From Candidatus Falkowbacteria bacterium (GTDB taxonomy: Bacteria > Patescibacteriota > Patescibacteriia > UBA11705 > JABHMO01), in NCBI GenBank assembly GCA_018693855.1, contig JABHMO010000043.1, positions 72,154-136,153 on the forward strand: 64,000 nt of DNA. Reading direction: 5' to 3'. The position numbers and the translations under genes are program-made. Shown piece after piece: positions 1 through 64,000 of this stretch; within the stretch, counting starts at the first letter, position 1; each line of letters starts with the position of its first letter. Under the pieces are notes generated by a model that was given only the letters and a program-made list of their open reading frames with translations, was not told where the DNA came from and ran no database searches.

Positions 1-1
1 G

Positions 2-1048
2 GAAATAGTGACAGAAGCACATCTAAGTACACCAAGTGAAGCAAAAATTTTCGGACAAGAGATTCAGTTAATAATGAAACATCTGGAAGTCTCACATGCA
101 AACATGGAAAAAGGAGAGCTTCGATGTGATGCAAATATTTCATTACGTCCGGTTGGTGATATCAATTTATACACAAAGACTGAAATAAAAAATATTAACT
201 CTTTTCGAGCATTAGAAAGAGCTCTTCAGTTTGAAATAGAAAGACAGACAGTGCTTTGGCATAATAATATGGCACCGAAACAGCAAGAGACTCGTGGTTG
301 GGATGAAGGCAAGCAGGAAACGTATTCACAAAGAGTAAAAGAAGAAGAACATGATTATAGATATTTTCCAGAACCAGATTTACCACCACTTGAGATAAGT
401 GATGAGCAAATTAAAGAGATAAAAAGTCTTCAACATGAACTACCTCAAGCAAAAAGACGTAGATTCATGGAAATGTACAGTTTCACTGGAGAAGAAGCCA
501 AGATTTTAACAGAAAATAAAAAATTATCATTCTATACTGAACAAATCATTTCAGAACTAAAAGACTGGTTAAATACAATTGCCAAAGAAGAAGGGACTGA
601 AGAAGAAATTTGGGAAAAGAATAAAAAGAAACTTGTTAAACTAGTTTCAAATTGGTTAATCAACAAATTCATCCCGATAATCACCGAAAAGAAAATTTCA
701 TTCAAAAATAACAAAGTAACAGCTGAAAATTTCGCAGAGTTCATAACACTTGTCTACACAAGTAAAATCAACAGCGCAGCTGCCCAAATAATTCTTGAAG
801 AGATGATCAAAACAGGAGCTGATCCGTCTCATGTAATGGACGATAAAGACCTAAGCCAAATGGACAGTTCAAGTGACTTAATCGATATTGTAAAAAAAGT
901 TATCGACAGCAATACAGACCAAGTTGAAGAGTATAAATCAGGTAAAGAACCTGTAATTAAATTCCTTGTTGGACAAGTCATGAAAGAATCAAAAGGGAAA
1001 GCTAACCCGCAAAAAGCAGAGGAACTATTAAAGCAAAATATAAAATAG
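2..1048 (+). CDS. gatB: Asp/Glu-tRNA(Asn/Gln) amidotransferase subunit B, C-terminal part (5' end lies outside the window)
   Basis: The translation has a GatB-typical core (…GELRCDANISLRP…) and a C-terminal GatB/YqeY-type domain. The reading frame is open to the window edge. Confidence 0.85.
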   Translation, partial: EIVTEAHLSTPSEAKIFGQEIQLIMKHLEVSHANMEKGELRCDANISLRPVGDINLYTKTEIKNINSFRALERALQFEIERQTVLWHNNMAPKQQETRGWDEGKQETYSQRVKEEEHDYRYFPEPDLPPLEISDEQIKEIKSLQHELPQAKRRRFMEMYSFTGEEAKILTENKKLSFYTEQIISELKDWLNTIAKEEGTEEEIWEKNKKKLVKLVSNWLINKFIPIITEKKISFKNNKVTAENFAEFITLVYTSKINSAAAQIILEEMIKTGADPSHVMDDKDLSQMDSSSDLIDIVKKVIDSNTDQVEEYKSGKEPVIKFLVGQVMKESKGKANPQKAEELLKQNIK

Positions 1049-1054
1049 AGTATC

Positions 1055-1088
1055 AAAAAACCGAGAATGGTCATTCTCGGTTTTTTAT
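1055..1088 (+). terminator. Rho-independent terminator after gatB, built from a REP-like palindrome
   Basis: An A-run is followed by the hairpin CCGAGAATGG/TCATTCTCGG and then TTTTTT. It is the same palindrome family as the hairpin at 4293-4316 and those flanking the RAYT gene. Confidence 0.7.
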
Positions 1089-1134
1089 CTTGCGCATAAA
1101 AATGCCTAATTTTAGTTAAAAATGCCCCCAAAAC

Positions 1135-1163
1135 TTGACAAATAATTTTTATTAATATATAAT
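1135..1163 (+). promoter_or_regulatory. Consensus sigma70-type promoter (TTGACA-17-TATAAT) driving a short non-coding transcript
   Basis: TTGACA sits at 1135-1140, a 17-nt spacer follows, and TATAAT sits at 1158-1163. No plausible CDS lies downstream before the terminator at about 1236-1270. Confidence 0.55.
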
Positions 1164-1167
1164 TTGA

Positions 1168-1272
1168 GTACAAATTCACAAAAATGTGTTATATTACATC
1201 GACGGCGTGGGATACGTTTCCACAATCACCACGCCCCCCGGACTGCCCTCTTAGGCGGTCCGGTTTTCTTTT
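1168..1272 (+). ncRNA. Candidate small RNA of about 100 nt, identity unknown
   Basis: It is bounded by the consensus promoter and an intrinsic terminator (CCGGACTGCC…GGCGGTCCGG followed by TTTTCTTTTT). The region is locally GC-rich and has nested stems (GGCGTGG…CCACGCC; GTGGGA…TTCCAC). Only spurious ORFs overlap it. Confidence 0.4.
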
Positions 1273-2174
1273 TATTCATTTTTCAATATTTTATTCACTT
1301 GATTATAATTATCTATCCAACTAATTGTTCTATCCCTTTTAAACCAAGTCATCTGTCTCTTTGCATATCGCCTATTATCTCTTTGATTAAGTTCAATAGC
1401 ATCTTCCATACTAATCTCATCTTGCAAGTATTTTACCACATTTTTGTATCCAATTCCACTTAGAGCAGGTGATTTAGAATCTATTCCATTATCAAGCAAG
1501 TTCTTCACTTCCTCAACTAAACCTTCATCAAACTGTTCCTTGGCTCGTTTATCAAGCTTTTCGCACAGTTTTTCACGTTCAGTTTTCATTCCAAATTGGA
1601 CAAATTCATACTCTGACTCCCCTTTTTCAAAGGTCAGAGGCTCCCTTGTGCTTGAACAAATTTGGTATGCACGAAGCACTCTCCGAGAGTTAGTTGACTC
1701 AATTTTGTGTTCAATCTCCGGATCGATCTTTTTTATTTCTGATAATAAATATTCAATCCCTTTTGTTTTGAGTAGTTTCTCAGCTTTTTGTCTTAATTTA
1801 GGATCATATCCCTTGCCCAGCTGATAATTATTAACCAAAGCTGAGAGATATAAACCTGTTCCTCCAACAATGACAGGCAATTGATCAGGGTGATCTTTAA
1901 TACACTTTTTACAAGCCTTTAGCCAGTCATCAAGCGTAAATTCCTTATCCGGAGCAACTATGTTAACAAGACACTCTTCTATCCCCTTCCAGTAGTATTT
2001 TCCATTTTCAAGCTCAACTGGGTCCTTATTAGTCCCAATAGCCATTTTCTGATAGATCTGCCGTGAATCAGCCACAATCAAAAAACCATTAAAATCTTTA
2101 GCTATTTTATAAGCAATTTCAGATTTCCCTGAACCTGTCGGCCCAAGTACAATTATGACTTTCTTTTTATCCAT
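1272..2174 (-). CDS. miaA: tRNA dimethylallyltransferase
   Basis: The protein has an N-terminal P-loop (GPTGSGKS), an ADSRQIYQ motif, and the length and architecture typical of MiaA. Confidence 0.9.
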   Translation of the reverse strand: MDKKKVIIVLGPTGSGKSEIAYKIAKDFNGFLIVADSRQIYQKMAIGTNKDPVELENGKYYWKGIEECLVNIVAPDKEFTLDDWLKACKKCIKDHPDQLPVIVGGTGLYLSALVNNYQLGKGYDPKLRQKAEKLLKTKGIEYLLSEIKKIDPEIEHKIESTNSRRVLRAYQICSSTREPLTFEKGESEYEFVQFGMKTEREKLCEKLDKRAKEQFDEGLVEEVKNLLDNGIDSKSPALSGIGYKNVVKYLQDEISMEDAIELNQRDNRRYAKRQMTWFKRDRTISWIDNYNQVNKILKNE

Positions 2175-2219
2175 ATATTTGATACCATGATTATAACGAT
2201 ATTTAACTAATTTTACAAT

Positions 2220-2792
2220 ATGAAAACTATTTATCTAATCCATGGTTGGGACGGGAGTCCTAAGGAACCAATGCATCAATGGATTAAAACTCAACTTGAA
2301 CAAAAAGGATACACAGTCATTATTCCGAAAATGCCAGATCCTGAAGTACCAAAAATTGAAACATGGATCCCCTTTTTAACAGAAATCATACTGAACTTAG
2401 ATGAAAACAGTTATTTAATTGGACATAGCGTTGGTTGCCAAGCTGTTTTGCGATTTATGGAAACCTTGCCAGAAGAAATTAAACTTTCTGGAGTAATTTT
2501 GATCGCACCATGGATGCATCTTGATGAACAAACTATTAAGGATGAGGGGGAAGAAATTGTTGAGATTGCAAAACCTTGGATGGAAACACCAATCGATTGG
2601 AAAAAAGTTAAATCTCATACAAATAACTTTACTTGTCTTCTCTCTGACAATGATCCATACGTTCCCCTTTCAAATAAAGAACTATTCGAAAAAAGTCTTA
2701 ATGCAAAAATTATAATAGAAAAAAACAAAGGTCATTATACAGAAGACGATTCAATCATTGAAAATCAAACTGTAATTGATCTTATTCGTTAA
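2220..2792 (+). CDS. Alpha/beta serine hydrolase of the YdeN/RBBP9-like family
   Basis: It begins IHGWDGSP…HW, carries a GHSVG nucleophile elbow, and is about 190 aa long. Confidence 0.65.
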   Translation: MKTIYLIHGWDGSPKEPMHQWIKTQLEQKGYTVIIPKMPDPEVPKIETWIPFLTEIILNLDENSYLIGHSVGCQAVLRFMETLPEEIKLSGVILIAPWMHLDEQTIKDEGEEIVEIAKPWMETPIDWKKVKSHTNNFTCLLSDNDPYVPLSNKELFEKSLNAKIIIEKNKGHYTEDDSIIENQTVIDLIR

Positions 2793-2811
2793 TACTTCTA
2801 GCATTTTTCAT

Positions 2812-3918
2812 ATGAAACAAGCATTACAAGACCTAGTAAAACAAGCTGACATTCAAATTAATGGCGATCGACCTTGGGATATTCAAGTTAAAAATGAGGA
2901 CTTTTATAAACGAGTTCTGGCCGGTGGGTCTTTGGCTCTTGGAGAATCCTATATGGATGGTTGGTGGGAATGCGAAGCACTTGATCAGTTTATTGATCGA
3001 GTTTTAAGTATTGATTTGGATCAAAAAGTAAGGAATTCAAAAAGCTTACTTTGGAGTGTAGTAAAAGCAAAGCTTTTTAATCAACAAACAAGAACAAAAT
3101 CAAAAGTTGTTGGAGAAAAACATTATGATGTTGGTAATGATCTGTATCAACAAATGCTAGACAAAAACATGTGCTACAGTTGTGGGTATTGGAAAGAGGC
3201 TGACAACCTTGATGATGCACAGGAAGCAAAGCTTGATTTAATTTGCAAAAAATTAAAACTTAAACCAGGTATGACAGTTTTAGATATTGGTTGTGGCTGG
3301 GGCAGTTTTGCAAAATTCGCAGCAGAAAAATATCAAGTAAAAGTTGTTGGATTAACTATTTCAAAAGAACAAGCCAAACTAGCCAAAGAAAGATGTGAAG
3401 GACTTGATGTAGAAATTCGTCTCCAAGATTATAGAGATGTAAATGAAAAATTTGATAGAATTTTGTCAATTGGTATGTTTGAACATGTTGGATGTAAAAA
3501 TTACAGAGAATACTTCAAAACAGTTAACAGATGCCTTAAAGACAATGGATTAACGTTAATTCACACAATTGCAGGCAACAGATCAGTAACAGGAACTGAG
3601 CCTTGGATCGGTAAATATATTTTCGCAAATAGTATGCTCCCTTCAGCTGTTCAAATAACAAAAGCTTACGAGGGACTATTCAGACTTGAAGATTGGCACA
3701 ATTTTGGAACTTATTACGATACAACACTGATGGCATGGCACAAAAACTTCAATGACAACTGGGAAAAAATAAAAGACAACTACGATGAGCGTTTTTTCAG
3801 AATGTGGAACTACTATTTACTTTGCTGTGCAGGATCATTCCGATGTCACAAGAACCAACTCTGGCAGATCGTCTTTTCTAAGGTAAAATCAAAAAGCATC
3901 TATGAGAGCATTAGATAA
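2812..3918 (+). CDS. cfa: Cyclopropane-fatty-acyl-phospholipid synthase family SAM-dependent methyltransferase
   Basis: It has the SAM-binding motif DIGCGWGS and a Cfa-like N terminus (INGDRPWDIQVKNEDFYKRVL…GESYMDGWWE). The start was moved to ATG 2812 to match the Cfa N terminus. Confidence 0.85.
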   Translation: MKQALQDLVKQADIQINGDRPWDIQVKNEDFYKRVLAGGSLALGESYMDGWWECEALDQFIDRVLSIDLDQKVRNSKSLLWSVVKAKLFNQQTRTKSKVVGEKHYDVGNDLYQQMLDKNMCYSCGYWKEADNLDDAQEAKLDLICKKLKLKPGMTVLDIGCGWGSFAKFAAEKYQVKVVGLTISKEQAKLAKERCEGLDVEIRLQDYRDVNEKFDRILSIGMFEHVGCKNYREYFKTVNRCLKDNGLTLIHTIAGNRSVTGTEPWIGKYIFANSMLPSAVQITKAYEGLFRLEDWHNFGTYYDTTLMAWHKNFNDNWEKIKDNYDERFFRMWNYYLLCCAGSFRCHKNQLWQIVFSKVKSKSIYESIR

Positions 3919-3930
3919 TTATATATATCA

Positions 3931-4293
3931 ATGACATCTAACACTTCTTTTTCTATGAAAAAAACACTAACTTGGTTACCGAGAATTTTAACAATCATTT
4001 TCATCTGCTTCATCAGCATGTTTGCGCTAGATGCGTTTTCAGATCCAAACGGGTTTTGGTTAAATTTAGCAGGCTTTTTAATTCACTTAGTTCCAAGCTT
4101 TGCTTTAATTATCTGCCTAATTTTGGCATGGAAAAAACCGCTTATAGGCGGCATTATTTTTATATTTCTATCAGTTGTGTTCACTTTTGCATTCGACACT
4201 TATGAAGATGTAGTAACTTTGCTTATAATTTCATTCCCATTACTACTTGTAGGCATACTTTATCTTGTTGATTTTCACTTGCGTAAGAAATAA
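3931..4293 (+). CDS. Small integral membrane protein, hypothetical
   Basis: It encodes 120 aa with three or four hydrophobic helices and is followed directly by a terminator. Confidence 0.4.
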   Translation: MTSNTSFSMKKTLTWLPRILTIIFICFISMFALDAFSDPNGFWLNLAGFLIHLVPSFALIICLILAWKKPLIGGIIFIFLSVVFTFAFDTYEDVVTLLIISFPLLLVGILYLVDFHLRKK

Positions 4294-4323
4294 CCGAGAA
4301 TGCGCATTCTCGGTTATTTTTTA
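4293..4323. terminator. Bidirectional intrinsic terminator built from a REP-like palindrome
   Basis: The hairpin AACCGAGAATGCGCATTCTCGGTT is flanked by an A-run on one side and a T-run on the other. It lies between the convergent genes at 3931-4293 (+) and 4314-5588 (-). Confidence 0.7.
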
Positions 4324-5588
4324 ATAGTCCCTTTCAACACCCACTCTACCGCCTCTTTTACTTCTACGTCAATAAGATCACCTTCATTACAATCACAATC
4401 ATAAACACGAACTCTCTTCATCTCACGTGAATTGCCCTCACAAAATTCGGACGTTTTTTTATCTATTAAAACAGATACTGTTTTACCAATAAACTTCTTA
4501 CTTTTTTCAAGAGCAATCTTCATCATAACTGCGTGAAGTTCATGCCATCGACGTCGTTTCTCATCTTGAGAAACATCATCTTCAAGATTAGCAGAAGCTG
4601 TTCCACCTCTAGGTGAATAAGTTGCGTTAAATGAAATATCAAACTTAACTTTTTTATAAAATTTCAGAGTGTTTTCAAACATTTCTCTTGTTTCACCGGG
4701 AAAACCGAGCATAATGTCTGTACCTATTGCAATATTTGGATTAAATTTTCTTAACTTTTTTACAATACGAAAATAATCGCGCGCTGTATAGTTTCGATTC
4801 ATTGCTTTTAGAATATCATCATCACCACTTTGCAAAGGCAGATGTAAATAGTTCAATAATTTTGACAAACCTAAAGCATGCAAAACTTCATCACTCATAT
4901 CTTTTGGATGTGATGACGTAAAATGAATTCTTGATATATAATTAATTCGGTTAACTTCCCAAAGCAATTTCGCAAAATTATGATCATATGGATTGTCTTT
5001 TGCAAAATTTTCAACATCTACTGGATCATAAGAGTTTACATTTTGACCTAACAGTTGTATTTCTTTATAGCCCTTTTTTGCCAAAGCCTTAATTTCCGCT
5101 AAAACATCCTTCACTGTTCGACTAGTCTCTCTACCTCGGACATAAGGGACGGCACAGTATGAGCAATAATTATTACAGCCTGTCATAATTGGAACAAATG
5201 CTTGATAACTGTTTGAATATGATGGCAAAACATCAAAATAGTCTTCATTAACATATTCACTTTCATCATGTAAAAACTTCTCTAATTCAGAAAGATCTTT
5301 TATGTTGAAGATTAGATCAAACCGTTTTTTATACTTTTCTTTATCTTCAGGTAACACACAACCAGTCAATATTCGCTTAATTTGCGGTTTCTTTTCTAAT
5401 TCTTTAAGCAGCCCCAAAGCACGATCCATAGCAGTTTGTCTAACACTGCAAGCATTGATAACCACAAAATCAGCTTGTTCCATCTCATCAACAAGTGAAT
5501 ACTTTAAGTGTTCAAAAACAGACTTAATTCGCTCTGAATCAGACTTATTCATTTGGCAACCAAAGGTAATAATGTGGTATTTGCTCAT
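4314..5588 (-). CDS. miaB: Radical-SAM methylthiotransferase, MiaB-like tRNA 2-methylthioadenosine synthase
   Basis: It has an N-terminal MTTase domain (ITFGCQMN), the radical-SAM cluster CNNYCSYC, and a C-terminal TRAM-like region. Discrimination between MiaB and RimO is not certain. Confidence 0.75.
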   Translation of the reverse strand: MSKYHIITFGCQMNKSDSERIKSVFEHLKYSLVDEMEQADFVVINACSVRQTAMDRALGLLKELEKKPQIKRILTGCVLPEDKEKYKKRFDLIFNIKDLSELEKFLHDESEYVNEDYFDVLPSYSNSYQAFVPIMTGCNNYCSYCAVPYVRGRETSRTVKDVLAEIKALAKKGYKEIQLLGQNVNSYDPVDVENFAKDNPYDHNFAKLLWEVNRINYISRIHFTSSHPKDMSDEVLHALGLSKLLNYLHLPLQSGDDDILKAMNRNYTARDYFRIVKKLRKFNPNIAIGTDIMLGFPGETREMFENTLKFYKKVKFDISFNATYSPRGGTASANLEDDVSQDEKRRRWHELHAVMMKIALEKSKKFIGKTVSVLIDKKTSEFCEGNSREMKRVRVYDCDCNEGDLIDVEVKEAVEWVLKGTIKK

Positions 5589-5675
5589 AAGATGTAGCTA
5601 TTGCAATTTTATTTAATTTTACGTAAAATAGCATAACACATTAATAAAACAATATCAACAGACTACCACTTCATT

Positions 5676-6107
5676 ATGTACGAAAAAAGTGGTATAATTA
5701 TCAATATGTTAATTCACTTCTATAAAATTGTAAACAGTTTCAAGACAAATCCAGCAAAACGAGATAAACTAATCATTATTTCACTAATTTTGTCTGTAAT
5801 AATCAACCTTTTAATTTGGATTCTTATTTACACTAAATTAAAACCAGCCATCATACTGAGCGGAAAAGCGGAAGCTTTTATTCCCTTACACTACAACATT
5901 TACATGGGGATTGATTCATTTGGAAACTGGAAATGGATATTCTTATTACCAGTAATCGGATTATTGTTTACTTTTGCAAATGGCATTATTTCTTTCCTAC
6001 TTTATAACAAAAAAAAGATACTTAGTTACTTTCTATCGTTAACAATGCCTCTTATTCAAATTTTACTATTACTTTCGACTCTATTTATTGTTTTAATAAA
6101 TATTTAA
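5676..6107 (+). CDS. Hypothetical polytopic membrane protein
   Basis: It encodes 143 aa and is strongly hydrophobic with four predicted TM segments. It sits directly upstream of mraY. Confidence 0.4.
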   Translation: MYEKSGIIINMLIHFYKIVNSFKTNPAKRDKLIIISLILSVIINLLIWILIYTKLKPAIILSGKAEAFIPLHYNIYMGIDSFGNWKWIFLLPVIGLLFTFANGIISFLLYNKKKILSYFLSLTMPLIQILLLLSTLFIVLINI

Positions 6108-6108
6108 T

Positions 6109-7158
6109 ATGGAAACAGCAATTATGTTTAAAATTGGACTTCTATCTATCATATCGTTTTTAGTTGCTTTTTTTGCAACTCCGTTATTAACTCATTTTTT
6201 ATTCAAAAAGAAATTCGGCAAGCAAATCAGAGACTCAAAATCAGCTCCAATTTTCGCAGCACTGCATAAACAGAAAGCTGGGACACCAACAATGGGTGGT
6301 ATTCTAATTTGGGGAACAGTATTAGTTATTTCCTTAATTTTCGCTGCCCTTGCATACTTTGCCCCTGACACATTCTTTGAGAAATTAAATTTCCTAACAA
6401 GAGAACAAACATTACTTCCATTAGGTGCTTTGATTTTCACAGCCATTATCGGACTTGTAGATGACTATCTAGGTGTCAGAAAAATTGGTCCAAAGGGTGG
6501 TGGGTTAAATGTTGGTTATAAATTAGTATTATATACATTAATAGCAGCGATTGGAGCAGTTTGGTTTTATTTCAAATTAGATTGGGACGTTTTTCACGTT
6601 CCCTTTATTGGCAATTTTGAAATAGGTCTTTGGTATATTCCTATTTTTATATTAGTTTTAGTCGCAACGTCATTTTCAGTTAACGAGATAGATGGACTAG
6701 ATGGACTAGCTGGTGGAACTGTGGCTGCAGTTTTAGCAGCTCAAGGAGCGATTGCCTTTACTCAAGGTAAATTTGAATTAGCTGCTTTTATCGGAGTTCT
6801 AATAGGTGCCTTGATCGCTTTTCTTTGGTTCAATATCAACCCAGCACGATTTTTCATGGGAGATACTGGTTCAATGAGCTTAGGTATAACAATCGGAATT
6901 ATTGCCATGTTAACGAACACTGCCCTACTATTACCAATCATTGGATTCATCTTTGTTATTGAATCGCTATCAGTGATAATTCAATTACTATCTAAAAAAT
7001 TCCGACATAAAAAAGTCTTTTTATCAGCACCAATCCATCATCATTTCCAAGCCAAAGGTTGGACAGAACCAAAAGTAGTAATGAGATTCTGGTTAATCAG
7101 CGCTGTCAGCGCCGTCGCTGGAGTAATTATCTTTTTGATGGACAAAGGCTGGTATTAA
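6109..7158 (+). CDS. mraY: Phospho-N-acetylmuramoyl-pentapeptide transferase
   Basis: It carries the MraY motifs VDDYLGV, NEIDGLDGLAGG and FFMGDTGSMSLG and has a polytopic membrane profile. Confidence 0.95.
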   Translation: METAIMFKIGLLSIISFLVAFFATPLLTHFLFKKKFGKQIRDSKSAPIFAALHKQKAGTPTMGGILIWGTVLVISLIFAALAYFAPDTFFEKLNFLTREQTLLPLGALIFTAIIGLVDDYLGVRKIGPKGGGLNVGYKLVLYTLIAAIGAVWFYFKLDWDVFHVPFIGNFEIGLWYIPIFILVLVATSFSVNEIDGLDGLAGGTVAAVLAAQGAIAFTQGKFELAAFIGVLIGALIAFLWFNINPARFFMGDTGSMSLGITIGIIAMLTNTALLLPIIGFIFVIESLSVIIQLLSKKFRHKKVFLSAPIHHHFQAKGWTEPKVVMRFWLISAVSAVAGVIIFLMDKGWY

Positions 7159-7177
7159 GGGAACACAAAAATACAAA

Positions 7178-7240
7178 TAAGTTACAAATTTACAAATGTG
7201 TTTGGATAGGGTCATCTAAGTACATTTGTAAATTTGTATG
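7178..7240. promoter_or_regulatory. Perfect 16-bp inverted repeat (ACAAATTTACAAATGT / ACATTTGTAAATTTGT) in the mraY-murD spacer
   Basis: The two arms are exact reverse complements separated by about 22 nt. The surrounding sequence is rich in TTGTA/TACAA repeats. Confidence 0.5.
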
Positions 7241-7260
7241 CAATTTGTAATTTGTATTCT

Positions 7261-8583
7261 ATGAAGTTTCCTAATTATAAAAATAAAAAAGTACTTATAC
7301 TCGGTCTAGGTTTACTAGGGCGAGGAGTTAAGGATGCTATTTTTTTTGCTGAGAAGGGTGCTAGCGTTACAGTTACTGACTTAAAGTCAAAAGAAGAATT
7401 AACTGAATCACTTGAGAAGCTAAAACCATACGATATTAAATACACTCTAGGTGAGCATAAAAAAGAAGACATTATTGGATCTGACCTTATAATTCGAAAT
7501 GCAGCAGTACCAGCTGATTCAAAATTTTTAAAATTAGCACAAAAACATAAAATTCCTGTTGAGATGGACGAATCACTATTTGCAAAGTACTGCCCCTGCC
7601 CTATTATCGGAATCACTGGGACTCGCGGAAAAACAACTACAACAATTTTACTTGGAGAAGTTCTAAAAGAAAATATAAAAGATAAAAATATTTTAGTTGC
7701 TGGAAACCTTCAAGGTCAAGCGACCTTACCTCTAATTGATCAAGTAAAAAAAGACGATATCGTTATATTAGAACTATCAAGTTGGCAATTACAAGGATTT
7801 GAAAAAAATGAGATTTCTCCTCAGATAGCAATTTTCACAAACGTATATCCAGATCACTTAAACAGCTATAAAACAATAAAAGAGTATGTGGCTGATAAAA
7901 AGAATATTTATAAATTTCAAAAAAAATCAGATCATTGCATACTTAACAAAGAAAATGGCTATACAAATAAGTTAGAAAAAGAAGTTCCATCACAAATCAC
8001 TTGGTTTAGAAAAAAAGATGTTCCGAAAAAACTAAAAACTAAATTGCTAGGGAATCATAATCTAGAAAATATTGCAGCTACACTCGCAGTGACAAAAATT
8101 TTAGATATTCCAATAGAACAAGTAATAAAAAGCATTGAAAAGTTCAAAGGAGTTCCTCATCGACAAGAATTTGTAAAAAACATCAATGGAATTGATTTTA
8201 TTAATGATACTACAAGTACAACTCCAATTGCAGGTAAAAAAGCCTTAGATAGCATTACAACACCGATCATCTTAATTGCTGGTGGAGCAACGAAGAATTT
8301 GAATCTGAATCCATTTGCAAAAGCTATTACAAAAGAATGTAAAGCCGTTATCTTACTTGAAGGTACAGCCACTGACGAACTTGAAAGAAAAATTAGAAAA
8401 AATGGCGGGAAAGAACTTATCATTGATAGATTTGATGATTTTCAGGCAGCGATTGAAAAAGCTTATTCTCTAGCCTTACCAAATGACACAGTACTCCTGT
8501 CTCCAGGTGCAGCAAGCTTTGGTATATTTGCAAATGAGTTTGATAGAGGTGACCAGTTCAAAAGAATAGTTAATCAACTATGA
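7261..8583 (+). CDS. murD: UDP-N-acetylmuramoylalanine--D-glutamate ligase
   Basis: It has the Mur ligase ATP-binding motif GITGTRGKTTTT and an N-terminal Rossmann region KKVLILGLGLLG. Its position after mraY matches dcw-cluster order. The start was moved to ATG 7261. Confidence 0.9.
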   Translation: MKFPNYKNKKVLILGLGLLGRGVKDAIFFAEKGASVTVTDLKSKEELTESLEKLKPYDIKYTLGEHKKEDIIGSDLIIRNAAVPADSKFLKLAQKHKIPVEMDESLFAKYCPCPIIGITGTRGKTTTTILLGEVLKENIKDKNILVAGNLQGQATLPLIDQVKKDDIVILELSSWQLQGFEKNEISPQIAIFTNVYPDHLNSYKTIKEYVADKKNIYKFQKKSDHCILNKENGYTNKLEKEVPSQITWFRKKDVPKKLKTKLLGNHNLENIAATLAVTKILDIPIEQVIKSIEKFKGVPHRQEFVKNINGIDFINDTTSTTPIAGKKALDSITTPIILIAGGATKNLNLNPFAKAITKECKAVILLEGTATDELERKIRKNGGKELIIDRFDDFQAAIEKAYSLALPNDTVLLSPGAASFGIFANEFDRGDQFKRIVNQL

Positions 8584-9692
8584 GTAATCATCATAAACCT
8601 GATTATTTATTGATTATTGCTTTTGCCGCAATAATTCTTTTTGGACTGTTAATGCTCAGCAGTGCTGGCGCAGCCATTAGTTACCAACAGTTTGGAGACA
8701 GCTTTTATTTTGTAAAACATCAAATCTTACTTGGTTTAATTCCAGGTATTTTTTTATTGTTAATAATGGCAAAAATAAATTATCAGTTCTGGAAAAAGCT
8801 AACTATTCCCCTACTTGGAGCGTCAATATTTTTATTAATTCTTGTTTTCATACCTGGAGTGGGTGCTGAATTTGGAAGCGCCCGCAGTTGGGTTCACGTT
8901 GGAAATCTTTTCTCATTCCAACCAGCCGAGCTGGTAAAGATAACGTTCCTTCTTTATCTTGCCAACTGGTTAGAGAAAAGAGGCGCGACTGGAATAAAAG
9001 ACTTCTACTACGGATTTCTACCATTTTTATTTCTACTTGGAGTAATCTCCATTTTAATGATCAAACAACCTGACATGGGAACACTGTCAGTCATCATATT
9101 CATGAGTATGGCCGTGTTTTTTGCCTCTGGAGCGAAGATAAAACACGTAGCGATGATGGTTGGCGGAGGAGTAGCAGCTATTTACGCAATGATACTGTAC
9201 TCACCTTATCGTGCGGCTAGATTAACAACTTTCTTGCATCCAGAACTTGATCCTCAAGGGATTGGTTACCACATCAATCAAGCTTTTCTAGCAATTGGTT
9301 CAGGTGGATTTTGGGGAAGAGGATTTGGTCATAGTAGACAGAAATTTCAATACCTACCAGAAGCAATCGGTGACTCTATCTTCGCAATTATTGGAGAAGA
9401 GTTAGGATTCATCTTTTGCATTATAATTTTAGCACTGTTTATTTTCATCATGTACAGAGCAATCTTAGTCGCAAAAAGTTCAATTGATCAGTTCGGCAGA
9501 TTAGTTGTCATTGGAATTATCAGTTGGTTCACATTTCAAGCATTTTTCAACATTTCATCAATGATTGGTTTAACACCAATGACTGGAATTCCTTTACCTT
9601 TCATAAGTTATGGAGGAACAGCCCTTGCTGTGAACATGGCAGCAATTGGTATTTTGATTAATATTTCCAGACAAACAAAGAAGAGCAATTAA
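8580..9692 (+). CDS. ftsW: SEDS-family peptidoglycan glycosyltransferase FtsW
   Basis: It has ten TM segments and the SEDS family signature, sits downstream of murD, and has a 4-bp overlap consistent with translational coupling. Confidence 0.9.
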   Translation: MSNHHKPDYLLIIAFAAIILFGLLMLSSAGAAISYQQFGDSFYFVKHQILLGLIPGIFLLLIMAKINYQFWKKLTIPLLGASIFLLILVFIPGVGAEFGSARSWVHVGNLFSFQPAELVKITFLLYLANWLEKRGATGIKDFYYGFLPFLFLLGVISILMIKQPDMGTLSVIIFMSMAVFFASGAKIKHVAMMVGGGVAAIYAMILYSPYRAARLTTFLHPELDPQGIGYHINQAFLAIGSGGFWGRGFGHSRQKFQYLPEAIGDSIFAIIGEELGFIFCIIILALFIFIMYRAILVAKSSIDQFGRLVVIGIISWFTFQAFFNISSMIGLTPMTGIPLPFISYGGTALAVNMAAIGILINISRQTKKSN

Positions 9693-9699
9693 TTATATA

Positions 9700-9738
9700 A
9701 ACAAAAAAGACTTCTAAGTGAAGTCCTTTTTTATTACA
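9700..9738. terminator. Bidirectional terminator between ftsW (+) and the cysteine desulfurase gene (-)
   Basis: The hairpin AAGACTTC…GAAGTCCTT is flanked by A- and T-runs. Confidence 0.55.
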
Positions 9739-9751
9739 TTGATATATTTAT

Positions 9752-10918
9752 TTACGGTGCCATTTTTCGAAGTTTTTCAATAACAACTGAAAGAGCTTTT
9801 ATAAAAACAGCCACTTCGACTTCGCTATTAAATTTACTTAAAGAAATTCGGATACTTCCATGTGACCATTCAGGTTTTCGCCCCATTGCTGATAAAACGT
9901 GAGACGGTTCAAGTGAACCAGAAGAGCAAGCTGAGCCAGTTGAAATAGCAATGCCTTCCATATCTAGCATCATTAAAATACTTTCGCCTTCAGCTTTTAG
10001 AAAACTGACATTCAAAATATTTGGTAATGAAGTACTTAAATCACAGTTTATTTTAATATTATCTATTTTACTAATTTCTTTAACTAATTTATCTCTTACC
10101 TTTTTTACCTTTTTGAAATTTGCTTTACCTTCACTTGAAATAAGTTCAATCGCTTTTGCTAAACCAACTATCCCAGGAACGTTAGCTGTCCCAGGTCGAA
10201 CACCAAACTCTTGATGTCCACCAAACTGTACGGGTGAAAATTTGACACCTTTTTTAATAAACATTGCACCAATACCTTTTGGTCCGTTTATTTTATGGCC
10301 TGACATTGTTAAAAAATCACAGTTAAGTTCAGAGACGTCACAATCAAGATAGTTCACAGCTTGTACGGCGTCTGTATGGAAATATAGAGGTAATTTTTTG
10401 TCTCTTTTTTCATTCTCTGTTTTAATTAGTTCCCCAATTTCTTTAATTGGTTGAACAGAACCAACTTCATTGTTAGCATACATAACAGAGACTAAAACTG
10501 TATTTGATTTTATCAATTTTTGTAATTTACCAACTAGAACAACCCCATTTTCATCAACTGGAACATAATCAATTTTCACTCCCCTTTTCTTCATCTCTCG
10601 ACAAGTTTCAAGTACAGAAGGATGTTCAATTGCTGAACAAATAATATGTATATTCTCTTTGAATTTGTTTACAACTCCCTGAATCGCAATATTATTCCCT
10701 TCAGTTGCTCCCGCAGTAAAAATAATTTCTTGATTTTCACAATTGAAAAACTTAGCCACAGTTTCCCGTGCTTTTTCAACTGCATCAAGAGCAATCTGCC
10801 CTTGCGAGTGAACGGCATGAGGATTTGCAAAATGTTCCGTATAAAACGGAATCATCTCTGCAATCACCCTATCATCAACCTTAGTTGTAGCTGCATTGTC
10901 GTAGTATATATTCTTCAT
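9752..10918 (-). CDS. iscS: Cysteine desulfurase (class V aminotransferase, NifS/IscS-like)
   Basis: It has the PLP-lysine region SGHKINGPKGIGA and a C-terminal active-site-Cys loop (…STGSACSSG…). It lies in an operon with iscU and nfu. Confidence 0.85.
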   Translation of the reverse strand: MKNIYYDNAATTKVDDRVIAEMIPFYTEHFANPHAVHSQGQIALDAVEKARETVAKFFNCENQEIIFTAGATEGNNIAIQGVVNKFKENIHIICSAIEHPSVLETCREMKKRGVKIDYVPVDENGVVLVGKLQKLIKSNTVLVSVMYANNEVGSVQPIKEIGELIKTENEKRDKKLPLYFHTDAVQAVNYLDCDVSELNCDFLTMSGHKINGPKGIGAMFIKKGVKFSPVQFGGHQEFGVRPGTANVPGIVGLAKAIELISSEGKANFKKVKKVRDKLVKEISKIDNIKINCDLSTSLPNILNVSFLKAEGESILMMLDMEGIAISTGSACSSGSLEPSHVLSAMGRKPEWSHGSIRISLSKFNSEVEVAVFIKALSVVIEKLRKMAP

Positions 10919-10925
10919 AAAGAAA

Positions 10926-11088
10926 CGATGCTAATTTGCGAATTATGCGAATGCTGCGAACGCTTCGCCATGCTAATTTGCGAATTACGCGAATAGTTAA
11001 TATTCGTATCATTAGAGTAATTCGCAAATTAGCATCCCAGTACATTTTCGCATCATTCGCATAACATTCGCGGATTTGCATCGGTTTA
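10926..11088. repeat. Copy 1 of a roughly 160-bp imperfect palindromic intergenic element (MITE/REP-like)
   Basis: It contains GCTAATTTGCGAATTA(C/T)GCGAATA…TATTCGTA…TAATTCGCAAATTAGC. It fills the nfu-iscS spacer exactly and is near-identical to the copies at about 35929-36080, 36417-36535 and 46128-46292. Confidence 0.8.
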
Positions 11089-11313
11089 TATTTTTTCAAC
11101 ACCACTCACCTCTGGTATTTGTTTTTTAAGATAAGTTTCTATTCCTTGGTGAAGAGTAATTTCTGCCATGGGACAACCGTGGCATGCACCGGTTAATTTT
11201 ACCTTTACAATCCCCTCCTCCGTTACTTCAACAAATTCAACGTCTCCCCCATCTGCTTGTAGTGAAGGTCGAATTTCGTTTAGAACTTCTTGTATTTTCT
11301 TTTCGTCTATCAT
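11086..11313 (-). CDS. NifU-like C-terminal domain protein (Nfu-type Fe-S cluster carrier)
   Basis: It encodes 75 aa with a CxxC motif (GACHGCPMAEITL) characteristic of the Nfu/NifU C-terminal domain. Confidence 0.7.
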   Translation of the reverse strand: MIDEKKIQEVLNEIRPSLQADGGDVEFVEVTEEGIVKVKLTGACHGCPMAEITLHQGIETYLKKQIPEVSGVEKI

Positions 11314-11320
11314 AATTATA

Positions 11321-11362
11321 GTGAATCGAAGTAAATCGCAGTAAAGCGAAGTAAATCGAAGC
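11321..11362. repeat. Tandem array of 10-bp units (GTAAATCGAA-like) filling the iscU-nfu spacer
   Basis: The units are gtgaatcgaa, gtaaatcgca, gtaaagcgaa and gtaaatcgaa. The same unit family occurs at 40051-40110, 41891-41930 and 60821-60869. Confidence 0.75.
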
Positions 11363-11366
11363 TAGA

Positions 11367-11747
11367 TTATTTTTCTTTATTTTTATAATTAGTTATAGCG
11401 CTCTGTAATCCTTCTTCCGCTAGGATTGAACAGTGATATTTTACAGCGGGCACATCACCTCCTAAATGAGCGACTACATCGTCCTTTGTAATTGCTAACG
11501 CTTGATCAAAGGTTTTCCCTTTTGCAAGTTCAGTCAAAGCAGAGGAAGCTGCGATCGCAGCAGCACATCCAAGTGTTTCAAATTTAACATCTTTAATAAC
11601 TTCCTTATCTTTATCAACTTTAATATATATTTTCATGATGTCTCCACATTTAATATTTCCAACCTCACCAACTGCGTCAGCATCTTTAATAACACCTTGA
11701 TTTCGAGGTTTCTTAAAATGATCGAGTAATGTTTCACTATATTTCAT
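11367..11747 (-). CDS. iscU: Fe-S cluster assembly scaffold, IscU/NifU N-terminal domain
   Basis: It encodes 126 aa with three conserved Cys (…GNIKCGD…, LGCAAA…, …HCSILA…). Confidence 0.85.
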   Translation of the reverse strand: MKYSETLLDHFKKPRNQGVIKDADAVGEVGNIKCGDIMKIYIKVDKDKEVIKDVKFETLGCAAAIAASSALTELAKGKTFDQALAITKDDVVAHLGGDVPAVKYHCSILAEEGLQSAITNYKNKEK

Positions 11748-11829
11748 ATATGTTATGTTAAGAAATTTAATTTAAATTTAGATTCTCACTTTAATCTTTC
11801 AACTTTTTACTTTAATCTTTTCCCTATAT

Positions 11830-12213
11830 TTATAATGAGTTTAATGTTTTATTTTTTAGAACTTTTTCCAATGATTTATAGATTTCTACCCAGATACGAT
11901 GGACAGAGCAACCACCAGGTTTACAAACAGCTCCGTCAGCACATTTATACGGTTTAACATCACCTTCCAAAACGATGATAACATCAAAAAGTTTAATTTG
12001 TCCGGCTGGTTTAGCTAAATAGTATCCGCCCTTTTTACCAAGATCAGCTTTTACGATTTTGGCTTTTTTTAATGAGGCAAACATTCTTTCTAGATAAGCT
12101 AATGAAATCTTTTCTTCTTTTGCGACAGACGCCAAAGAAACCGCTTTTTTACCGGTTTTATCTAGCTGACTCAGGGCTCGCAAGCCATACTCTGTTCTAG
12201 TTGAAAATTTCAT
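11830..12213 (-). CDS. iscR: Rrf2-family transcriptional regulator (IscR-like)
   Basis: It has an N-terminal wHTH (RTEYGLRAL) and a Cys cluster (KCADGAVCKPGGCSVH), and is the first gene of the isc-like operon. Confidence 0.8.
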   Translation of the reverse strand: MKFSTRTEYGLRALSQLDKTGKKAVSLASVAKEEKISLAYLERMFASLKKAKIVKADLGKKGGYYLAKPAGQIKLFDVIIVLEGDVKPYKCADGAVCKPGGCSVHRIWVEIYKSLEKVLKNKTLNSL

Positions 12214-12242
12214 AATGCCGACTTAATTAGTAGGTTAAAGAC

Positions 12243-12271
12243 ATCATAACAATTTTGTAAAAAATTGTCAA
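12243..12271 (-). promoter_or_regulatory. Sigma70-type promoter for iscR (TTGACA-17-TATGAT on the minus strand)
   Basis: On the plus strand the -35 box is tgtcaa at 12266-12271 and the -10 box is atcata at 12243-12248, with a 17-nt spacer. It lies about 30 nt upstream of the iscR start. Confidence 0.55.
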
Positions 12272-12322
12272 TAATAAAAACAGCGCTGTTATTTACAGCC
12301 CTGTTACTTTTTATAAAAGTGA

Positions 12323-12745
12323 CTAGGTGCTTGGCATCATCACAGAGCACCAATCTTTTGAATCAACCGGTCGCTGCAATACGTCAAACCTATGTAGAGT
12401 ACCTTTTCCCGTCCTTGCATCATAGAATCCATTAAGAATCATCACTTTCAGGCTTAAACCGTCTTCACTCAGTATTTGTGGAGTAACACAGACGATTTGC
12501 AAGTCCCGTATTCTCACCAAGGATGACCACCTTGAACATCCAAGTATAAACAATTCAACCCTTTTTGATGTTTTATTCATTTTGTCTGATTCCACAATTC
12601 TAAAAATTTTGGACCTCCTACGAGTCAATGCTCGAAAAAAAGATCGTCCACGAGGCCCCTTACCTACTATCTCAAAAGGATCGAACGGAAAGTCAAAAAT
12701 ACAAGATGCTTTTTTTATAGGCAATTCAAGCTGGTTCCAAGTCAT
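12323..12745 (-). CDS. Hypothetical protein (140 aa); could alternatively be a non-coding or pseudogenic segment
   Basis: It has an AAGGAG Shine-Dalgarno 7 nt before the ATG, which is atypical for this genome. Local GC is elevated and there is no recognisable domain. An overlapping plus-strand ORF at 12582-12833 has equally atypical composition. A minus-strand promoter lies at about 12850 and a terminator at about 12285. Confidence 0.25.
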   Translation of the reverse strand: MTWNQLELPIKKASCIFDFPFDPFEIVGKGPRGRSFFRALTRRRSKIFRIVESDKMNKTSKRVELFILGCSRWSSLVRIRDLQIVCVTPQILSEDGLSLKVMILNGFYDARTGKGTLHRFDVLQRPVDSKDWCSVMMPST

Positions 12746-12893
12746 AACAATCTCCTTTAATCTAACTGATGTTGTTTATGCTACAACATGGATTATCTTT
12801 TTAGACCGAATATATAAGGTTACACAAAAATAACAAATTTGTCAATATACAAAAAAATCGCCTAACATGACGATTCATTTGTAATTATTTAAG

Positions 12894-13730
12894 TTATTTC
12901 TTGATAATCAAAATCCTCGCTTCACCACGCAGAATACTCATTGCTTTTTGCTCATCTGTCATATCAGCTTCGTAAAGTCGGATTGGTTCATCATTCTCAT
13001 CTTCTGGTAGATCATGGATTGCGTTTAGAACTGTTTTGAATTTGAATTTATAGCCTCTCCCACTCATAATACCAACGTCATTTGTAATAAACTGATCACC
13101 ATCATAGCCTCTTATTAAAATATAGTGATAGATTGGACCGAGGTTACTATAGTATGGATTTCCGAGTAGACGACCAGCTGTTGGTACAATTACAAGATTA
13201 CCATCAGCTAACTGATTTTTTATATTATCTAAACTGATGTCGTCAGTAATCTCAGTATTTAAGTTATAATACTCTCGCGCAATCTGATCCACTTCCGCGA
13301 GTGAAGTATCAGTATATGAACCGAATTTATCCATCTGCCAATCAACAACTGATTTGATTTCCTCATCCATCTGATCAGCTGTAATCGTTTGATTATTAAA
13401 GTAACGATGAGCTAAAATCAAAACTGCCTCTTCACATGCTTCCTGATATGGCATCCCCCAATTTCGATGTGGAGCTTGCGATTGGAATGGAACATCTAAA
13501 TCAATCATTGCTGCTGATAAATTTTCTTCTAAAACAGGATCCTCAACTTGATCAGCAGGTTCAACGTCTTCATCGTTACTAATTTCCACTGCGTCATTTT
13601 CATCTTGAAGTTCAGTTTCCTCAATTTTGGGGTCATTAGTACCACTTTCTTCCACAACAAAGTTCTCTGACTCATTAGTACAGGCAGTCAGAGAAAAAAC
13701 TAGTAAAATTAGTATAAATAGTTGCTTCAT
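12894..13730 (-). CDS. Lipoprotein with a C39-like (papain-fold) cysteine peptidase domain
   Basis: It has a signal peptide with a lipobox (LTAC) and an acidic low-complexity linker. The C-terminal domain has a Q…C (QEAC) and His (GPIYHY) arrangement resembling the Peptidase_C39-like family. Confidence 0.45.
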   Translation of the reverse strand: MKQLFILILLVFSLTACTNESENFVVEESGTNDPKIEETELQDENDAVEISNDEDVEPADQVEDPVLEENLSAAMIDLDVPFQSQAPHRNWGMPYQEACEEAVLILAHRYFNNQTITADQMDEEIKSVVDWQMDKFGSYTDTSLAEVDQIAREYYNLNTEITDDISLDNIKNQLADGNLVIVPTAGRLLGNPYYSNLGPIYHYILIRGYDGDQFITNDVGIMSGRGYKFKFKTVLNAIHDLPEDENDEPIRLYEADMTDEQKAMSILRGEARILIIKK

Positions 13731-13770
13731 AGTTACATTTTACTACAGATCGATAAATAACACAATCAGC

Positions 13771-13799
13771 TTGACATCTTCATTGAAATAATGTAGAAT
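13771..13799 (+). promoter_or_regulatory. Sigma70-type promoter for rpmA (TTGACA-17-TAGAAT)
   Basis: TTGACA sits at 13771-13776, a 17-nt spacer follows, and TAGAAT sits at 13794-13799. Confidence 0.6.
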
Positions 13800-13886
13800 G
13801 TTGATACACGTAAATATAAATTGGTTAAACGACTTAGCAGACCTCTTATTGGTCTTCTATAGCCCTCTTTAGCCTTCTTAATAAGT

Positions 13887-14171
13887 ATGGCACATAAAAA
13901 GGCAGGTGGAAGTACTAGTAATGGACGAGATTCCAATGCTCAACGGCTTGGTGTAAAAAGATACGGTGGACAAACTGTTGTATCTGGTAATATCTTGGTC
14001 CGACAACGAGGTACAAAATTTCACCCAGGTGAAAATGTAATGAAAGGTAAAGATGACACCCTTTTTGCAACTATCAACGGAATCGTTGAATTCACACATA
14101 AAAAAGTCAAAAAGTTCACTGGTAGATTAACCAAAAGAACTTTCATCAATATCGTTCCAGAAAAAAAATAA
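13887..14171 (+). CDS. rpmA: 50S ribosomal protein L27
   Basis: The protein begins [28 protein letters not shown]…[11 protein letters not shown], a clear L27 signature. Confidence 0.95.
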
Positions 14172-14183
14172 CTTCTTAAAAAA

Positions 14184-14212
14184 CTCAGCCGTAGGGCTGG
14201 GTTTTTTGTTTG
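14184..14212 (+). terminator. Intrinsic terminator after rpmA
   Basis: The hairpin CAGCCgtagGGCTG is followed by GGTTTTTTG. Confidence 0.65.
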
Positions 14213-14222
14213 ATGAATTTCA

Positions 14223-14876
14223 TTATGGCAGTTTATCAATCATATTTGTAAATTCTGAATTAAGGGATGACCAAGGATAATTCTGCCAACTTTCAGCAAT
14301 GCCGTGTTTAGAAGGGTTTCTATGGATGTAATTAAGTTTGTTCATTAAATCAGATTTATTCCTTGCATATCTATCATGAAAAGATTTATGCCATTTGAAT
14401 TTAGGATATTCCATCAAAGAATGCTTATTTATAAAATCATTTTTAAGTCTAGATAGTCTATTCCATCTATTCATTTGTTTTTCATATTGATTAATTAAAG
14501 AAATATCAATAGAATCTTTATTATCCCGAGAATGAGAATCTTTATTATCCTGAGAATGCGAGTCTTTATTATCCCGAGAATGCGGATTCTCGGGTACTGA
14601 AAGTTGATTATGGGAGAGGATTCTATTGATATTTTGGGAAGAATTCTTTTTTATTGATTTCATGATATTTGAAATGGATTCATCATTTGATCTAATGAGC
14701 ATATGAAAATGTTCTAAATTTATAATAAATGCAAAAAGATCAAAGCCATAATAATCCTTTGATTCTTTTATCTCATCAATTAAGCATCTGCTTAAAATAG
14801 GATTCTCAAAATATTCAATATTTCGAAACGTGTTTGTCGTCGTCAAATAATATTTCCCTTTATAAAAATTCCTCAT
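14223..14876 (-). CDS. REP-associated tyrosine transposase (RAYT) / IS200-like Y1 transposase
   Basis: It has a HuH motif (LEHFHML), and a C-terminal region typical of the IS200/Transposase_17 fold (…DRYARNKSDLMNKLNYIHRNPSKHG…). REP-like palindromes sit at its 5' end and inside the ORF. The start is placed at ATG 14874-14876; the ORF-track GTG start lies within the palindrome. Confidence 0.65.
   Translation of the reverse strand: MRNFYKGKYYLTTTNTFRNIEYFENPILSRCLIDEIKESKDYYGFDLFAFIINLEHFHMLIRSNDESISNIMKSIKKNSSQNINRILSHNQLSVPENPHSRDNKDSHSQDNKDSHSRDNKDSIDISLINQYEKQMNRWNRLSRLKNDFINKHSLMEYPKFKWHKSFHDRYARNKSDLMNKLNYIHRNPSKHGIAESWQNYPWSSLNSEFTNMIDKLP
14523..14594. repeat. Three tandem 24-bp units derived from the REP palindrome, lying inside the RAYT coding sequence
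   Basis: The units are atcccgagaatgagaatctttatt, atcctgagaatgcgagtctttatt and atcccgagaatgcggattctcggg. They encode the repeat HSRDNKDS/HSQDNKDS. Confidence 0.8.
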
Positions 14877-14893
14877 ATCTTTATTAATCAGTA

Positions 14894-14915
14894 CCCGAGA
14901 ATCCGCATTCTCGGG
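14894..14915. repeat. REP-like palindrome CCCGAGAATCCGCATTCTCGGG at the 5' end of the RAYT gene
   Basis: It is a perfect 9-bp-arm palindrome of the same family as the hairpins at 1061-1080, 4293-4316 and 14573-14594. Confidence 0.8.
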
Positions 14916-14949
14916 CACTGATTTGATTTTAATTATTATTAATTATAAC

Positions 14950-14979
14950 TAGGGACAACTTTGTCGTTGTCCCTAAATT
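14950..14979 (-). terminator. Hairpin terminator downstream of the 706-aa secreted protein gene
   Basis: It has perfect 10-bp arms, TAGGGACAAC/GTTGTCCCTA, followed by an AT-rich tract. Confidence 0.45.
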
Positions 14980-14997
14980 TTTGAATAAATTGTGTCA

Positions 14998-17118
14998 TTA
15001 CCAACACTGAATGCCTGGGAACCAAATCTCCCCTTCTCCATTCCCGCCGGCACGGCGATCGAATGGCAAGTTGCACTCAATCGTTGCAACCGTATGGTCA
15101 TAGCATGACCATAATGACGGGTACAGACAAGCACAGTTGAAATCAATCCATGGCTGACCTCGCAAACAGATATCACGAAGCGGGCTGTTGACGGTCACGC
15201 TCGGTGAGCCTATGGCTTCGCCAAAACTGGCGTACCAAGCATATGCCTGCATATCTGCCGGGCAAGTGAACGTGCACGTAACAAGGTCGTCCATACTTGG
15301 ACAATTATCTTGTTCTTCTGGCGAATCAGGCTCCATTTCAGCTTCAGGCTCATCCTCGATCTGATCTTGATCAGGTTGTTGAGGTGTATTACAAACACCA
15401 TTCAGACAACCAAACTGACAAGGAATGATTTCGCGATGGCAATAGCCTTCGTATAGACAGTATCCTGAAAACGAGACCTGATTATTACCATCACAACTGT
15501 CAAACGCATAGCAATCTTGCTCGGTTCGACAGCTAAGACAATGAGATACACCCTGACAAGGATCTTGTTCAGGTTCGATCTCGTCTTCAAGCTCTTCTGG
15601 TTCAGGTTCTGGCTCCACCAAATCCTGATCAGTGAACGTTTCCTGATAATAACACCCTGCCAAACCAAGACAGGTCGCGCCGTCAGGACAAAGTTTCCCT
15701 TCATCCGTAAACGAGTTACAGTTATCATCAAGCCCATTACATGACTCTGTTGCACCGGGATGCATGAGAGGATCTGCGTCATCGCAGTCCCCTTTGTTCA
15801 CAGTATACCCATCATTATCCATATCCATCTCGTTCTCATCATAGCTACCGCCAGTGATGTAGTACGAGTTCAGGCAACGATGAGCCATCTCCATTGTGAT
15901 ATCAGGGTCAAACAGCCGAAAACTGCCTTCTAGCTCGTTCTGATTAGCATGATAGAGGTATTTATCAGCATACCCCATCTCGTTGTATGCTTGCTCAGTT
16001 GAGAATGCCCGCAATCGGCCATTGCCAGAGGCAACGAAAACCACGCCGCGCCCAAATCCGGAAATCGGATAGTTGGGTTTAACAAGGGTGCCGTCACGCA
16101 CGTACAAGGTATCCATCAAGTCACATCGCCAGAAATACTGGTCTTCAGCTTGCTGATCCGTTAAAACTTGCAATCGTTCATCGATTGTCCAGCTTCGGTA
16201 AGCGAATTCTGAAGAGAACTCATACAGAGCGCAGTGACTTGAGTCGTGACTGGCTTTTTCATACAGAAGGATTGTGCCGTCTTCCACTTGGAAGAGTTCA
16301 CGAACTGGTTGCCAATCAACGATGAAACCATCATCGTAACAACTCAGTTCAAGGTCACTGACCTCAATCACCATGTCACGTGGAAAATCATGCGCTTCGA
16401 AAACCTGATCGCTATCGATCAGATTTTTCTTGCCATCAATGAGCACGTATACATCAGACTCGTTGACCGAGCTGATCAAAGCTCCATCTGGATGCCAAGT
16501 CACAACTTGCTCTTCAACGAAGAGTGAAGCACAGTTGGACGCTGTACGCCATGAATTGACGAATGTATCCAAATCGTAGCGATTGAACTGTCCAGCTGTT
16601 CGTCCTGGATCGTGAACAATCACTTCACTGTCGGTCATTCCGATGACGACCATGAAGTGTCCCAGTTTAGCTGTATTCATTTTGATATGAACAGCCACCA
16701 TGACGGGGTTGTCTTTTTCGATCTCCTGCCGGAGTTTATCGAGGTGACAGGCGTTACGTTTGATAACGAAGCCTGTTTGCCAATGATTTTCCAGCAATTT
16801 TTTGAGTTGCCCCATATTGGTTAGGTTGCCGTCATAGTGCTCAGCACCGTAACTTGTTTGCGGGACAATATAGTTGTTGTTATACAGCCAATCGATAGCT
16901 GTTTTCAGATGCTCGACCGTAGGTGAGAAATCTTGGAGATAACTCGCCATGATTAGAGCAGCGGTTGGTCCGCAATTGGAATTAAAACTCCAGTCGCCCG
17001 GAGGCGACTGGGGTAAAAATTGGACTTCGTCCAAGAGGATCTGATTGTTGTTCTCGGCCAAGACCGAACCGGTGATGGACACAAGAATCAGAATGACTAG
17101 AATAGCTACCTTTTTCAT
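14998..17118 (-). CDS. Secreted protein with an N-terminal C39-like cysteine peptidase domain and a C-terminal Cys-rich region of putative metal-binding repeats
   Basis: It has a signal peptide and a Cys/His peptidase arrangement (NSNCGPTAAL…, …GHFMVV…). The C terminus has repeated DCDD…NP…CNG.DDNC-type motifs and acidic PEPEPE linkers. GC content is markedly higher than the genome, and an AGGAG Shine-Dalgarno lies before the ATG. Confidence 0.5.
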   Translation of the reverse strand: MKKVAILVILILVSITGSVLAENNNQILLDEVQFLPQSPPGDWSFNSNCGPTAALIMASYLQDFSPTVEHLKTAIDWLYNNNYIVPQTSYGAEHYDGNLTNMGQLKKLLENHWQTGFVIKRNACHLDKLRQEIEKDNPVMVAVHIKMNTAKLGHFMVVIGMTDSEVIVHDPGRTAGQFNRYDLDTFVNSWRTASNCASLFVEEQVVTWHPDGALISSVNESDVYVLIDGKKNLIDSDQVFEAHDFPRDMVIEVSDLELSCYDDGFIVDWQPVRELFQVEDGTILLYEKASHDSSHCALYEFSSEFAYRSWTIDERLQVLTDQQAEDQYFWRCDLMDTLYVRDGTLVKPNYPISGFGRGVVFVASGNGRLRAFSTEQAYNEMGYADKYLYHANQNELEGSFRLFDPDITMEMAHRCLNSYYITGGSYDENEMDMDNDGYTVNKGDCDDADPLMHPGATESCNGLDDNCNSFTDEGKLCPDGATCLGLAGCYYQETFTDQDLVEPEPEPEELEDEIEPEQDPCQGVSHCLSCRTEQDCYAFDSCDGNNQVSFSGYCLYEGYCHREIIPCQFGCLNGVCNTPQQPDQDQIEDEPEAEMEPDSPEEQDNCPSMDDLVTCTFTCPADMQAYAWYASFGEAIGSPSVTVNSPLRDICLRGQPWIDFNCACLYPSLWSCYDHTVATIECNLPFDRRAGGNGEGEIWFPGIQCW

Positions 17119-17147
17119 GATTTTTCTCCTGTTTGCGTATTGCTAGT

Positions 17148-17777
17148 TTAGAACGAGAAGTTCTGGATGAAGTCTTTGAAAACTTCTTGAGCTTGACCTT
17201 CGTCAACTCCATTCACATGGAGAGCGATGTCGTAGACAAACTCGCCTGATCGGATGAAGTATCTCGGATCACCAAGATAGACGGCGTTGTGAGATGTCGC
17301 TTGGACAGTCTCATTATCGGTCAAAAAACTCAGGTCAACGGTTTCAAAGCCGGTCACGCTATCAGGATAGTACTTCGCGAAGAAGTCATCCCAGCCCTCT
17401 GAGCTTTGAGTTACGTTAACATTGATCAGAGCGTAGTAATTGGTATACTTCTGTGAATTGATCTCACTCTTGCCACTGACTTCGATATAGTAGTCGTCAG
17501 GGGCAGAGCCACCTAGGACAACTTCTTTGTCAGTGTTTTTTACTAGTAAAGAGTAGATCAGCTCATCATTCTCACCATGACGTTGTGCCAACTCGACGAA
17601 CCAGCCGTCTGGGTAGTTGAACTCAAAATCATTTGCAGTGTAAGCAATCCAATCACCGGCTGTAGTAGGCTCGTTGTCTTGCTTGCCTTCTTCGTACCGA
17701 GTACACCCGGAGATGAAGAGAGCTGTAGCGATCACAACGGCTACGATCAAAAAGTTACGAAATTGAAATTTACGCAT
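17148..17777 (-). CDS. Hypothetical lipoprotein
   Basis: Its signal peptide ends in a lipobox (FISGC). The gene is GC-rich and an AAGGAG Shine-Dalgarno lies 9 nt upstream. The start was moved to the internal ATG. Confidence 0.5.
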   Translation of the reverse strand: MRKFQFRNFLIVAVVIATALFISGCTRYEEGKQDNEPTTAGDWIAYTANDFEFNYPDGWFVELAQRHGENDELIYSLLVKNTDKEVVLGGSAPDDYYIEVSGKSEINSQKYTNYYALINVNVTQSSEGWDDFFAKYYPDSVTGFETVDLSFLTDNETVQATSHNAVYLGDPRYFIRSGEFVYDIALHVNGVDEGQAQEVFKDFIQNFSF

Positions 17778-18042
17778 ATCGATTTTCTCCTTTTCGAGGT
17801 TTGTTAGAATGGGTCCTCGTTTTACCCTTAACATACTAACGTTAGCATGCTAAAACTGATTGTCAATGGACAAGAAGGCCACAGCCTTCGTTTCCTATTT
17901 CGATTAAACCACACAAAGATTATTTTCCCCACGAAAATGTTATCCACACTCGTCAGAATATAAAAAACAGCGATTTTACTAAGGGAAAATCGCGTTTTTC
18001 TTGTCGAGGTAGGTCGTCAAGATTTTAGAGTTAAATTATTAC

Positions 18043-18080
18043 AAACAAAAAATCTCGAGTTTTTATCGAGATTTTTTATT
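18043..18080. terminator. Bidirectional hairpin terminator (AAAAATCTCGAG…TCGAGATTTTTT)
   Basis: An 11-bp stem is flanked by A- and T-runs, downstream of the minus-strand gene at 18089-18769. Confidence 0.55.
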
Positions 18081-18088
18081 CTATGAAA

Positions 18089-18769
18089 CTATTTGAAATA
18101 TTTATCATCCTTAACCAATTCAACCGCTTCATCATACATTTTTTGCAAATCATGATGTTCTTGCCAATTTATGAGCATAGCTTCTCTTAAATTTTCATGA
18201 ATTTTATATCCAAAATCCTTATCGTTTGTTATTTCTGTAAACGGACCATTCAAAATAACGGTTGAAGCTTCCTTTATAAACTCGTACTGCTCTCGAGTAA
18301 CTTGTTTCCAGATCTTTTCACCATAATATGCGAAGAATTGAAAATGTAACAGTTCATGAATGAAGGTCATCAAGTTACGATCAAGTGAATCATCGACGAC
18401 AAGCCAGACATAACCATTATCAAAACTATACGGGCATCTTTTTATTGTTGTAATAAAACAAGTAAAATCATCACGATATATTTTATGACCAGTTAAATTT
18501 TCCATTATCTGAAACAATTTGTCTTTACTGTCATCAAAACCTTGCTGAAGCGAAGACACAACTTTTTCTATATCAAAATCCTCATACAATTTTTCTAGAA
18601 TCGGTTTTAGATAGGCATAAGCTTCTGCCTCTGTTTTCCCAATAATAAACGGCCAATGCTTTTCGTCTATCCTTTGCTTCCAATCAACGCCATGAGAACT
18701 GTTATTACAAGCATGCCACCAGTTCCAAGTGTCTTTTTTGATATCTAGTTTCATTTCTATTGTTGGCAT
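18089..18769 (-). CDS. Hypothetical protein with an HExxH motif (possible zinc metallopeptidase fold)
   Basis: It encodes 226 aa with a FIHELLHFQF motif and no signal peptide. Composition is AT-rich and host-like. Confidence 0.4.
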   Translation of the reverse strand: MPTIEMKLDIKKDTWNWWHACNNSSHGVDWKQRIDEKHWPFIIGKTEAEAYAYLKPILEKLYEDFDIEKVVSSLQQGFDDSKDKLFQIMENLTGHKIYRDDFTCFITTIKRCPYSFDNGYVWLVVDDSLDRNLMTFIHELLHFQFFAYYGEKIWKQVTREQYEFIKEASTVILNGPFTEITNDKDFGYKIHENLREAMLINWQEHHDLQKMYDEAVELVKDDKYFK

Positions 18770-18894
18770 ATATAGAATATTATTGATAATAAATCCATAT
18801 ATATATTATATCATTGCCCTATAAGTAATAAAACAATGCCTTAACGTAAAACTTTTCACAATTTGACAAAATGCGTCAAAAATGCCAAACATCA

Positions 18895-18923
18895 TTGACA
18901 AATATTGATAAATGTACTATATT
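18895..18923 (+). promoter_or_regulatory. Sigma70-type promoter (TTGACA-17-TATATT) for the lipoprotein gene at 18975
   Basis: TTGACA sits at 18895-18900 and TATATT at 18918-18923. A GGAGGA Shine-Dalgarno lies 8 nt before the ATG. Confidence 0.55.
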
Positions 18924-18974
18924 GAAAATGAATAGTAGCTGTAACAAAAACCCCAAGCCTGTGGAGGAAAGATA

Positions 18975-19526
18975 ATGAAACGCTACACTTCGTTCTTTTA
19001 TATCATGCTTTTCGTATTTCTCCTGTCGCCGGCCTGCACCGGTGGCGGAGCGCCCGATCAGGGCGACAACGACGTCTACGACACAGATGAAGGTAACGTC
19101 GGCGACATCGATCAGATCGATGTGACTGACAACACCGAAATCAACGACGAAACGCCGAGCGACACGGCTGAGGAGCCGGTCGAAGAGGTTGAAGAGCCGG
19201 ACACGCAAATCGATCCACGTACTCCATTCCTGCCACTCGAGGGTGAATGGGAATGCGTAGAAGGTGATGGTTTTTACCAAGGAGATATCGTCAACCTACG
19301 TATTGCTGAATGGGACGCTGAACGGGAAGCCGTCAAGGTCATTGGCATCCAGCCATGTCCACGACTAGGCTTTTCGCAAAAAATCGCAGAAGATATTACG
19401 TTCTATGGTGCAATGGGCACTAAGTTCGAAGAAATTCTTTGCGACAACGGCACATTCAATCAAGGAATGAACATACTAACGTTCGATGCTGACGGAATCT
19501 TCTTCCAATACGAAAAACTGGAGTAG
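18975..19526 (+). CDS. Hypothetical acidic lipoprotein
   Basis: Its signal peptide ends in a lipobox (LSPAC), followed by a D/E-rich linker. The gene is GC-rich with a strong Shine-Dalgarno. A hairpin terminator lies at 19531-19562. Confidence 0.5.
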   Translation: MKRYTSFFYIMLFVFLLSPACTGGGAPDQGDNDVYDTDEGNVGDIDQIDVTDNTEINDETPSDTAEEPVEEVEEPDTQIDPRTPFLPLEGEWECVEGDGFYQGDIVNLRIAEWDAEREAVKVIGIQPCPRLGFSQKIAEDITFYGAMGTKFEEILCDNGTFNQGMNILTFDADGIFFQYEKLE

Positions 19527-19659
19527 TAAAGCCTGCTGGAACTTCGTCCACAGGCTTTTTCAATTCAAAAATCAATAGACAAAAACAGAGGCCTAATACC
19601 CCTGTTTTTATATTTTTTTTTATAACCATCAACGAACAAATGACTCAAGCAATAAACTT

Positions 19660-22600
19660 CTAGAAAAAATCCTGTGTACTTTGATCAGCAGCTGACTCTG
19701 GTCGAACATAAATATAAGAGCTGTACCACTGTCCTGTAGATTCATCAGATGATCTCATAAGACACTCACCATCGTTGCCATTTAGCCCGTCACCTAACTG
19801 GTAAACTTCTACAACATTTTGATTACACCAATTCCAATTGTCAGATACTGTAACGCGTGGTTTATATCGACACCACAGATTACCTTCTCGTAATACATGA
19901 CAATTTTCATTAACAACTTCATCGTCCTCGTCAACTGAACCACAAACAGGTAAACTCTCAGGTGAAGCACAAGTATAAGAATGAGAATAGTTAAAGTAAT
20001 CATCCGTACATGATTCAAAGGTATCACCCCAATTATCATAAGTATCAGTAGAGCAAGTGGCTGGTCTTCCAGTAAAATCAATTATACCATCACAATCAGA
20101 AGTTGAAGAGCAAGAATATCCAGGGATCATCTGACCATTATCTAGACACAGTCCAAGTTTTTCATGTTCTTGCCTTTGACATCTAGGTTTATGGTTTTTC
20201 AACTTACCAGTTGGTCCAGTTGGATCACTCTTATCTCCCCAATCAATTTTGACTTTTTTAATTGGCATTGCGTTTCTATCAGCCCATGCATAGAACTTCA
20301 AACTGACATCTGCTTGCGCACCAATTATTTCAACTGGCCCAGAACTGCTAGCACCGTCACCTGAAACAACTGTAATTGTGTTTGGAATAGCAGTATTAAT
20401 ATCATTATCATTAACAGTCTCAGCTACTCCCATTACAATCGGAGAATACACTTTATCGCCTAAACCTGCAGAAGAGTTAAAACTTTTCGTTAAATTATCC
20501 CAAGGCAAAGATGAAGTTGTATCTTCTACGTATTTCCATGCATACAAACCAACATTATCTCCAGCAGAAGTGCTATCATAGCTATGATCAAATACTGAAC
20601 TAGATTGAGCAAATAATCTTTTCAACTGCCAGTCCGAAACATTAGAGCTAGATTCCTTACTGATATCAAAACACATTGTTCCGCCGGCATAAGCAGCTTT
20701 AGAACCTAAGTTTAATCCTTGATCTACCACACCTTGACACTCTTTACGATTGGATTGAAGAGAAGATTCTCTAGAATTATCCTCACCAACCGCCAAATAA
20801 TTATACATGAAGAAACTACTAGTATCTTGAAGTGAGCTTGAATCATCAGGCAGAGCACCTAGAAAGCCACAAGCTTCAGGATATTCCAATGATTCTTCAA
20901 TAGACATTAGTGAAGCTTTTTCAGCGTCTAAATTACTTCCAATTAAATTATCCATTGAACCTCCGCTGAATGTATTACAGTTCGCCAAACCAACAGAACC
21001 TGTATCGCCACCACTTCTCACTTTATAATAATGATCTGAATAAATAGGACTAGAACTTGGAATTACCACGTACTTTGAGCAAACAGGAGCATCAGCTTCA
21101 TACAGCTCAATAGATGGTGTTCCTTGTCTTGTGATTAAATGCTTTGCCGCAATCATATTTGGTTCTTGATACTCTTTTGTATGTACTTGTCTATCAGAGT
21201 TATACTCTACTTGTATCTTTGCGTAGCAGTATTTAGTACCTAGACCACTTGGTTTCTTACAAGACATCTCCTCATCACAATCAGAATCACTATTACACAG
21301 ATTATCTGAACTTAAAGAATTTGTTGCATATCTAGTTCCTGAATCATTAATACAACTTAGATATTCACAGTCATCATCTGTACTTTCACAATTAGCATCG
21401 CCAGTATACAGTGCTCCACTAAACTTAAAATCTTCTTTTCCATCTCCATCATTATCAATATCGTCATCACACTGTTTTTTAGTTGTGTAAACACAATCCT
21501 CACAAAAGATATGATCACCTGAAGATGTATCTATACTATAAGAATGAACTCCGTTCGCTGTATAGTCTCTATTCAGGGCACTGCTTGCAAAATTCGGACC
21601 ATTATCAAAATACCATGAAAGTTTTGAATTATCAGCATTAGCATCTGTCACGCCAGTATACTCAGGAATGCATTCATGATGAGTAACAATAGTATCAGCA
21701 ATCTCTCGTTTATCACCAACACCTGGAACAAACGGACCTCCTTTATACAACTTCCATGATTTTGCATCAAAAAACGTTGTCAGACCTGGACGATATCCTT
21801 CTGGACAAACTGGTCCATTATAATCAGGACCAAAAGACCCTGTCCACGGATCTTCAATCGCAGCATCTCCATTGTTTTTAGCTCCACACTGTCTGAGGAG
21901 AGCTTTTGCAATAGTTAGTGAATCAAAAGCTTTCTGATTATAACTTGTTGGATCTGATGCTAAATTAGTTGTCCCAGCAATTAAACTATTAAAATAATCT
22001 TTATACTCTGGCCAATAATCATTACTAGGAACATTCGGCATATTATAATGAAGAGCGCCTTCATAACCATCTGAATAAGAATACATTCTATAAACATCCT
22101 CAAAAGAGGCTCCATGGAAGAACTCCCACCAAGGAGTACCATTAGTCCACTTCACATACGCAGAATTCCAATCAGATTGTTTATATTGCGTGTTTGGTTT
22201 CCAGTCACCGACCTTAGTATTCATCATATTTCCTTCGTTCTGTGTAATCGTAAATGACTGATCACCATCTTTACTATAAAAATTCCGAGGTGCAGCCAAC
22301 TCATCGTCATAATCCAGACTTAAATTGGAATTTAAACCATCATAATCACCACAACTTAAACTTCCGTCAGTTCTAGCAATGTAAGTATGACGTTTTTCCC
22401 ATCGCTCTGGTTCCACACAAAATTTAGGATCATCAGTACCTGCATATTCATCATCAATATAGAAACCAGCTTCTTCATGATTATCACGCAAATTGTTCAA
22501 ACCTTGCATGTTGTTTGTTGGATACCAGATTAAACATGGATGTTCTGATGTGTCATAAAGTACAGTTGATTCATCGTATTGCAAACAATATCCACTCAAA

Positions 22601-25600
22601 CCAGTATATTTAACTTTGTTCTTGTTTGCTTTTGCACATAAACCATTGTCTCCACAATCTTTAGTAGAGCAAGACTGATCTGTATCAATTACTGGATACT
22701 CTGAATCAGTGTCAGGAATTTTTTCAGGTGTTAAATCACAGGTACACGCAACATCTAAGTTATTCATACAGAATCCTGCATCAGGTGCTGGACTATAATC
22801 TGAATAGTTTGGATAGAACCGTTCATCAGAGCCATATCGATAACTCGTATAGAAACAACCATAATCTTTGTTATCACGTCCGGCAGGATTTTCTCGATGT
22901 GCAGAACTTAATGTAATAGTATTCACATTCTCATATCCTTCAACAGTATTTTCATCTATATATGATGGAAACGGAGATTCTTTCTGCGGATAAACTCGAC
23001 AACTCACAGCTGCTGAATCAGACAACGTTTCACTACCCGTTATAGACATTAAACATCTTCCATCAATATATTTACATTTTGCATCCAAGTCATTGTTACA
23101 CAGAGCACGACACTCGCTTCTAGTTGTATACTTATAACTAACTAATCTAAAATTCTCATCTGGGTATTCACATTTTGTATCACATGGATAATCTTCTCTT
23201 TCACCACATGAGTACGGTACATTATTTGGATTTGGACAAGAATTACCCGGTTCAACATAATTACCATCATCACATTTATTCAAATTACATTCTGTGTCAG
23301 TACTACAAATAGGATTTCCAACAGTACCACCACAGAATCGCGCTACTCTACAAATATTTGTACCCGTACAGTCATTATTGTTATAACATGCAACACCGGT
23401 GGACTCACCAGTTTCTCGACTATAACAGTACTTAGTGTTAACATCGATCGCTGTGTAATAGTTAAGTGGTGCCTTATCAACAATCGCATATCCAGAATAA
23501 TCCAAATCAAACCAACCCGTGTTTCTCGTTTTATATTTATCACCCGAAGTTAATGGTTCATTATTAGATAATAAATTTCTGGCAATTGGTGTTGTTACAA
23601 AATGTGCACATTTTCCATCAGCAGCAAGTTCTGTACATAAACCAAGCTCGTCACATTCTTCAACGTACGTATTGGCACGAGAGTCCCAACTCCAATGAGT
23701 ACTCTTACAGCCATACCAAGATGAACAAACTCTATCCTTCTTAACTTTAACAATTAAATTCGAGTCATTTTGTAATAATTTTCTAGCTGTACACTTGGCA
23801 TTTGTCTCAAGCAAATCTTCACTAATAGCCGTACTTCCCCCATCAGCACAAACAAATTGATCACCACTAACACCTGGAGCTGCATCTATCTGTTTTATTT
23901 TATCTAAACATAAATCAACCATGTCATTTCCAGCGTCCTCATAGATGGCCAGACATGCCTCCATTGCTCGACAATAAGTATATTCAGGAGAGCTACAATT
24001 TGGTTCAGTAATAATTGTATCTACATTATTATCATTATATTTCAGAGGCGACTGTGGTACATTCTCCTGTCTAACTTTGAAATATGTTTGATAAGCATTT
24101 CCAAGTTCATTACTTGACTGTGAAGTATCGCTTAACATCACACAACCAATATTTCTATCAACAGCACTATTACAACTTGTTTTATCAATATTTTCGTCGT
24201 TTAGATAATAGTAAGCCTTACCTCCATAATTTTTTAATAATGAAGCACCACTACCAACCATATTCTCTCGATCTGTTGGATCTAGGAAAGCAGTACATTT
24301 ATCAGCTTTGTTTTCACAAATTCCAACATAACCATCATAATCAGCGTCATCATTTCTAACAACATGATCCGTACCGTCATAATAATAATCTTTTGTTTCA
24401 CAAGGAATATCACCTTCATAATCATCTAAATCTGATTTTCTAATAAACCAACCTTCATAAGTATTACTTGCTCCAAGTAGAGAAACTGCTGTACCTTGAC
24501 GATATTCACAAACCCTATCATACGGATTTCTAAAATAGTAATTTGAACCATCCTTGTCAGTAAACTCTTCACATCCCTCTTCCGTTTCAGAACACAGAAT
24601 ATTTGAGTTCAATAAGTTATCAGGATTTATTACATAGAACTCTTCATCATATATACCTTGACCTTCTTTTTCTTTAACCACAGTACTACTGACTGTTGGA
24701 ATTAATAATAGATTCCCCGGATTATTTGGATCTTCAATAGAAACGCTTTGATTTGAAACAACGGTTAATTCAGGTTTCCCAACCGCAGTACAACCTTTTG
24801 ACCCAGCAGGACAACGACTATCATCATTTAAAACGAGATACAACCATTCATCAGCTCCGAAATTAATATATGACTTATCAGGATCTACCGATCCTGCCTG
24901 TTCAACTGGTGATGTATTTGCTGCAATTTCAATTGATTTTGGTTGATAGTCCTGACTGTTCTTTGTATCTATAACAGCTTCACAACCAACCTTGCTTTCA
25001 TCACAAAGTGAACTAAATCCTTTTAGATAATGAGTTGCACCATCTTTATCATTATACTCACGACATCCAACCATTGCTCGAGGTAGATCTCGAGTTGTGC
25101 TGTTTAATGTTATATCATTATCACAAGTCACAGGAATATCCCATGAATCTTTTATCAAATAATTAACATCATTCTTTTGAGCAATCTTATAATTATCTAT
25201 ATAGAAAGTGTTTTCACCAATAGACATAATCTCTACAGTTAAATTTGCTGAGATATTACCCTGAACTAAGAAATTAAATGTTTTGTACTCCCAATTTGAC
25301 TGACTAACACTAACAACACCAGAATCAAACGTTTCTCCACTAGGAGTTCCATCAGTAACAATCACTCGAATATCTGACGTTGCTGAACTTGCATCAGCTT
25401 TAATCCAGAAAGACAAAGCGTAATCGCCAAAACCACTTGCGACCAAATTTGTATATTCAGGTTTCGTACTTAATGTTTGTGAAACACCTCCAAAAACCAA
25501 GATTGGACCTTGATCTCTTGATTCAACTCTAAGAATTCTTTTCTGTTCTTCCTGTGATACATAATCAAATGCAGCACTTTTCTCTTCCCAATCAGAGAAG

Positions 25601-28600
25601 TTTGTTTCCAAAATAGTCTGTTCATCACCAGCAAAATTACCTCTATACTCTCGACATCCAGCACTATCAGAATCACAGGTTATACCTTCTCCAGGAATAG
25701 CCATGAAAATACATTCATTGTTCTGCCAAACACCTTTTCGCTGTTCACACTGAGACTGAGCTAGGACTGTAACAAACTGAGTACCTGTAAATTCAGTATA
25801 ATCTTGATATTGAAGAGTTCTTCTGTATGGATGACAGTTTTCACTACAAGAAATAACCTGAGAACTTAATCGATATGAAGCTTTTCCATCCTCATCGTAA
25901 TACTCTAGACAATCAGGGTTAGATTTACCTGCAAAAACATCAGCATTACAGCTAGCAGCGTTTGTCGCAGCGTCCAAAGTCGCGGGTTGAGTAACGTTGC
26001 TATCAGATTTCAAATAATGTGATTTTAACTGATATCCAGCATCTTCACTTGATTCCCAAGTAAAGTACATTGCACAACTACTTTCATTTTCAGGAACTTT
26101 CACGCAATGTTTCAACTGTTTGTAATACTCTTTTCCTTCCCCACCAACAGCTAGTTCGTCTAAATTAGTAAACTCTTCACAACCAACATTCTGAGCATCA
26201 CACTTCTCAGCACTTCTTGTAATTAAATATATAGGAAACTCTTCTTGTTCATAAAAAGTTTCTTCTTTTTTGAATGATTTATAACCAGCACACTCTTGCG
26301 GACAGTAATCTTGTGCTGAAGCAATACCGTAAACCTCACTTCCACCATCAGTTGGTCTATACTCATCACAACCAACTTCCTTTGCAGTACAGATCTCTGC
26401 AAAGTTTTCACAACCTCGTGGAAATGGACCTTGATCTTGGTTAGTCGCTGCTGTGCTTGCTAAAACAACTGAACTATCATACGGAGTTCCATAAATAGAA
26501 GCACTATTATAGCTAGTATCATAACAACCAATATACGAAGGCGCTTTTTGAACATAATTAATATTATTCAATGTAGAATCAGCACCATACGGTACGTATG
26601 AATGAGTTAAACCTTCCGCAGGAAAACTAATCTCCTCAACCATAATATCATCAATCTTCGCTCCTCCTGTTACTGTGAAAATCGGTTGTATCCAGATCCT
26701 ATTTTCTCGTAAAAAAGTTAAATCACTATTTTGAATATTGTTTGGAACAGTCTCAATTATTGAATAAATTCTATCCCAACTACCAGCAACAACCTCATCA
26801 CTACTATAAGAGCTAAAGTCTGTTGTTGTGTACAGAGTTGGTTTCGCAGCAGAGACGTGCGGTGAATACAGGTCAATTGCAACAGTTGAGCTATCTGATT
26901 CTTTTTTAATAAAAGCGGAAACAACAAAGTACCGTTTATTCTTCTTATAAACATTACCTATCTTCGGTCCATTTAAAACACCACTACTAGCAAAACTAAC
27001 AGCTGCAGTTCCTGACATTGCATCGTCAACCAAGAAACAGTTACTACCTCCACAATTAATACCAGCAGCTAAATTAGCATCATCCATTGCGCCTACATAT
27101 TCTTCAAAACTACTGTTTGGAGCTTGGTTTGAACCATAATCAACTTTTGTTCTAACAACTTCTGTACAACCTTCATCTGTTCGAGAACAACTTTGTGCTT
27201 CAACATTTTTATTTAATCTTATAATTGAATTACTAATATTATCATGAGAATAATCACTATTTTCATCATCTAACCAGTTCCACTGGTCTGTTACTTTTGA
27301 CATAGCAAGAGCGTACCATGAGCAACCAGCATTTGCACCATCACACATTCTATTATCAACTGTTTTATATACATAACCTTCAGTTCCACCACCTCGAATC
27401 TTCAAGCTTTTACAACTATCAAATGAAGCGAAACATTCATTTCCACCGAACTTCCAACTGTTCTTTTCTGCGGCACAGTATCCCCATGACTCACATTCTC
27501 CATTATCACTTTCCTTAATACAAGTCTTTACATCAGCACAATAAGAATTACGAGCATTTGTTCCTGGTGCAAGTAATTCTTCACCGTATCCTTCAATTTC
27601 ACATTTTGCTTTAGGGTATTTTAATATCCAATTTGGATTAATTAACCCTTCATACGGACTACCTGAAATATTAAACCCGTCTATTACTGTATTTAACGAG
27701 ACATTACCACCCGATGTTTCATTTAGAGTCGCAGCAATCTCCCAACCAATAGGTATAACTCGAGAGGTTCTAAGCTTTACTAAATTTGAATAACAAAAAC
27801 CTAACTCATAACAAGTATCAGTTGAATTTCTTGCATCATTTTTATGTATAATAGGTTTGTTACCATTGATATATTCCTGTTCAATAGCTTGAGCAACTGT
27901 TAAAGGTTCTCTTTGAGTTGCCATTCGAACAGCTTGCGCAAAGTTATGATCCATTACACAGTTGAACATGGTTGCATTTTTTGGACAACTAACAAAGTCA
28001 GATAATAGATTTATTTCCTTTGGATTATAATTTACACTAACTTTTTGTACTGTTGAATTAGCAAAAGATCTTTCGATTCTATCATCTCTTTTTTGTTGAC
28101 TTAAGTATCCAAAAGCAGCTCCCTGTGGTGGCACATACTCATCTGCTTCACTCTTAATACCAAAATCAAGTAATTTTTGAGTAGCAACTTTTAATCCCTG
28201 AGAAACAAATGTTGTTAAAAAAGCACTTAAAACTGCTGCGGGAATATCAGACATAACATGCATAGCAGGACCAAGTTCCGTTTTTTCCGCTTCCTGAATA
28301 GCTGAGACTTCATTCATGATATACCCACGCCTCAACCAGGCTGGAGTGGTAATATCTTTTCCAGAAATACTAGTTTTTGCTTTCATTCCTTGTCCTTCTC
28401 GTCGCTGTTCTTTCTCTGCAGAGAGAAGCTCGGCTTTAGTCTTATTTAATTGACCTTCAACAGTTAAAGCTATTCCGATATCAGCAGTTTCACGACTGGT
28501 TGCCACTTCCCAGCCAGACTCGAGCATCTTACCAGTCATAAAAGCAGCCAATTTATTTGGATCGTCTTTATATAAGGACTCATATGAACGATATTTTTCT

Positions 28601-29190
28601 GCTAGACTTGCACCAAGTGCTTCATAGTTACCTTTAATTTTAGTAAAAGTACAAAGAGGTTTCTCCTGCTCTTGATCATCCGGAATATCAAGTCCAAGTG
28701 TAATCTGCATTTTCAAACTAACATCAGGATCACAGATATCAAATCCAAGAGAATCCCAAACAGAGCCACGCAATGAATCTAAAAACTTACCAGTCGTATT
28801 ATCCACTATATCTTTTTGGAACTTTGCCCAAGTTTTTGAATAAAACATTGGATCACCTTTACCTTGCATGGCTTTTAGTGATTCAATAGCAGCCGTCCTA
28901 GCCAGACTTACCATTGCATTCCTCATTGTCAAAGCTGCCGTCAATTTAATCGAATTCCATAATTCAACAGTAATCGCCTCTTCAAGCTCATCAGCCAATT
29001 CATTCGCAGTATCAGTAAACCACTGATTAATATCTGTAGCTAAAGAAGTCGATTCAATCGCTTCTAACGCTGGAGCAGAGACAACTTGTCCAAACGCAAC
29101 ACCTGGTGCAACCAATTGAAAACAAACCAAAAATATAACGACTTTTGTAAATAGACGATTTAAACGATTAGGTCGATGAGAAGAATTCAT
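19660..29190 (-). CDS. Giant secreted Cys-rich protein (3176 aa), probably a cell-surface or adhesin protein
   Basis: It is a single uninterrupted ORF with host-like codon usage and an N-terminal signal peptide. It is extremely rich in Cys, Asn, Asp and Gly, with many CxxC/CxC clusters. The membrane-anchored TSP3-repeat protein gene sits immediately upstream. Confidence 0.7.
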   Translation of the reverse strand: MNSSHRPNRLNRLFTKVVIFLVCFQLVAPGVAFGQVVSAPALEAIESTSLATDINQWFTDTANELADELEEAITVELWNSIKLTAALTMRNAMVSLARTAAIESLKAMQGKGDPMFYSKTWAKFQKDIVDNTTGKFLDSLRGSVWDSLGFDICDPDVSLKMQITLGLDIPDDQEQEKPLCTFTKIKGNYEALGASLAEKYRSYESLYKDDPNKLAAFMTGKMLESGWEVATSRETADIGIALTVEGQLNKTKAELLSAEKEQRREGQGMKAKTSISGKDITTPAWLRRGYIMNEVSAIQEAEKTELGPAMHVMSDIPAAVLSAFLTTFVSQGLKVATQKLLDFGIKSEADEYVPPQGAAFGYLSQQKRDDRIERSFANSTVQKVSVNYNPKEINLLSDFVSCPKNATMFNCVMDHNFAQAVRMATQREPLTVAQAIEQEYINGNKPIIHKNDARNSTDTCYELGFCYSNLVKLRTSRVIPIGWEIAATLNETSGGNVSLNTVIDGFNISGSPYEGLINPNWILKYPKAKCEIEGYGEELLAPGTNARNSYCADVKTCIKESDNGECESWGYCAAEKNSWKFGGNECFASFDSCKSLKIRGGGTEGYVYKTVDNRMCDGANAGCSWYALAMSKVTDQWNWLDDENSDYSHDNISNSIIRLNKNVEAQSCSRTDEGCTEVVRTKVDYGSNQAPNSSFEEYVGAMDDANLAAGINCGGSNCFLVDDAMSGTAAVSFASSGVLNGPKIGNVYKKNKRYFVVSAFIKKESDSSTVAIDLYSPHVSAAKPTLYTTTDFSSYSSDEVVAGSWDRIYSIIETVPNNIQNSDLTFLRENRIWIQPIFTVTGGAKIDDIMVEEISFPAEGLTHSYVPYGADSTLNNINYVQKAPSYIGCYDTSYNSASIYGTPYDSSVVLASTAATNQDQGPFPRGCENFAEICTAKEVGCDEYRPTDGGSEVYGIASAQDYCPQECAGYKSFKKEETFYEQEEFPIYLITRSAEKCDAQNVGCEEFTNLDELAVGGEGKEYYKQLKHCVKVPENESSCAMYFTWESSEDAGYQLKSHYLKSDSNVTQPATLDAATNAASCNADVFAGKSNPDCLEYYDEDGKASYRLSSQVISCSENCHPYRRTLQYQDYTEFTGTQFVTVLAQSQCEQRKGVWQNNECIFMAIPGEGITCDSDSAGCREYRGNFAGDEQTILETNFSDWEEKSAAFDYVSQEEQKRILRVESRDQGPILVFGGVSQTLSTKPEYTNLVASGFGDYALSFWIKADASSATSDIRVIVTDGTPSGETFDSGVVSVSQSNWEYKTFNFLVQGNISANLTVEIMSIGENTFYIDNYKIAQKNDVNYLIKDSWDIPVTCDNDITLNSTTRDLPRAMVGCREYNDKDGATHYLKGFSSLCDESKVGCEAVIDTKNSQDYQPKSIEIAANTSPVEQAGSVDPDKSYINFGADEWLYLVLNDDSRCPAGSKGCTAVGKPELTVVSNQSVSIEDPNNPGNLLLIPTVSSTVVKEKEGQGIYDEEFYVINPDNLLNSNILCSETEEGCEEFTDKDGSNYYFRNPYDRVCEYRQGTAVSLLGASNTYEGWFIRKSDLDDYEGDIPCETKDYYYDGTDHVVRNDDADYDGYVGICENKADKCTAFLDPTDRENMVGSGASLLKNYGGKAYYYLNDENIDKTSCNSAVDRNIGCVMLSDTSQSSNELGNAYQTYFKVRQENVPQSPLKYNDNNVDTIITEPNCSSPEYTYCRAMEACLAIYEDAGNDMVDLCLDKIKQIDAAPGVSGDQFVCADGGSTAISEDLLETNAKCTARKLLQNDSNLIVKVKKDRVCSSWYGCKSTHWSWDSRANTYVEECDELGLCTELAADGKCAHFVTTPIARNLLSNNEPLTSGDKYKTRNTGWFDLDYSGYAIVDKAPLNYYTAIDVNTKYCYSRETGESTGVACYNNNDCTGTNICRVARFCGGTVGNPICSTDTECNLNKCDDGNYVEPGNSCPNPNNVPYSCGEREDYPCDTKCEYPDENFRLVSYKYTTRSECRALCNNDLDAKCKYIDGRCLMSITGSETLSDSAAVSCRVYPQKESPFPSYIDENTVEGYENVNTITLSSAHRENPAGRDNKDYGCFYTSYRYGSDERFYPNYSDYSPAPDAGFCMNNLDVACTCDLTPEKIPDTDSEYPVIDTDQSCSTKDCGDNGLCAKANKNKVKYTGLSGYCLQYDESTVLYDTSEHPCLIWYPTNNMQGLNNLRDNHEEAGFYIDDEYAGTDDPKFCVEPERWEKRHTYIARTDGSLSCGDYDGLNSNLSLDYDDELAAPRNFYSKDGDQSFTITQNEGNMMNTKVGDWKPNTQYKQSDWNSAYVKWTNGTPWWEFFHGASFEDVYRMYSYSDGYEGALHYNMPNVPSNDYWPEYKDYFNSLIAGTTNLASDPTSYNQKAFDSLTIAKALLRQCGAKNNGDAAIEDPWTGSFGPDYNGPVCPEGYRPGLTTFFDAKSWKLYKGGPFVPGVGDKREIADTIVTHHECIPEYTGVTDANADNSKLSWYFDNGPNFASSALNRDYTANGVHSYSIDTSSGDHIFCEDCVYTTKKQCDDDIDNDGDGKEDFKFSGALYTGDANCESTDDDCEYLSCINDSGTRYATNSLSSDNLCNSDSDCDEEMSCKKPSGLGTKYCYAKIQVEYNSDRQVHTKEYQEPNMIAAKHLITRQGTPSIELYEADAPVCSKYVVIPSSSPIYSDHYYKVRSGGDTGSVGLANCNTFSGGSMDNLIGSNLDAEKASLMSIEESLEYPEACGFLGALPDDSSSLQDTSSFFMYNYLAVGEDNSRESSLQSNRKECQGVVDQGLNLGSKAAYAGGTMCFDISKESSSNVSDWQLKRLFAQSSSVFDHSYDSTSAGDNVGLYAWKYVEDTTSSLPWDNLTKSFNSSAGLGDKVYSPIVMGVAETVNDNDINTAIPNTITVVSGDGASSSGPVEIIGAQADVSLKFYAWADRNAMPIKKVKIDWGDKSDPTGPTGKLKNHKPRCQRQEHEKLGLCLDNGQMIPGYSCSSTSDCDGIIDFTGRPATCSTDTYDNWGDTFESCTDDYFNYSHSYTCASPESLPVCGSVDEDDEVVNENCHVLREGNLWCRYKPRVTVSDNWNWCNQNVVEVYQLGDGLNGNDGECLMRSSDESTGQWYSSYIYVRPESAADQSTQDFF

Positions 29191-29216
29191 AATATTTTAT
29201 TTTAAGTAAATATAAA

Positions 29217-30044
29217 TTATTGTTGTGCTTGAGCTTCAGCAAGAGCTCTTGAAAAGATAGATTTAAGGTCTTCATCAGAAACTTGATCCAAATCTGAATC
29301 ACTATAACCGTTCTGTCGTAACATTTCCCTTATTTGGTCTGCAGAATAGTTATATGGATCAACAACATCCGTACCAGTAGACAAATCCATATCCTGCATA
29401 GCATTAAACGCATCTGGATTTTCTTTTATTGCGGCTGTATAGAAAGCGACTAACTGTTCATCAGTAAATTGGTCAACTTGAGCTTGAGTCGCAACGCCAG
29501 ATTCTAGAATTAGAGCTCGGAGTGTATCAACAGGAGGAACAACTATTTCTTCATCGGGCACGTCCAGCAAACTGTCAGTTCCGCCCTCTCCACCATTTCC
29601 TGATCCAGAAAAACAGGTATATCCATCTGGACAGTTTGGATCTGTCCCTGCATAGATCTCTTCATAATCAGAAAGTCCATCACTATCACTATCAGCAAGA
29701 AACACGCTTGTTTCATAAACAAACTCTTCATCGTAATCATTTATTCCATCCGCGTCTGTATCTTTTTGCCGAAGAGCAATTGAATCTTCATTATCGTTTA
29801 ACAGTTCCTTAACATCAACTGCGTTATCACCTTTATTTTGAGCGACTTCAGCCAAAGGAACATTTAACAAAGCACTCATTCGAGCAAAACCAATCAAAAC
29901 TATGACAAATAAAATTATCACAAATCCAATAATAACTGTTTTGCGTCTTTTGTTATTTTTTTCTAATAGAGCCTGATCTTCTTCACTTACAACCACTTCG
30001 CCTTCGATCGGCTCTTGGTTTTCACCAGAGAATTCTTCATTCAT
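29217..30044 (-). CDS. Single-pass membrane protein with thrombospondin type-3-like Ca-binding repeats
   Basis: It has one TM helix and acidic DxDxDGxxDxxE repeats (DTDADGINDYDE, DSDSDGLSDYEE). It is paralogous to the genes at 44239-45435 and 45535-46119. Confidence 0.6.
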   Translation of the reverse strand: MNEEFSGENQEPIEGEVVVSEEDQALLEKNNKRRKTVIIGFVIILFVIVLIGFARMSALLNVPLAEVAQNKGDNAVDVKELLNDNEDSIALRQKDTDADGINDYDEEFVYETSVFLADSDSDGLSDYEEIYAGTDPNCPDGYTCFSGSGNGGEGGTDSLLDVPDEEIVVPPVDTLRALILESGVATQAQVDQFTDEQLVAFYTAAIKENPDAFNAMQDMDLSTGTDVVDPYNYSADQIREMLRQNGYSDSDLDQVSDEDLKSIFSRALAEAQAQQ

Positions 30045-30135
30045 AAGCTAAATAAAACAAAAAAATAATTTTGTTCTTTAAACAAATGATTTCACTAAAT
30101 TTATTATACCATAAATTCACTCTTCTAACTAAAAA

Positions 30136-30150
30136 AATAGTGGATAATAT
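30136..30150. promoter_or_regulatory. Candidate operator palindrome GTGGATAaTATCCAC upstream of the TSP3/giant-protein operon
   Basis: It has perfect 7-bp arms around a single central nucleotide, about 90 bp upstream of the 30044 start. Confidence 0.3.
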
Positions 30151-30249
30151 CCACATTCTTTTCCACTAAAATTAGTTAAATATTTTTCGTTTGATTAATC
30201 GCGAAAAATTGTACTTAAAACAACGTTAGTGATAAAAGTTTACTTAACG

Positions 30250-30620
30250 AAATTGGATTCCTGCCTACGCAGGAATGACGATTTGAAGGTACGTTATTCC
30301 AATACACCAAGGGGTCTGGGGGGCGACTGTCTAAGCGTCATTAATCAACGCACAAAAAGTCGCTAAATAGAACATAGTGAGTTTTAGCTCCCCAGCAGTT
30401 TTCTTGCCTTGCCGAAGCTTATGTAATAGCGAAGGCGGGTGGTTACTTTTGGCGCCAAAAGCAACTCGACCGAGAGGGCGAAAAATCAACGCAGCAAACA
30501 ATATTCAATTTTCGACATATTTTCACCGAATCCACAAATTTTACCTGGTGTATTATAAAGATCCCTCCAGCCCATCCTACGCTAATAGCTTCGGAGGGCA
30601 GGCAAGGTCGGGATGACAAA
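30250..30620. ncRNA. Candidate structured RNA of unknown class in a 600-bp gene-free, GC-elevated spacer
   Basis: It has long-range complementarity (CCTTGCCGAAGCTTAT…ATAGCG at 30407-30437 with CGCTAATAGCTTCGGAGGGCAGGCAAGG at 30572-30603), an internal palindrome CTTTTGGCGCCAAAAG, and GGG/CCC-rich stems. No convincing ORF is present. The strand is undetermined. Confidence 0.3.
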
Positions 30621-30640
30621 AGATTAAGAGAACAAACACA

Positions 30641-31459
30641 CTATCCAAAAAGCTTCACCAACTTCTTCCAATCATCCAACTCCAACTCCTGAGCCCTCAC
30701 ATTCTCATCCAAACCTAACTCTTCAAAAAAACTATGCAATAATTTTTTATCAAAACTTTTACCTAAATTCCCAATCAACTTCTTTCGTTTGCTTGAAAAT
30801 CCAGTTTTAATTAACTTGAAAAACAGATCCTGCTCTTTCCGAGATAAGTCAGATTTCAACAACTCGAGCCGAATCACAACACTCTTAACTTTTGGGGCCG
30901 GAAAAAAACAGCTTTCTGAAACAGTGAACAAAATTTTCGGTTTGGAAAAAAGCTGTACACTCAAAGCTAAAATATTCATGTCCGGCGACTTCGCCAACAT
31001 CCTCTCCCCCACTTCCTTCTGAATCATCAAAACCATTTCACTTGGTTTGTTTTTGGCTTCTAAAAATTTTCTAATGAAATTACTGGTAATCGAGTATGGC
31101 AAATTAGCAACAATCTTATAATTCTTCCCTAAATTTTTCGTAATTTCCTTTTCCTCAACTTTCAGAACATCCTTATGAAGCAACTTCAAATTAGAGGATT
31201 CACTATACTCATCCTCTAAAAATTGATGTAATTTTCGATCAAATTCAACTGCCAACACCTTTTTTGACTTATCAATCAACTTTGCTGTTAACGATCCAAA
31301 TCCAGGCCCCACCTCCAAAACTCGATCAGTTTTTTTTATATTCGATTCACGTACAATTTTATTCAAAATATTATCATCAATCAAAAAATTCTGCCCACGC
31401 AACTTCGTAGGATGAATCCCCAACTTTTCCAAGTTTTCCATCAAAACAGATATTTTCAT
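30641..31459 (-). CDS. rsmA: 16S rRNA (adenine1518/1519-N6)-dimethyltransferase
   Basis: It carries RGQNFLIDDNIL, and has the SAM motif VLEVGPGFGSLT. Confidence 0.9.
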   Translation of the reverse strand: MKISVLMENLEKLGIHPTKLRGQNFLIDDNILNKIVRESNIKKTDRVLEVGPGFGSLTAKLIDKSKKVLAVEFDRKLHQFLEDEYSESSNLKLLHKDVLKVEEKEITKNLGKNYKIVANLPYSITSNFIRKFLEAKNKPSEMVLMIQKEVGERMLAKSPDMNILALSVQLFSKPKILFTVSESCFFPAPKVKSVVIRLELLKSDLSRKEQDLFFKLIKTGFSSKRKKLIGNLGKSFDKKLLHSFFEELGLDENVRAQELELDDWKKLVKLFG

Positions 31460-31462
31460 AAA

Positions 31463-32101
31463 CTATATTTTCATTGACTTAATTTCAGACGCAATACGTT
31501 TTGCTAATTTTGCATGTTCTGCAGAGTCAAAATGCACACCATCAGTACCAACTGGCAAATCACTTGAATCTACTAATTTACAACCATTCGTTTTTGCTAT
31601 TTGAGAATATGTTTTTTTAAATAACTTAGATTTCGCCGTACCACCAACGTAGTATTTAGCATAATCAGTTTTTTCATTAATAATGGGAGGAACAACCAAA
31701 ACTAATTTCGGCTGTATAGATCTAAATTGCGATTTTCTTGCCAAGATAACTTTCACAAAATGCTTTTCCAGCAATTTTCCAATCTGTTTTGTTGTTTTTC
31801 GATAACTTGCCTTTAACTCATTTGTACCTAACATAAGAACAACTGCGTCAATGGGATCATGAGAATCTAAACATGGAATAATATATTGACTTCCGCTTCT
31901 CCCCTCTTTCCCTGGCCGTTTGTCATCAGAAACCAACGTTCGACTAATCAATCCTTCTTCAATAATTTCAAAATTACGTCCAAGTAATTTTTGCAAAACT
32001 TTTGGAAACCGAATATTCTCTCCAAATCTTTCATGATCAGAATCAGGAATATATCCCCAGACATAAGAATCGCCAAAACATAAGATCCTCTTTTTGCTCA
32101 T
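31463..32101 (-). CDS. SGNH/GDSL-family hydrolase
   Basis: It has GDS(Y) block I (LCFGDSYVWGY) and a DGVHF catalytic block near the C terminus. The start was moved to the internal ATG. Confidence 0.7.
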   Translation of the reverse strand: MSKKRILCFGDSYVWGYIPDSDHERFGENIRFPKVLQKLLGRNFEIIEEGLISRTLVSDDKRPGKEGRSGSQYIIPCLDSHDPIDAVVLMLGTNELKASYRKTTKQIGKLLEKHFVKVILARKSQFRSIQPKLVLVVPPIINEKTDYAKYYVGGTAKSKLFKKTYSQIAKTNGCKLVDSSDLPVGTDGVHFDSAEHAKLAKRIASEIKSMKI

Positions 32102-32108
32102 ATAGTTA

Positions 32109-33119
32109 TTATTCTTCAAAATCAAGTTTCAAATAATCTAAGACGTCCAGTTTCTTTTCTTCAGAAATAAACTCTGGTTGATTATCGTTAATTTTAATTG
32201 GGTAAAAATCTATCTTCTTAACACCCTCCAAAGAAAAAGAAACTTGAGCAATCACACCTTGCAAGGCGGTTGCTGGCCAATTTTCAGGATAGATTAAGTT
32301 ACCTAAACCGTATAAGATATACTTGTTTTTATATACTTCTGTCTGCTGAACGAGATTTGTTCCATTACCAATAACTAAATCAGCTCCTAAATCAATCGCC
32401 CTGCGAGCAAACGATTCCTGAGTTTTTGAGACGGTTCGTTTATTCTCAAGACCTGAATGCATAGAAACAATCAAGAAGTTAACTTGTTCACGATACTTTT
32501 TCATATCTTTTTCCAAATCTTGCAGATTCATCATAAAAACACCAGCCGTAGTTTCGGTTGCTTGATGAATTGCTGGACCATAACTGTAACAAAGGAATCC
32601 AAACTTAACGTTCTCAACTTCTACAATTGCCAATTTATTCTGATCACTATTCACTGATGCCCCACAAAAATCGATCTCACTATTTTGCAACAGCTGAACA
32701 GTTTCAATCAAATCATCTTGACCATTCTCCATCACCTTATCATTCGCTAAATCAACAATTGCAATATTATTATCAGACAAGAAGAAACTGTCCTCTAACG
32801 GATTGTTAATATTAGCAAAAACAAAATCTGAATCCACTAATTTTTCTTTAACTAATTGCGGTAAAGTTGAACGCTGTCTCTCAGGACTTAGCGTCAAATC
32901 TGGCGCGAAAGTTACTTTTATTTCCAAATCCTGTCTCTGTTCAAGCAACTCTTGAGCTCTTTTTTGTTTCACAAACTTATCAAGCGAAATCAAACCATCG
33001 CCCTCAAGTTGCGACACAGTGTAGATATCATCTCCGTCCAGTCCACCATTCTGCCACATTAGAAAAGCACCTGCAGCGAGGCAGACTAGACCGAATAGGA
33101 TTATAATTATTTTTTTCAT
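32109..33119 (-). CDS. CapA/PGA_cap-family metallophosphatase-like protein with an N-terminal membrane anchor
   Basis: The pattern …LIVSMHSGLE…ADLVIGNGTNLVQ matches the CapA signature, with the HPH triad replaced by NGT, so it may be non-catalytic. It has an N-terminal TM anchor. Confidence 0.55.
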   Translation of the reverse strand: MKKIIIILFGLVCLAAGAFLMWQNGGLDGDDIYTVSQLEGDGLISLDKFVKQKRAQELLEQRQDLEIKVTFAPDLTLSPERQRSTLPQLVKEKLVDSDFVFANINNPLEDSFFLSDNNIAIVDLANDKVMENGQDDLIETVQLLQNSEIDFCGASVNSDQNKLAIVEVENVKFGFLCYSYGPAIHQATETTAGVFMMNLQDLEKDMKKYREQVNFLIVSMHSGLENKRTVSKTQESFARRAIDLGADLVIGNGTNLVQQTEVYKNKYILYGLGNLIYPENWPATALQGVIAQVSFSLEGVKKIDFYPIKINDNQPEFISEEKKLDVLDYLKLDFEE

Positions 33120-33284
33120 AGAATCGCAAGGAGACTATACGGGGCCAGCCCGCAATGTCTACGCATAGCGTTGCTGGCGGGCTAAACGAGGCCATTAAGG
33201 AGGCTAACCCCAAATTATGTCACTCCGGACACGCCTGCCCTCCGTAGTTTTCTAAACGAAGGTGGGATCCGGAGTCTGGCCAAG
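33120..33284. repeat. Composite GC-rich leader/intergenic element (AGAATCGCAAGG-GGCTATA motif, a 52-bp conserved core, and an ACTCCGGA…TCCGGAGT hairpin)
   Basis: The 52-bp core GGGGCCAGCCCGCAATGTCTACGCATAGCGTTGCTGGCGGGCTAAACGAGGC is near-identical at 45446-45500. The AGAATCGCAAGG(R)G(R)CTATA part is shared with the hisS leader at 59231-59272. The hairpin is shared with the element at 57826-57856. Confidence 0.75.
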
Positions 33285-33298
33285 TAAAAAAGCCGAAC

Positions 33299-34396
33299 TT
33301 ACCCTTTTGCAACCTGTTTTAAGTGAGCCTCGATAAACTCGATCAAGTTACCATCTAAAACTGAGTCAACTTGATCAGTTTGAAAATCTGTTCGATGATC
33401 TTTGACCATCTTATAGGGATGTAATACGTATGATCTAACTTGATTTCCCCAGGCAGCTTCGCTGAACTCGCCTCTTAATTTCTGTTTTTCTTCCTCAACT
33501 TCAGTTTCATGATATTTTTGTAATTTTGATTTTAGAACTTTTAACGCAGTTTCCTTATTCTGCTGTTGTGATCGTTCATTTTGACAAGTCACAACGATTT
33601 TTGTTGGTAAATGAGTAATCCGAACAGCACTATCAGTTGTATTTACACCTTGCCCACCATGACCACCTGACCGATAGGTATCGATTCTTAAATCCTTTTC
33701 GTCAATTACTAGATCAACAACTTCATCTACATGAGGCAGCACTTCAGCTAAAGCAAACGAAGTGTGTCTCATCTTTTCTGCGTCAAATGGAGAAATTCTA
33801 ACTAATCTGTGAACACCTGCTTCTGATTTCAAAAACCCATATGCATTATACCCTTTTACTTCAAACATGACACTCTTTATCCCTGCTTCTGATCCTGCAG
33901 ACACATTTATAATCTGAGTTTGCCAATCATTCTTTTCCGCAAAACGTAAAAACATTCGCAACAACATCTCAGCCCAATCTTGAGCATCAGTTCCACCAGC
34001 ACCAGCGTGGATTGCCATGATCGCGTTACTATGATCATATTTATCCGAAAACATGACGTTTAGTTCCAGTTTATTCATTGTTTTTTCAATAGTAGCGAGC
34101 TGAGACTCTATCTCTTTTCTCAAATTAACGGTTTTATCATCCTTATCAATTTCAGTAATTTCAAAAAGGTCTTTCAAATCCCGTTTTACTTTGTCCCAAA
34201 TTTCAACTTCAAATTCAAGGTGACTGGACTCCTGACTAATCTTTTTTGCCCTATCATTATCAGACCAAAAACCAGACTCCCCCATTTTCGATTGAAGCAG
34301 TATTATCTCTTGACGTTTTTCATCAACTTTAGCAATCTGCCAGAGTGAGTTCAGACGGTCTTTTAGATGAGTTATTTTATTTATCAAATCTTGCAT
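33299..34396 (-). CDS. prfB: Peptide chain release factor 2
   Basis: It has the GGQ motif (SGGHGGQGVNTTDS) and the SPF tripeptide (VRISPFD) that specifies RF2. The ORF is contiguous with no programmed frameshift site. Confidence 0.9.
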   Translation of the reverse strand: MQDLINKITHLKDRLNSLWQIAKVDEKRQEIILLQSKMGESGFWSDNDRAKKISQESSHLEFEVEIWDKVKRDLKDLFEITEIDKDDKTVNLRKEIESQLATIEKTMNKLELNVMFSDKYDHSNAIMAIHAGAGGTDAQDWAEMLLRMFLRFAEKNDWQTQIINVSAGSEAGIKSVMFEVKGYNAYGFLKSEAGVHRLVRISPFDAEKMRHTSFALAEVLPHVDEVVDLVIDEKDLRIDTYRSGGHGGQGVNTTDSAVRITHLPTKIVVTCQNERSQQQNKETALKVLKSKLQKYHETEVEEEKQKLRGEFSEAAWGNQVRSYVLHPYKMVKDHRTDFQTDQVDSVLDGNLIEFIEAHLKQVAKG

Positions 34397-34711
34397 AGAA
34401 ATGAGTACAGGTAAATATGTGTAAAGACAAGTAAAAATATGAAAATATAAGCGAGTCTAGACAAGTCTAAGTAAATCCAAGTCTGACTACATAACCACTT
34501 AGCTCTTATCGTTCATCGCCCATTTATCTCAATTTACGTTTAAAAGACTCTAATTTCAGTTGTCCTATTTATTGGGACAACTGACCAACTTCAACTATAC
34601 GATTTTTTCGAACAGTTCTTTTTATAAAAGTTCAGTTGGTTACAACTTGTAACCAACGAACTTACCTTTGGATAAAAGTGTGATTGATTTGGATTTTTTA
34701 TCAAATTCAAC

Positions 34712-35920
34712 TTACTCTTCCCTCTCTTCCAACTTCACCTTCACAATCATTTCCTCTCCATCTCGCACAACTTTTAATTCAACCTCATCGCCAGGTTTAT
34801 ATTTAGCGATTTCATTAACAAGGGAATGAGTATCGTCTAACTGTTGGTTATTAACTTCTACAATAATATCACCTTCAGCTAAACCTGCCTTATCAGCGGG
34901 AGAATCTTCAACAACAGCTAACGCATCAGGACTGTCACCTCGGATGATCAAAGATCCATAATCAACGCTTAAACCATTCTTTTCAGCAATTGACTCATTT
35001 ATCTCGACATATCTAACTCCAAGCCAAGGACGGACAATTCTGCCATTCTCAAGCACGCTTGTAACAATAGTCTTAGCCTTATTTATAGGTATTGCAAACC
35101 CAAGAGAACTACCTTGAGCATTGATGGCTGTGTTAATTCCAATAACCTGTCCTGAAATATTTAATAACGGTCCACCAGAGTTTCCAGGATTAATAGCTGC
35201 ATCTGTTTGAATAGCGCTGTCAAGCACTTCCGCACTACCAAAACTATCACTTGCCACCACTCGACGATCAATTCCACTGACAACACCTCGAGTAACTGTA
35301 TTATTATATTCTCCGAGTGCATTGCCGATTGCAATAACAGTTTGTCCAATCTGTATATTATCAGAATCGCCCAGTTCAATTACAGCTAGATCTGTTGCTT
35401 CAATTTTCAACACAGCAATATCTAGAACTAAGTCTCTACCGAGAACAGTTGCTTTATATTCAGTTCCGTCATTTAGAATAACTGTGTAATCAGCGGCTTC
35501 ATCTTCAACGACGTGACGATTAGTCAGAACTAAACCACTTTCATCAAAAACAAACCCACTACCAGTTGCAACCTCTCTTTTCCCACTAGAATTCGGTTCA
35601 TCATAAAAAAAGAACGGCAAAACACTTGGCCCTGTTTGATCATAATAACTTTCAAGTTCTTTAGTTGCCACAATACTAACAACTGCCGGACTGGCCTTCT
35701 TCACGACCTCTATCGTTGGTGAATCTTCTGTAATACTAATAACTGTATCATCGCCTTGACTGTTCACCTGATTTGCAATATTCGTTTGCAAAAACGATCT
35801 TCCCCAAGAAGTATTTTCCAAATACGGTTTCAAAAAGAATGACCCAAAAGCACCACCGACGGCGCCTACGATTAGACTTAGTAGGATTAAGATTAGGAGT
35901 TGATTTGATAATTTATGCAT
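34712..35920 (-). CDS. htrA: HtrA/DegP-family serine protease with a C-terminal PDZ domain
   Basis: It carries the trypsin-fold motifs TNRHVV, GNSGGPLLN, and has a PDZ region and an N-terminal membrane anchor. Confidence 0.85.
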   Translation of the reverse strand: MHKLSNQLLILILLSLIVGAVGGAFGSFFLKPYLENTSWGRSFLQTNIANQVNSQGDDTVISITEDSPTIEVVKKASPAVVSIVATKELESYYDQTGPSVLPFFFYDEPNSSGKREVATGSGFVFDESGLVLTNRHVVEDEAADYTVILNDGTEYKATVLGRDLVLDIAVLKIEATDLAVIELGDSDNIQIGQTVIAIGNALGEYNNTVTRGVVSGIDRRVVASDSFGSAEVLDSAIQTDAAINPGNSGGPLLNISGQVIGINTAINAQGSSLGFAIPINKAKTIVTSVLENGRIVRPWLGVRYVEINESIAEKNGLSVDYGSLIIRGDSPDALAVVEDSPADKAGLAEGDIIVEVNNQQLDDTHSLVNEIAKYKPGDEVELKVVRDGEEMIVKVKLEEREE

Positions 35921-35928
35921 ATAAAGGT

Positions 35929-36080
35929 GATGCTAATCTGCGAATGACATGCGAATGCCGCGAACGCTTCGCTATGCTAATTTACGAATTACACGAATAA
36001 TAATTATTATTATTCGTATCATTCGCAAGGACATTCGCATCATTCGCATGTCATTCGCAGATTCGCATCGCGTTCCGCGA
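35929..36080. repeat. Copy 2 of the roughly 160-bp palindromic intergenic element
   Basis: It reads ATGCTAATCTGCGAATGACATGCGAATGCCGCGAACGCTTCGCTATGCTAATTTACGAATTACACGAATA…, then TATTCGTATCATTCGCA… It starts 9 bp upstream of the htrA start codon. Confidence 0.8.
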
Positions 36081-36134
36081 TTAACTAAATAGAACCAAAA
36101 CTTACGTTCTGGTCAAATTATATATATTTTAAAA

Positions 36135-36407
36135 TCATTTAAGTAAATTTTCTAAGAAAGAAGCTGATGGACCTTGATTGAGTTCATTCAAAGTTCCCAT
36201 TATCTCTTTGTACTGATCCATTGTACTACTGAGGTAAGGGACAGCGAAGATAAGACCAATTGCAACTGGGATTACGATGACAAGTACTTTAATCACGCCA
36301 AAAACTCGTTGCCACATAATATATCGTTTCACCTTTTGCAGATCTTCATGAATTTCCTTACTGAATTCCAAATTTTTTTTAAGAAGTTTTAATAGTTCCT
36401 CCTGCAT
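36135..36407 (-). CDS. Small hypothetical membrane protein (90 aa)
   Basis: It has one TM helix and is flanked on both sides by copies of the palindromic element. It is a low-confidence gene. Confidence 0.3.
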   Translation of the reverse strand: MQEELLKLLKKNLEFSKEIHEDLQKVKRYIMWQRVFGVIKVLVIVIPVAIGLIFAVPYLSSTMDQYKEIMGTLNELNQGPSASFLENLLK

Positions 36408-36416
36408 ATAGACGCG

Positions 36417-36535
36417 ATACTAATCCACGAATGCATGCGAATGATACGAATGCTTCGCTATACTAATTTACGAACTACGCGAATAATTGAGTTCGTGGTG
36501 CGATTATTGGTATCGCGATTAGTATCATTAGTATT
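36417..36535. repeat. Copy 3 (more diverged) of the roughly 160-bp palindromic intergenic element
   Basis: It reads ATACTAATCCACGAATGCATGCGAATGATACGAATGCTTCGCTATACTAATTTACGAACTACGCGAATA… and fills the spacer between nrdG and the small ORF. Confidence 0.7.
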
Positions 36536-36551
36536 ATTTGTATATTAGTAT

Positions 36552-37244
36552 TTAAACCCCACGAAGTTCGCAAAGCTCGAACCAATCTTTTATTTCTTCT
36601 ATTATACCATCTAATTCTTTTTTTGTGTATGGACGAGTTTGACTATGTTTTGGATCGACTAGTTTTTCAGCTGGCATGAACTGCTGAATGAAGTATTTTT
36701 TTGCTCCTTTGATCTGTTGTGCCATCTCGATAATGTCTGATCTAGGATGAAGTGGTGGTAGCACAGTTGATCGAAACTCGTGTTCAACTGTTGATTCTTT
36801 TATCAGTTCAAAACTCCTTTTAATCTTTTCAACATCAATCTCACGATCAACAACTTGATTATATTTTTTCCAAGGTGCTTTTATATCCATAGCTATGTAA
36901 TCAAGCAAGTCGTCTTTAATTAAAAGCTCTATAACTTCTGGTTTTAATCCATTAGTGTCTAGTTTAACTAAAAAATTTTGATCCTTAACTTTTTTAATAA
37001 ACTCATAAAGATCTGGCTGCAAAGTCGGTTCTCCACCAGTAATACAAACCCCATCAATCAACTTCTTCCGTTCATTTAGAAACTCAAAAAACAACGACTC
37101 ATCAATCAAATCAGCGCTGCAGTTAACTAATTCCGGATTATGACAAAACGGACAGTTTAAATTACAACCAACCGTAAAAATGGTCGCTGCGACTTTACCT
37201 GGAAAATCCAGTAAAGTAGTTCGTTGTAGTCCACCGATTTTCAT
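36552..37244 (-). CDS. nrdG: Anaerobic ribonucleoside-triphosphate reductase activating protein (radical SAM)
   Basis: It has the CNLNCPFCHN radical-SAM cluster near the N terminus, is about 230 aa, and sits immediately downstream of nrdD. Confidence 0.85.
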   Translation of the reverse strand: MKIGGLQRTTLLDFPGKVAATIFTVGCNLNCPFCHNPELVNCSADLIDESLFFEFLNERKKLIDGVCITGGEPTLQPDLYEFIKKVKDQNFLVKLDTNGLKPEVIELLIKDDLLDYIAMDIKAPWKKYNQVVDREIDVEKIKRSFELIKESTVEHEFRSTVLPPLHPRSDIIEMAQQIKGAKKYFIQQFMPAEKLVDPKHSQTRPYTKKELDGIIEEIKDWFELCELRGV

Positions 37245-37431
37245 AGAAGATTTAAATTACTTGTACCTTTATATGTTCATCTTATCTTGATGAGTTGAGC
37301 AAGTCAAATATTTTAAATTAGCCTCATTGATAGCCTCATATAGCCCCATTAGTATTAAAAAAGCCTAAAGCAATGAGTCTTAAATTTTTAGATACTAAAA
37401 ACTTAGGACTTAAAACTTTAGGCAGAAGCAC

Positions 37432-37578
37432 CTATTCTTTTGTAGCGCAAACTTTATAGTTAGTTCTATCATCAAATTCTGCCTTTTTTCCATTGTTCCA
37501 TCTGTTGATAGGACTTAGATAACCAACGACTCTAGAATAAACCTCGCATTTTGTTCTTTCTAATTTTTGTGAAGCCAT
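37432..37578 (-). CDS. Separate 48-aa ORF encoding the NrdD glycyl-radical motif (C-terminal NrdD fragment)
   Basis: My own translation gives MASQKLERTKCEVYSRVVGYLSPINRWNNGKKAEFDDRTNYKVCATKE. The YSRVVGYL…WNNGKKAEF stretch matches the class III RNR glycyl-radical consensus (E. coli …YSRVTGYLG…WNDGKRAEF). It is absent from the ORF track because it is shorter than 60 aa. Confidence 0.6.
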   Translation of the reverse strand: MASQKLERTKCEVYSRVVGYLSPINRWNNGKKAEFDDRTNYKVCATKE

Positions 37579-37664
37579 AGTAAATAGAAATTGGAAATTA
37601 GAAATTTGAAATCAGGGTAGTCAATCAGACAAATCCTTATTTCAGTTTCATTTCCTATTTATTT

Positions 37665-39833
37665 TTATTTTTGAATTGGACTCTCAGGTTGAACAACTGG
37701 GGCAGGGGCTGCTTCTTGTGTTTGAATAGGGCTTTCAGGTTGAACTACTGGGGTAGGAACTTCCTCTAATTTTTGAGTTGGAGCTTCGACTTGATAGTTT
37801 TGTCCTTCGAAATAACCTTTTTCTTGATCACAGTAAGGACAGTATTCGTGCTCACCAGCAATATAACCATGGACTGGGCAAACACTGAAAGTTGGAGTTA
37901 AAGTAAAGTATGGTAATTTGAAATTCTCAGCAATTTTTCTAACTAATGCCTTTGTACTTTCAACTGAAGGCAACTTTTCACCAACAAACCCGTGCAAAAC
38001 TGTTCCACCTGTATATTTTGTTTGCAGGTCATCTTGCAGCTTAAGTGCTTCAAAAATATCATCAGTATGTCCAACTGGTAGATGTGATGAATTTGTATAG
38101 TATGGATCAGCACCTTGAGTTTTAACAGCTGTTTCATTAGCCGCGATAATCTCTGGATATTTTTCTTTATCAAGTTTTGCGAATCGGTATGATGTTCCCT
38201 CAGCAGGAGTTGCTTCTAGATTAAACAGTTCATTTGTTTCATTCTGATAATCCATCATCCTCTCTCTCATGAAATCAAGAACCTGACCAGCGAACCGGTG
38301 TCCTTCTTCTGTTGTTATATCAACTTTTAATAAATTGATAATCGCTTCATTTAAACCATTTAAACCGATTGTATTGAAATGATTTTTCCAATAAGTACCA
38401 AATCGTTCTTTTATTGCAGACAGATAATGTCTTGAATATGGATAAAGTCCTCCATCAATGAATTTTTCTAGAATTGTTCTCTTAATCATCAAACTTTCCT
38501 TACCAAGATCCATCAATTCTGACAATTGAGTAAAGAACTCTTCCTTCGTATTGGCAGCATATCCAATTCGAGGTAAATTAATCGTTACTACCCCAATACT
38601 TCCTGTTAATGGATTCGCACCAAACAGTCCACCACCTCGTTTTCGAAGTTCTCTATTATCAAGACGCAGACGACAACACATACTTCTTGCATCGTCTGGA
38701 CTCATATCACTGTTAATAAAGTTTGAAAAATAAGGAATACCGTACTTGGCAGTCATATCCATAATCTGCTCAATAATTGGCGCGTCCCAGTCCCAATCAC
38801 TTGTTACATTATAAGTTGGGATAGGCCAACTCAGAACTCTTCCTCGTTGATCACCTTCAAGCATTACCTCAATAAACGCTTTGTTAAACATATCCATCTC
38901 AACCTGGAACTCACCATAAGTCTCTTTCTGAGGTTTCCCTGATATAATAACTGCTTCATTTGCTAATGTTGATGGAGAAAATAGGTCTAAAGTTACATTT
39001 GTAAACGGTGTCTGGAACCCAACTCGAGTTGGTACGTTCATATTAAACAAAAATGTCTGAACTTTCTGTTTGACTTCTTCATAAGTTAATCCATCGTATC
39101 GAATAAAAGGTGCCAGTAATGTATCTAAACTAGCCACAGCTTGAGCTCCAGCAGCTTCACCTTGCAGAGTATAAAAGAAATTAACTAACTGACTCAAAGC
39201 ACTTCCAAAATGTTTCGCTGGTTTACTCTCAACTTTGCCACGAACACCGCCGAAACCACGGACCAAAAGGTCCTGAAGATCCCAACCGCAACAGTATGGA
39301 CTTAGAAGTTGCAAATCGTGAATATGTAAATCGCCAGAAACATGAGCGTTTTTAATATTTTCTGGATAGACTTTGTTCAACCAATAGTTAGCACTAATAG
39401 TTGAAGCAACGTAGTTATTCAGCCCTTGTAGAGAGTAGTCCATGTTTGAGTTTTCTTTTACTTTCCAATCAAGTTGTTTCAGGTATCCTTCCATTAGTTC
39501 ATCAGAATTAACCATTGACTCAATGTCTCTCATCTTTGATCTCTGATCACGATAAATTATGTAAGATTTAGCTACTTTGATCAGTTTCTGTTCAATTAAA
39601 ATCTCTTCTACGATATCTTGAATCTCCTCAACCGCAGGGATTGATCGTTCATGAAATTTCTTATTAATCCTTTCAACTACTAAATCAGCAACAGCTTCAG
39701 CTTTCTCCTGGTTTGGTTCACCAACAGCTCGCATTGCATTAAAAACAGCGCTATTTATATTATCTTGATCAAAATCAACAATTTTATTGTTTCTTTTCAC
39801 GATTTGGATAATCTGATTGCCTTGATAAACCAT
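37665..39833 (-). CDS. nrdD: Anaerobic ribonucleoside-triphosphate reductase (class III), main body, with an N-terminal ATP-cone
   Basis: It has an ATP-cone at the N terminus, the class III RNR core, and a Cys-rich Zn-ribbon region (CPVHGYIAGEHEYCPYC). It then ends in a Pro-rich repeated tail (PVVQPESPIQ x2) without a glycyl-radical motif. Confidence 0.9.
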   Translation of the reverse strand: MVYQGNQIIQIVKRNNKIVDFDQDNINSAVFNAMRAVGEPNQEKAEAVADLVVERINKKFHERSIPAVEEIQDIVEEILIEQKLIKVAKSYIIYRDQRSKMRDIESMVNSDELMEGYLKQLDWKVKENSNMDYSLQGLNNYVASTISANYWLNKVYPENIKNAHVSGDLHIHDLQLLSPYCCGWDLQDLLVRGFGGVRGKVESKPAKHFGSALSQLVNFFYTLQGEAAGAQAVASLDTLLAPFIRYDGLTYEEVKQKVQTFLFNMNVPTRVGFQTPFTNVTLDLFSPSTLANEAVIISGKPQKETYGEFQVEMDMFNKAFIEVMLEGDQRGRVLSWPIPTYNVTSDWDWDAPIIEQIMDMTAKYGIPYFSNFINSDMSPDDARSMCCRLRLDNRELRKRGGGLFGANPLTGSIGVVTINLPRIGYAANTKEEFFTQLSELMDLGKESLMIKRTILEKFIDGGLYPYSRHYLSAIKERFGTYWKNHFNTIGLNGLNEAIINLLKVDITTEEGHRFAGQVLDFMRERMMDYQNETNELFNLEATPAEGTSYRFAKLDKEKYPEIIAANETAVKTQGADPYYTNSSHLPVGHTDDIFEALKLQDDLQTKYTGGTVLHGFVGEKLPSVESTKALVRKIAENFKLPYFTLTPTFSVCPVHGYIAGEHEYCPYCDQEKGYFEGQNYQVEAPTQKLEEVPTPVVQPESPIQTQEAAPAPVVQPESPIQK

Positions 39834-40050
39834 AGATATAGTAATTTAAGATTAATTTTAGAAAATTAGAGAGAAAAAAAACCAGTACCCACTTGTACCT
39901 CAGTTTTCAAACTTTTCTTACCTCTATTTTACCCCATATCGAACCTTACAGCAACTTTCACAAATACTAATTTTATCATCTAAATTTCAATCAAAATCCA
40001 GCGTCGTAAATTTCTACGTTTTAAACTGTGGATAAAGTTGGGAAGCGGAG

Positions 40051-40110
40051 CGAAGTAAATCGAGGTAAATCGAGGTAAATCGGAGTGAATCGCAGTTAAT
40101 CATAATGATT
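40051..40110. repeat. Tandem array of 10-bp units (GTAAATCGAG-like) upstream of nrdD
   Basis: The units include gtaaatcgag x2, gtaaatcgga, gtgaatcgca and gttaatcata. Confidence 0.7.
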
Positions 40111-40246
40111 AATCGATAACTAGAAAAACTAACCTCCTATAGCCTTCTTTGCGACTAAAAAAGCACCCGCAATTTTACTCACGAGCACTTTCATATGATT
40201 AAAGTTCGTACTGTTCGTACATTAGTTCGTAGTTCGTAATATTACC

Positions 40247-41521
40247 CTACATCATCTTCCTCCGAATAAACGCCGGAATCTCCAAATCCTCATCATCAGC
40301 ATTCGCTTCTCCGGGCTTTGAAATGACTTCTTCTGGTTTAATTCTATCAACATCTTTTTCTTCAGGATTTAACGTATCTTGCTCTAACTTCTTGGCATCG
40401 TAACTAAAAGGACTCTGTACTGGAGTAGAAGCTGGTGCAACAGGTGTTGAAACTGGAGCTGGTCGTTCTTCTACTTTTTCTTCCCTTCTCGGTTCTTGAG
40501 CAACGAAGTAATGAGGAGTTTTATCAAGCGCATTATTAGACTGACGAATAATATTGCTTTGCCCAGGAATGTCGTCGAAACCAGTTGCGACAACAGTGAT
40601 CTTTAACTGATCCTTTAGATTTTCATCAACAACCGCTCCAAAGATAATCTTAGCATCACCATCAACTGACTCAGTAATTGATTTCGCAGCTTCACTGACT
40701 TCGTACATTGTTAAATCAGGTCCACCTGTAATTGTAAATAGAATACCTTTTGCTCCTTCAATAGACATTTCGAGCAATGGACTTGAGATAGCAGATTTCG
40801 CAGCTTCAATCGCCCTGTTATCACCTGAAGACTCACCCATTCCCATTAACGCAGAACCACTATCTGACATAATTGTCTTAACATCAGCGTAATCAACGTT
40901 AATTAAACCTGGAAGCGTAATTAATTCTGAAATACCTTGAACACCTTGTCTTAACACTTCATCAACAACTCCGAAAGCTTCAAGTAATGGTGTCTTTTTA
41001 TCAATAATCTGCCAAATTCTATCGTTTGGAATAGTAATTAGTGTATCAACTTTATTTTTAAACTCTTTCAGCGCTTCCTCAGCAATCGTTTTTCTTGGAC
41101 CACCTTCAAATGAGAACGGTTTTGTAACAACAGCAATTGTCAAAGCGCCCAACTCTTTTGCGATTTCAGCGATTTTTGGAGCAGCACCTGAACCAGTTCC
41201 ACCACCAAGACCACAGGTTATAAATACTAAATCAGCACCTTTTAACATTTCACGAATCTCATTTTGAGACTCTTCTGCTGATTTACGACCAACAGCCGGG
41301 TTCATACCAGCGCCAAGCCCTTTTGTGGTGCTTTTACCAATATGAATTTTATTAGAAGCTAAATTAGACTGCAACGCTTGTAGATCAGTATTAGCCACTA
41401 AAAATTCAACCCCTTTGATTCGACATTGAATCATACGATTGATTGCGGCTCCTCCTCCCCCTCCAACACCTACAACTTTGATTTTTGCAAATGTTTGAAT
41501 TTCTGGTTTTACTTCTGGCAT
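40247..41521 (-). CDS. ftsZ: Cell division GTPase FtsZ
   Basis: It has the tubulin signature [10 protein letters not shown] and an N-terminal [13 protein letters not shown], with an acidic and Pro-rich C-terminal tail. Confidence 0.95.
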
Positions 41522-41890
41522 AGATTATAAAGTTTATTAAGTTTAAATAGTTAAAAAAGTTAAAATAGTTTTTAGGTAATTGAGAAAATATAAAAAACAC
41601 AGACAAAAACAAACCATCTTTTGGTTAATCATTTATTTTTGTTATGTGTTTTTGTTTTTACTGACTCTTTATTTTTGTTTTCTAACTTTTTATTTTTTCT
41701 TTTTATTTTTCTAGATATCCCTTTTCAATTATTTAACTTTCATTACCTCAATTTCAACCCAATATCCTCAATTTCAACTTAATCTCCTTTTTTATTTTTG
41801 TTTTATGATTCACAATCTGCTCCGATTTACTGCCGCTTTTATTTTACAGATGTGCTATCGCAGACTAAAGTCGTACGTGAAATTATGGCG

Positions 41891-41930
41891 TTTACTTCGA
41901 TTTACACCGATTCACTTCGATTTACTTCCC
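41891..41930. repeat. Tandem array of 10-bp units (TTTACTTCGA-like) in the ftsA-ftsZ spacer
   Basis: The units are tttacttcga, tttacaccga, ttcacttcga and tttacttccc. These are the reverse-complement orientation of the family at 11321-11362. Confidence 0.7.
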
Positions 41931-41932
41931 AT

Positions 41933-43183
41933 CTACGATACCAAATTCTTAAACCAACCCTTAACTTTCCCCGCAGCATCCTTTACTGACTGTAAATTAT
42001 TCAATGTAAACTTTGACCCACCTGCTCCACCTCCTTGATTAAATCCCCAAAGTACAAGACCAAGTGCTGTGCAGTATGTTGGCTCATTCACCTTATCAAC
42101 CGCTGTATTGAATTTCTTATTTATTCCAAGTGAAACAGGTAACATTGTTTTTCGTTTTGAAACAGGTACAATGCCTGCTAATTTCGAACCTCCACCGATT
42201 AACACGAGTCCTGCTGGTAACAATCCACTTCTGTTTATCTTCTGTAACTCTAAGTCTACTTTTTCAAAGATTTCTTCTGTTCTAGCTTCAATTATTTCAG
42301 CAATATATTTTTTAGAGAAAGCTTGATCATCTCCACCAAAGTCACGTAAGTTGATCTCGTCAGTTTTTTCAAAGCTACTTGGTGAAGCACTTCCAATATC
42401 AAGTTTTATTCGTTCAGAAACATCAAGTGATGTTTGCAATCCAATCGCTAAATCAGCTGTAATATGATCAGATCCTACTGGTAAAACAGAAATATGGATT
42501 AGATCACCCTCTTCATACACTGCCAACTTAGTTGTCGCAGCTCCGATATCAACCAAACAAACTCCTAACTCTTTTTGTCTTACACTTAGAACTGATTCAC
42601 TAGCTGCTAGAGTTCCAAAAACTAAATCATTTATATCAATACCTGCTCGATAAACACATTTCGTAACATTACTAATCTGAGAACTAAGTCCTCGTACAAC
42701 TTGAGTTGTTACTTCCAGCCGAATACCACTCATGCCAACTGGATCCTTCACACCTGTTTGATTATCTATTGAAAATGTTTTTGGAATGACATGCAGTACT
42801 TCATAATTAACAGGAGCTGCCACACTTCGAGCTGCTTCAATAACTCTTTCTACATCAGTCTCTTGAATCTCGCCACTAGTTTTTGTAATAGCAATTACAC
42901 CATTGCTTTCTTGTGATCGGATATGAGATCCACCAACTCCAACGTAAACATTTTCAATTGGCAACCCAATCATTCGTTCAGCTTTTTCTAGGGCAGCAGA
43001 AATACTACTGACAGAATCTTCAATACTAACAATTGAGCCTTTATTAAGACCTTGAGCAGGAACGTCAATAACTCCAATGATGTTAAGTTGTTCACTTTCA
43101 TTGGTTTTGACAATTTGTCCTACAACAATCCTAATATTAGATGACCCAATATCAAGCCCAGCAATGATATGTTCGTTTGCCAT
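41933..43183 (-). CDS. ftsA: Cell division protein FtsA (actin-like ATPase)
   Basis: It has an N-terminal IAGLDIGSSNIR phosphate-1 motif and the FtsA architecture, and lies upstream of ftsZ. Confidence 0.9.
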   Translation of the reverse strand: MANEHIIAGLDIGSSNIRIVVGQIVKTNESEQLNIIGVIDVPAQGLNKGSIVSIEDSVSSISAALEKAERMIGLPIENVYVGVGGSHIRSQESNGVIAITKTSGEIQETDVERVIEAARSVAAPVNYEVLHVIPKTFSIDNQTGVKDPVGMSGIRLEVTTQVVRGLSSQISNVTKCVYRAGIDINDLVFGTLAASESVLSVRQKELGVCLVDIGAATTKLAVYEEGDLIHISVLPVGSDHITADLAIGLQTSLDVSERIKLDIGSASPSSFEKTDEINLRDFGGDDQAFSKKYIAEIIEARTEEIFEKVDLELQKINRSGLLPAGLVLIGGGSKLAGIVPVSKRKTMLPVSLGINKKFNTAVDKVNEPTYCTALGLVLWGFNQGGGAGGSKFTLNNLQSVKDAAGKVKGWFKNLVS

Positions 43184-43337
43184 AATAATAATTTTCTATA
43201 TCTTAAATTATAGTATATTTTTTTGATTCTGCCAAACAAAAACTGTGAACATCAAAAAAGACCTAAAATAGCCTTGAATCAAATTGTTTTGCACACTAAA
43301 TTAGTTCAGGCAAAACAATGTCTTAAATAAAAACTTG

Positions 43338-43700
43338 TTACATTGCAAGAAAATAAGGTAAAAATATGATCAATCCTATAATAACACTAGTTATTGCTGC
43401 GATGAAAACGATTGAGCTCATCACATCCTTTATTTCTTTGACGTAAAGATGAACACGAGGTTTCAACATATCAACAAACCGTTCAAATACAGTGTTGAGC
43501 ATCTCCAAAATAAGAACCATTGCGATCATTAAAATAACTAATGCCCATTCCCAAACTTTTATTTGAAAATAAAAACTTAAAAATAAGACAAAAATACCAG
43601 CAATCAGATGTATCCGAAAATTTTGTTCTCGTTTAATTAACGAACCTAATCCTGAAAAAGAGTACTTAAAACTTTTCAAAAGTCGCTTAAATCTGATCAT
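43338..43700 (-). CDS. dgkA: Diacylglycerol/undecaprenol kinase family protein
   Basis: It encodes 120 aa with three TM helices and the motifs EQNFRIH and EMLNTVFE of the DgkA family. Confidence 0.75.
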   Translation of the reverse strand: MIRFKRLLKSFKYSFSGLGSLIKREQNFRIHLIAGIFVLFLSFYFQIKVWEWALVILMIAMVLILEMLNTVFERFVDMLKPRVHLYVKEIKDVMSSIVFIAAITSVIIGLIIFLPYFLAM

Positions 43701-44118
43701 ATTTATTCAAAATTTTTGTTTCTAAACTTTCCATTTTCTCAGCCTCCTTCTCTTTCATGTGATCATACCCAATAAGATGCAAAAATCCATGTAAAACCAG
43801 GCGGTTCATCTCTTTTTTCAAACTATGCTTCATCTGTTTAGCCTGTTTCTTTGCGACTGATAAACAGACAAGGATTTCACCCAGCGGCTCTTCCCTGCTC
43901 AATCGGTCATCATTCTCAAATGACAAAACATCAGTCACCTGATTTTTCTTTCGGTAAATACTATTAAACTGTTTTATCTTTGTTTCACCAACAATCCCCA
44001 AAGAAACCGTTTCTTCACTACTTTTCTTCGCCTGCTTCTGAGCCAGATTCAACAGTCTTTCCAAACTCCTCCGACAAACATGCGTCTTCGTTGTATTATT
44101 CATCTCTAAATTTATCAT
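43687..44118 (-). CDS. ybeY: rRNA maturation endoribonuclease YbeY
   Basis: It has the HGFLHLIGYDH metal-binding motif and is about 143 aa. Its end overlaps the dgkA start by 14 bp. Confidence 0.85.
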   Translation of the reverse strand: MINLEMNNTTKTHVCRRSLERLLNLAQKQAKKSSEETVSLGIVGETKIKQFNSIYRKKNQVTDVLSFENDDRLSREEPLGEILVCLSVAKKQAKQMKHSLKKEMNRLVLHGFLHLIGYDHMKEKEAEKMESLETKILNKYDQI

Positions 44119-44238
44119 ATTGCGGATGTGCGGATCATTTGCAGATTATGCAGATTAATATTTTGATAAAGTAAAATAATGTCTATTACAATTAGATATG
44201 ACTTTAAGAATGGGATTCCAATCCGCAATATCTGCAAC

Positions 44239-45435
44239 CTAAGGGCACGCCGCAAACTCACAATCCGGCCCAGTCCTCCCAACAGAACTACCATCCGGAC
44301 AGATCTTAGCTTCCTCGGTACAAGCAATTACATTATCAATCGGTTCATCTGGCGCAACAGGTGCTTCAGCAAAGTCCCCTTCAATAAAGTTAAAACTATC
44401 AACCATCATCTTAAACATTGCAGGATAAAAAGCCTCTACTTTCTGACCAATTCCATAGTTGATAACGTAGACCATGTCTTGCTTTGCAATGAAAACAGTA
44501 AATCCATCCGGTGATTCAATAACTGGGATATCGTAATGATTGTTGTAAAATTTCAACTGAGTTCTAGTTGCTCGTGGATTCAACCGTAGATACCAATCAA
44601 CAATAGATTCTTCAGAATTCTTGTTCGCAATGAATACATTAACAAACTCATTATTACTTGAAGTAAACAGTACATCTTCAGTATCAAGAGGATCAAGTGA
44701 ATCAGCTAACCAACTTTTTGGATATAGAAGTTTATAACTGTACATTGTATTCTCATACTCTGCAACAAAATCACCTTCTTCTAACTTTACCATACTTTGA
44801 GTTGGACTGTAAAAATTCATTAACTCAGAACCATCAGCATAACCATCACCATCTGAATCAGCAATTGTTGCGTTTGTGTTAATTAAAAGTTCTTCCTGAT
44901 CAGTCAGACCATCATTATCACTATCAACTGATGCCATAACATTTACATTGAATCGATTTGCATAACTATAATCAAACTCTTTCGCAGGTACTAAATTATC
45001 AGGTAAAACATCATCAACTGGATCATCCGCTGGCTCCTCTGTATCTAATTCATCAGGTTGTGGTTCATCAGCATCATCTTGATCAACGACTGGATCAACT
45101 GTCTGAGGTTCGAAAACAACTTGATTTTGATTATCTTCACTAGAAGGTAAATATGTATAGACAAGTAATCCAATTGAAGCTAAAACTAAAATTGCTAGAA
45201 TTACCATGATAAGAATAACACCCAGTTTACTCTTCTTATGTTTAGGTGCGCCGTTAGAAGGTTTAGAAGCAGTTGCAGTCCCCTTTGATCCTTTTGTCGC
45301 AGAAACTGTTTTGTCCCCTAAATAATACTCCATGGGCATAGTATGAACTTGCTCATCTTGTGGAGATTTTTCTTGTTCTTCTTTAAGCGGTTTATTTACT
45401 TTATTGTCTAATTTTGGTTGTTCATCGTCAAACAT
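44239..45435 (-). CDS. Single-pass membrane protein with TSP3-like Ca-binding repeats and a C-terminal Cys-containing region
   Basis: It has a TM helix (GVILIMVILAILVLASIGLL), an acidic linker, and DSDNDGLTDQEE / DSDGDGYADGSE repeats. The start was moved to ATG 45433-45435 because the ORF-track N terminus is encoded by the 52-bp repeat element. Confidence 0.55.
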   Translation of the reverse strand: MFDDEQPKLDNKVNKPLKEEQEKSPQDEQVHTMPMEYYLGDKTVSATKGSKGTATASKPSNGAPKHKKSKLGVILIMVILAILVLASIGLLVYTYLPSSEDNQNQVVFEPQTVDPVVDQDDADEPQPDELDTEEPADDPVDDVLPDNLVPAKEFDYSYANRFNVNVMASVDSDNDGLTDQEELLINTNATIADSDGDGYADGSELMNFYSPTQSMVKLEEGDFVAEYENTMYSYKLLYPKSWLADSLDPLDTEDVLFTSSNNEFVNVFIANKNSEESIVDWYLRLNPRATRTQLKFYNNHYDIPVIESPDGFTVFIAKQDMVYVINYGIGQKVEAFYPAMFKMMVDSFNFIEGDFAEAPVAPDEPIDNVIACTEEAKICPDGSSVGRTGPDCEFAACP

Positions 45436-45522
45436 AGGAAAAGGGGCCAGCCCGCAATGTCTACGCATAGCGTTGCTGGCGGGGCTAAACGAGGCTATAC
45501 GAGGCTATAAAAGGCTTTCGGA
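45436..45522. repeat. Second copy of the 52-bp GC-rich core plus GAGGCTATA direct repeats, immediately upstream of the start codon
   Basis: The sequence GGGGCCAGCCCGCAATGTCTACGCATAGCGTTGCTGGCGGGGCTAAACGAGGCTATACGAGGCTATAAAAGGC is near-identical to 33140-33192. Confidence 0.75.
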
Positions 45523-45534
45523 TAGTCCTTGTAA

Positions 45535-46119
45535 TTAATTTATATTCAAATTGTCTTTAGCTTCTTGAAAATTCAATAACTTACCTGCCCCGTTGGGGTT
45601 GTATCCGGATTGAACCTCTTGTCCGTCAAGATAACCATCATTGTCACTATCTGTATCATTTGGATCTGTTTTATAAAACATAATCTCATCTCGATCAAAA
45701 AGTCCATCATTATCACTGTCAGCCTTGCGAGGATTTGTTTTATACTGTTTTTCTTCCTCGTTAGTTAATCCATCAAAATCAAAATCATCACCACTTGCTT
45801 CTTCAATCTGTTTTTTGACTTCATCAACATCTTCATTCATTCCTAAACCTTCAGTTTGATCAACCTGCGCTTCTTCATAGTCTTCTGGGACTGGAATATA
45901 CGTCTGATGATAAACTTTATTTCGATAATAAGCCAAAGCTCCTCCAGCAATTACAACTACTACTACAATAACAATAACAATCTTCCATGGAAACTTTTTC
46001 TTTTCTAAAACAGGTTCTGGACTAACATCCGAACTTTCAACTTGAGATTGTACTGGCGCTTCTTTCGGCCCAGCATCAACCTCATCAAAAATATCCTCAA
46101 CTTGTTTATCTTCATCCAT
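45535..46119 (-). CDS. Single-pass membrane protein with TSP3-like Ca-binding repeats
   Basis: It has a TM helix (WKIVIVIVVVVVIAGGALAYY) and DSDNDGLFDRDE / DSDNDGYLDGQE repeats. It is paralogous to 29217-30044 and 44239-45435. Confidence 0.6.
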   Translation of the reverse strand: MDEDKQVEDIFDEVDAGPKEAPVQSQVESSDVSPEPVLEKKKFPWKIVIVIVVVVVIAGGALAYYRNKVYHQTYIPVPEDYEEAQVDQTEGLGMNEDVDEVKKQIEEASGDDFDFDGLTNEEEKQYKTNPRKADSDNDGLFDRDEIMFYKTDPNDTDSDNDGYLDGQEVQSGYNPNGAGKLLNFQEAKDNLNIN

Positions 46120-46127
46120 ATATATTG

Positions 46128-46292
46128 ATGCTAATCTGCTAATGATATGCGAATGCCGCGAACGCTTCGCTATGCTAATTTACGAATTACACAAATAGTT
46201 AACTATTCGTAGTATTCGTGTAATTCGCAAATTAGCATCTCAGCAATTTTCGTATCATTCGCATGCTTTTCGTGGATTAGCATCGGTTTACT
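46128..46292. repeat. Copy 4 of the roughly 160-bp palindromic intergenic element
   Basis: It is near-identical to copies 1 and 2. It spans from 9 bp upstream of the TSP3 gene start to the TAA stop of the 2830-aa gene; the stop lies inside the element terminus …CATCGGTTTA, as also seen in copy 1 with nfu. Confidence 0.8.
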
Positions 46293-49200
46293 TATAAATA
46301 TAATCACAATCCCCACCACTAATACAAATATCACCAGTAGCTGTTTTTCTCTTTGGTAATACTCTGAATTCATTATAGAAACGGAACCCTTGCTTTTCAG
46401 TGTTGTAGCCAGCTGCATAACCATCTAAAGTGAAATCTATATTGTAAGCATTTGGTCCTAAAGCTTGATAATGATAAACAGGGTTATCTGAAATTATACT
46501 ATAAACAGTTGAATAGAACTCTGGTAAGTTTGCTCCAGTAACATCACTACTGTAACAAGTATACTTATCGTAATCATGATCACCGTCAGACGCGGCACTT
46601 GGACAGATTGAACACCACTGACCAGGTACAACACACTGTTTCTGACCTTGGCAATAAAGTTCAACTGAACCAGCACTTAAATCCTGACAGATCTCACCCT
46701 GCGGTGTTGGATTTGTTGTTGCTTGTTCCCAAACAAAATGATTATCAGGATCAACAGGCAACGCACCACCAAGCATACTACCAAAAACCCTTTGCCAACT
46801 TGGCCAAACACTAAACGTCTCCCCTCTTACATATGTACCACTTTCTAACTGAGGAACCTTATTACTATTTTGAGAACGATAACCATCAAGTAATAAATGA
46901 ACTAAATTAATATCTTGAACTCGTCGAATATCTTTCATGACTGACTGTTTCGCTGTTGTTCCAGTTGTACCTTCTGACAAGTTGTTAATATTAAACTTAA
47001 TCGTCTCAATCATTTGAGAGAAAATATTTTGCGTATTTGAATTTGCACCTGAATTATATCCGAGTAAGTAGATATTATTATAAAGAGTTCCTGTTGTTGA
47101 AATATTACCAGCTGCAATATAGACTGAGTTATCTTCTTTTCCACCTTGATAACAAAACTTGCCAGTTGAACTTTCTAAACAATCAATATCTAAAGATGAA
47201 ATATTACCAGCATTTGGTGCATATTTCATATACCATAACTCTGGAGCCAGTGCTTCAGGGTTTTCATATATTCGAAGAGAGATAACATCCTCTGATTCGT
47301 CAAAATTATCATCTAACGCAACGTCAGTTCGACTTAAGAAATACTGTGCAAGTAAAGCTGGCTCTTCCCAATTATCATTAGCGTCATTACACTTCGGATC
47401 TTCCAGATCACTTAATCCATTCAAATCATTATCAATACCATCTTGGCACTGTTTAATAACTTGATCAGGATTTGCAGGGGTTTTTTGTCCTGCTTCAACA
47501 AAATCACTAAATATATCAGTTGATAGTACTTTTAATTTAGGTAAATCATCATGTTCTCCAGCCATTAAACATTTTCCATTACCAATCTCCGAACAGTCAG
47601 TATCAGAACTACAAGATGTAACTCCATCAGAACAAACAAGTGGAGCTCGACATAGCTGATCACCAATACCAGCACAGTCAGCATCATCGTAACAAGCTTG
47701 ACCATTGTAACAACTTTTCACAAGTGGCTGACCTAAATCACGACAGTAGAAAAGACCAACATTATAAATTTTGTGATATAGATGAGTTAAGTATCCTGAA
47801 TCAGTACCATACATACTAAAATCACCACTGTAATCAGTTGGAGCCCAAAGTTTGCTGCAGATAAACACTTCTAGATTTGAGTAACCAGAAACTGATGCGC
47901 CGCCAGTACTACTATCACTAACAGTATCATCTGTTATAATAGTTTTTGCCTCAATCGCTGTTTGTCCATTTTTATTGAAACTAGCAACATTAACTTTACT
48001 TGGATCTTCTGTGTCCACATAAGAACCAACATTTGCGATTGAAGTATCTAAACTGTTCCATGCCCATTTCCAACTATAAACATTAGGAATGCTTTGAATT
48101 GGCTGATCATAGTTTTGAGCAATTGCTTGATACTCTGCATTCACATTAGGTTTTGTTACAAATCGATCAGCTGGATTGATATAAACATTGTTCACTCGGC
48201 AAATCTCATCACCAGTTGTAAAACTAGTTCCAATACTACTTGCTTTACCGCAAACATTTTCAATACTATTAAACTCTAAATTATATTTTGTATTTTCACC
48301 TAATAAATAATGAGGAACAACTAAAACCTCTGTATTTCCAAAAGAATTTTCCGTTACTGAGAAATTAAATCCAACATCACAACGTTTCGGAGCAGCTGCC
48401 CAACCACTTTTTACTAATAAATCACGAACAGTTAACTTGACTTTTTGGTATCCATTATAGATAGACTGTTTAACGGCTTTGACTGGATTTTTAGTAAACT
48501 TATAGTTTAAACTATTAACAGCCACACCATCGCCAGTTATTGATTGATAGTACTGTGTCATTTCGTCCTTTAATAAGAGCTGTTCAAAAACAGTAAACTC
48601 ATCAATTGCTCCATCAAACCCAGCCCAGTCAAGCTGAGGATTTTCCATTCTATTACCAATTGATAAATCATCTAAAGCAACTTTCGTAACTAATGAGAAA
48701 GTGCTTTTACTTTTTCCTTGTCCATCAATATTAACAAAAATATTACCTAGACCATCATAACTAATCATGATATGAGACCACACGTTTTCAGGAATTCTCA
48801 TACCTGAAAAATTATTTATTCGAGGATCACCTTTCTCGCCAGTTTTCAATAACAGTATGTTCCCCTTAAAGACAGCTAAACCAATTGATTCATTTGAGCC
48901 ATCAGCGGAAGCAGTGAATATAGTCTTTGGCTCAGCGGCAAGACTAGCAGGGTTTATCCAAGCACTAACTGTCCAAGGTTTAGCCTGACCAAATGAAGAA
49001 GTTGATGTTTTGACAACAGAATCTTGGCCATCGAATTCAAGAGCTTGTCCGACCTGTCCGTCAACAAACACTCCAGCTACGACTTCTGCTTGATTATTTA
49101 GAATTGAATCATAAGTAGACTGACCAGAGCCTTCATCAAAACCATAATGAGAGATCACAACAGGTAGATCAACCGGACAAGTTTCATTAGCTGGAATTTC

Positions 49201-52200
49201 TTTGGTTAATTTAAGACTATCTCTATTTAGACTAATAGGATTTATCTTGCCATCAAACGTAGCGTAAATTAGAGAGTTAGTACAAACATCTGTATCATTA
49301 TCAGTTGGTTTTATATCAGTTAATGTAACCTGAGGTAATAAACACTGTTGAGTTACATAACTTAACTCTGACGAACCAGTCACTTCGACAGCTTCTTCTA
49401 CTGCTTTTGCTTCGATATCAGTGTCTCCCTCGGTAAATAAAGATAAGTAGTTAAAATTGAACAAACAAGAACCACCACTAGTGAAACAAACATTTGCAGG
49501 ATCGGCAAGTAAAGTATTAATAGCAGGATTAACAGTTGCTGTTTGATACGGTCCAACATTAGTACCAGCCGCAGTATCACATTCAGGATCTTCACTGTTT
49601 TCAATCACGCCATTTCCACAAAGTTCTTGATTAGAACCAGTTTTTAGACATTTATTATTACAACCTTCAGGCATTGTACAAACACATCCATCATCTCCAT
49701 AAGAACAAGATTGACCATCCTTCACGCAGATTGCTTCACACTCTTCATCAATTCCAGCAACACCATCTAGATCTTGCAGAATACCATTACCACAACAAGG
49801 TGTTAAAGAATATCCAGGAACAGTACAGGTACAGTTTATTGGTACTTTTTCACTACATTCTATTGAAGTGTCTTCTTGACAGTATAGTTTATTTAATGAA
49901 CCACAAGTAGGGAACCCTTGCCAGACACAAGAAGCTGTACAGTATGGGTTTAAATCTTCACCAATTTTCGTATCACACTCTTCTCCTTCGTCAACCAGAC
50001 CATTACCACAAAGTTTGTCTGCATCTTCAAGATCAGCTTCATTATTACCAACAACTAAACAACTATTACTACAAAAATCCGGTTTAGCTGCGTTATATGT
50101 ACCCGCGGTTACAGTTGCGATTCTATCCTCTACACTACTCCAGTCCCAATCATACTGATACGCATTCAGAGGCTGACCTGTTGCACTACAGCTATCAGGA
50201 ACACTAAATGGAGTTGATACATAATCAACTGTTTGACCAGCTGTCTGAGAAACAAAATCAGATGGAGCAACTTCAACTCTATCAATTAGACATTTACCGT
50301 CCCCTTCCTTTGTTCTAAATGTCCAACTAAATGAATCTAATAACACCGTTTCACCACCTTCATAATCACCAGCCAATTCACAAGATTTATCTGGACTATA
50401 ATATGTATAATTTGTTCCTCTTAATAACGCAGCAAAATCATCTGTAAGTTCTAACAGTTCATCAGTTACTAAATTTTGACATTTGAAATCAATCGCTATC
50501 AACTCTTTACATTTTGCAGCTGCAGGATCTTTTGCGTAAGATTTGAATGAGTTACTATCAGAATCAAAACAACCACAAGCAAAATCAACTTTTTCATCAC
50601 CGTCAGCATCATAACCGCCTGTTTTATCAATCTTACCATTTTCATTATCATCTTCTCTGTTAGCACAGTCACCTGAACCACTTTGAGTACTGTAATTTAG
50701 CCCTGCTAGATTCTCACCACTCACACTTGTTACGTCGTCCATAACAATTGCTCGATAACTTGTATCTGGTGATAGATCTTGAGCTAAATTAATGTCTAAT
50801 CTATTTACATAATGGCCACTACCATCATTACTATATGTATAGTTAATATTTGCAGAATTTAAATTAACAGCTGTACCATAGGTCACACACTCTGAAGTTA
50901 CACATGGATACAGTTTTAGATTTGCAGGAGCCTCAACAGAGGTCGCATTCATCTTAGTATTGAAATGTGCTTGAATTTGAGTATTAATACATGCTGAATC
51001 ACATCGCGGAAAATAATTAACTACTTTCGGATCGATAAAATCGATCAATAAACCAGCATCTTTTGTTAAATTCTTAACAACAGTTCCAGTCGTTGTTTCA
51101 ACATTAACTGCAGCTGAGGTTCTAACTGTAATTGGATTAGATTTATCAGTTTGAATATCTGCTGATACTAGTCCATTCTGAATTAAATCTGATTTTATTT
51201 GATAGATACCAAAATCTTTACGAACAGTAACATACTCGCTCGCACTAATATATTTATCTACATCAAACGTACCAACAACTGGACAGATCTCATATTGATC
51301 TCCGTAAACTCGGCATAGATGTCCAAATAACTCTACCTTTGCTCGATCACTTTCAAAAGGCAACTGCCAATTCCAATCTTCATCACCTAAATTTAATATT
51401 TCACATTGATTTAATCCGCTAACTTTATAAATTTCTTGTTCATCAACTGTTTCGATCAAACCTTGAGCAGGAGTTATAGCAATGTCTGTTGGTAAACAGT
51501 CATCTGCTTTTGTTTTAAATTTCCAACGATAGCTGTTTGGCATTGTATAAACAGGATCTGTTCCACTCGCCGTAGCACCAGCCACACCAAACTCACCACC
51601 AAGGATCTCTACTTGATACCAAGTATTTCCAACTAAAGGAGTATCTATTTCTAATCGAGAAACAGTTTCACAAGTAGTGACATCATCAACATCAGTAGTA
51701 CAGATATTATCAGACAACTTATTTGCCGCTGTTAAAGTTGCATATTCGGTCGTAATACAGTCACCATCAGAACAGCTATCTAAATCACAGTTTGGAATAG
51801 ACTCCCCCGTTGTATCAGGAGTACTACACTGTTTTGTTTTTACTTTTACAACTTGACCAGTTTCTGTTGCCTGCGCTTCAAAACTTGGCCAAGACATTAC
51901 AGTATTAAAGGTCGCTGAAATTACTGAATTTTTACAAACAGTTCTTTTATTTTTCATCGGAGCTGGTGAAGCCATTAAATTATTTTCCGCGTCACAACTT
52001 CGTTCTATCACTTTTGGATATTTTGGTAATGCACCTGTACTCACCATCCAAGAAAACTCTGTTTCGCCAAAATCAGCGTCTTCACTACAACCTTCCACTA
52101 TATCTTTACAAATACCACTTGAACAACAGGTCTCACCTGTTAAACAACTGTTATTTGTACAGCTGCCAACTCGAAATCCTACCTGATTACTTACTGCATC

Positions 52201-54780
52201 AAGAGTATCTTCGTTGGCTAAATAAATATTTCCACTAAAATCAGTTTCAGAAACTTTTGCCCCAAGAATGCTTTCCTTCTGCCAATCATATCCTTGTTCT
52301 ACAGTTAAAAACGATTCAACCTTACCTCCATTTTCAAAAACAATATCGTAAACAGAATCATTCTCAAAATTTTCACCAAACAAATTGAAAACTGTATTAA
52401 CTGGACCATTATTTGGACTTAATTGACAGATACCTGGCCCTGGTTTTTCTGAATTGATTGTAAGGTTAATTGGAGCACTTTCTAAATTAGAAGAACTATA
52501 AACTCGAATCTGGATATCTTTTGTACCAGTTTCAATTGCAACTTCTTCTGGAATCTTCACAGAGATCTCACCATCCGTCCATCCTGATTCACCACAACTT
52601 AGTTCACCAACGTAGGCTCTATCAATATCAATAAAATCAACTCGACCTGCACTATTCCCAAAGTTTACACCTTTTAATGTGATTAACTGCTGTGCTGGAG
52701 CTGGATCTGGATTTACTGAATTGATCTGTGGTAGATTCGCAGGTGCTTCAATCTTAAATTTATATGGATTACTATAAATATCTCGACAGATACAGTCATC
52801 TACCTCATCACAAGTTGAAACTTCTGTACAAGCACAAGTCTCATCACCTATATTATCAATACAATCAGGACACGAGATACATTGTTCCCCTGCCTTTAAC
52901 ACAACAGTACTATAACCATTTGCTAAATTTGGTATTTGTAAATTTGTAATTGATACATTATCCCAAGCACCACCACCTTGCATTGAAGCAATGACTTGAT
53001 CAAAATATAAATCAGAGTCACCTCTACTATTACCGAAACCACTACCTTCTACATTAACTAAACCGGAAACTGGCCCTGCCGCACAATCGGTTTCACCTGA
53101 TTGTTGACACTCTTGCTCTGAGACAGCACAGATGCCGGGCATCTGCAGATTTTCATCATAAACAAAATCATCTTGCCAACCACGATCATTCTCAGTATCA
53201 TCGTACAGTTCGTATCGATTTATGATCTTAACTGGTCCAGTTATTACACCACTATCAGGAACTCTAACGATAATCTGATCATCTCGCCAAGAAGAGTTTG
53301 TATCACAACTAAACTCACCGGTCATATAACCTTCGGAACAGTTTTCACCACTTGAACATGAGAAGTAAACAGAACTAGTATCAGTTTTATAAGACGAGAA
53401 ACCATTTCCAACAATAGTTACAAGATTACCTGGTCCACCACGTGGTAAAACAACATTATCAATCGTTGGCAGGGTCTTGCACTGTCCCTCTAGACAAACT
53501 CCGGATGCACAGTCAGAATCCTGAGTACAACCACCACTACATGACGGGCAAGCAGGATTTGTACTTGAACAATCGATCTCCCCTAGTTCATCACAACAGT
53601 CTGACGGAACAATATTGAAATTTTTCTTTTTTATTTTTGTATGGTCAGCTAGGTCAACTGCTGCTGCCACAACTTTGTGGGAACCTAGTTCATAATCAGA
53701 ACTTTCTGGCCAAGGATCTGAATAAGTATAACTTGTAGGTGAATCATTTAAGACAACCTGATAAATAGTAGAGAAATCTTCCCATGAATCAGCGTCTGCT
53801 AGATCAACTTGGAAAAGTAACATTGATAATGCAACGTCGTCACTTCCAAAGATGGAAACGTCCATAGGAACAGCTGAGCCCTGACAGATACTAGTATTAT
53901 AAGAAGGGTTTTCTATTACAACAGAAGGATCTCTTTTGTCACAAACCGAACCAGTGTTGAATTCAGAGACACAGTCACTTATACCATTACAACTCAGAGT
54001 CAATTTTTCACCATCACGATCAGTTTGTATTGACTGTAATACGTTTGGAGTAACGGTAACTTTATATGCACTATCTTTATCAAAACAGTTTTGATCTTCA
54101 CAATCACTACATACCTTATCTGGCACAAATTTTACAATTCGATTTTCATTAAATAAGTTGAACTCACCAGGAACTTCCTCAAAAGTTCCGTCCACACTTT
54201 TTTCAACCTTAACATTATTCTCTATATCTGTAGCTGAGCTACTATCAAGTGGATAGTTGAACATTAACTTAACAGGGAAAGAGTATAGTACCGTATCGCC
54301 CTCTGGGACAAGGTCTACTTCCAAAGTTCGGAAACCTGATACAACTATCGTACCGTTTCCATTCCCATCACCATCACCTGATGAATTATAATTATTTGCA
54401 TCGAGTAAACTATCAAACACAAAAGCCGTTATAGCATACGCTGACAAAATTATTGCTAGACCTATAGCAGCTGAAATTAAAATCTTTTTCGCGTTACCAA
54501 TCTTCTCTTCACTACCGCCAGCTGTCATGTAGACGAAACCACCATACAGAACTAAGCCTATTGCTAAAACACCAAGAAAACCAAGTATAACTTTCAGTAT
54601 TCTTCCAATAATCGCTTTTGGATCTTCATTTCCAAGATCAGTCTGTTCCGCGACAGTATCCAACCCGTCTTGAATATTATTCTGAGCAAAAATAGGTTGA
54701 ACAGAGAGTAATACGAAAAATAAAGCGACAACTATAAAAATAGCACCAAATAATTTTTTGTTTTTAAGTTTGTTAAGCAT
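46288..54780 (-). CDS. Giant surface protein (2830 aa) with an N-terminal VirB2/TrbC-pilin-like two-TM module and a huge Cys-rich extracellular region
   Basis: It has a signal peptide, then two TM helices separated by a short loop (…VLYGGFVYMTAGGSEEKIGNAKKILISAAIGLAIILSAYAITAF…). This is followed by IPT/TIG-like segments (…GGPGNLVTIVGNGF…), a LamG/concanavalin-like segment (…WTVSAWINPASL…), and many CxxxxC clusters. Confidence 0.7.
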   Translation of the reverse strand: MLNKLKNKKLFGAIFIVVALFFVLLSVQPIFAQNNIQDGLDTVAEQTDLGNEDPKAIIGRILKVILGFLGVLAIGLVLYGGFVYMTAGGSEEKIGNAKKILISAAIGLAIILSAYAITAFVFDSLLDANNYNSSGDGDGNGNGTIVVSGFRTLEVDLVPEGDTVLYSFPVKLMFNYPLDSSSATDIENNVKVEKSVDGTFEEVPGEFNLFNENRIVKFVPDKVCSDCEDQNCFDKDSAYKVTVTPNVLQSIQTDRDGEKLTLSCNGISDCVSEFNTGSVCDKRDPSVVIENPSYNTSICQGSAVPMDVSIFGSDDVALSMLLFQVDLADADSWEDFSTIYQVVLNDSPTSYTYSDPWPESSDYELGSHKVVAAAVDLADHTKIKKKNFNIVPSDCCDELGEIDCSSTNPACPSCSGGCTQDSDCASGVCLEGQCKTLPTIDNVVLPRGGPGNLVTIVGNGFSSYKTDTSSVYFSCSSGENCSEGYMTGEFSCDTNSSWRDDQIIVRVPDSGVITGPVKIINRYELYDDTENDRGWQDDFVYDENLQMPGICAVSEQECQQSGETDCAAGPVSGLVNVEGSGFGNSRGDSDLYFDQVIASMQGGGAWDNVSITNLQIPNLANGYSTVVLKAGEQCISCPDCIDNIGDETCACTEVSTCDEVDDCICRDIYSNPYKFKIEAPANLPQINSVNPDPAPAQQLITLKGVNFGNSAGRVDFIDIDRAYVGELSCGESGWTDGEISVKIPEEVAIETGTKDIQIRVYSSSNLESAPINLTINSEKPGPGICQLSPNNGPVNTVFNLFGENFENDSVYDIVFENGGKVESFLTVEQGYDWQKESILGAKVSETDFSGNIYLANEDTLDAVSNQVGFRVGSCTNNSCLTGETCCSSGICKDIVEGCSEDADFGETEFSWMVSTGALPKYPKVIERSCDAENNLMASPAPMKNKRTVCKNSVISATFNTVMSWPSFEAQATETGQVVKVKTKQCSTPDTTGESIPNCDLDSCSDGDCITTEYATLTAANKLSDNICTTDVDDVTTCETVSRLEIDTPLVGNTWYQVEILGGEFGVAGATASGTDPVYTMPNSYRWKFKTKADDCLPTDIAITPAQGLIETVDEQEIYKVSGLNQCEILNLGDEDWNWQLPFESDRAKVELFGHLCRVYGDQYEICPVVGTFDVDKYISASEYVTVRKDFGIYQIKSDLIQNGLVSADIQTDKSNPITVRTSAAVNVETTTGTVVKNLTKDAGLLIDFIDPKVVNYFPRCDSACINTQIQAHFNTKMNATSVEAPANLKLYPCVTSECVTYGTAVNLNSANINYTYSNDGSGHYVNRLDINLAQDLSPDTSYRAIVMDDVTSVSGENLAGLNYSTQSGSGDCANREDDNENGKIDKTGGYDADGDEKVDFACGCFDSDSNSFKSYAKDPAAAKCKELIAIDFKCQNLVTDELLELTDDFAALLRGTNYTYYSPDKSCELAGDYEGGETVLLDSFSWTFRTKEGDGKCLIDRVEVAPSDFVSQTAGQTVDYVSTPFSVPDSCSATGQPLNAYQYDWDWSSVEDRIATVTAGTYNAAKPDFCSNSCLVVGNNEADLEDADKLCGNGLVDEGEECDTKIGEDLNPYCTASCVWQGFPTCGSLNKLYCQEDTSIECSEKVPINCTCTVPGYSLTPCCGNGILQDLDGVAGIDEECEAICVKDGQSCSYGDDGCVCTMPEGCNNKCLKTGSNQELCGNGVIENSEDPECDTAAGTNVGPYQTATVNPAINTLLADPANVCFTSGGSCLFNFNYLSLFTEGDTDIEAKAVEEAVEVTGSSELSYVTQQCLLPQVTLTDIKPTDNDTDVCTNSLIYATFDGKINPISLNRDSLKLTKEIPANETCPVDLPVVISHYGFDEGSGQSTYDSILNNQAEVVAGVFVDGQVGQALEFDGQDSVVKTSTSSFGQAKPWTVSAWINPASLAAEPKTIFTASADGSNESIGLAVFKGNILLLKTGEKGDPRINNFSGMRIPENVWSHIMISYDGLGNIFVNIDGQGKSKSTFSLVTKVALDDLSIGNRMENPQLDWAGFDGAIDEFTVFEQLLLKDEMTQYYQSITGDGVAVNSLNYKFTKNPVKAVKQSIYNGYQKVKLTVRDLLVKSGWAAAPKRCDVGFNFSVTENSFGNTEVLVVPHYLLGENTKYNLEFNSIENVCGKASSIGTSFTTGDEICRVNNVYINPADRFVTKPNVNAEYQAIAQNYDQPIQSIPNVYSWKWAWNSLDTSIANVGSYVDTEDPSKVNVASFNKNGQTAIEAKTIITDDTVSDSSTGGASVSGYSNLEVFICSKLWAPTDYSGDFSMYGTDSGYLTHLYHKIYNVGLFYCRDLGQPLVKSCYNGQACYDDADCAGIGDQLCRAPLVCSDGVTSCSSDTDCSEIGNGKCLMAGEHDDLPKLKVLSTDIFSDFVEAGQKTPANPDQVIKQCQDGIDNDLNGLSDLEDPKCNDANDNWEEPALLAQYFLSRTDVALDDNFDESEDVISLRIYENPEALAPELWYMKYAPNAGNISSLDIDCLESSTGKFCYQGGKEDNSVYIAAGNISTTGTLYNNIYLLGYNSGANSNTQNIFSQMIETIKFNINNLSEGTTGTTAKQSVMKDIRRVQDINLVHLLLDGYRSQNSNKVPQLESGTYVRGETFSVWPSWQRVFGSMLGGALPVDPDNHFVWEQATTNPTPQGEICQDLSAGSVELYCQGQKQCVVPGQWCSICPSAASDGDHDYDKYTCYSSDVTGANLPEFYSTVYSIISDNPVYHYQALGPNAYNIDFTLDGYAAGYNTEKQGFRFYNEFRVLPKRKTATGDICISGGDCDYIYK

Positions 54781-54890
54781 GGGAAATACTGTAAGTTTTT
54801 ACAAATTACGTATAATTGCAAATAAACAAATTAAGCTTCTACTTTACTAATTTGTACATTTGTAAGTATCTGTAATTAAAAAGATAAAGA

Positions 54891-56930
54891 CTATCGTCCT
54901 GGTAAGCTACATTCAGATACACCGGCTTGATCTTCAAGCTGGTAAGTGTCTCCAATGTAAACAGGGCAACACGAAGTACCACGATTATTCGCTGTTATAG
55001 AACCACAATCTGTATTTAAGTCTTCTTCTCTACTCGGATTAAAACAGTTTTGTCGCAAATCTTTGACCTGACTTTTTATAACTGGGAAATAGATAGGAAT
55101 AACAGGAGGGTCCGCAGTTTCAAGAGCGCTCGAGAAAGGGCCATGAGTAATAAATATCTTTTTCATATCAGTTACTTTGTTTCCGTCAGCATCAAGATTG
55201 TATCCCATATTAGGATCAACCCAAGCATCAAATGGCTCAGAACCAGATCTTTCACCATAAATTTTCACTTCCCTATCAACTGAGTATGGTTCCAGACTTT
55301 CATTAAACTCTGCTGCTAAAGTTTGATCTACCATAACTTGCTCTGTATTATGATCAGGACTCAAACCAATAATATACGGAGCATCTAAATCAACCTCAGC
55401 ACCTGTTTGGAAACTCCAATCGAAATTATCAAAAGCAGGACCGTCTGATGTACCATTGCTATCACCATCTAAAGAGTTTGACGAAGTATCAACAATTCCC
55501 GTACCAGGTGTTCCAGTATTTCCGTCACCGGTTAATTCAGCCGCCGTAATTAGATTGTCTATTAAAGAATTTTCAGGTAAACAGAAAGCTTTCTCACCAC
55601 AAGTGGTATAAGCTCCTGATGAACATTCCGTACTACTTAAAAACTGAACTGTTTTATATCCATTCAATCCGACTCGCCAATTACCAGGAACATGAGAAGT
55701 TGCGCAGGTTCCATTAGCTTCGCCTGAATTTAGTTTTACTTGAATTTCATTATCATCATCACCAGCGCTACAGTCTTGCAACTGTTCCAATGGTGGAATT
55801 ATCGGTTCACTAAAATTCACTACTATAATTTGATTAAGATAAACACCACCGTCCTCCCCTATCGTGTCATTTTTTATAGTAGCATCTATTCCAGCCTGAT
55901 CTAATGGAATAACTGACTCAACAACTGGTGGAGTCAAATCAAGAAAAGTGCCAGTTACAAAACGCCATTGATAGTCCTGACCAACCGAGAACACGCTATT
56001 TCCATCTGAATTAGTTATAGAGTTAGTTAAGTGAACAATATAAGCAACATCATCGGATTGAGAACCTAAATGCTCAGTTTGACTGTTGCCGTATGGATTG
56101 ATAACAATAGTTCGACGATCAGCTGTTAAGAAAGCATAAGTGTCTCCTGTAGAACCAAGGAAATCACTAGCTGGTGCATCTTCAATAATCAAATCAGCAC
56201 ACTGTCCAGGAGTACGATCAGTATCGTCAGTTGGCCAGTTTCCCATAGCATCACATCGAAATATTCTAATATTGTTTGTTTTTAAGGCTCCGCACATCTT
56301 TCCGTCACCAAGCAAAGCATCAGGACATCCGCTTGAATCAGATAAATCAATTACAGAATTTTCATCAATTGAATCTCTGAATGTAACCATTATCATTGTA
56401 TTTCTAGATACATCATCTTGTTCTGGTTCTGGATAATGACTCTGGATCACACTTCCAAAAGCGCCGCCAGAAAGACTATAACCTTGCGGTCCAATTCCAG
56501 CAATGTTAACTCCTCCACCACCGTCTCTATCACCTATTAAGGAATCAAATATAAAAGCTGTTATTGCATACGCACTTAAAATAATAACTAAACCAATTGC
56601 AGCGTTAATTAAAACTTTCTTTGCTTTATCAACTTTATCTTGTTGACCACCTGCGGTCATGTATAGGAATCCTCCGTACAGGACTAGAGATAAAGCAATC
56701 ACACCAAGGAATCCCATTATTGCTTTAATTATTCCACCAATAATTGAAGTTAAACTATTGGTTGGCAGGTCAGTCTGTTCAGCAATTGCATCAAGATCCT
56801 GATTAATTGTTTCCTGCAAGTCTCCTTGAGCCTGGACAACTGGAGCAAATAAAAAAACCGCCAATAAAAACACAAAACAACTGGCAGTTATTTTAATAAT
56901 TAACTGAAAATTTTTATCAGTTTTTTTCAT
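54891..56930 (-). CDS. Paralogous surface protein (about 680 aa) with the same N-terminal pilin-like two-TM module
   Basis: Its N-terminal 130 aa are about 70% identical to the 2830-aa protein (…IAEQTDL…GFLGVIALSLVLYGGFLYMTAGGQQDKVDKAKKVLINAAIGLVIILSAYAITAF…). The start is probably ATG 56928-56930; the ORF-track GTG start lies 3 bp upstream. Confidence 0.65.
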   Translation of the reverse strand: MKKTDKNFQLIIKITASCFVFLLAVFLFAPVVQAQGDLQETINQDLDAIAEQTDLPTNSLTSIIGGIIKAIMGFLGVIALSLVLYGGFLYMTAGGQQDKVDKAKKVLINAAIGLVIILSAYAITAFIFDSLIGDRDGGGGVNIAGIGPQGYSLSGGAFGSVIQSHYPEPEQDDVSRNTMIMVTFRDSIDENSVIDLSDSSGCPDALLGDGKMCGALKTNNIRIFRCDAMGNWPTDDTDRTPGQCADLIIEDAPASDFLGSTGDTYAFLTADRRTIVINPYGNSQTEHLGSQSDDVAYIVHLTNSITNSDGNSVFSVGQDYQWRFVTGTFLDLTPPVVESVIPLDQAGIDATIKNDTIGEDGGVYLNQIIVVNFSEPIIPPLEQLQDCSAGDDDNEIQVKLNSGEANGTCATSHVPGNWRVGLNGYKTVQFLSSTECSSGAYTTCGEKAFCLPENSLIDNLITAAELTGDGNTGTPGTGIVDTSSNSLDGDSNGTSDGPAFDNFDWSFQTGAEVDLDAPYIIGLSPDHNTEQVMVDQTLAAEFNESLEPYSVDREVKIYGERSGSEPFDAWVDPNMGYNLDADGNKVTDMKKIFITHGPFSSALETADPPVIPIYFPVIKSQVKDLRQNCFNPSREEDLNTDCGSITANNRGTSCCPVYIGDTYQLEDQAGVSECSLPGR

Positions 56931-57024
56931 CACCTCCAGGAATGAGTTAATACAGTTAATAAAGTTAAAATAGGTTAAACTAAATTAACAAAACATTAAC
57001 AATTTCACTCAAATATCAATTTTT

Positions 57025-57468
57025 TTATTTTAGTTTTTCTTCTAAAACTTTTCTAACTACTCCGCCATCAGCCTGGCCACCCACACGCTGCATGACTGCG
57101 CCCATGACTTTTCCGAAATTAGATTTATCTTCATCAGACAAAGTTGTTAAAACTTCATCAACAATCGAACCGATTGATCCTTCATCTAACTGTTCAGGTA
57201 AAAATTTTTCTAAAATTTTTATTTCAGACAGTTCTTTATCTGCCAAATCAGACCGATCAGCAGCTGAAAAAGAATCAGCAGAATCTTTTCTTTTCTTAAC
57301 TTCAGTCTTCAAGACAGCTAGAACTTCTTCATCTTTCAACTCTCGTTTAATTTCGATTTCTTTGTTCTTTAGACTACTTTTCAGCATTCTCAAAACAGAC
57401 AAATCTAGTTCTTGTTTTGCTTTGAAAGCAGTTAAGAATTCTTGTTCGATTTGCTTTTGTAATTGCAT
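57025..57468 (-). CDS. yqeY: GatB/YqeY-domain protein
   Basis: It encodes 147 aa and its C-terminal region (…GKVMGAVMQRVGGQADGGVVRKVLEEKL) is typical of YqeY. Confidence 0.7.
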   Translation of the reverse strand: MQLQKQIEQEFLTAFKAKQELDLSVLRMLKSSLKNKEIEIKRELKDEEVLAVLKTEVKKRKDSADSFSAADRSDLADKELSEIKILEKFLPEQLDEGSIGSIVDEVLTTLSDEDKSNFGKVMGAVMQRVGGQADGGVVRKVLEEKLK

Positions 57469-57514
57469 AGTAATTATAGCAAAAATTTCTGTTAATTAAA
57501 AACAGTTGTACACA

Positions 57515-57766
57515 TTATCGACCACCTCTTCGTTTACCTTTAAATCGATCTTCAGGTAACTTGCCGATTTTCTTTAGAAATTGAATTTTGTCCTTGTATT
57601 TCTTTCGAGCAACTGCAACAGTCTTTTGCAAATTTCGACTTTCATCCTTTGCGTGATAACGTTTTGATTTGAATTCAAAAATCACACCACTTTGAATAAG
57701 TCTCTTGTTAAATCGTCTCAAAAATGACTCAAATGATTCCCCCTTTTTTCGTTTTGCTTCTAACAT
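57515..57766 (-). CDS. rpsU: 30S ribosomal protein S21
   Basis: It encodes 83 aa, is strongly basic, and matches the S21-like pattern (…ESFESFLRRFNKRLIQSGVIFEFKSKRYH…). Confidence 0.7.
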   Translation of the reverse strand: MLEAKRKKGESFESFLRRFNKRLIQSGVIFEFKSKRYHAKDESRNLQKTVAVARKKYKDKIQFLKKIGKLPEDRFKGKRRGGR

Positions 57767-57780
57767 GTTATAACTCCTTG

Positions 57781-57856
57781 ATTATTAGAGGGCTAGAGAG
57801 GGCTACAGAAGGCTTTATCTATACTGAGTCACTCCGGCAAAAGCCGGAGTCTGACC
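57781..57856. repeat. GGCTA-motif direct repeats plus the ACTCCGGC…GCCGGAGT hairpin in the rpsU leader
   Basis: It reads GAGGGCTAGAGAGGGCTACAGAAGGCTTT followed by GAGTCACTCCGGCAAAAGCCGGAGTCTGACC. It is the same family as the element at 33120-33284. Confidence 0.7.
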
Positions 57857-57895
57857 AGATTCAAAAGCCATCCTTATCCTTTTTAACCATCCTAA

Positions 57896-59230
57896 TTATT
57901 TTTTCTTCTTATAAATTTCTTTTAATCTTTTTTTAACTTCAGGAACAACGTTACTTAGACTGATGACTTCTTGGATACCGCTATCTTCTTCTCTGACAAT
58001 GATAGTGCCTTCGGTTACTTCCTTTTGACCTAGAATCAGAATGATTTTTGCTTTACATTTTCGAGCTAGATCCAACTGTGATTTCAGTGCTCCTTTTGAA
58101 AAATTAGCTTTGACTGAAAAATTCTCTGCTCGCAAAGCTTCAAAGAAAGTAAATGCTTTCTGTCTGGCCTGTTCACTCAATTGAGCAACAAACACATCCG
58201 GACCCTTTTTTGCTGGTAATTCAACTTGTTGATGTCGGATTTCAGAGACTAAACGTTCTATTCCAAAACTAAATCCTGACATTGGAGTACTTTCTCCACC
58301 TAGCATTTCAATTAAATTATCACAACGACCACCACCTGCTAAAACAATAGTTTCTCTTCCTTCCTGAGGAGGTGTTGTTATTTCAAAAATAGTTTTCGTA
58401 TAGTAATCAAATGTTCTTGAAAGAGTTGGGTCAAGAGTGTATTCAACTTTCACTTCATCTAGATACTCTAAAACCTTAAATAAATGGTTACGACAGTCAT
58501 CACACAAGAAATCAACTGTTTGCGGAGCATCTTCAAATGCTTTTACACAACGTTGACTGTTACATTGAAAAACTTTCAATGGATCTTTTGTAATCAACTT
58601 TCTTAGATCAGCAGGGATAGCAGCTCGTTTTGATTTCAAGTACTCTGCTAAAACTTTTTTATATTCTGGTCGACATAACGTACAACCGACACTATTTAAT
58701 TTTACTTGTCCATTTATTCCTAAATTTTTCATCAAGAAATGTGCCATGATAACAAGTTCACCATCAATTGCCGCTGACTCGTCTCCAACAATTTCGAAAT
58801 CAACTTGAGAGAACTGTCTCAGTTTATTTGTTTCTATTTTACCTTGACGGAACATTGATCCCCAAGTATAAACTTTTAACGGCATCTGAGAAGCGCTCAT
58901 GTTGTGATCGATAAAAGCTCGAGCAATAGAAGCAGACGCTTCTGGTCTCAAACAAAGTTTTTCACCTCGATCAGTAAAAACAAAAGCCTCTTTTTCTAAA
59001 ACATTATTCTGCCTAAATAAAGAATGATTAAAAAGTTCAAACTTTTCCAAAAGTGGAGTTTCCATACGATGATAACTGTAATCAGAGATCAATCGTCTAA
59101 CCTGATTCTCAACAAAATTCCAATGCTTCGCATCATTTGGCAAAACATCTTTCATACCCTTAACAACGGGTGGAGTTTTAATTGTCTTTATAGGTTCTCT
59201 TGGTTGTTCTTCTTTTTTTCTTCTAGGCAT
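57896..59230 (-). CDS. hisS: Histidine--tRNA ligase
   Basis: It has class II aaRS motifs, a HisRS-specific N terminus (…GMKDVLP…), and a C-terminal anticodon-binding domain. Confidence 0.9.
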   Translation of the reverse strand: MPRRKKEEQPREPIKTIKTPPVVKGMKDVLPNDAKHWNFVENQVRRLISDYSYHRMETPLLEKFELFNHSLFRQNNVLEKEAFVFTDRGEKLCLRPEASASIARAFIDHNMSASQMPLKVYTWGSMFRQGKIETNKLRQFSQVDFEIVGDESAAIDGELVIMAHFLMKNLGINGQVKLNSVGCTLCRPEYKKVLAEYLKSKRAAIPADLRKLITKDPLKVFQCNSQRCVKAFEDAPQTVDFLCDDCRNHLFKVLEYLDEVKVEYTLDPTLSRTFDYYTKTIFEITTPPQEGRETIVLAGGGRCDNLIEMLGGESTPMSGFSFGIERLVSEIRHQQVELPAKKGPDVFVAQLSEQARQKAFTFFEALRAENFSVKANFSKGALKSQLDLARKCKAKIILILGQKEVTEGTIIVREEDSGIQEVISLSNVVPEVKKRLKEIYKKKK

Positions 59231-59272
59231 AGAATCGCAAGGGGGCTATAGGGGGCGAAGGAGGCTATAGAA
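59231..59272. repeat. GGCTATA-motif leader element abutting the hisS start codon
   Basis: The sequence AGAATCGCAAGGGGGCTATAGGGGGCGAAGGAGGCTATAG shares a 25-nt near-identical leader with the capA-like gene at 33120-33140. Confidence 0.75.
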
Positions 59273-59359
59273 AACTACTTTTGAAAAAGCAAAATCCTAT
59301 TTATTTAGTCTCCTCACCGCACAGCCAATTTGTATATTTGTATTTAAGCTCTAATAAAT

Positions 59360-59941
59360 CTAGTATTCGATATTATCAAAAAAAGTTAATCTCCAGACAG
59401 GCCAACCTCGGAACCAGACTTTTCCGACGATTAGATCTCGATCAACTGGACCAAAACTTCGAGAATCAAGACTGTACTCTCGATTATCACCCAAAACATA
59501 GTATTCATCAGCGCCAAGTGTCCACGTAGTAGTACCTCTGGTTCTAGCACCGTCTTCTAAATAGATTGCTTCATCAAGAATCATTTTCTTATCATCACTA
59601 TGCACGTAAACCATGTTATCTTTTATTTCAACTTTTTCACCCGGTAGTCCGATTATTCTTTTAATGAAATACTGTGATGGATCTTTTGGATATTTGAAAA
59701 CGATAATATCACCTCGGACAGGATCACCAAATCTATAACCAATTTCATTAATGATCAAATACTCATGATCATAAAAACTTGGCTCCATTGAAGCACCTTT
59801 TACATAAAAGGGCTGTATTAAAAAATATCTAACTGGAATAATGATAGCTAATGAAACAGCTACAACCTTGACTAAATCCCAAACAAATTGCAGAGTTTTC
59901 TGCATTGGGCTTAATTCTTCAAAATACTCTCTTTCACTCAT
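59360..59941 (-). CDS. lepB: Signal peptidase I
   Basis: It has the S26 catalytic regions (…KGASMEPSF…, …GDNREYSLDSRSFGPV…). The start was moved to ATG 59939-59941; upstream of it lies a GGCTATA-type motif at 59950-59978. Confidence 0.85.
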   Translation of the reverse strand: MSEREYFEELSPMQKTLQFVWDLVKVVAVSLAIIIPVRYFLIQPFYVKGASMEPSFYDHEYLIINEIGYRFGDPVRGDIIVFKYPKDPSQYFIKRIIGLPGEKVEIKDNMVYVHSDDKKMILDEAIYLEDGARTRGTTTWTLGADEYYVLGDNREYSLDSRSFGPVDRDLIVGKVWFRGWPVWRLTFFDNIEY

Positions 59942-60136
59942 AAAACAAAGAAGGCTATACAGGGCTAAAGAAGGCTTAAAAATAAACAAAATTAAGACCT
60001 TTTTCACTCTCTTAGGTGTTAAGTTGCCATTATTATAACAAATTTTCAAACTTAATGCAAGTTTATCAAATAGAATGTTTTGTTAATAAATTTACAAAAA
60101 GAAAAAGACGACGCAAGACGCCGTCACTAGCAATGT

Positions 60137-60664
60137 TTAGCCAAAATCACGATCACGTTCATCTAATCTTTTTTTCCGAAAAGAGGTGTGCATCAGACTA
60201 CTACCACTTGGCCACTTTTCAGGTGTTCTTTCAAGCTCATAGTTTAGCTCCAGATACCTAACAGACCGTGGAACTCCAGCGATAATTCGTCTAAAATACA
60301 GCGCCAATTCAGAACCTGCAATCAACTTGAACCCAACACTTGTCATAGAACCATACAACTTTGTTCGGAAAAAGTACCGTGCAAGAAATGTTTCTTCATA
60401 CAAACTGCCAAAAAAGGCAAGCCTCAATTCCTTCACATCCTCCATCCATGACGTCCATTCATGAGGATTACTAAGGAAAAAGAGATAATCAGGATCACTC
60501 TTCTGTACAAGTTTTTTATATCTCAATAAAAGGTCATATCCTCTTTTCTTTTCGCTTTCAGGGAGTTTTTCCCACAGACGAACGAGATCCATCAAGCTGA
60601 GATCCAACCTAAACCGTAAACGTAAATTTTGCAACATTTCTTGAGCAGTTTTTGGTTCTGACAT
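60137..60664 (-). CDS. Hypothetical protein (175 aa)
   Basis: It has host-like composition and is basic. No recognisable motif was seen. Confidence 0.4.
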   Translation of the reverse strand: MSEPKTAQEMLQNLRLRFRLDLSLMDLVRLWEKLPESEKKRGYDLLLRYKKLVQKSDPDYLFFLSNPHEWTSWMEDVKELRLAFFGSLYEETFLARYFFRTKLYGSMTSVGFKLIAGSELALYFRRIIAGVPRSVRYLELNYELERTPEKWPSGSSLMHTSFRKKRLDERDRDFG

Positions 60665-60820
60665 CGATCACCCTCCCGTGATGAATGTGACGAGACAAAC
60701 AACTACTAATTATAGAGAAAATCACGATTTTGTCAAGCTTGTTAATTAATTAACTTTAGGGTATAATATCTACACGAAGAACACATAATCTTTATTAGAT
60801 TTTATTTTAAAATTAATACT

Positions 60821-60869
60821 TACTTCGATTCACTCCGCTTTACATCGATTTACCTCGATTCACCTCCCT
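60821..60869. repeat. Tandem array of 10-bp units (TACYTCGATT-like) abutting the start codon of the LCP gene
   Basis: The units are tacttcgatt, cactccgctt, tacatcgatt, tacctcgatt and cacctcccta, followed directly by the ATG. Confidence 0.7.
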
Positions 60870-62291
60870 ATGACTCCAAATTTCAAATCAAAACCAATAG
60901 AAGTAGATACAAAGGTCAATCTTTTGGACCAGAACGATAATAGACGACCAAAAGGTAAGAAAATTTTTAAAGTTAGTAAATTCATTATATATCTACTGGC
61001 TGTTATGATTGTGGCGTTTTTTGTATTCTCTTTTCAAGTTTTATTCACTGATAATAGCATTTCAAAAATCTTTGCTGGAAAAACAGGGTTTTTCGCGCAA
61101 CTAACAAGCTTGGCAGGAAACAGTTCTCCCCTATCCGGTGAAGCAGAAGACCGAATAAATATTTTACTACTTGGAATGGGTGGAGCTGGACATGATGGTC
61201 CATATCTAACAGACACAATAATGTTAGCCAGCATAAAACCATCAACGAAAAAAGTTTCAATGGTTAGTATTCCTCGTGACCTACTTGTTGAGATTCCTGG
61301 TTATGGTTATTGGAAGATTAATAACGCTAACGCTTTTCATGAACAGAAAAACGCTGGCAATGGCGGAGATCTGACAAAGGAAGTTGTTTCAAAAACTTTT
61401 GACATCCCAATTCATTATTATGTTAGAATAGATTTTGCTGGTTTTGAAAAAATCATTGACGAAATTGATGGAGTAAAAATAAATGTTGATAACAGTTTTA
61501 CTGATTACCAATACCCAACAAGTGATCACAAATATCAAGTTGTTTCATTTGAAACAGGAAATCAAACAATGGATGGTGAGACTGCTCTGAAATACTCTCG
61601 TAGTCGACATGGAAACAATGGCGAAGGATCTGATTTTGCAAGAAGTCAACGACAACAAAAAGTTCTGCAAGCGTTCAAACAAAGATTACTATCATACGAC
61701 TTTTTATTAAATCCAACAAAAATTAAAAAATTATCAAGAACATTATCTGACCATATTCGCACAGACCTTGAACTTTGGGAGACAATTAAATTAGCTCAAT
61801 TAGTCAAAGAAGTTGATACTGAAAATATTATTACAGAAGTGCTTGATGATAGTCCGGATGGATATCTTTATGCAAACATTGTAAATGAAGCCTACGTACT
61901 ATTACCAAAAGGAGACTCATTTTCTTACATCAATCATTTAATTAAGAATATTTTCAATCAAAACGATGAACAAGTCATTGCCGAAATAGAAGAAACTCAA
62001 GTCACAGTTGAAATCCGAAATGGAACAACGACTCCGGGACTCGCGTCTATCAATTCACAAGATTTGAAGTTCAAAGGATTCAAAATTTCAAAGATCGGAA
62101 ATGCACCTGTTCAAGATTACGAAAAAACACTTATTTACAAACTTTCTAATACTGTTTCTGAAAAAGAGACTGTATTAAAAGAAAAATATAATACAGAAAT
62201 ACTAGAAATAGCTATTCCTGATTGGGTAAAAGATCAAGCCGCTCCAGATTTAGATTACTTTGTAATTCTGGGTACGGATTTGAGTAAGTAA
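60870..62291 (+). CDS. LytR-CpsA-Psr (LCP) family cell-envelope phosphotransferase
   Basis: It has an N-terminal TM anchor and the LCP core (…LLLGMGGAGHDGPYLTDTIMLASI…SIPRDL…). A C-terminal LytR_C-like domain is present. Confidence 0.8.
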   Translation: MTPNFKSKPIEVDTKVNLLDQNDNRRPKGKKIFKVSKFIIYLLAVMIVAFFVFSFQVLFTDNSISKIFAGKTGFFAQLTSLAGNSSPLSGEAEDRINILLLGMGGAGHDGPYLTDTIMLASIKPSTKKVSMVSIPRDLLVEIPGYGYWKINNANAFHEQKNAGNGGDLTKEVVSKTFDIPIHYYVRIDFAGFEKIIDEIDGVKINVDNSFTDYQYPTSDHKYQVVSFETGNQTMDGETALKYSRSRHGNNGEGSDFARSQRQQKVLQAFKQRLLSYDFLLNPTKIKKLSRTLSDHIRTDLELWETIKLAQLVKEVDTENIITEVLDDSPDGYLYANIVNEAYVLLPKGDSFSYINHLIKNIFNQNDEQVIAEIEETQVTVEIRNGTTTPGLASINSQDLKFKGFKISKIGNAPVQDYEKTLIYKLSNTVSEKETVLKEKYNTEILEIAIPDWVKDQAAPDLDYFVILGTDLSK

Positions 62292-62458
62292 AAAGGTTAA
62301 TCAAAACGTTAACCAAGTTAATCGAAAGGTTAACCGAGTTAGTCGCAAGATTTCTCACCCAGACTAGACGGCTAATTCTTATTAGATTACGGGTTTGAAA
62401 CTTGTGCGGTCGTATGACCGTATGACAAGGACGAAGGAATTAATCTTAAAACATCACT

Positions 62459-63859
62459 ATGCGAAAACATATAACAGATAAAAATATAGTTTCATTAATA
62501 GGTCGTACCAACGTAGGTAAATCGACTCTATTTAATAAACTGACAGAAAAAAAAGCTGCGCTTATTTCAAATGTAGCTGGGACAACTCGAGACAGAAGGT
62601 TTGGAGAGGTTTTATGGCGAGGAGAAACTTTTGTAATCTCAGACACTGCTGGTCTTGATGTAGAGTCTGAAGCTGAGATTGATATTGAATCAATCAAGAA
62701 AGCCAAGCAAGCATTAAAAGAGTCTGCTTTAGTTTTATTTGTTGTAGAAGCTGGTGACGGACTGATGCCTCAAGATAAAGAGTTTAACAAATTAATTAAA
62801 AAACAGAATAAAAACATAGTTTTAGTTGTCAATAAAGTTGATAACCCGACAAGATTGAATCAAATTGGTGAGTTTGAGAAACTGGGAATTAAAAACAGTT
62901 TCGCAGTAAGTGCAAAAACAGGTGCAGGACTAGGAGATCTACTTGATTATGTTTATGATAATTTGAAACTTGATAAAAAAGAAAAAGAAGAAGCGAAACT
63001 TACTCAAGAAGAGAAAGATCTAATTGCAAATGAGATTAAAATTGCGATTTTAGGTAAACCAAACGTTGGAAAGTCTTCATTAATCAACAGTATTATTGGA
63101 AAAGATGAAGTAATCGTTTCACCAATCGCACATACAACGAGAGAAAGCCAAGATCTAACAATTGAGTATAAAAAAGAAGATAAAAAATACAGGCTGACTT
63201 TTATTGACACTGCTGGCATGATTAAAAAAAGAAAAATCAGCGACAAATTTCAAGAACAAAGTATTGAACAAAGTTTAGGATCACTTGCTTACAGTGACCT
63301 TGCACTTCTAGTTATCGATGCGGACAAAGAGATCACAGCTCAAGATAAAAACATTGCCAAAGAAATTCTTGAAAGAAGTAAATCTTTAATGTTTATCGTT
63401 AACAAATGGGATCTAGTAAAAGACAAGGACACACATAGTGATAAAGTTTATATTGAGTTCCTACACCGATCATTCCCCTACTTAACTTGGGCACCAGTCA
63501 TCTTCACTTCAGCTAAAACAGGATTTCGAGTAGCCAGATTAATTGATGAAGTTCTTGAAATTAATGACAATCAAACTAAAAAAATATCAGAACAAGAGTT
63601 AGCTGAATTCAAGAGATTCATTATCAGAAAACAGTCTCCGAAAAAAACAAAAGGTACTAAACCACCTTTCATCCATATCATCAGACAGATAAAAACAAAA
63701 CCTCAGACTTTTGAAATCATTGCTGACACAGCCGACAACATCCATTTCTCATACCGTAGATTCATAACAAATCAACTAAGAGAAAAATACGGACTTTGGG
63801 GTTGTGGAGTGAAGTTGGTTTTAACAGAAAAAAATCCGAAAAAATCTCATCAAACATAA
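62459..63859 (+). CDS. der: Ribosome-associated GTPase Der/EngA
   Basis: It has two tandem GTPase domains with G1 motifs GRTNVGKST and GKPNVGKSS, and a C-terminal KH-like domain. Confidence 0.95.
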   Translation: MRKHITDKNIVSLIGRTNVGKSTLFNKLTEKKAALISNVAGTTRDRRFGEVLWRGETFVISDTAGLDVESEAEIDIESIKKAKQALKESALVLFVVEAGDGLMPQDKEFNKLIKKQNKNIVLVVNKVDNPTRLNQIGEFEKLGIKNSFAVSAKTGAGLGDLLDYVYDNLKLDKKEKEEAKLTQEEKDLIANEIKIAILGKPNVGKSSLINSIIGKDEVIVSPIAHTTRESQDLTIEYKKEDKKYRLTFIDTAGMIKKRKISDKFQEQSIEQSLGSLAYSDLALLVIDADKEITAQDKNIAKEILERSKSLMFIVNKWDLVKDKDTHSDKVYIEFLHRSFPYLTWAPVIFTSAKTGFRVARLIDEVLEINDNQTKKISEQELAEFKRFIIRKQSPKKTKGTKPPFIHIIRQIKTKPQTFEIIADTADNIHFSYRRFITNQLREKYGLWGCGVKLVLTEKNPKKSHQT

Positions 63860-64000
63860 TTAGCCATTCTCCCCACCCGCCCGCCCTAATTTGTGCTGGC
63901 GCACGGCCGGTTTCGTTCGCTTTCACTCACTCAACCATTATTTAGTTATCTATCAACCTTAAAAACTAAACTCAATCCAAACAAATTGGTAGATTTGTAG

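Follow-up and report, generated by a model that had tools for sequence, protein, structure and literature searches.

A RAYT with a REP hairpin inside its own gene and related hairpins at the 3' ends of genes in a Candidatus Falkowbacteria genome

REP sequences inside tnpA-REP genes were described by Quentin et al. (2018; PMC6006769) as a hallmark of TnpA-Y1 subclass 2.4, which corresponds to RAYT group 4 of Bertels et al. (2017), a group in which the flanking 16-mer averages about 14 occurrences. In this subclass, in-frame REPs between the HuH motif and the tyrosine predominate and are accompanied by short DNA repeats in the linker. The REPs are of the 'double-foot' type with a stem bottom of three G-C pairs, and their insertions into the gene were regarded as probably neutral (PMC6006769). 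The TnpA-REP (YafM/RayT) REPtron of E. coli (structure 4ER8) belongs to subclass 2.2; here the REPs are bulged, GTAG-footed and high-copy, and none lies inside the gene. In E. coli, REP/BIME repeats follow stop codons or separate convergent genes; roles in attenuating transcription or in stabilising mRNA have been proposed for them. More distantly, the TnpA proteins of IS200/IS605 elements (IS608, ISDra2) share the HUH/Y1 fold and recognise subterminal hairpins on single-stranded DNA, a likeness to the system described here.

We analysed a 64-kb stretch of Candidatus Falkowbacteria DNA, called the window throughout, that contains an intact REP-associated tyrosine transposase gene (Table 1). 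The same hairpin occurs upstream of this gene, in the linker between its HuH and Y motifs and, as a footless variant flanked by A/T tracts, 3' of genes. Because in-gene REPs were already reported for one RAYT subclass (Quentin et al., 2018; PMC6006769), the locus adds a member from a CPR clade to a known kind and is an extension rather than a discovery. The protein matched the NCBIfam model NF047646 (REP_Tyr_transpos) with 85.5 bits (cut-off 80, E = 3e-24) and the Pfam family Y1_Tnp (PF01797) with 30.3 bits (cut-off 23). Its motifs are conserved in homologues, and W162 and Y183 were invariant across alignments of 22 and 60 sequences. These results bear out an earlier note, which had described a 217-aa RAYT-type transposase with HuH and YIHRNP motifs from the DNA alone. 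A profile search of the PDB (hmmsearch) returned 4ER8 as the sole match (E = 5.6e-19), and the region around the Y motif aligns with residues 94-138 of that structure. The AlphaFold model (pLDDT 90, pTM 0.84) likewise found 4er8_A as the best Foldseek match (E = 5e-8), with ISDra2 and IS608 (about 1e-4) ranking next. The enzyme is probably still catalytic. Gene callers placed the start alternatively at GTG 14918 (231 aa) or at a TTG (207 aa).

Table 1. Features of the RAYT locus and of the REP-type hairpins (positions in the window)
Feature	Position	Strand	Remarks
gatB hairpin AAAAAACCGAGAATGGTCATTCTCGGTTTTTT	1055..1086		14 perfect pairs; 7 nt past the gatB stop
DUF7670 gene	3931-4293	+	converges with the miaB-like gene
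DUF7670/miaB bidirectional terminator-like hairpin	4284..4323		17 pairs, 1 mismatch
miaB-like gene	4314-5588	-	converges with the DUF7670 gene
RAYT / TnpA-REP gene	14223..14876	-	217 aa from ATG; profile and fold matches
Catalytic tyrosine motif Y183-IHRNP	14313..14330	-	class-2 'Y...NP' signature; W162 upstream
24-bp x 3.0 tandem array	14512..14584		TRF score 125, 91% matches
In-ORF REP	14573..14599		9-bp arms, 4-nt loop; palindrome CCCGAGAATGCGGATTCTCGGG = 14573-14594
HuH motif H56-F57-H58	14703..14711	-	H56 invariant, H58 at least 90% conserved (22- and 60-sequence alignments)
Gene-proximal 'double-foot' REP	14886..14923		AATCAGTA-CCCGAGAAT-CCGC-ATTCTCGGG-CACTGATT

In its architecture the window RAYT appears to fit subclass 2.4 (RAYT group 4), an assignment made by shared features and not by subclass HMMs. 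Both have proteins of ~200 aa with a variable insertion between HuH and W/Y that carries short DNA repeats, both have in-frame REPs within the gene in addition to flanking ones, of the 'double-foot' type with three G-C pairs, and the window RAYT apparently shares the low number of gene copies and of associated REPs. The hosts differ, however. Subclass 2.4 is known from Cyanobacteria and Bacteroidetes, whereas the window RAYT belongs to the CPR (Falkowbacteria, with relatives in Peregrinibacteria, Dojkabacteria and others); all named relatives were CPR or Kiritimatiellales and none was cyanobacterial or from Bacteroidetes. Compared with the class signatures of TnpA-Y1 ('Y...NP' and others, taken from PMC6006769), the window clade has EHFH or [DN]HxH in place of NH[IFV]H, and the window protein has YIHRNP in place of YIxNNP and WH in place of WQ; the consensus of the clade is DHxH, WQ and YIxxNP. 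The foot of the hairpins is GT[AG]C, against GT[AG]G in subclass 2.4. E. coli TnpA-REP, the best profile and structural match, shares the HuH/W/Y...NP core, the apparently single gene copy and cognate hairpins that also lie at gene 3' ends, but its HuH-to-Y linker has ~5 residues in 4ER8, compared to ~60 aa in the window clade. Where 4ER8 has the GTAG-guide residues W94, Q95, W99, E100, H101 and R104 (Figure S11 of PMC6006769), a hand alignment places W, H, H, D, R and R in the window RAYT.

The palindrome CCGAGAAT/ATTCTCGG was found at four sites in the window: upstream of the RAYT gene, within its ORF, after gatB and in the gap between DUF7670 and miaB. The upstream copy, which the earlier note had rightly placed at the 5' end of the gene, lies 18 nt before the ATG. 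Its core CCCGAGAATCCGCATTCTCGGG (14894-14915) extends to a 16-pair stem with one mismatch that folds at -28.6 kcal/mol (z = -7.2), and its feet and stem bottom read CAGTA-CCC...GGG-CACTG (14889-14920), including the three G-C pairs. A stretch of 28 nt in the in-ORF REP is the exact reverse complement of this copy. On the coding strand, the CAGTA foot of the in-ORF REP is on the 5' side, and the REP codes for V-PENPHSR-D (aa 94-102); the upstream REP is also in frame with the RAYT ORF and in the same codon phase (PENADSR versus PENPHSR). At the foot of the gene-proximal copies, CAGT[AG] precedes a C (GTAC or GTGC), and the canonical GT[AG]G guide is absent. On the 3' side the gene is flanked by an unrelated rpmA terminator and no REP. 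In a diverged relative (contig L173), a decayed left arm remains at the position orthologous to the upstream REP.

Three tandem 24-bp units had also been proposed inside the gene. The array itself stands (TRF, 24 bp x 3.0; translated as HSRDNKDS/HSQDNKDS/HSRDNKDS, aa 99-122), but it does not consist of three complete REPs: it is made up of one full hairpin and two half-units, each one arm plus flank, so that a single unit has both arms. The 106-nt repeat region as a whole folded no better than shuffles (z = -1.2), and the fold signal within it is limited to the local 9-bp hairpin. The array peptide lies in a disordered loop (mean pLDDT 54-55 at aa 101-120; DSSP coil at aa 87-124), and the peptide that the REP encodes is modelled as coil at low confidence.

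Homologues were collected by an exhaustive representative search, as a word-indexed single-sequence search gave the query's own cluster alone; tblastn with the RAYT against plasmids yielded no match. All nine other long homologues examined, at ~30-40% identity and assigned to CPR bacteria wherever a name was given, carry a GC-rich palindrome in the equivalent disordered linker. Together with the window RAYT, 10 of 10 long-linker genes contain one or two such palindromes at aa 93-153, and palindrome density is 1.73 per kb within these genes compared to 0.19 per kb outside. The 12 in-ORF hairpins all share one codon phase and span at least five sequence-distinct palindrome families. In eight of the ten cases a copy with matching arms was found outside the gene, within the few kb of flank at hand, and the in-ORF arms follow the extragenic copies of each genome. 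An EGE..PRL motif was present in 15 of 98 long homologues, a lower bound that concerns one REP family. A protein-only search for 'palindrome-compatible' peptides was dropped as too unspecific.

Such regularity raises the possibility that the in-ORF REP of this RAYT clade is an ancestral cis element, selected and phase-locked, whose evolution in situ goes along with the hairpin specificity of the enzyme. It could then serve as an autoregulatory binding site, as a structural element of the mRNA or as a protected 'master copy' that renews the extragenic REPs. The hairpin persists in all ten long homologues at a constant place in the linker despite the low protein identity, the single phase holds across the palindrome families and extends to the upstream copy of the window, and the arms track the extragenic copies genome by genome. 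Moreover, other phases are evidently viable, since a copy of the same REP family in valS (contig L179) has a different one. On the other hand, the phase counts are not independent since the loci are phylogenetically related, and given two open frames per family a shared phase would arise by chance in ~6%. The linker is disordered and its length varies, short homologues that lack it (L181) have no in-ORF hairpin and keep the catalytic motifs, and in-gene insertions are probably neutral according to Quentin et al. (PMC6006769). We therefore hold selection on the in-ORF REP to be a tentative reading, with clearly less than even chances.

The remaining two copies in the window lie at the 3' ends of genes and had been taken for intrinsic terminators in the earlier note. 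The structural part of this claim was confirmed, as each has a hairpin and T-run, while termination itself is a prediction from sequence. The ORF at 8-1048 contains GatB domains, and the hairpin behind it (core AACCGAGAATGGTCATTCTCGGTT, 1060-1083) has an A-tract, stem, T-tract layout, with a folding energy of -17.2 kcal/mol (z = -5.95) for the 46 nt at 1050-1095. The DUF7670/miaB hairpin (core AACCGAGAATGCGCATTCTCGGTT, 4293-4316) folds at -21.0 kcal/mol on the plus and -17.1 kcal/mol on the minus strand. It occupies the entire 20-bp gap between the convergent genes, and its outer stem holds both stops, TAA at 4291-4293 and TTA at 4314-4316 (TAA on the minus strand). A hairpin followed by a T-run directly 3' of a gene was seen at both sites, on both strands at the second, and in copies on contigs L154, L157 and L164; the copy on L146 has no clear T-run. 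As hairpin and T-run adjoin stop codons, these intergenic REP-type hairpins are predicted to act as Rho-independent terminators. A consensus terminator scan of the window missed both, probably by taking the A/T tracts for part of the stem, and a separate hairpin scan recovered them. With zero Rfam matches at the gathering threshold in the whole window, the palindromes belong to no known RNA family; ARAGORN found no tRNAs in the window. Similar to E. coli REP/BIME repeats, these copies follow stop codons or separate convergent genes. Unlike those repeats, each copy is one long perfect palindrome with A/T tracts, they do not form BIME clusters, and one makes up a complete intergenic gap and supplies both stops.

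The family is strongly enriched in the window. Exact matches to CGAGAATNNNNATTCTCG numbered 4 against 0.15 expected, with up to two mismatches there were 5, a count reached in 0 of 100 shuffles, and CCCGAGAATGCG with up to one mismatch occurred 8 times (0.08 expected). The REP family accounts for four of the 12 strongest hairpins in the window. Its four copies are confined to the first 15 kb, and none was found from 15 to 64 kb. A fifth lies ~1 kb left of the window in contiguous DNA (L146/L182/L183), which brings the certain copies to five in ~70 kb of contiguous DNA, all inside ~16 kb. About three further copies are probable, on contigs L154/L170, L140/L157 and L164. These contigs have a tetranucleotide correlation of 0.93-0.96 with the window, as high as that of known same-genome contigs. 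The palindrome recurs outside the window, as the earlier note's reading required, and the copies there are always directly 3' of ORFs. REPs are classically dispersed at more than 100 copies per genome; the present family looks low-copy and locally clustered, not like a high-copy genome-wide REP. In a genome-contig scan with CCGAGAATNNNNATTCTCGG, the matches listed (at least 119 stretches) were chance-level single sites in unrelated taxa. Colwellia, Thalassotalea and Acinetobacter recur among these listed matches and may own a related REP.

Could the gatB and miaB hairpins be ordinary terminators that are unrelated to the RAYT and share arms by local duplication or convergence? They lack the CAGT[AG] foot, which is why the terminator-type copies may no longer be RAYT substrates, and they show the classic terminator layout. 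In addition, the certain copies all lie within ~16 kb of the RAYT, and the stems of other terminators in the window are unrelated to the REP. However, an identical core of 20-24 nt is shared by at least five unlinked intergenic sites, with the exact 24-mer AACCGAGAATGCGCATTCTCGGTT at four distinct loci, and a degenerate 22-base pattern occurs in only 41 stretches of the whole metagenome collection. The core stays constant while the outer stems vary by site, as expected for a dispersed element. Furthermore, the in-ORF copy of the L173 orthologue has exactly the terminator-type arms, AACCGAGAAT...ATTCTCGGTT (GGTT), which links the gene-proximal and terminator-type variants. An origin independent of the RAYT is accordingly unlikely.

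An autonomous insertion sequence of the IS200/IS605 type, or a pseudogene in decay, is a very improbable alternative to a domesticated RAYT. Such a reading could draw on the Y1_Tnp match, on the subterminal-like hairpins and on rapid divergence: the RAYT is 39% identical to its syntenic L173 orthologue, compared to 73-94% for neighbouring proteins, which could reflect relaxed constraint. Against it, the IS200 model NF033573 reached 22 bits, below its cut-off of 55, and the tyrosine motif is the class-2 Y...NP and not the Y...Q of IS200/IS605 TnpA, whose elements are multi-copy and mobile with hairpins at the element ends. No tnpB lies next to the gene. A single RAYT locus was seen across all contigs, and the order RAYT, rpmA, C39 peptidase is kept in L173, which suggests a single-copy, vertically inherited gene. 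Its ORF is intact, with invariant catalytic residues and a confident model. Misassembly is a known risk where short tandem repeats contain hairpins, but an artefact in the in-frame array, a concern raised by the earlier note, is next to inconceivable, because at least 13 independent contigs (ENA, Logan, JGI; several samples, different assemblers) and one NCBI MAG agree exactly in protein and array, with no variant in unit number among the members of the cluster.

We favour, at a probability of roughly three in four, the reading that the window holds a REPtron, a single-copy, vertically inherited and probably catalytic HUH/Y1 RAYT together with its cognate hairpin family. By analogy to E. coli TnpA-REP, the enzyme would bind single-stranded DNA at the folded hairpin and would cut and rejoin beside it, and this activity would seed or homogenise the REP copies; the spread of copies would then be driven by the RAYT. 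The in-gene REP would be old cargo that is tolerated in a disordered loop and whose likeness to the gene-proximal copy is maintained by the RAYT or by gene conversion. Replication slippage may have duplicated one arm plus flank twice and so produced the 24-bp array. Intergenic copies would have grown into long perfect palindromes, plausibly via template switching, and with their A/T tracts may now be compact, often bidirectional intrinsic terminators.

To our knowledge, the function of RAYTs is still not known. CPR genomes are of roughly the 1-Mb class, and one that seems to have a single RAYT and only a handful of REPs is a minimal setting in which to study the role of a RAYT. Some REPs here make up entire intergenic gaps and hold the stops of both flanking genes. 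The comparison of ten homologues extends the 2018 description by the constant position and codon phase of the in-gene hairpins and by arms that track the extragenic copies, and it adds a very fast divergence of the RAYT relative to its neighbours. Consequently, whether the in-gene hairpin is functional or merely tolerated becomes a testable question. If it does serve as a selection-protected master copy, the in-gene REP would keep the REPs of the genome, including the REP-derived terminators, matched to the enzyme.

The gene under study was described in the earlier note as coding for a RAYT-type transposase (REP-associated tyrosine transposase). Profile searches confirmed this identity, since the protein scored above the cut-offs of NCBIfam REP_Tyr_transpos (85.5 bits, cut-off 80) and Pfam Y1_Tnp (30.3 bits, cut-off 23); it stayed below the cut-off of the IS200 model (22 bits vs 55). 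Gene calls propose alternative starts at a GTG (14918, 231 aa) and at a TTG (207 aa), and the ATG agrees with the N-termini of the homologues. A profile built from 22 family members matched a single PDB sequence, the E. coli TnpA-REP 4ER8 (E = 5.6e-19). This alignment falls into two pieces (residues 4-88 and 94-138), and hence about 60 residues of our RAYT stand where the E. coli protein has about 5. H56, W162 and Y183 are invariant among 60 homologues and H58 is conserved in at least 90%. An AlphaFold model reached a pLDDT of 90 and a pTM of 0.84, and Foldseek ranked 4er8_A best, with the ISDra2 and IS608 transposases next. Together, conserved residues, model and profile matches indicate an enzyme that looks intact. 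In the model, residues 87-124, including the REP-encoded peptide, form a coil (mean pLDDT 54-55 over residues 101-120), which is followed by a clade-specific helix (125-151). The REP-encoded segment thus looks like a disordered loop. One cluster member, P0154 (ENA contig, 3,611 bp), has residues 1-165 of the 231-aa product (GTG start) joined to a tail that resembles a histidine-kinase H-box (NISHEFKTPI...); either the assembly is chimeric or the rearrangement is real.

The RAYT gene and the members of its hairpin family in the window are listed in the table.

RAYT gene and associated hairpins in the window
Feature	Sequence	Position	Strand	Remark
RAYT ORF		14223-14876	-	217 aa counted from ATG
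Hairpin family pattern	CCGAGAAT-N2-6-ATTCTCGG
Upstream palindrome	CCCGAGAAT-CCGC-ATTCTCGGG	14894-14915
In-gene palindrome	CCCGAGAAT-GCGG-ATTCTCGGG	14573-14594
Gene-end hairpin	AACCGAGAATGGTCATTCTCGGTT	1060-1083		after gatB
Gene-end hairpin	AACCGAGAATGCGCATTCTCGGTT	4293-4316		between DUF7670 gene and miaB-like gene

The upstream palindrome extends into a 16-pair stem at 14886-14923 (AATCAGTA...CACTGATT; -28.6 kcal/mol, z = -7.2), and the hairpin ends 18 nt ahead of the RAYT ATG. On the coding strand, upstream and in-gene copies share the 5' foot TCAGT[GA], the short sequence at the hairpin base. On its 3' side, the upstream copy bears the foot in inverse form too, which makes a 28-nt stretch of the internal copy its exact reverse complement. 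The upstream REP (14876-14918 region) has no stop codon in the RAYT reading frame and shares the codon phase of the internal copy; the encoded peptides are PENADSR and PENPHSR, respectively, and both copies share the flank TAATAAAGA. These sequence likenesses suggest duplication or gene conversion between the RAYT 5' region and the linker. A further hairpin, TAGGGACAACTTTGTCGTTGTCCCTA (14950-14975), lies between the C39 peptidase gene and RAYT. It is kept in the orthologous locus (L173:460-485), where its closing pair shows a compensatory change from T-A to C-G, and is probably the terminator of the peptidase gene.

Three tandem REP units had been proposed inside the gene. Tandem Repeats Finder indeed reports a 24-bp x 3.0 array at 14512-14584 (91% matches), translated as HSRDNKDS/HSQDNKDS/HSRDNKDS (aa 99-122), but both palindrome arms are present in one unit only, the other two consisting of one arm plus flank. 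The in-frame units are not an assembly artefact, because the exact 231-aa product was found on 13 contigs from several samples and assemblers and in both JGI and NCBI. Every cluster member has the same three units. The NCBI copy (MBT4722894.1) belongs to Candidatus Falkowbacteria, and the proposed reduced-genome host fits this CPR lineage.

An exhaustive protein search returned 1,435 relatives (E <=0.001), the closest with 41% identity, and DNA was obtained for nine long homologues and one short one. Every long homologue contains one or two GC-rich perfect palindromes within the ORF at aa 93-153, and their arm families differ (CCGAGAAT, GCGCGAAT, GAAGGCGAGG, GCGCCCAA, GAAAGCGGGCAAGCG). A copy with matching arms lies just outside the gene in eight of ten genes, the window included. 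In L130, one of the metagenome stretches retrieved for comparison, the in-ORF palindrome was predicted from the peptide PEGE-x4-PRLQ ahead of the DNA and confirmed as a 42-nt perfect palindrome; a second copy with a compensatory change lies 1 kb away. Hairpin density is 1.73 per kb within long RAYT genes vs 0.19 per kb outside, and codon phase is identical in all 12 in-ORF hairpins. The short homologue (L181) has neither linker nor in-ORF hairpin. On another CPR contig, a REP-like palindrome (TGAAAGCGGCCAAGCGCTTGGCCGCTTTCA, L179:2674-2703) lies in frame inside the valS ORF; it is of the same REP family as the in-ORF hairpin of that genome's RAYT, in another codon phase.

A syntenic orthologue was found on L173, with the order RAYT, rpmA, C39 peptidase. 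Its in-ORF arms (AACCGAGAAT...ATTCTCGGTT) are those of the terminator-type copies in the window, the footless, A/T-flanked hairpins 3' of genes. At the position orthologous to the upstream REP, L173 has a half-decayed copy with a new one beside it. Identity to the window (12894-17118) is 39% for RAYT, 94% for L27 and 73% and 87% for two C39-like peptidases; judged from these alignments, divergence is far faster in RAYT than in the adjacent genes.

Four exact copies of the core CGAGAAT-N4-ATTCTCG are present in the window, where 0.15 are expected. The proposed relationship of the gatB and miaB hairpins to the RAYT palindrome holds true. All four copies lie within the first 15 kb, and four of the 12 strongest window hairpins belong to this family. 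The element next to the miaB-like gene makes up the entire intergenic gap, and both stop codons, TAA (4291-4293) and TTA (4314-4316; TAA on the - strand), are inside the extended stem. Outer arms vary between sites, yet are perfectly complementary within each site, a pattern that in our own inference suggests palindrome growth by template switching. With a hairpin, a T-run and a position at stop codons, a terminator function of the gene-end copies is a reasonable reading. An orphan half-site, ACCGAGAAT (3978-3986), lies within the DUF7670 ORF, some 310 bp upstream of the palindrome at 4293. It may have arisen by chance: the expectation for a 9-mer in 64 kb, counting both strands, is about 0.5. 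Between gatB and miaA we also noticed a perfect sigma-70 consensus (TTGACA, 17 nt, TATAAT; 1135-1163, +), followed after about 75 nt by a strong hairpin with a T-run (1238-1263). The region 1135-1263 (+) may encode a small transcript; an Rfam search of it gave no significant match.

Scanning metagenomes for MCCGAGAATSNNSATTCTCGGK gave 41 stretches. L150 corresponds to window 529-2542. L146, identical (100%) to the window start where the two overlap, holds a fifth copy; this 52-nt perfect palindrome is located about 1 kb further left, between two tandem genes. L182 and L183 reach further left and hold no added copies. On L154/L170, L140/L157 and L164 the same core stands immediately behind an ORF, with the neighbouring genes convergent or in tandem; in most cases an A-tract precedes it and a T-tract follows. 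These stretches have 36-40% GC and a tetranucleotide correlation with the window of 0.93-0.96, as high as that of known same-genome contigs; one sample was the source of L154, L157 and L164, and L170 shares its sample with L146. With five certain and about three probable sites, the hairpin family is low-copy and locally clustered. A conserved GC-rich element, about 55 nt long (GGCCTCGTTTAGCCCGCCAGCAACGCTATGCGTAGACATTGCGGGCTGGCCCC), was seen at 33139-33195 (-), 45443-45495, L154:208-290 and L170:2297-2379. Immediately downstream lie unrelated genes (PGA_cap, TSP3-repeat protein, ribosomal protein L9). The element had no Rfam match, folded no better than shuffles and represents either another dispersed repeat or a motif of 5'-UTRs in the source genome. 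CCGAGAAT-type palindromes occur more than once in other organisms, with Colwellia, Thalassotalea and Acinetobacter among the matches listed. Two CCCGAGAATCCTCATTCTCGGT copies share one 62-kb contig (Ga0233430_1000626, source of L151 and L161), and L167, from the same sample as L173, has an intergenic CCCGAGAATGCGGATTCTCGGGTA (712-733). Related REP families may exist in other organisms.

TnpA-Y1 proteins have been sorted into subclasses (Quentin, Siguier, Chandler and Fichant 2018; PMC6006769). Compared by description rather than by subclass HMMs, our RAYT agrees in architecture with subclass 2.4, while its motifs deviate somewhat, with EHFH, WH and YIHRNP in place of NH[IFV]H, WQ and YIxNNP, and its foot reads GT[AG]C instead of GT[AG]G. 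Subclass 2.4 equals RAYT group 4, for which low 16-mer counts are described (PMC5581495), and the few hairpin sites of the window genome fit this. The named relatives are CPR bacteria (Falkowbacteria, Peregrinibacteria/Peribacteraceae, Dojkabacteria, 'Patescibacteria group') and one Kiritimatiellales. REPs inside the transposase ORF had been called unusual, which does not hold for RAYTs of such kind: PMC6006769 describes such insertions and judges that their location in a peripheral loop probably makes them harmless.

The feature is real and the main lines of the earlier reading are correct. Most likely it is a REPtron, a RAYT with its hairpin family, of a subclass-2.4-like CPR clade. As demonstrated for E. 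coli TnpA-REP, the substrate of the enzyme would be single-stranded DNA folded into hairpins. The copy inside the gene would represent old cargo that sits in a disordered loop and whose sequence is kept close to that of the gene-proximal copy. The 24-bp array would stem from slippage, and footless derivatives at gene ends would act as compact terminators. The in-gene hairpin is constant in both position and phase, and its arms track the extragenic copies of each genome; this leaves room for a functional role, for example in autoregulation or as a master copy, which we consider rather unlikely. Systems of this kind have already been published; the present member comes from a CPR lineage, has a very low copy number and shows REP-built intergenic gaps.

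What the first reader, a model, noticed from the sequence alone, without database searches (positions are those of the whole stretch)
1135..1272. Consensus-promoter-driven candidate small RNA between gatB and miaA
A perfect TTGACA-17-TATAAT promoter is followed by about 100 nt of unusually GC-rich sequence, with nested stems and a clean intrinsic terminator, before any gene. No credible ORF exists. The strongest promoter match in the window drives a non-coding stretch, which suggests an abundant sRNA such as a 6S-like, SRP-like or regulatory RNA. I could not match it to a known family by eye.
Basis: seen in the sequence. Interest (0 to 1): 0.5.

Follow-up and report, generated by a model that had tools for sequence, protein, structure and literature searches.

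The report
Orphan small RNA gene candidate
Between gatB and miaA of an uncultured Falkowbacteria (CPR) bacterium, a perfect promoter and a strong terminator bracket about 100 nt with no gene, so a small RNA is probably made, but it matches no known RNA family and is missing from the closest relatives.

Summary
TTGACA-17-TATAAT (1135-1163) is the only 12/12 promoter match with a 17-nt spacer in the 64 kb. Downstream lie a 34-nt AU-rich stretch, a bulged 10-bp hairpin (1204-1235), a C-run and the strongest intrinsic terminator scanned (1238-1273), which ends on the stop codon of convergent miaA. No credible ORF, tRNA or Rfam family fits, and 6S-like and SRP-like readings are not supported.

I found no homologue with the window, related loci, or metagenome, genome, viral, phage and plasmid searches. 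The collection searches were weak, so absence elsewhere is not shown.

In the closest relative (GatB 91%, MiaA 81%), the gatB terminator, spacer and promoter are orthologous. There the promoter drives an 82-aa protein gene. A 72% relative also has a promoter plus an 89-aa gene between gatB and miaA. The window state therefore looks derived: a conserved strong promoter now drives a lineage-specific 103-nt two-hairpin unit.

My best reading is a young, orphan, strongly expressed small RNA. Its action may be base-pairing, including antisense pairing to a long miaA 3' UTR. The main rival is a functionless relic whose terminator shields miaA. There is no expression or covariation evidence. It is a new member of a known kind, of modest interest.

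The parts
1..1048 (+). 3' part of gatB (runs in from the left edge of the window; stop codon TAG at 1046-1048)
   Evidence: ORF. The full-length 510-aa product on L001 carries PF02934 and PF02637 and is named GatB by NCBI.
1055..1086 (.). Bidirectional intrinsic terminator of gatB: A-run 1055-1060, stem CCGAGAAT/ATTCTCGG (1061-1080, loop GGTC), T-run 1081-1086. It is the first U-tailed terminator that miaA transcription on the minus strand would meet.
   Evidence: Read from the sequence. It belongs to a repeated hairpin family (D12/D20). It is orthologous to CCCGAGAAACTGCTTTCTCGGG in L137.
1135..1140 (+). -35 hexamer TTGACA
   Evidence: It aligns with the TTGACA of the closest relative L137.
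1158..1163 (+). -10 hexamer TATAAT, 17-nt spacer; predicted transcription start near A1170
   Evidence: The start site is inferred from the usual distance of about 7 nt after the -10 hexamer and is not measured.
1170..1203 (+). AU-rich 5' segment of the predicted RNA, with no stable structure
   Evidence: -2.2 kcal/mol, z = 0.07.
1204..1235 (+). Hairpin 1: GGCGUGG-GAU / AUC-A-CCACGCC, 10 bp with one bulged A and an 11-nt loop ACGUUUCCACA
   Evidence: -14.7 kcal/mol, z = -2.56, with 2 of 200 shuffles as good.
1234..1239 (+). Run of six C, spanning the end of hairpin 1, a 2-nt linker and the start of the terminator stem
   Evidence: Read from the sequence.
1238..1273 (+). Intrinsic terminator: 10-bp stem (8 G-C pairs), loop CUCUUA, U-tract UUUUCUUUUU whose last 2 nt overlap the miaA stop codon
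   Evidence: top of the list; z = -5.0. On the minus strand the hairpin is followed by GGGGGGCG rather than a U-tract.
1272..2174 (-). miaA (tRNA dimethylallyltransferase), convergent with the RNA unit
   Evidence: PF01715, named MiaA by NCBI for Candidatus Falkowbacteria.

Best explanation
This is an independent, lineage-specific small RNA gene in a Candidatus Falkowbacteria genome.

A consensus sigma-70-type promoter (1135-1163) starts transcription near 1170. A very strong unidirectional intrinsic terminator stops it at 1268-1273. The product is an RNA of about 100 nt with three parts: a 34-nt unstructured AU-rich 5' tail, a bulged GC-rich hairpin, and a C-rich linker leading into a terminator hairpin whose loop exposes CCCUCUUA.

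What is shown:
- the promoter and terminator anatomy;
- the lack of an ORF;
- the orthology of the promoter region with the closest relative, where it drives an 82-aa protein gene.

What is inferred:
- After the split from that relative, the small protein gene and a neighbouring 370-aa gene were lost or replaced. The retained strong promoter now drives the two-hairpin unit, so this is a young small RNA that took over an existing promoter.
- It most likely acts by base pairing through its unstructured 5' tail or its exposed loops.
- One concrete target follows from the layout. miaA has no U-tailed terminator before the bidirectional gatB terminator at 1055-1086. A miaA 3' UTR reaching that terminator would therefore be fully complementary to this RNA.
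For: - Promoter: 12/12 consensus with the optimal 17-nt spacer, one of two 12/12 matches in 64 kb against 0.13 expected.
- Near-consensus promoters in this window sit in front of real genes. The 11/12 site at 13771 precedes rpmA, and the one at 18895 precedes ORF 18975..19526.
- The stretch from the gatB stop to the -10 hexamer aligns with the closest relative L137 at z = 5.6, with 0 of 300 shuffles as good. The transcribed part does not align (z = 1.0). The hexamers have therefore been kept while the spacer diverged.
- In L137 this promoter drives a gene with a Shine-Dalgarno sequence and its own terminator.
- The terminator is the strongest one scanned and works only on the + strand.
- Hairpin 1 is more stable than shuffles. 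The 63-nt core is 67% GC in a 36% GC window.
- There is no ORF, tRNA or tmRNA.
Against: - There is no expression data.
- No homologue was found anywhere, so there is no covariation support for either stem.
- All six contigs of the same organism whose DNA was retrieved are identical in this region apart from contig-end errors, so there is no population-level test either.
- Duplex prediction against 42 translation-initiation regions in the window gave nothing above shuffled controls.
- Most genes here lack Shine-Dalgarno sequences. That weakens the idea that the C-rich motifs act on ribosome-binding sites.
- A promoter and a terminator left behind by a deletion would look much the same.
Confidence: 0.42

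Rival explanations
1. It is a functionless relic. Loss of the small protein gene and the 370-aa gene left the old strong promoter facing miaA. The strong terminator is kept, or was recruited, only to stop antisense transcription into miaA. The short RNA is a by-product with no function of its own.
For: The promoter is orthologous to one that drives an 82-aa gene in the closest relative. A 72% relative also has a promoter plus an 89-aa gene in the gatB-miaA interval. The gatB-miaA interval varies in gene content among relatives. The U-tract ends exactly on the miaA stop codon. No homologue and no target signal were found.
Against: A relic does not explain hairpin 1, a second GC-rich structure (z = -2.56) in a 36% GC genome. 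The transcribed part and the terminator resemble nothing in the relative's gene or terminator, so this is not a simple deletion junction. An orphan promoter that does harm would more easily be lost by mutation than be kept at a perfect 12/12.
Confidence: 0.3
2. It is a 3' structure of miaA. The two hairpins act on the minus strand as the end or stabiliser of the miaA mRNA, and the + strand promoter is incidental.
For: The minus strand folds as well as the plus strand (-39.8 kcal/mol, z = -3.84). The hairpins begin right after the miaA stop codon.
Against: On the minus strand the hairpins are followed by GGGGGGCG and GUCGAUG, not by a U-tract, and an A-run precedes the first one. This is the polarity of a + strand terminator. 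The perfect, orthologous promoter aimed at the hairpins is left unexplained.
Confidence: 0.1
3. It is a short-leader mRNA for a small protein: the 46-aa ORF that starts at ATG 1184.
For: Many genes in this window have TATAAT only 7-25 nt before the ATG and no Shine-Dalgarno sequence. An ATG 14 nt after the predicted start site is therefore not absurd.
Against: The ORF runs through the strongest terminator in the region, and its stop codon (1322-1324) lies about 50 nt beyond the U-tract, inside the antisense of miaA. No gene was called there in any of the seven contig places listed.
Confidence: 0.03
4. It is a divergent housekeeping or known RNA (6S, SRP, tmRNA fragment, riboswitch leader) that the models miss.
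For: CPR genomes often carry divergent RNAs (own knowledge). The promoter is strong.
Against: No Rfam match was found at E<=10 on a 121-nt query. The best is DUF3800-I at 15.6 bits against a gathering score of 44.2, aligned only over the terminator. ARAGORN finds nothing. No downstream gene lies in the same orientation, so it is not a leader. It is absent from the closest relatives, which a housekeeping RNA at a fixed locus would not be.
Confidence: 0.03

Closest known systems
OxyS-type origin: a small RNA that replaced a protein gene while keeping its regulatory region (Krieger et al., bioRxiv 10.1101/2021.10.18.464853, read)
   Same: In relatives, a protein-coding gene sits under the orthologous promoter. 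Here a short non-coding unit occupies that place. The paper reports that most enterobacterial small RNAs arose recently and that protein genes can be their source. That fits an orphan RNA with no homologues.
   Different: OxyS can be traced to a 3' fragment of the peroxidase mRNA. Here the transcribed part shows no detectable similarity to the relative's 82-aa gene or its terminator. Function and expression are unknown.
Terminator-ended base-pairing small RNAs of low-GC bacteria with C-rich motifs, such as RsaE/RoxS (RF01820); comparison from own knowledge
   Same: The size is similar (about 100 nt). It has its own promoter and a Rho-independent terminator. It has C-rich stretches (CCCCCC at 1234-1239; CCCUCU in the terminator loop) in an AT-rich genome.
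   Different: No Rfam match to RsaE or any other family. Most genes in this window lack G-rich Shine-Dalgarno sequences for such motifs to bind. No target signal was found. It is not a member.
Cis-antisense RNAs from convergent transcription units that overlap the 3' UTR of a neighbouring gene
   Same: The RNA is convergent with miaA. miaA has no U-tailed terminator before 1055-1086, so a long miaA 3' UTR would be fully complementary to it.
   Different: The extent of the miaA transcript is not known. The terminator stops the RNA before it enters the miaA coding region.
DUF3800-I RNA (RF02969), the best Rfam partial match
   Same: The overall layout of a small hairpin plus a terminator hairpin and a U-tail aligns.
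   Different: It scores 15.6 bits against a gathering score of 44.2, E = 2.5. The central helices of the model are deleted in the alignment. It is not a member.

Membership tests
6S RNA (RF00013) | Match to the covariance model. From own knowledge, a rod of about 180 nt with a large central bubble. | tested here: not met
   No hit at the gathering score or at E<=10. The unit is about 103 nt and forms two separate hairpins.
Bacterial small SRP RNA (RF00169) | Match to the covariance model. From own knowledge, a helix 8 with a GNRA-type tetraloop and conserved internal loops. | tested here: not met
   No hit at E<=10. The loops are ACGUUUCCACA and CUCUUA.
tRNA / tmRNA | Cloverleaf or tRNA-like domain detectable by ARAGORN | tested here: not met
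   ARAGORN finds no gene in the whole window.
Riboswitch or attenuator leader | A regulated gene downstream on the same strand | tested here: not met
   The next gene is convergent miaA, and the U-tract ends on its stop codon. No aptamer family matches.
RsaE/RoxS (RF01820) | Match to the covariance model | tested here: not met
   No hit at E<=10.
RsaE/RoxS (RF01820) | C-rich motifs that pair with Shine-Dalgarno regions of targets | tested here: inconclusive
   C-rich stretches are present. Most genes lack Shine-Dalgarno sequences, and duplex energies do not beat shuffles. Only 42 genes could be tested.
Independent small RNA gene (generic) | Own promoter | tested here: met
   The promoter is 12/12 consensus with a 17-nt spacer. 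It is orthologous to a gene-driving promoter in L137. Activity was not measured.
Independent small RNA gene (generic) | Own Rho-independent terminator on the same strand, and no ORF | tested here: met
Independent small RNA gene (generic) | Detected transcript | not testable with these tools
   No RNA-seq data are available here.
Independent small RNA gene (generic) | Conservation or covariation of the structure in relatives | tested here: not met
   The covariance model R1 finds only the same organism's contigs. The closest relatives carry other genes at this locus. The collection scans were limited.

The most novel reading that the evidence does not exclude
A small RNA was born very recently in a CPR bacterium by taking over the conserved strong promoter of a lost small-protein gene. 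It acts as a decoy: its terminator loop (GCCCUCUUAG) mimics the 10-nt-periodic UAGCCCUCUU/UAGCCUUCUU repeats found in the 5' leaders of rpmA and several other genes in this genome. In that way it would titrate whatever factor reads those leader repeats.
Probability: 0.04. Interest if true: 0.65.

Novelty: new member of a known kind. Interest (0 to 1): 0.3.

Why it matters
To my knowledge almost nothing is known about regulatory RNAs in Patescibacteria/CPR, which have tiny genomes and few classical regulators. If it is real, this would be a strongly expressed, species-specific small RNA whose origin can be read from the comparison with its closest relative: the same promoter, with a protein gene there and an RNA here. 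That would be a clean natural example of small RNA birth by promoter take-over. As it stands it is only a well-formed prediction without expression, conservation or target evidence. Orphan promoter-terminator units of this kind are common in bacterial genomes.

Tried and rejected
- **Rfam.** I searched at the gathering score on the whole window and at E<=10 on 900-nt and 121-nt stretches. Only chance-level hits appeared.
- **ARAGORN.** It found nothing.
- **blastn and covariance model R1.** I ran them against the window, the same-organism contigs and syntenic loci of relatives with MiaA 81%, 72% and 66% and GatB 91%, 74% and 69%. Only self matches appeared.
- **Metagenome pattern scan.** The pattern GGCGTGG-N(10-26)-CCACGCCCCCCGG was badly chosen. 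Absence from metagenomes is therefore not shown.
- **Genome contigs pattern scan.** I used a fixed loop with R/Y-coded stems. It gave zero hits, not even self, so this genome is not among the species representatives searched.
- **Viral contigs, phages and plasmids.** Two exact-pattern scans of viral contigs found nothing. In phage records only the AT-rich promoter part matched phage promoters, which is trivial. Plasmids gave only chance-level matches.
- **Variant in contig L005.** Its four differences looked like a natural variant. All six mismatches of that contig lie within about 40 nt of its two ends, so they are assembly-end errors.
- **Remnants of the relatives' genes.** I looked for traces of the 82-aa, 89-aa, 370-aa and 324-aa genes in 1049-1300 by tblastn. 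The only hit touching that stretch is a chance-level one (E 2.8) inside miaA.
- **Similarity to the L137 leader.** ATACGTTT..CCACAA in hairpin 1 resembles ATACGTTTAGCCCACAA in the L137 leader, but the alignment is not significant.
- **Target prediction.** Duplex folding against 42 start regions gave nothing better than shuffles.
- **Resemblance to the leader repeat.** GCCCTCTT in the terminator loop also occurs in the rpmA leader repeat. By my own estimate from base composition, this 8-mer is expected about 0.8 times by chance in the window on both strands and is seen twice. It is a lead only.

Full report
**Organism and flanking genes.** The window comes from an uncultured Candidatus Falkowbacteria (Patescibacteria/CPR) genome. 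The 300-aa product of 1272..2174(-) is identical to an NCBI MiaA of that taxon. The ORF that ends at 1048 is the C-terminal part of a 510-aa GatB. Six contigs from other metagenomes whose DNA could be retrieved carry the same region. Five are identical or differ by a single base outside this region. The sixth (L005) differs at six positions, all at its two contig ends, which are assembly errors.

**What is there.**
- gatB ends at 1048 and has its own bidirectional terminator: A-run, CCGAGAAT-GGTC-ATTCTCGG, T-run, at 1055-1086.
- After a 48-nt spacer come TTGACA (1135-1140), 17 nt and TATAAT (1158-1163).
- This is the best promoter match in 1-20 kb. It is one of only two 12/12 matches in the 64 kb on both strands. 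The other is at 60736(-) with a 16-nt spacer. Shuffled windows give 0.13 on average.
- The 11/12 matches in the first 20 kb sit in front of real genes. One example is 13771, which lies about 85 nt upstream of rpmA. Consensus matches in this genome are therefore probably working promoters.
- The predicted start is near A1170. This is inferred, not measured.
- The transcribed stretch has four parts:
  - a 34-nt AU-rich segment with no stable fold (z = 0.07);
  - hairpin 1 at 1204-1235 (7 bp, a bulged A, 3 bp, an 11-nt loop; -14.7 kcal/mol, z = -2.56);
  - a run of six C;
  - a terminator at 1238-1263 with 8 G-C pairs out of 10, followed by UUUUCUUUUU (-20.4 kcal/mol, z = -5.0).
- The U-tract overlaps the stop codon of convergent miaA by two bases.
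- The 63-nt core is 67% GC in a 36% GC window, among the 20 highest of all 60-nt windows.

**What it is not.**
- No ORF is credible. The 46-aa and 99-aa ORFs read through the terminator into the antisense of miaA, and no assembly's gene caller called them.
- ARAGORN finds no tRNA or tmRNA.
- Rfam gives nothing at the gathering score in the whole window. At E<=10 it gives only chance-level hits. The best on the right strand is DUF3800-I at 15.6 bits against a gathering score of 44.2, aligned over the terminator only.
- 6S and SRP are therefore not supported.
- It cannot be a leader, because no gene follows on the same strand.

**Relatives.**
- The MiaA and GatB searches show that the nearest known relative has MiaA 81% and GatB 91% identity. 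Nothing lies between that and 100%.
- In that relative (L137/L138), the gatB terminator, the spacer and a TTGACA/TATAAT promoter align with window 1049-1164 (z = 5.6; 0 of 300 shuffles as good). Spacer plus promoter alone give z = 2.5.
- Downstream of the -10 hexamer the similarity disappears (z = 1.0).
- There the promoter drives an 82-aa protein gene with a Shine-Dalgarno sequence and its own terminator. A convergent 370-aa gene then forms an operon with miaA.
- The 72% relative (L009/L010) also has a TTGACA promoter driving an 89-aa gene in the gatB-miaA interval.
- The 66% relative has other small genes there.
- More distant named genomes have unrelated content after gatB: Falkowbacteria RIFOXYC2_FULL_48_21 (GatB 69%) and a Kuenenbacteria MAG (GatB 74%).
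- Neither blastn nor a covariance model built from the two-hairpin structure finds the RNA in any of these loci or elsewhere in the window.
- tblastn finds no remnant of the relatives' genes in the intergenic stretch.
- The parsimonious reading is that promoter plus small protein gene is ancestral. The window carries a derived state in which the conserved promoter drives a new 103-nt unit of unknown origin.

**Wider searches.**
Only the self contig matched the model.
- The genome-collection pattern scan found nothing, not even the source genome.
- Viral contigs, phages and plasmids gave nothing relevant.
- Absence elsewhere is therefore suggested but not proven.

**Mechanism.**
- The anatomy predicts a discrete, strongly transcribed RNA of about 100 nt.
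- I rate it most likely a young base-pairing small RNA (confidence about 0.4).
- One concrete interaction follows from the layout. On the minus strand the two hairpins are not followed by U-tracts. miaA transcripts may therefore run on to the bidirectional terminator at 1055-1086, which would give a 3' UTR fully complementary to the RNA.
- A trans role could not be supported. Duplex energies against 42 start regions in the window do not beat shuffled controls. Most genes here have no Shine-Dalgarno sequence, which weakens an RsaE/RoxS-like action of the C-rich motifs on ribosome-binding sites.
- The main rival (about 0.3) is a relic. After gene loss, the terminator would be kept only to shield miaA from a strong convergent promoter.
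  - Against this, hairpin 1 is an extra GC-rich structure.
  - The unit is not a simple deletion junction.
  - A harmful orphan promoter would be expected to decay rather than stay at 12/12.
- The origin scenario has a published precedent. OxyS replaced a peroxidase gene while staying under the same regulator, and most enterobacterial small RNAs are reported to be young (10.1101/2021.10.18.464853).

**Verdict.** This is a real and well-formed promoter-terminator unit. It is very probably transcribed, it is not a member of any described RNA family, and it is not conserved in the closest relatives. It is a new member of a known kind (an orphan small RNA candidate) and of modest interest. The decisive evidence would be metatranscriptome coverage and a structure-aware search of all CPR genomes, neither of which could be obtained here.

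Noticed in passing
window 13858-13880 (+), 57776-57812 (-), 59930-59975 (-), 45470-45515 (-), 59235-59275 (-), 33175-33215 (-), 37320-37350 (+), 40125-40150 (+): A pyrimidine-rich 10-nt unit, TAGCC(C/T)(C/T)CNN, is repeated two to four times in tandem with a 10-nt period. Examples are TAGCCCTCTT TAGCCTTCTT before rpmA and TAGCCTCGTA TAGCCTCGTT TAGCCCCGCC before ORF 44239..45468. Most copies lie in the sense strand just upstream of start codons, in a genome whose genes mostly lack Shine-Dalgarno sequences. I cannot assign this repeat to any class I know.
   Followed up: partly
window 11300-11371, 40034-40115, 41892-41928, 60810-60876: Other intergenic tandem arrays also have a 10-nt period, built from GTAAATCGAA-like units in both orientations (families D1 and D5). 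One lies directly upstream of ORF 60870..62291.
   Followed up: no
window 10924-11088, 35928-36075, 36414-36485, 46126-46290: A repeated intergenic block of 70-160 nt is rich in TTCGCA/TGCGAA motifs, with four copies and up to 96% identity between 35928 and 46126 (families D2, D7, D15). The copies lie upstream of minus-strand genes.
   Followed up: no
window 33141-33181 and 45443-45483: An exact 41-nt GC-rich repeat, GGGGCCAGCCCGCAATGTCTACGCATAGCGTTGCTGGCGGG, lies in two 5' regions. In the second copy the ATG inside the repeat is listed as the start of ORF 44239..45468, so that start may be miscalled. No Rfam match at the gathering score, and none at E<=1 for the first copy.
   Followed up: partly
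window 30045-30640: A gene-free stretch of about 600 nt contains several GC-rich hairpins, for example GCCTGCCCTCCGAAGCTATTAGCGTAGGATGGGCTGGAGGG. Its only Rfam hit is weak: FtrB at 27.6 bits against a gathering score of 66. It could be a larger non-coding RNA.
   Followed up: partly
window 1051-1086, 4283-4319, 14885-14914; tandem 24-nt units at 14512-14587: The gatB terminator hairpin CCGAGAATG..CATTCTCGG recurs at two other places in the window. A related CCCGAGAATG unit forms a 24-nt tandem repeat inside ORF 14223..14918 (families D12, D13, D20). The same hairpin follows gatB in the closest relative.
   Followed up: no
window 14992-19379: This block of genes has clearly higher GC, with peaks of 0.6-0.72 against 0.36 overall. 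It may be horizontally acquired.
   Followed up: no
window 19660-29190 (-) and 46288-54780 (-): Two giant ORFs of 3176 and 2830 aa.
   Followed up: no
window 60736-60708 (-): The second 12/12 promoter match, TTGACA-16-TATAAT, lies upstream of ORF 60137..60664. That ORF encodes 175 aa, has a GGGAGG Shine-Dalgarno sequence and matches no Pfam family.
   Followed up: partly
L137 3900-3985 (gatB leader of the closest relative); L139 4370-4700: GC-rich hairpins are also common in untranslated regions around gatB in related Falkowbacteria. One example is CCCTGCTTGCCGGCAGGCAGG in the gatB leader of L137. GC-rich stems in non-coding DNA are therefore not unique to the candidate.
   Followed up: no

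Follow-up and report, generated by a model that had tools for sequence, protein, structure and literature searches.

What is a long palindromic repeat doing in four intergenic spacers of a Candidatus Falkowbacteria contig? The window analyzed here is a stretch of 64,000 nt, and a sequence-only reading of it had described four copies of the repeat, each between a stop codon and the next start codon. They were taken to be a site-specific MITE-like element or a mobile promoter/terminator cassette. All four copies were recovered at essentially the positions claimed (Table 1), with lengths of 136–164 bp. The 23-nt core GCTTCGCYATRCTAATTTRCGAA occurred four times in the window, compared with 0.00 expected occurrences in 100 shuffles when up to 3 mismatches were allowed. 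The open reading frames inside the element were spurious and derived from it, as had been proposed, and two of them are even annotated as genes in public databases.

Table 1. Positions of the element copies, their parts and a context gene in the window
Feature	Coordinates	Strand	Remarks
W1, full palindromic element	10927..11088	-	Fills the nfu-iscS spacer
W1, conserved start-proximal core half	10927..10997	-	84.6 bits vs 48.7 for the distal arm
W1, small internal palindrome GCGAACGCTTCGC	10956..10968	.	5-bp stem
REP-associated tyrosine transposase (RAYT) gene	14223..14918	-	HUH and Y motifs; context gene
W2, element copy	35929..36075	-	Between the 90-aa ORF and htrA; inverted arms 41 nt, 88%
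W2, small palindrome GCGAACGCTTCGC	35960..35972	.
W3, element copy	36416..36551	-	Between nrdG (radical SAM activase) and the 90-aa ORF
W3, small-palindrome variant ACGAATGCTTCGC	36446..36458	.
W4, element copy	46127..46290	-	Between the 2830-aa surface protein gene and the 194-aa TSP3-repeat gene
W4, small palindrome GCGAACGCTTCGC	46158..46170	.

The element is a nested palindrome with unequal halves

Each copy was a nested palindrome of (G/A)C(G/T)AAT units spaced 8–11 bp apart, with two inverted arms that were each about 70 nt long and composed of consecutive units of about 9 bp (GCTAAT/GCGAAT). The element had terminal inverted repeats, GATGCTAATC...GATTAGCATC, with arms of up to 41 nt that were 88% complementary, and the loop measured 5–15 nt in the window copies. 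The core half of W1 held seven units with spacings of 8, 9, 9, 16, 8 and 9 nt, and the distal arm of W2 carried an internal deletion. W3 kept its core half (76 bits), with the G-to-A unit variants ACTAAT/ACGAAT, and had a degenerate distal arm (5.7 bits), and the termini of W4 were a perfect 10-bp GATGCTAATC/GATTAGCATC. Folding bore out the palindromic architecture described earlier, as W1, W2 and W4 reached minimum free energies of -70.9, -76.2 and -68.5 kcal/mol (z = -7.7, -10.4 and -9.1, respectively) and their long stems included near-perfect helices of at least 22 bp; W3 folded weakly (-33.5 kcal/mol, z = -3.0). The copies were the most structured spacers of the window. The hairpin energy was equal on both strands and thus gave no specific pointer to RNA over DNA. 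Two-sided changes were found at only 5 of the 51 stem pairs, and shared ancestry could account for them.

The proximal half was 88–90% identical between copies compared to 64–77% for the distal half, and nhmmer scored the core half at 76–86 bits and the distal arm at 6–56 bits. A half-copy at locus L006 retained the proximal half. An extra 13-nt hairpin, GCGAAGCGTTCGC, was present in one arm only, that of the core half, and this small palindrome (GCGAACGCTTCGC in W1, W2 and W4) was unchanged in nine of ten aligned copies. The core half pointed to the downstream gene at all six informative independent sites. The window copies all had one orientation and, as had been stated, lay on the same side of minus-strand genes, although this is uninformative alone, as the minus strand carries all genes between 9.7 and 60.6 kb. 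The unequal conservation of the halves, the several short-unit families and the RAYT gene were absent from the earlier account.

Junctions with start and stop codons

The terminal GATGC lay 8 nt from the start codon in W1 (iscS), W2 (htrA) and W3 and 7 nt from it in W4. This was shorter than the proposed 9–13 bp. On the upstream side, W1, W3 and W4 began 0–3 nt from the stop codon, W3 directly after the nrdG TAA. In W2, 66 nt with a weak terminator-like hairpin separated the stop codon from the element. The TAA of nfu (11086–11088) in W1 and that of the 2830-aa gene (46288–46290) in W4 both fell in the terminal motif TAAACCGATGC, and the element had been said to supply these stop codons. The overlap was confirmed, but the nfu stop codon is native and does not come from the element, because the Nfu ortholog of an element-free relative ends at the same codon (GVEKI-TAA). 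The description "site-specific" suited the start-side spacing and orientation in the window, but copies outside it lay 10, 30 and about 95 nt before the next ATG.

The element has moved and persisted

Further copies, 84–92% identical, were found at a minimum of five sites elsewhere whose flanks were unrelated, including the pilC-to-pilin, L31-to-pilin, ndk-downstream and uvrD loci. The nfu-iscS copy was lacking in three syntenic relatives (80%, 76% and 63% IscS identity), which indicates a gain. The nrdG–90-aa and 90-aa–htrA spacers held arrays of the same family in a 79% relative, with the terminal unit ATTCGCATC, and in a 62% relative, with CTACGAAT units. On one 66-kb contig of another lineage, the same 45-nt array of the family was found in frame inside nifU, after nrdD, after nrdG and beside htrA. 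No two copies were identical, and with this divergence of 8–16% there has been no recent burst. Among near-identical strains no empty/filled polymorphism was found, all contigs read having the same spacers. No target-site duplication was seen when the flanks of eight copies were compared by eye for direct repeats. The element has reached new sites and has persisted for long at some of them, with its units drifting in concert in each genome.

The term MITE-like was appropriate in part. The element is short (<500 bp), non-coding, multi-copy and dispersed, has terminal inverted repeats, and differs in presence between related genomes at nfu-iscS, but it showed no target-site duplication.

The element is one among several short-unit array and palindrome families that fill the spacers of this genome, and at least six distinct unit families were counted. 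At the site orthologous to W2, a related lineage carried a PDDEXK_3 gene between ACGAAT arms of 39 nt that were 97% complementary, and PF05635 (23S-IVS protein) genes were found between inverted arrays of other unit families. The arms of such cassettes were 96–100% identical to solo arrays of window spacers. The ORF-bearing relatives belonged to other unit families, the window copies had no internal PF05635-type ORF, and the approximately 250 kb examined revealed no autonomous partner bearing GCGAAT arms. Candidates for the mobilizing enzyme are the RAYT of the window or a nuclease cargo gene like that between the arms in the related lineage.

A probable transcribed stem between cistrons

The explanation that we favor, at about even confidence, is a non-coding, non-autonomous MITE/REPIN/IVS-like palindromic repeat that resides between the genes of a Patescibacterium resembling Candidatus Falkowbacteria, with its stem transcribed between cistrons. 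Its behavior is that of a small mobile or selfish element in which the half facing the gene stays intact. Since its neighbors are co-directional and it has no internal promoter or terminator, the element is probably transcribed together with them. The transcript would form a stem of at least 60 base pairs, reaching from at or near the upstream stop codon to 7–8 nt before the next AUG. By analogy with the intervening sequences (IVS) of 23S rRNA, RNase III, a double-strand-specific RNase, could cut this stem, which would then be tolerated, and possibly exploited, because it can be cut. Cleavage would place the cistrons on separate molecules, and the downstream message, which lacks a Shine-Dalgarno sequence, would begin with a short structured 5′ end. 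Selection or strand-specific transposition would preserve the start-proximal half and its orientation toward the downstream gene, and the distal half would be free to decay. A host regulatory function fits the long retention at the htrA locus and the constant 7–8-nt spacing just as well.

Alternative explanations

One such function, possible though improbable, is an operator array in which the phased (G/A)CGAAT units are DNA sites bound by a regulatory protein such as a response regulator or a direct/inverted-repeat repressor. The regulon would include htrA and the 90-aa membrane protein gene, and binding of the regulator as a dimer or oligomer would account for the palindrome. The unit spacing is about one helical turn, the hexamers were better conserved than the linkers between units, and the lack of strand preference in hairpin energy fits a role at the DNA level. 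Furthermore, three lineages retained the family ahead of both htrA and the 90-aa gene, each with unit variants of its own, a pattern that would be expected from co-evolution of a factor and its operator. However, the downstream genes (iscS, htrA and those for the TSP3 protein, pilin, uvrD, dcd and topA) are functionally unrelated, the iscS copy is missing in close relatives, arrays are also found in frame within coding sequence and as the arms that flank a nuclease gene, and at least six unit families in one small genome would need as many regulators.

It is likewise unlikely, if conceivable, that the start-proximal half is a cis-acting leader of the host, a selected 5′-UTR module for genes without a Shine-Dalgarno sequence, whose 5′ stem could stabilize the message or position the ribosome and which spread by recombination with the distal arm as an incidental part. 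About three quarters of 83 genes lacked an SD-like tetramer, and 61 of the 83 had T at position -1. The core half was always beside the start codon, one-armed arrays in the same orientation lay 2 nt (dcd), 10 nt (uvrD) and 21 nt (topA) from the ATG, and the distal half decays compared to the conserved proximal half. Against such a leader, the pilin copy was 30 nt and the L006 copy about 95 nt from the ATG, and reasoning alone identified no complementarity to a known rRNA segment. A stem of -70 kcal/mol beside the initiation region is more likely to hinder than to help, and arrays inside coding sequence would be left unexplained.

A true REPIN is quite unlikely. The element would then be a REP doublet mobilized by the RAYT of the window, with the small hairpin GCGAAGCGTTCGC as the recognized REP. 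The RAYT matched NF047646 with 85.5 bits against a curated cutoff of 80, carried an in-frame insert of a 24-bp tandem repeat, was syntenic in relatives and was the single RAYT in the genome. The hairpin is built from two inverted halves, and the single orientation of the window copies is expected for strand-specific single-strand transposition. Contigs L008 and L010 matched at 100% identity until they diverged exactly at the 3′ foot of the small hairpin, but this breakpoint may be an artefact of assembly. In all three lineages (the window, L023 and L024), however, the RAYT was flanked by a different hairpin and not by GCGAAT units. This was CCGAGAAT..ATTCTCGG, at 14895–14914 and 14574–14593 in the window, or CCGAGATT..AATCTCGG with a compensatory change. 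Because only one half contains the small hairpin, the two halves do not make up a REP doublet. Like REPINs (Bertels & Rainey; PMC3337134, PMC3116915), the element is an extragenic, hairpin-forming doublet of inverted halves, and it forms a vertically persistent population with sequence coherence within the genome and a single syntenic RAYT. The whole-element hairpin was thus found, but neither two inverted REPs nor a cognate RAYT with the same flanking repeat. The halves are not short imperfect palindromes, and the GTAG/CGTC tag was not consistently present.

The portable promoter or terminator cassette of the sequence-only reading was not supported and is very unlikely. The element is positioned between genes, its terminal TAGCAT resembles a -10 hexamer 8–9 nt before the ATG, and a one-armed array upstream of dcd contains TTGTGA-18-TATAAT. 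However, a consensus scan found no sigma-70 promoter (-35/-10 hexamers 16–18 nt apart) on the sense strand of the element and no intrinsic terminator (GC-rich stem plus T-run) formed by it. Only a 7-pair sub-stem was called, on the antisense strand, and a T-run followed none of the four window copies. The spacings from TTCGCA-like hexamers to TAGCAT were 12–14 or 21–23 nt, and a TANNNT peak at -15 arose from the four copies themselves. At three loci (L006, L008 and L011) the element was preceded by another, separate hairpin plus T-run, which was taken for a terminator on visual inspection. The isc gene row is headed by a canonical TTGACA-17-TATGAT, which lies upstream of rrf2.

Local segmental duplication or chance similarity, to which the mere 486 bp between W2 and W3 might point, is refuted by the zero chance matches in shuffles, the unrelated flanks and the copies on other contigs and in other lineages, and is practically excluded.

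Comparison with known systems

No Rfam family matched the window at the gathering threshold, and only chance-level matches appeared at E up to 1. An integron attC site (RYYYAAC...GTTRRRY) was rejected, since the termini are TAAACCGATGC/GCATCGGTTTA instead and the flanking genes are housekeeping genes. No integrase was seen among those window genes whose Pfam assignments were examined, and no rnc gene was found in the sequence examined.

Neisseria Correia elements are bacterial MITEs whose stem is an RNase III substrate and which can affect the expression of neighboring genes. The element resembles them in size (100–160 bp), terminal inverted repeats, intergenic location and probable co-transcription with its neighbors, but it is unrelated to them in sequence, has neither a TA nor any other target duplication and has arms of tandem short units, and no IHF site or outward promoter was detected. 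Mycobacterial interspersed repetitive units (MIRU) are direct tandem repeats with small ORFs, not palindromes. They share with the element a place in intercistronic operon spacers and ends at the flanking stop and start codons, but the element is palindromic and has no sequence relationship to them. Rickettsia palindromic elements are mostly intragenic. They too are palindromic repeats able to insert in frame, as with the 45-nt array in the nifU of a relative, but again there is no sequence relationship. Cyanobacterial short tandemly repeated repetitive (STRR) heptamers are simple direct arrays and have, to our knowledge, no fixed relation to start codons. Arrays of 7–10-nt units in intergenic DNA, with several families per genome, are common to both, but the host phylum differs and the element is palindromic and, in the window, tied to start codons. 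The term STRR is used in PMC2670836.

The IVS of Coxiella burnetii 23S rRNA is a selfish element whose inverted-repeat stem of 28 bp is cut by RNase III and which has tandem heptamers before a PF05635 ORF (PMC4990558). As in the IVS, inverted repeats bound the insertion, a long stem is predicted in the transcript, and short tandem repeats lie directly before a start codon. Related loci have PF05635 and PD-(D/E)XK genes between inverted arrays of the unit families of window spacers. Unlike the IVS, the element has no ORF, is located in mRNA spacers and not in rRNA helices, and has arms of about 70 nt made of repeated units, and its cleavage by RNase III is proposed by analogy.

Implications

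The element is a new repeat family of a well-known general kind and not a new kind of system. A broader reading, which we consider rather unlikely, is that the GCGAAT palindrome exemplifies a "punctuation" system that spans the genome of these Patescibacteria. In such a system, pairs of inverted arrays would form double-stranded RNA stems that are cut to give individual messages, and IVS-like cassettes or the RAYT would both create and move the arrays. If true, array pairs would either be adjacent, as palindromes between cistrons, or bracket genes such as ftsZ and the PF05635 and PD-(D/E)XK cassettes, and the cuts would leave short leaders suited to largely Shine-Dalgarno-independent initiation.

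The GCGAAT element is a nested palindrome that nearly fills its spacers in the window

The four copies of the palindromic element (W1-W4) described in the sequence-only reading were borne out at near-identical coordinates (Table). A degenerate 23-nt core, GCTTCGCYATRCTAATTTRCGAA, was found once in each copy and did not occur in 100 dinucleotide-preserving shuffles with three mismatches permitted. On the forward strand every copy started with GATGCTAAT, followed by seven (G/A)C(G/T)AAT units at steps of 8, 9-11, 9, 16, 8 and 9 nt, and a 13-nt palindrome, GCGAACGCTTCGC, was located in the 16-nt step. After a short AT-rich centre, inverse units (ATTCGC/ATTAGC) continued up to GATTAGCATC. The unit layout, the small palindrome and the inverse units therefore define the GCGAAT element as a nested palindrome with two ~30-nt modules per arm, and not a simple inverted repeat. 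When folded, W1, W2 and W4 each formed a single long hairpin, and these intact copies were by far the most structured of 34 spacers (z -9 to -13 vs at most about -5.6 elsewhere). The consensus fold contained 51 pairs, five of them with two-sided, pairing-preserving changes, a weak signal because the copies are few and related. Sense and antisense folding energies showed no consistent difference; both strands fold equally well and thus give no pointer to RNA over single-stranded DNA or a cruciform, and RNA-specific selection was rejected on this ground.

The spacers holding W1-W4 contained hardly anything besides the element. Its GATGC terminus was separated by 7-8 non-conserved nt from the ATG of iscS, htrA, the gene for a 90-aa membrane protein (90aa) and a TSP3-repeat gene, and its other terminus by 0-3 nt from the stop codon of nfu, nrdG and the 2830-aa protein gene. 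Upstream of W2 there were 66 nt to the stop, including a weak terminator-like hairpin. The TAA codons of nfu and of the giant gene do overlap the extended terminus TAAACCGATGC, but the proposal that the element supplies the stop did not hold for nfu, since Nfu of an element-free relative ends at the same residue (GVEKI, then TAA) and the stop is thus native. That all copies lie on the same side of minus-strand genes is true but uninformative, since that strand carries every gene between 9.7 and 60.6 kb.

Many other spacers carried three to five tandem 9-10-nt units directly against the start codon, in families including TTCGATTTAC, TAGCCCTCT and AGTTAAAAA; the TTCGATTTAC array before nfu was kept in an 80% relative (L023). 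Among 83 gene starts in the window, L023 and a 76% relative (L024), only about a quarter had an SD-like tetramer at -12/-11, 61 had a T at position -1, and rpsU (bS21) retained a strong AAGGAG, a combination that we take to resemble the Bacteroidota pattern.

Table. Coordinates of the element copies and other repeats (window positions unless a contig is named)
Feature	Location	Strand	Details
W1	10927-11088		nfu-iscS spacer; -70.9 kcal/mol, z -7.7
W2	35929-36075		90aa-htrA spacer; -76.2 kcal/mol, z -10.4
W3	36416-36551		nrdG-90aa spacer; degraded; -33.5 kcal/mol, z -3.0
W4	46127-46290		2830-aa protein gene to TSP3-repeat gene; -68.5 kcal/mol, z -9.1
Full copy	L007/L009		between pilC and pilin gene
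Copy	L008		between rpmE with terminator and the 5' end of the L007/L009 pilin gene
Half-copy	L006		proximal half kept; after ndk with terminator
Truncated copy	L010		truncation point coincides with the small palindrome's foot
Full copy	L011 (also L020-L022)		between divergent genes, one uvrD
45-nt ACGAAT array in nifU	L024 9225-9270		in frame
IVS-like cassettes	L027 4504-4999; L023 2856-3352; L020 43-484		mRNA spacers; small PDDEXK_3/PF05635 genes
RAYT gene	14223-14918	-	NF047646, 85.5 bits (cutoff 80); HUH and Y..NP motifs visible
CCGAGAATNNNCATTCTCGG hairpin	1061-1080, 4294-4313, 14574-14593, 14895-14914
Start-abutting unit arrays	11314-11366, 60820-60866, 13854-13879, 57787-57814, 59240-59270, 45483-45516, 41525-41570, 56945-56968
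TTCGATTTAC array before nfu	L023 9505-9555
TTACAAAT arrays	7155-7260; L023 13700-13830; L009 9841-9939		window array -37 kcal/mol, z -8.4
ftsZ	40247-41521
GTAAATCGA arrays	40036-40079, 41891-41934		44 nt, inverted, 80% complementary
Spacer module GATTAATGACGCTTA(G/T)ACAG...CCCCAGACCCC	30080-30125; L023 9925-9970
41-nt repeat	33141-33181, 45443-45483		100% identity; GCCAGC...GCTGGC hairpin
Stem variant of 41-nt repeat	L010 310-345		GCCTGC...GCAGGC
gatB-miaA spacer	1049-1271		z -5.6
nrdD split	37245-37664; L027 3059-3323; L028 244-476		same split in 62% relative
rpsU	57515-57766

The element is dispersed, and its start-proximal half is conserved

A local segmental duplication does not account for the similarity, as six metagenome contigs carried the core in flanks unrelated to the window. 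The metagenome scan returned only these six contigs, and the collection seems incomplete, because it missed a contig of the same metagenome (L031, Ga0209042) that carries the 90aa gene with spacer lengths equal to those of the window, and no copy number can be derived from it. One-armed arrays built from the element's units were found just outside the window, ahead of dcd (at 2 nt) and of topA (at 21 nt). No match came from an exact-pattern scan of 185,579 species-representative genomes, nor from viral contigs, plasmids or Rfam, and the element's spurious peptides found only two proteins when used as protein-database queries. The window sequence itself was present in many ENA/JGI assemblies and in the NCBI MAG GCA_018656425.1; its HtrA is labelled 'Candidatus Falkowbacteria bacterium' at NCBI, and the nearest homologues were from Patescibacteria. 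A search of the literature on Patescibacteria/CPR repeats, promoters or leaderless expression returned nothing relevant.

The two halves were unequally conserved. Identity between copies was 88-90% in the start-proximal half vs 64-77% in the distal half, and W3 had lost its distal half. A core HMM scored 76-86 bits on every proximal half vs 6-56 bits on distal arms; as it was trained on proximal halves, the pairwise identities make the fairer comparison. The core half faced the downstream gene in all six informative independent sites, with a probability of ~0.03 (two-sided) under random orientation, transcription and replication direction being confounded in these data.

Gain, retention and movement of the family

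Syntenic loci were recovered via IscS and HtrA homologues. The nfu-iscS spacer contained no GCGAAT element in relatives with 80% (L023), 76% (L024) or 63% (L012) IscS identity; L023 instead had an unrelated module and L024 a different small palindrome with TACGGAT units. Because of this absence, the simplest reading of the comparison is that W1 was gained in the window lineage. The spacer module GATTAATGACGCTTA(G/T)ACAG...CCCCAGACCCC was found at non-orthologous sites in the two lineages of the window and L023.

Same-family elements were found in both the nrdG-90aa and the 90aa-htrA spacers of two relatives. In L026 (a 79% relative) the terminal units were ATTCGCATC and lay 5 and 11 nt from the ATG; in L027 (a 62% relative) the units were CTACGAAT, with 1 nt left before the ATG of htrA. 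Lineage-specific unit variants were common to the copies within one genome, which means that the family is under concerted evolution, as in REPIN populations or co-evolving factor-site pairs. On the L024/L027 contig, one 45-nt array was present after nrdD, after nrdG, after a 91-aa gene and inside nifU, where it formed an in-frame insertion in a surface loop of the protein (NifU/IscU; 151 aa vs 126 aa in the window); nifU orthologues had no insert at that loop. The recurrence at these four sites is direct evidence that arrays of the family move.

In the window, the C-terminal glycyl-radical segment of NrdD was encoded by a separate ~48-aa ORF, 86-100 nt past the main nrdD stop, and short-unit arrays lay in the gap; a 62% relative had this split too.

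Relation to IVS-type cassettes and to other mobile repeats

At the site orthologous to W2 in L027, the arms were split by a 130-aa PDDEXK_3 gene and were 39 nt long and 97% complementary. Genes for the 23S-IVS protein (PF05635) in L023 and L020 were flanked by inverted arrays, 28-31 nt long, whose units belong to other families; solo arrays that match these arms at 96-100% identity precede rpsU, rpmA and nifU in window spacers. Small PF05635 or PDDEXK_3 genes between inverted arrays have the architecture of the classical intervening sequence (IVS) of 23S rRNA. The Coxiella IVS is a selfish 428-nt sequence whose 28-bp inverted-repeat stem is cleaved by RNase III, and it has tandem heptamers directly before the PF05635 ORF (PMC4990558). 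The GCGAAT element resembles an IVS-type cassette that lacks the ORF, or a palindrome whose centre would be a landing site for such genes.

The description as MITE-like stands as far as a dispersed non-coding repeat is concerned, but the defining MITE test failed, with no target-site duplications found around the copies. Strain-level empty sites were absent from the contigs compared (iscS, 5 of 16; 90aa gene, 10 of 19), all of which had the same spacers. A REPIN was rejected since the defining test failed here too: the element is neither a REP doublet nor a RAYT-flanking repeat. A gene for a REP-associated tyrosine transposase (RAYT) was present in the window and syntenic beside rpmA in L023 and L024. 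A 20-nt REP-like hairpin, CCGAGAATNNNCATTCTCGG, lay upstream of it and occurred at four places in the window. Three 24-bp tandem copies of this motif were inserted in frame in the gene, the hairpins at 1061 and 4294 were followed by a T-run between convergent genes, and L024 had a compensatory variant (CCGAGATT..AATCTCGG). This hairpin, rather than the GCGAAT element, is the obvious cognate REP. L008 and L010 were identical up to the 3' foot of the element's small hairpin GCGAAGCGTTCGC and then diverged, a hint that ties the element to hairpin-directed cleavage; an assembly artefact is equally possible.

Further repeat families were observed. The mraY-murD spacer held a second palindromic array family of TTACAAAT units, present with a different loop in the orthologous spacer of L023 and also at an unrelated locus in L009. 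Inverted GTAAATCGA arrays flanked ftsZ, the 5' arm beginning at the ftsA stop codon, and could enclose the entire ftsZ message in a long-range stem. The second window copy of a 41-nt repeat overlapped the annotated start of a 409-aa TSP3 gene, and a relative (L010) had a compensatory stem variant.

Promoter, terminator and operator candidates

Consensus scans did not support a promoter/terminator cassette, as they revealed neither a sense-strand sigma-70 promoter nor a stem-plus-T-run terminator formed by the element. Canonical promoters were present elsewhere, among them TTGACA-17-TATGAT ahead of rrf2, the first gene of the rrf2-nifU-nfu-iscS row, and the simplest view of W1 is thus that of a transcribed sequence between cistrons. 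A separate hairpin with a T-run after it, a terminator by eye, lay upstream of the element in L006, L008 and L011. The gatB-miaA spacer was unusually structured beyond its terminator hairpin and had no Rfam match. A leaderless promoter with the terminal TAGCAT as -10 was rejected, as TANNNT had no independent peak before starts and the -15 peak consisted of the four copies themselves. CIRCE, the Cheo/SOS box, IscR sites and the CpxR-like GTAAA-N5-GTAAA did not fit the element when compared by eye, and DnaA boxes were not enriched in spacers (20 found vs 21.6 expected).

Implications

The GCGAAT element is a dispersed, hairpin-forming, non-coding repeat family with a conserved, consistently oriented start-proximal half. 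It was gained at one site and long retained elsewhere, and related arrays have entered coding DNA and stand on either side of small nuclease or IVS-type genes. In broad terms it is one of the intergenic palindromic repeats of bacteria (MITE/REPIN/IVS-like). The element would be co-transcribed, placing a stem of at least 60 base pairs between cistrons, and this stem may be processed by RNase III.

With genomes of ~1 Mb and very short spacers, Patescibacteria (CPR) are generally regarded as poor in repetitive or selfish DNA. Here, several spacers are made of repeat alone. The families are retained across lineages, change concertedly in each genome, have invaded a coding loop in one relative and have arms in common with IVS-type cassettes. 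In practice, such repeats fragment metagenome assemblies, possibly also producing chimeras, and give rise to spurious gene calls. If the stems are processed, this would show how selfish DNA is tolerated in an ultra-compact genome, or used there to punctuate transcripts, and could help explain the expression of its many SD-less genes.
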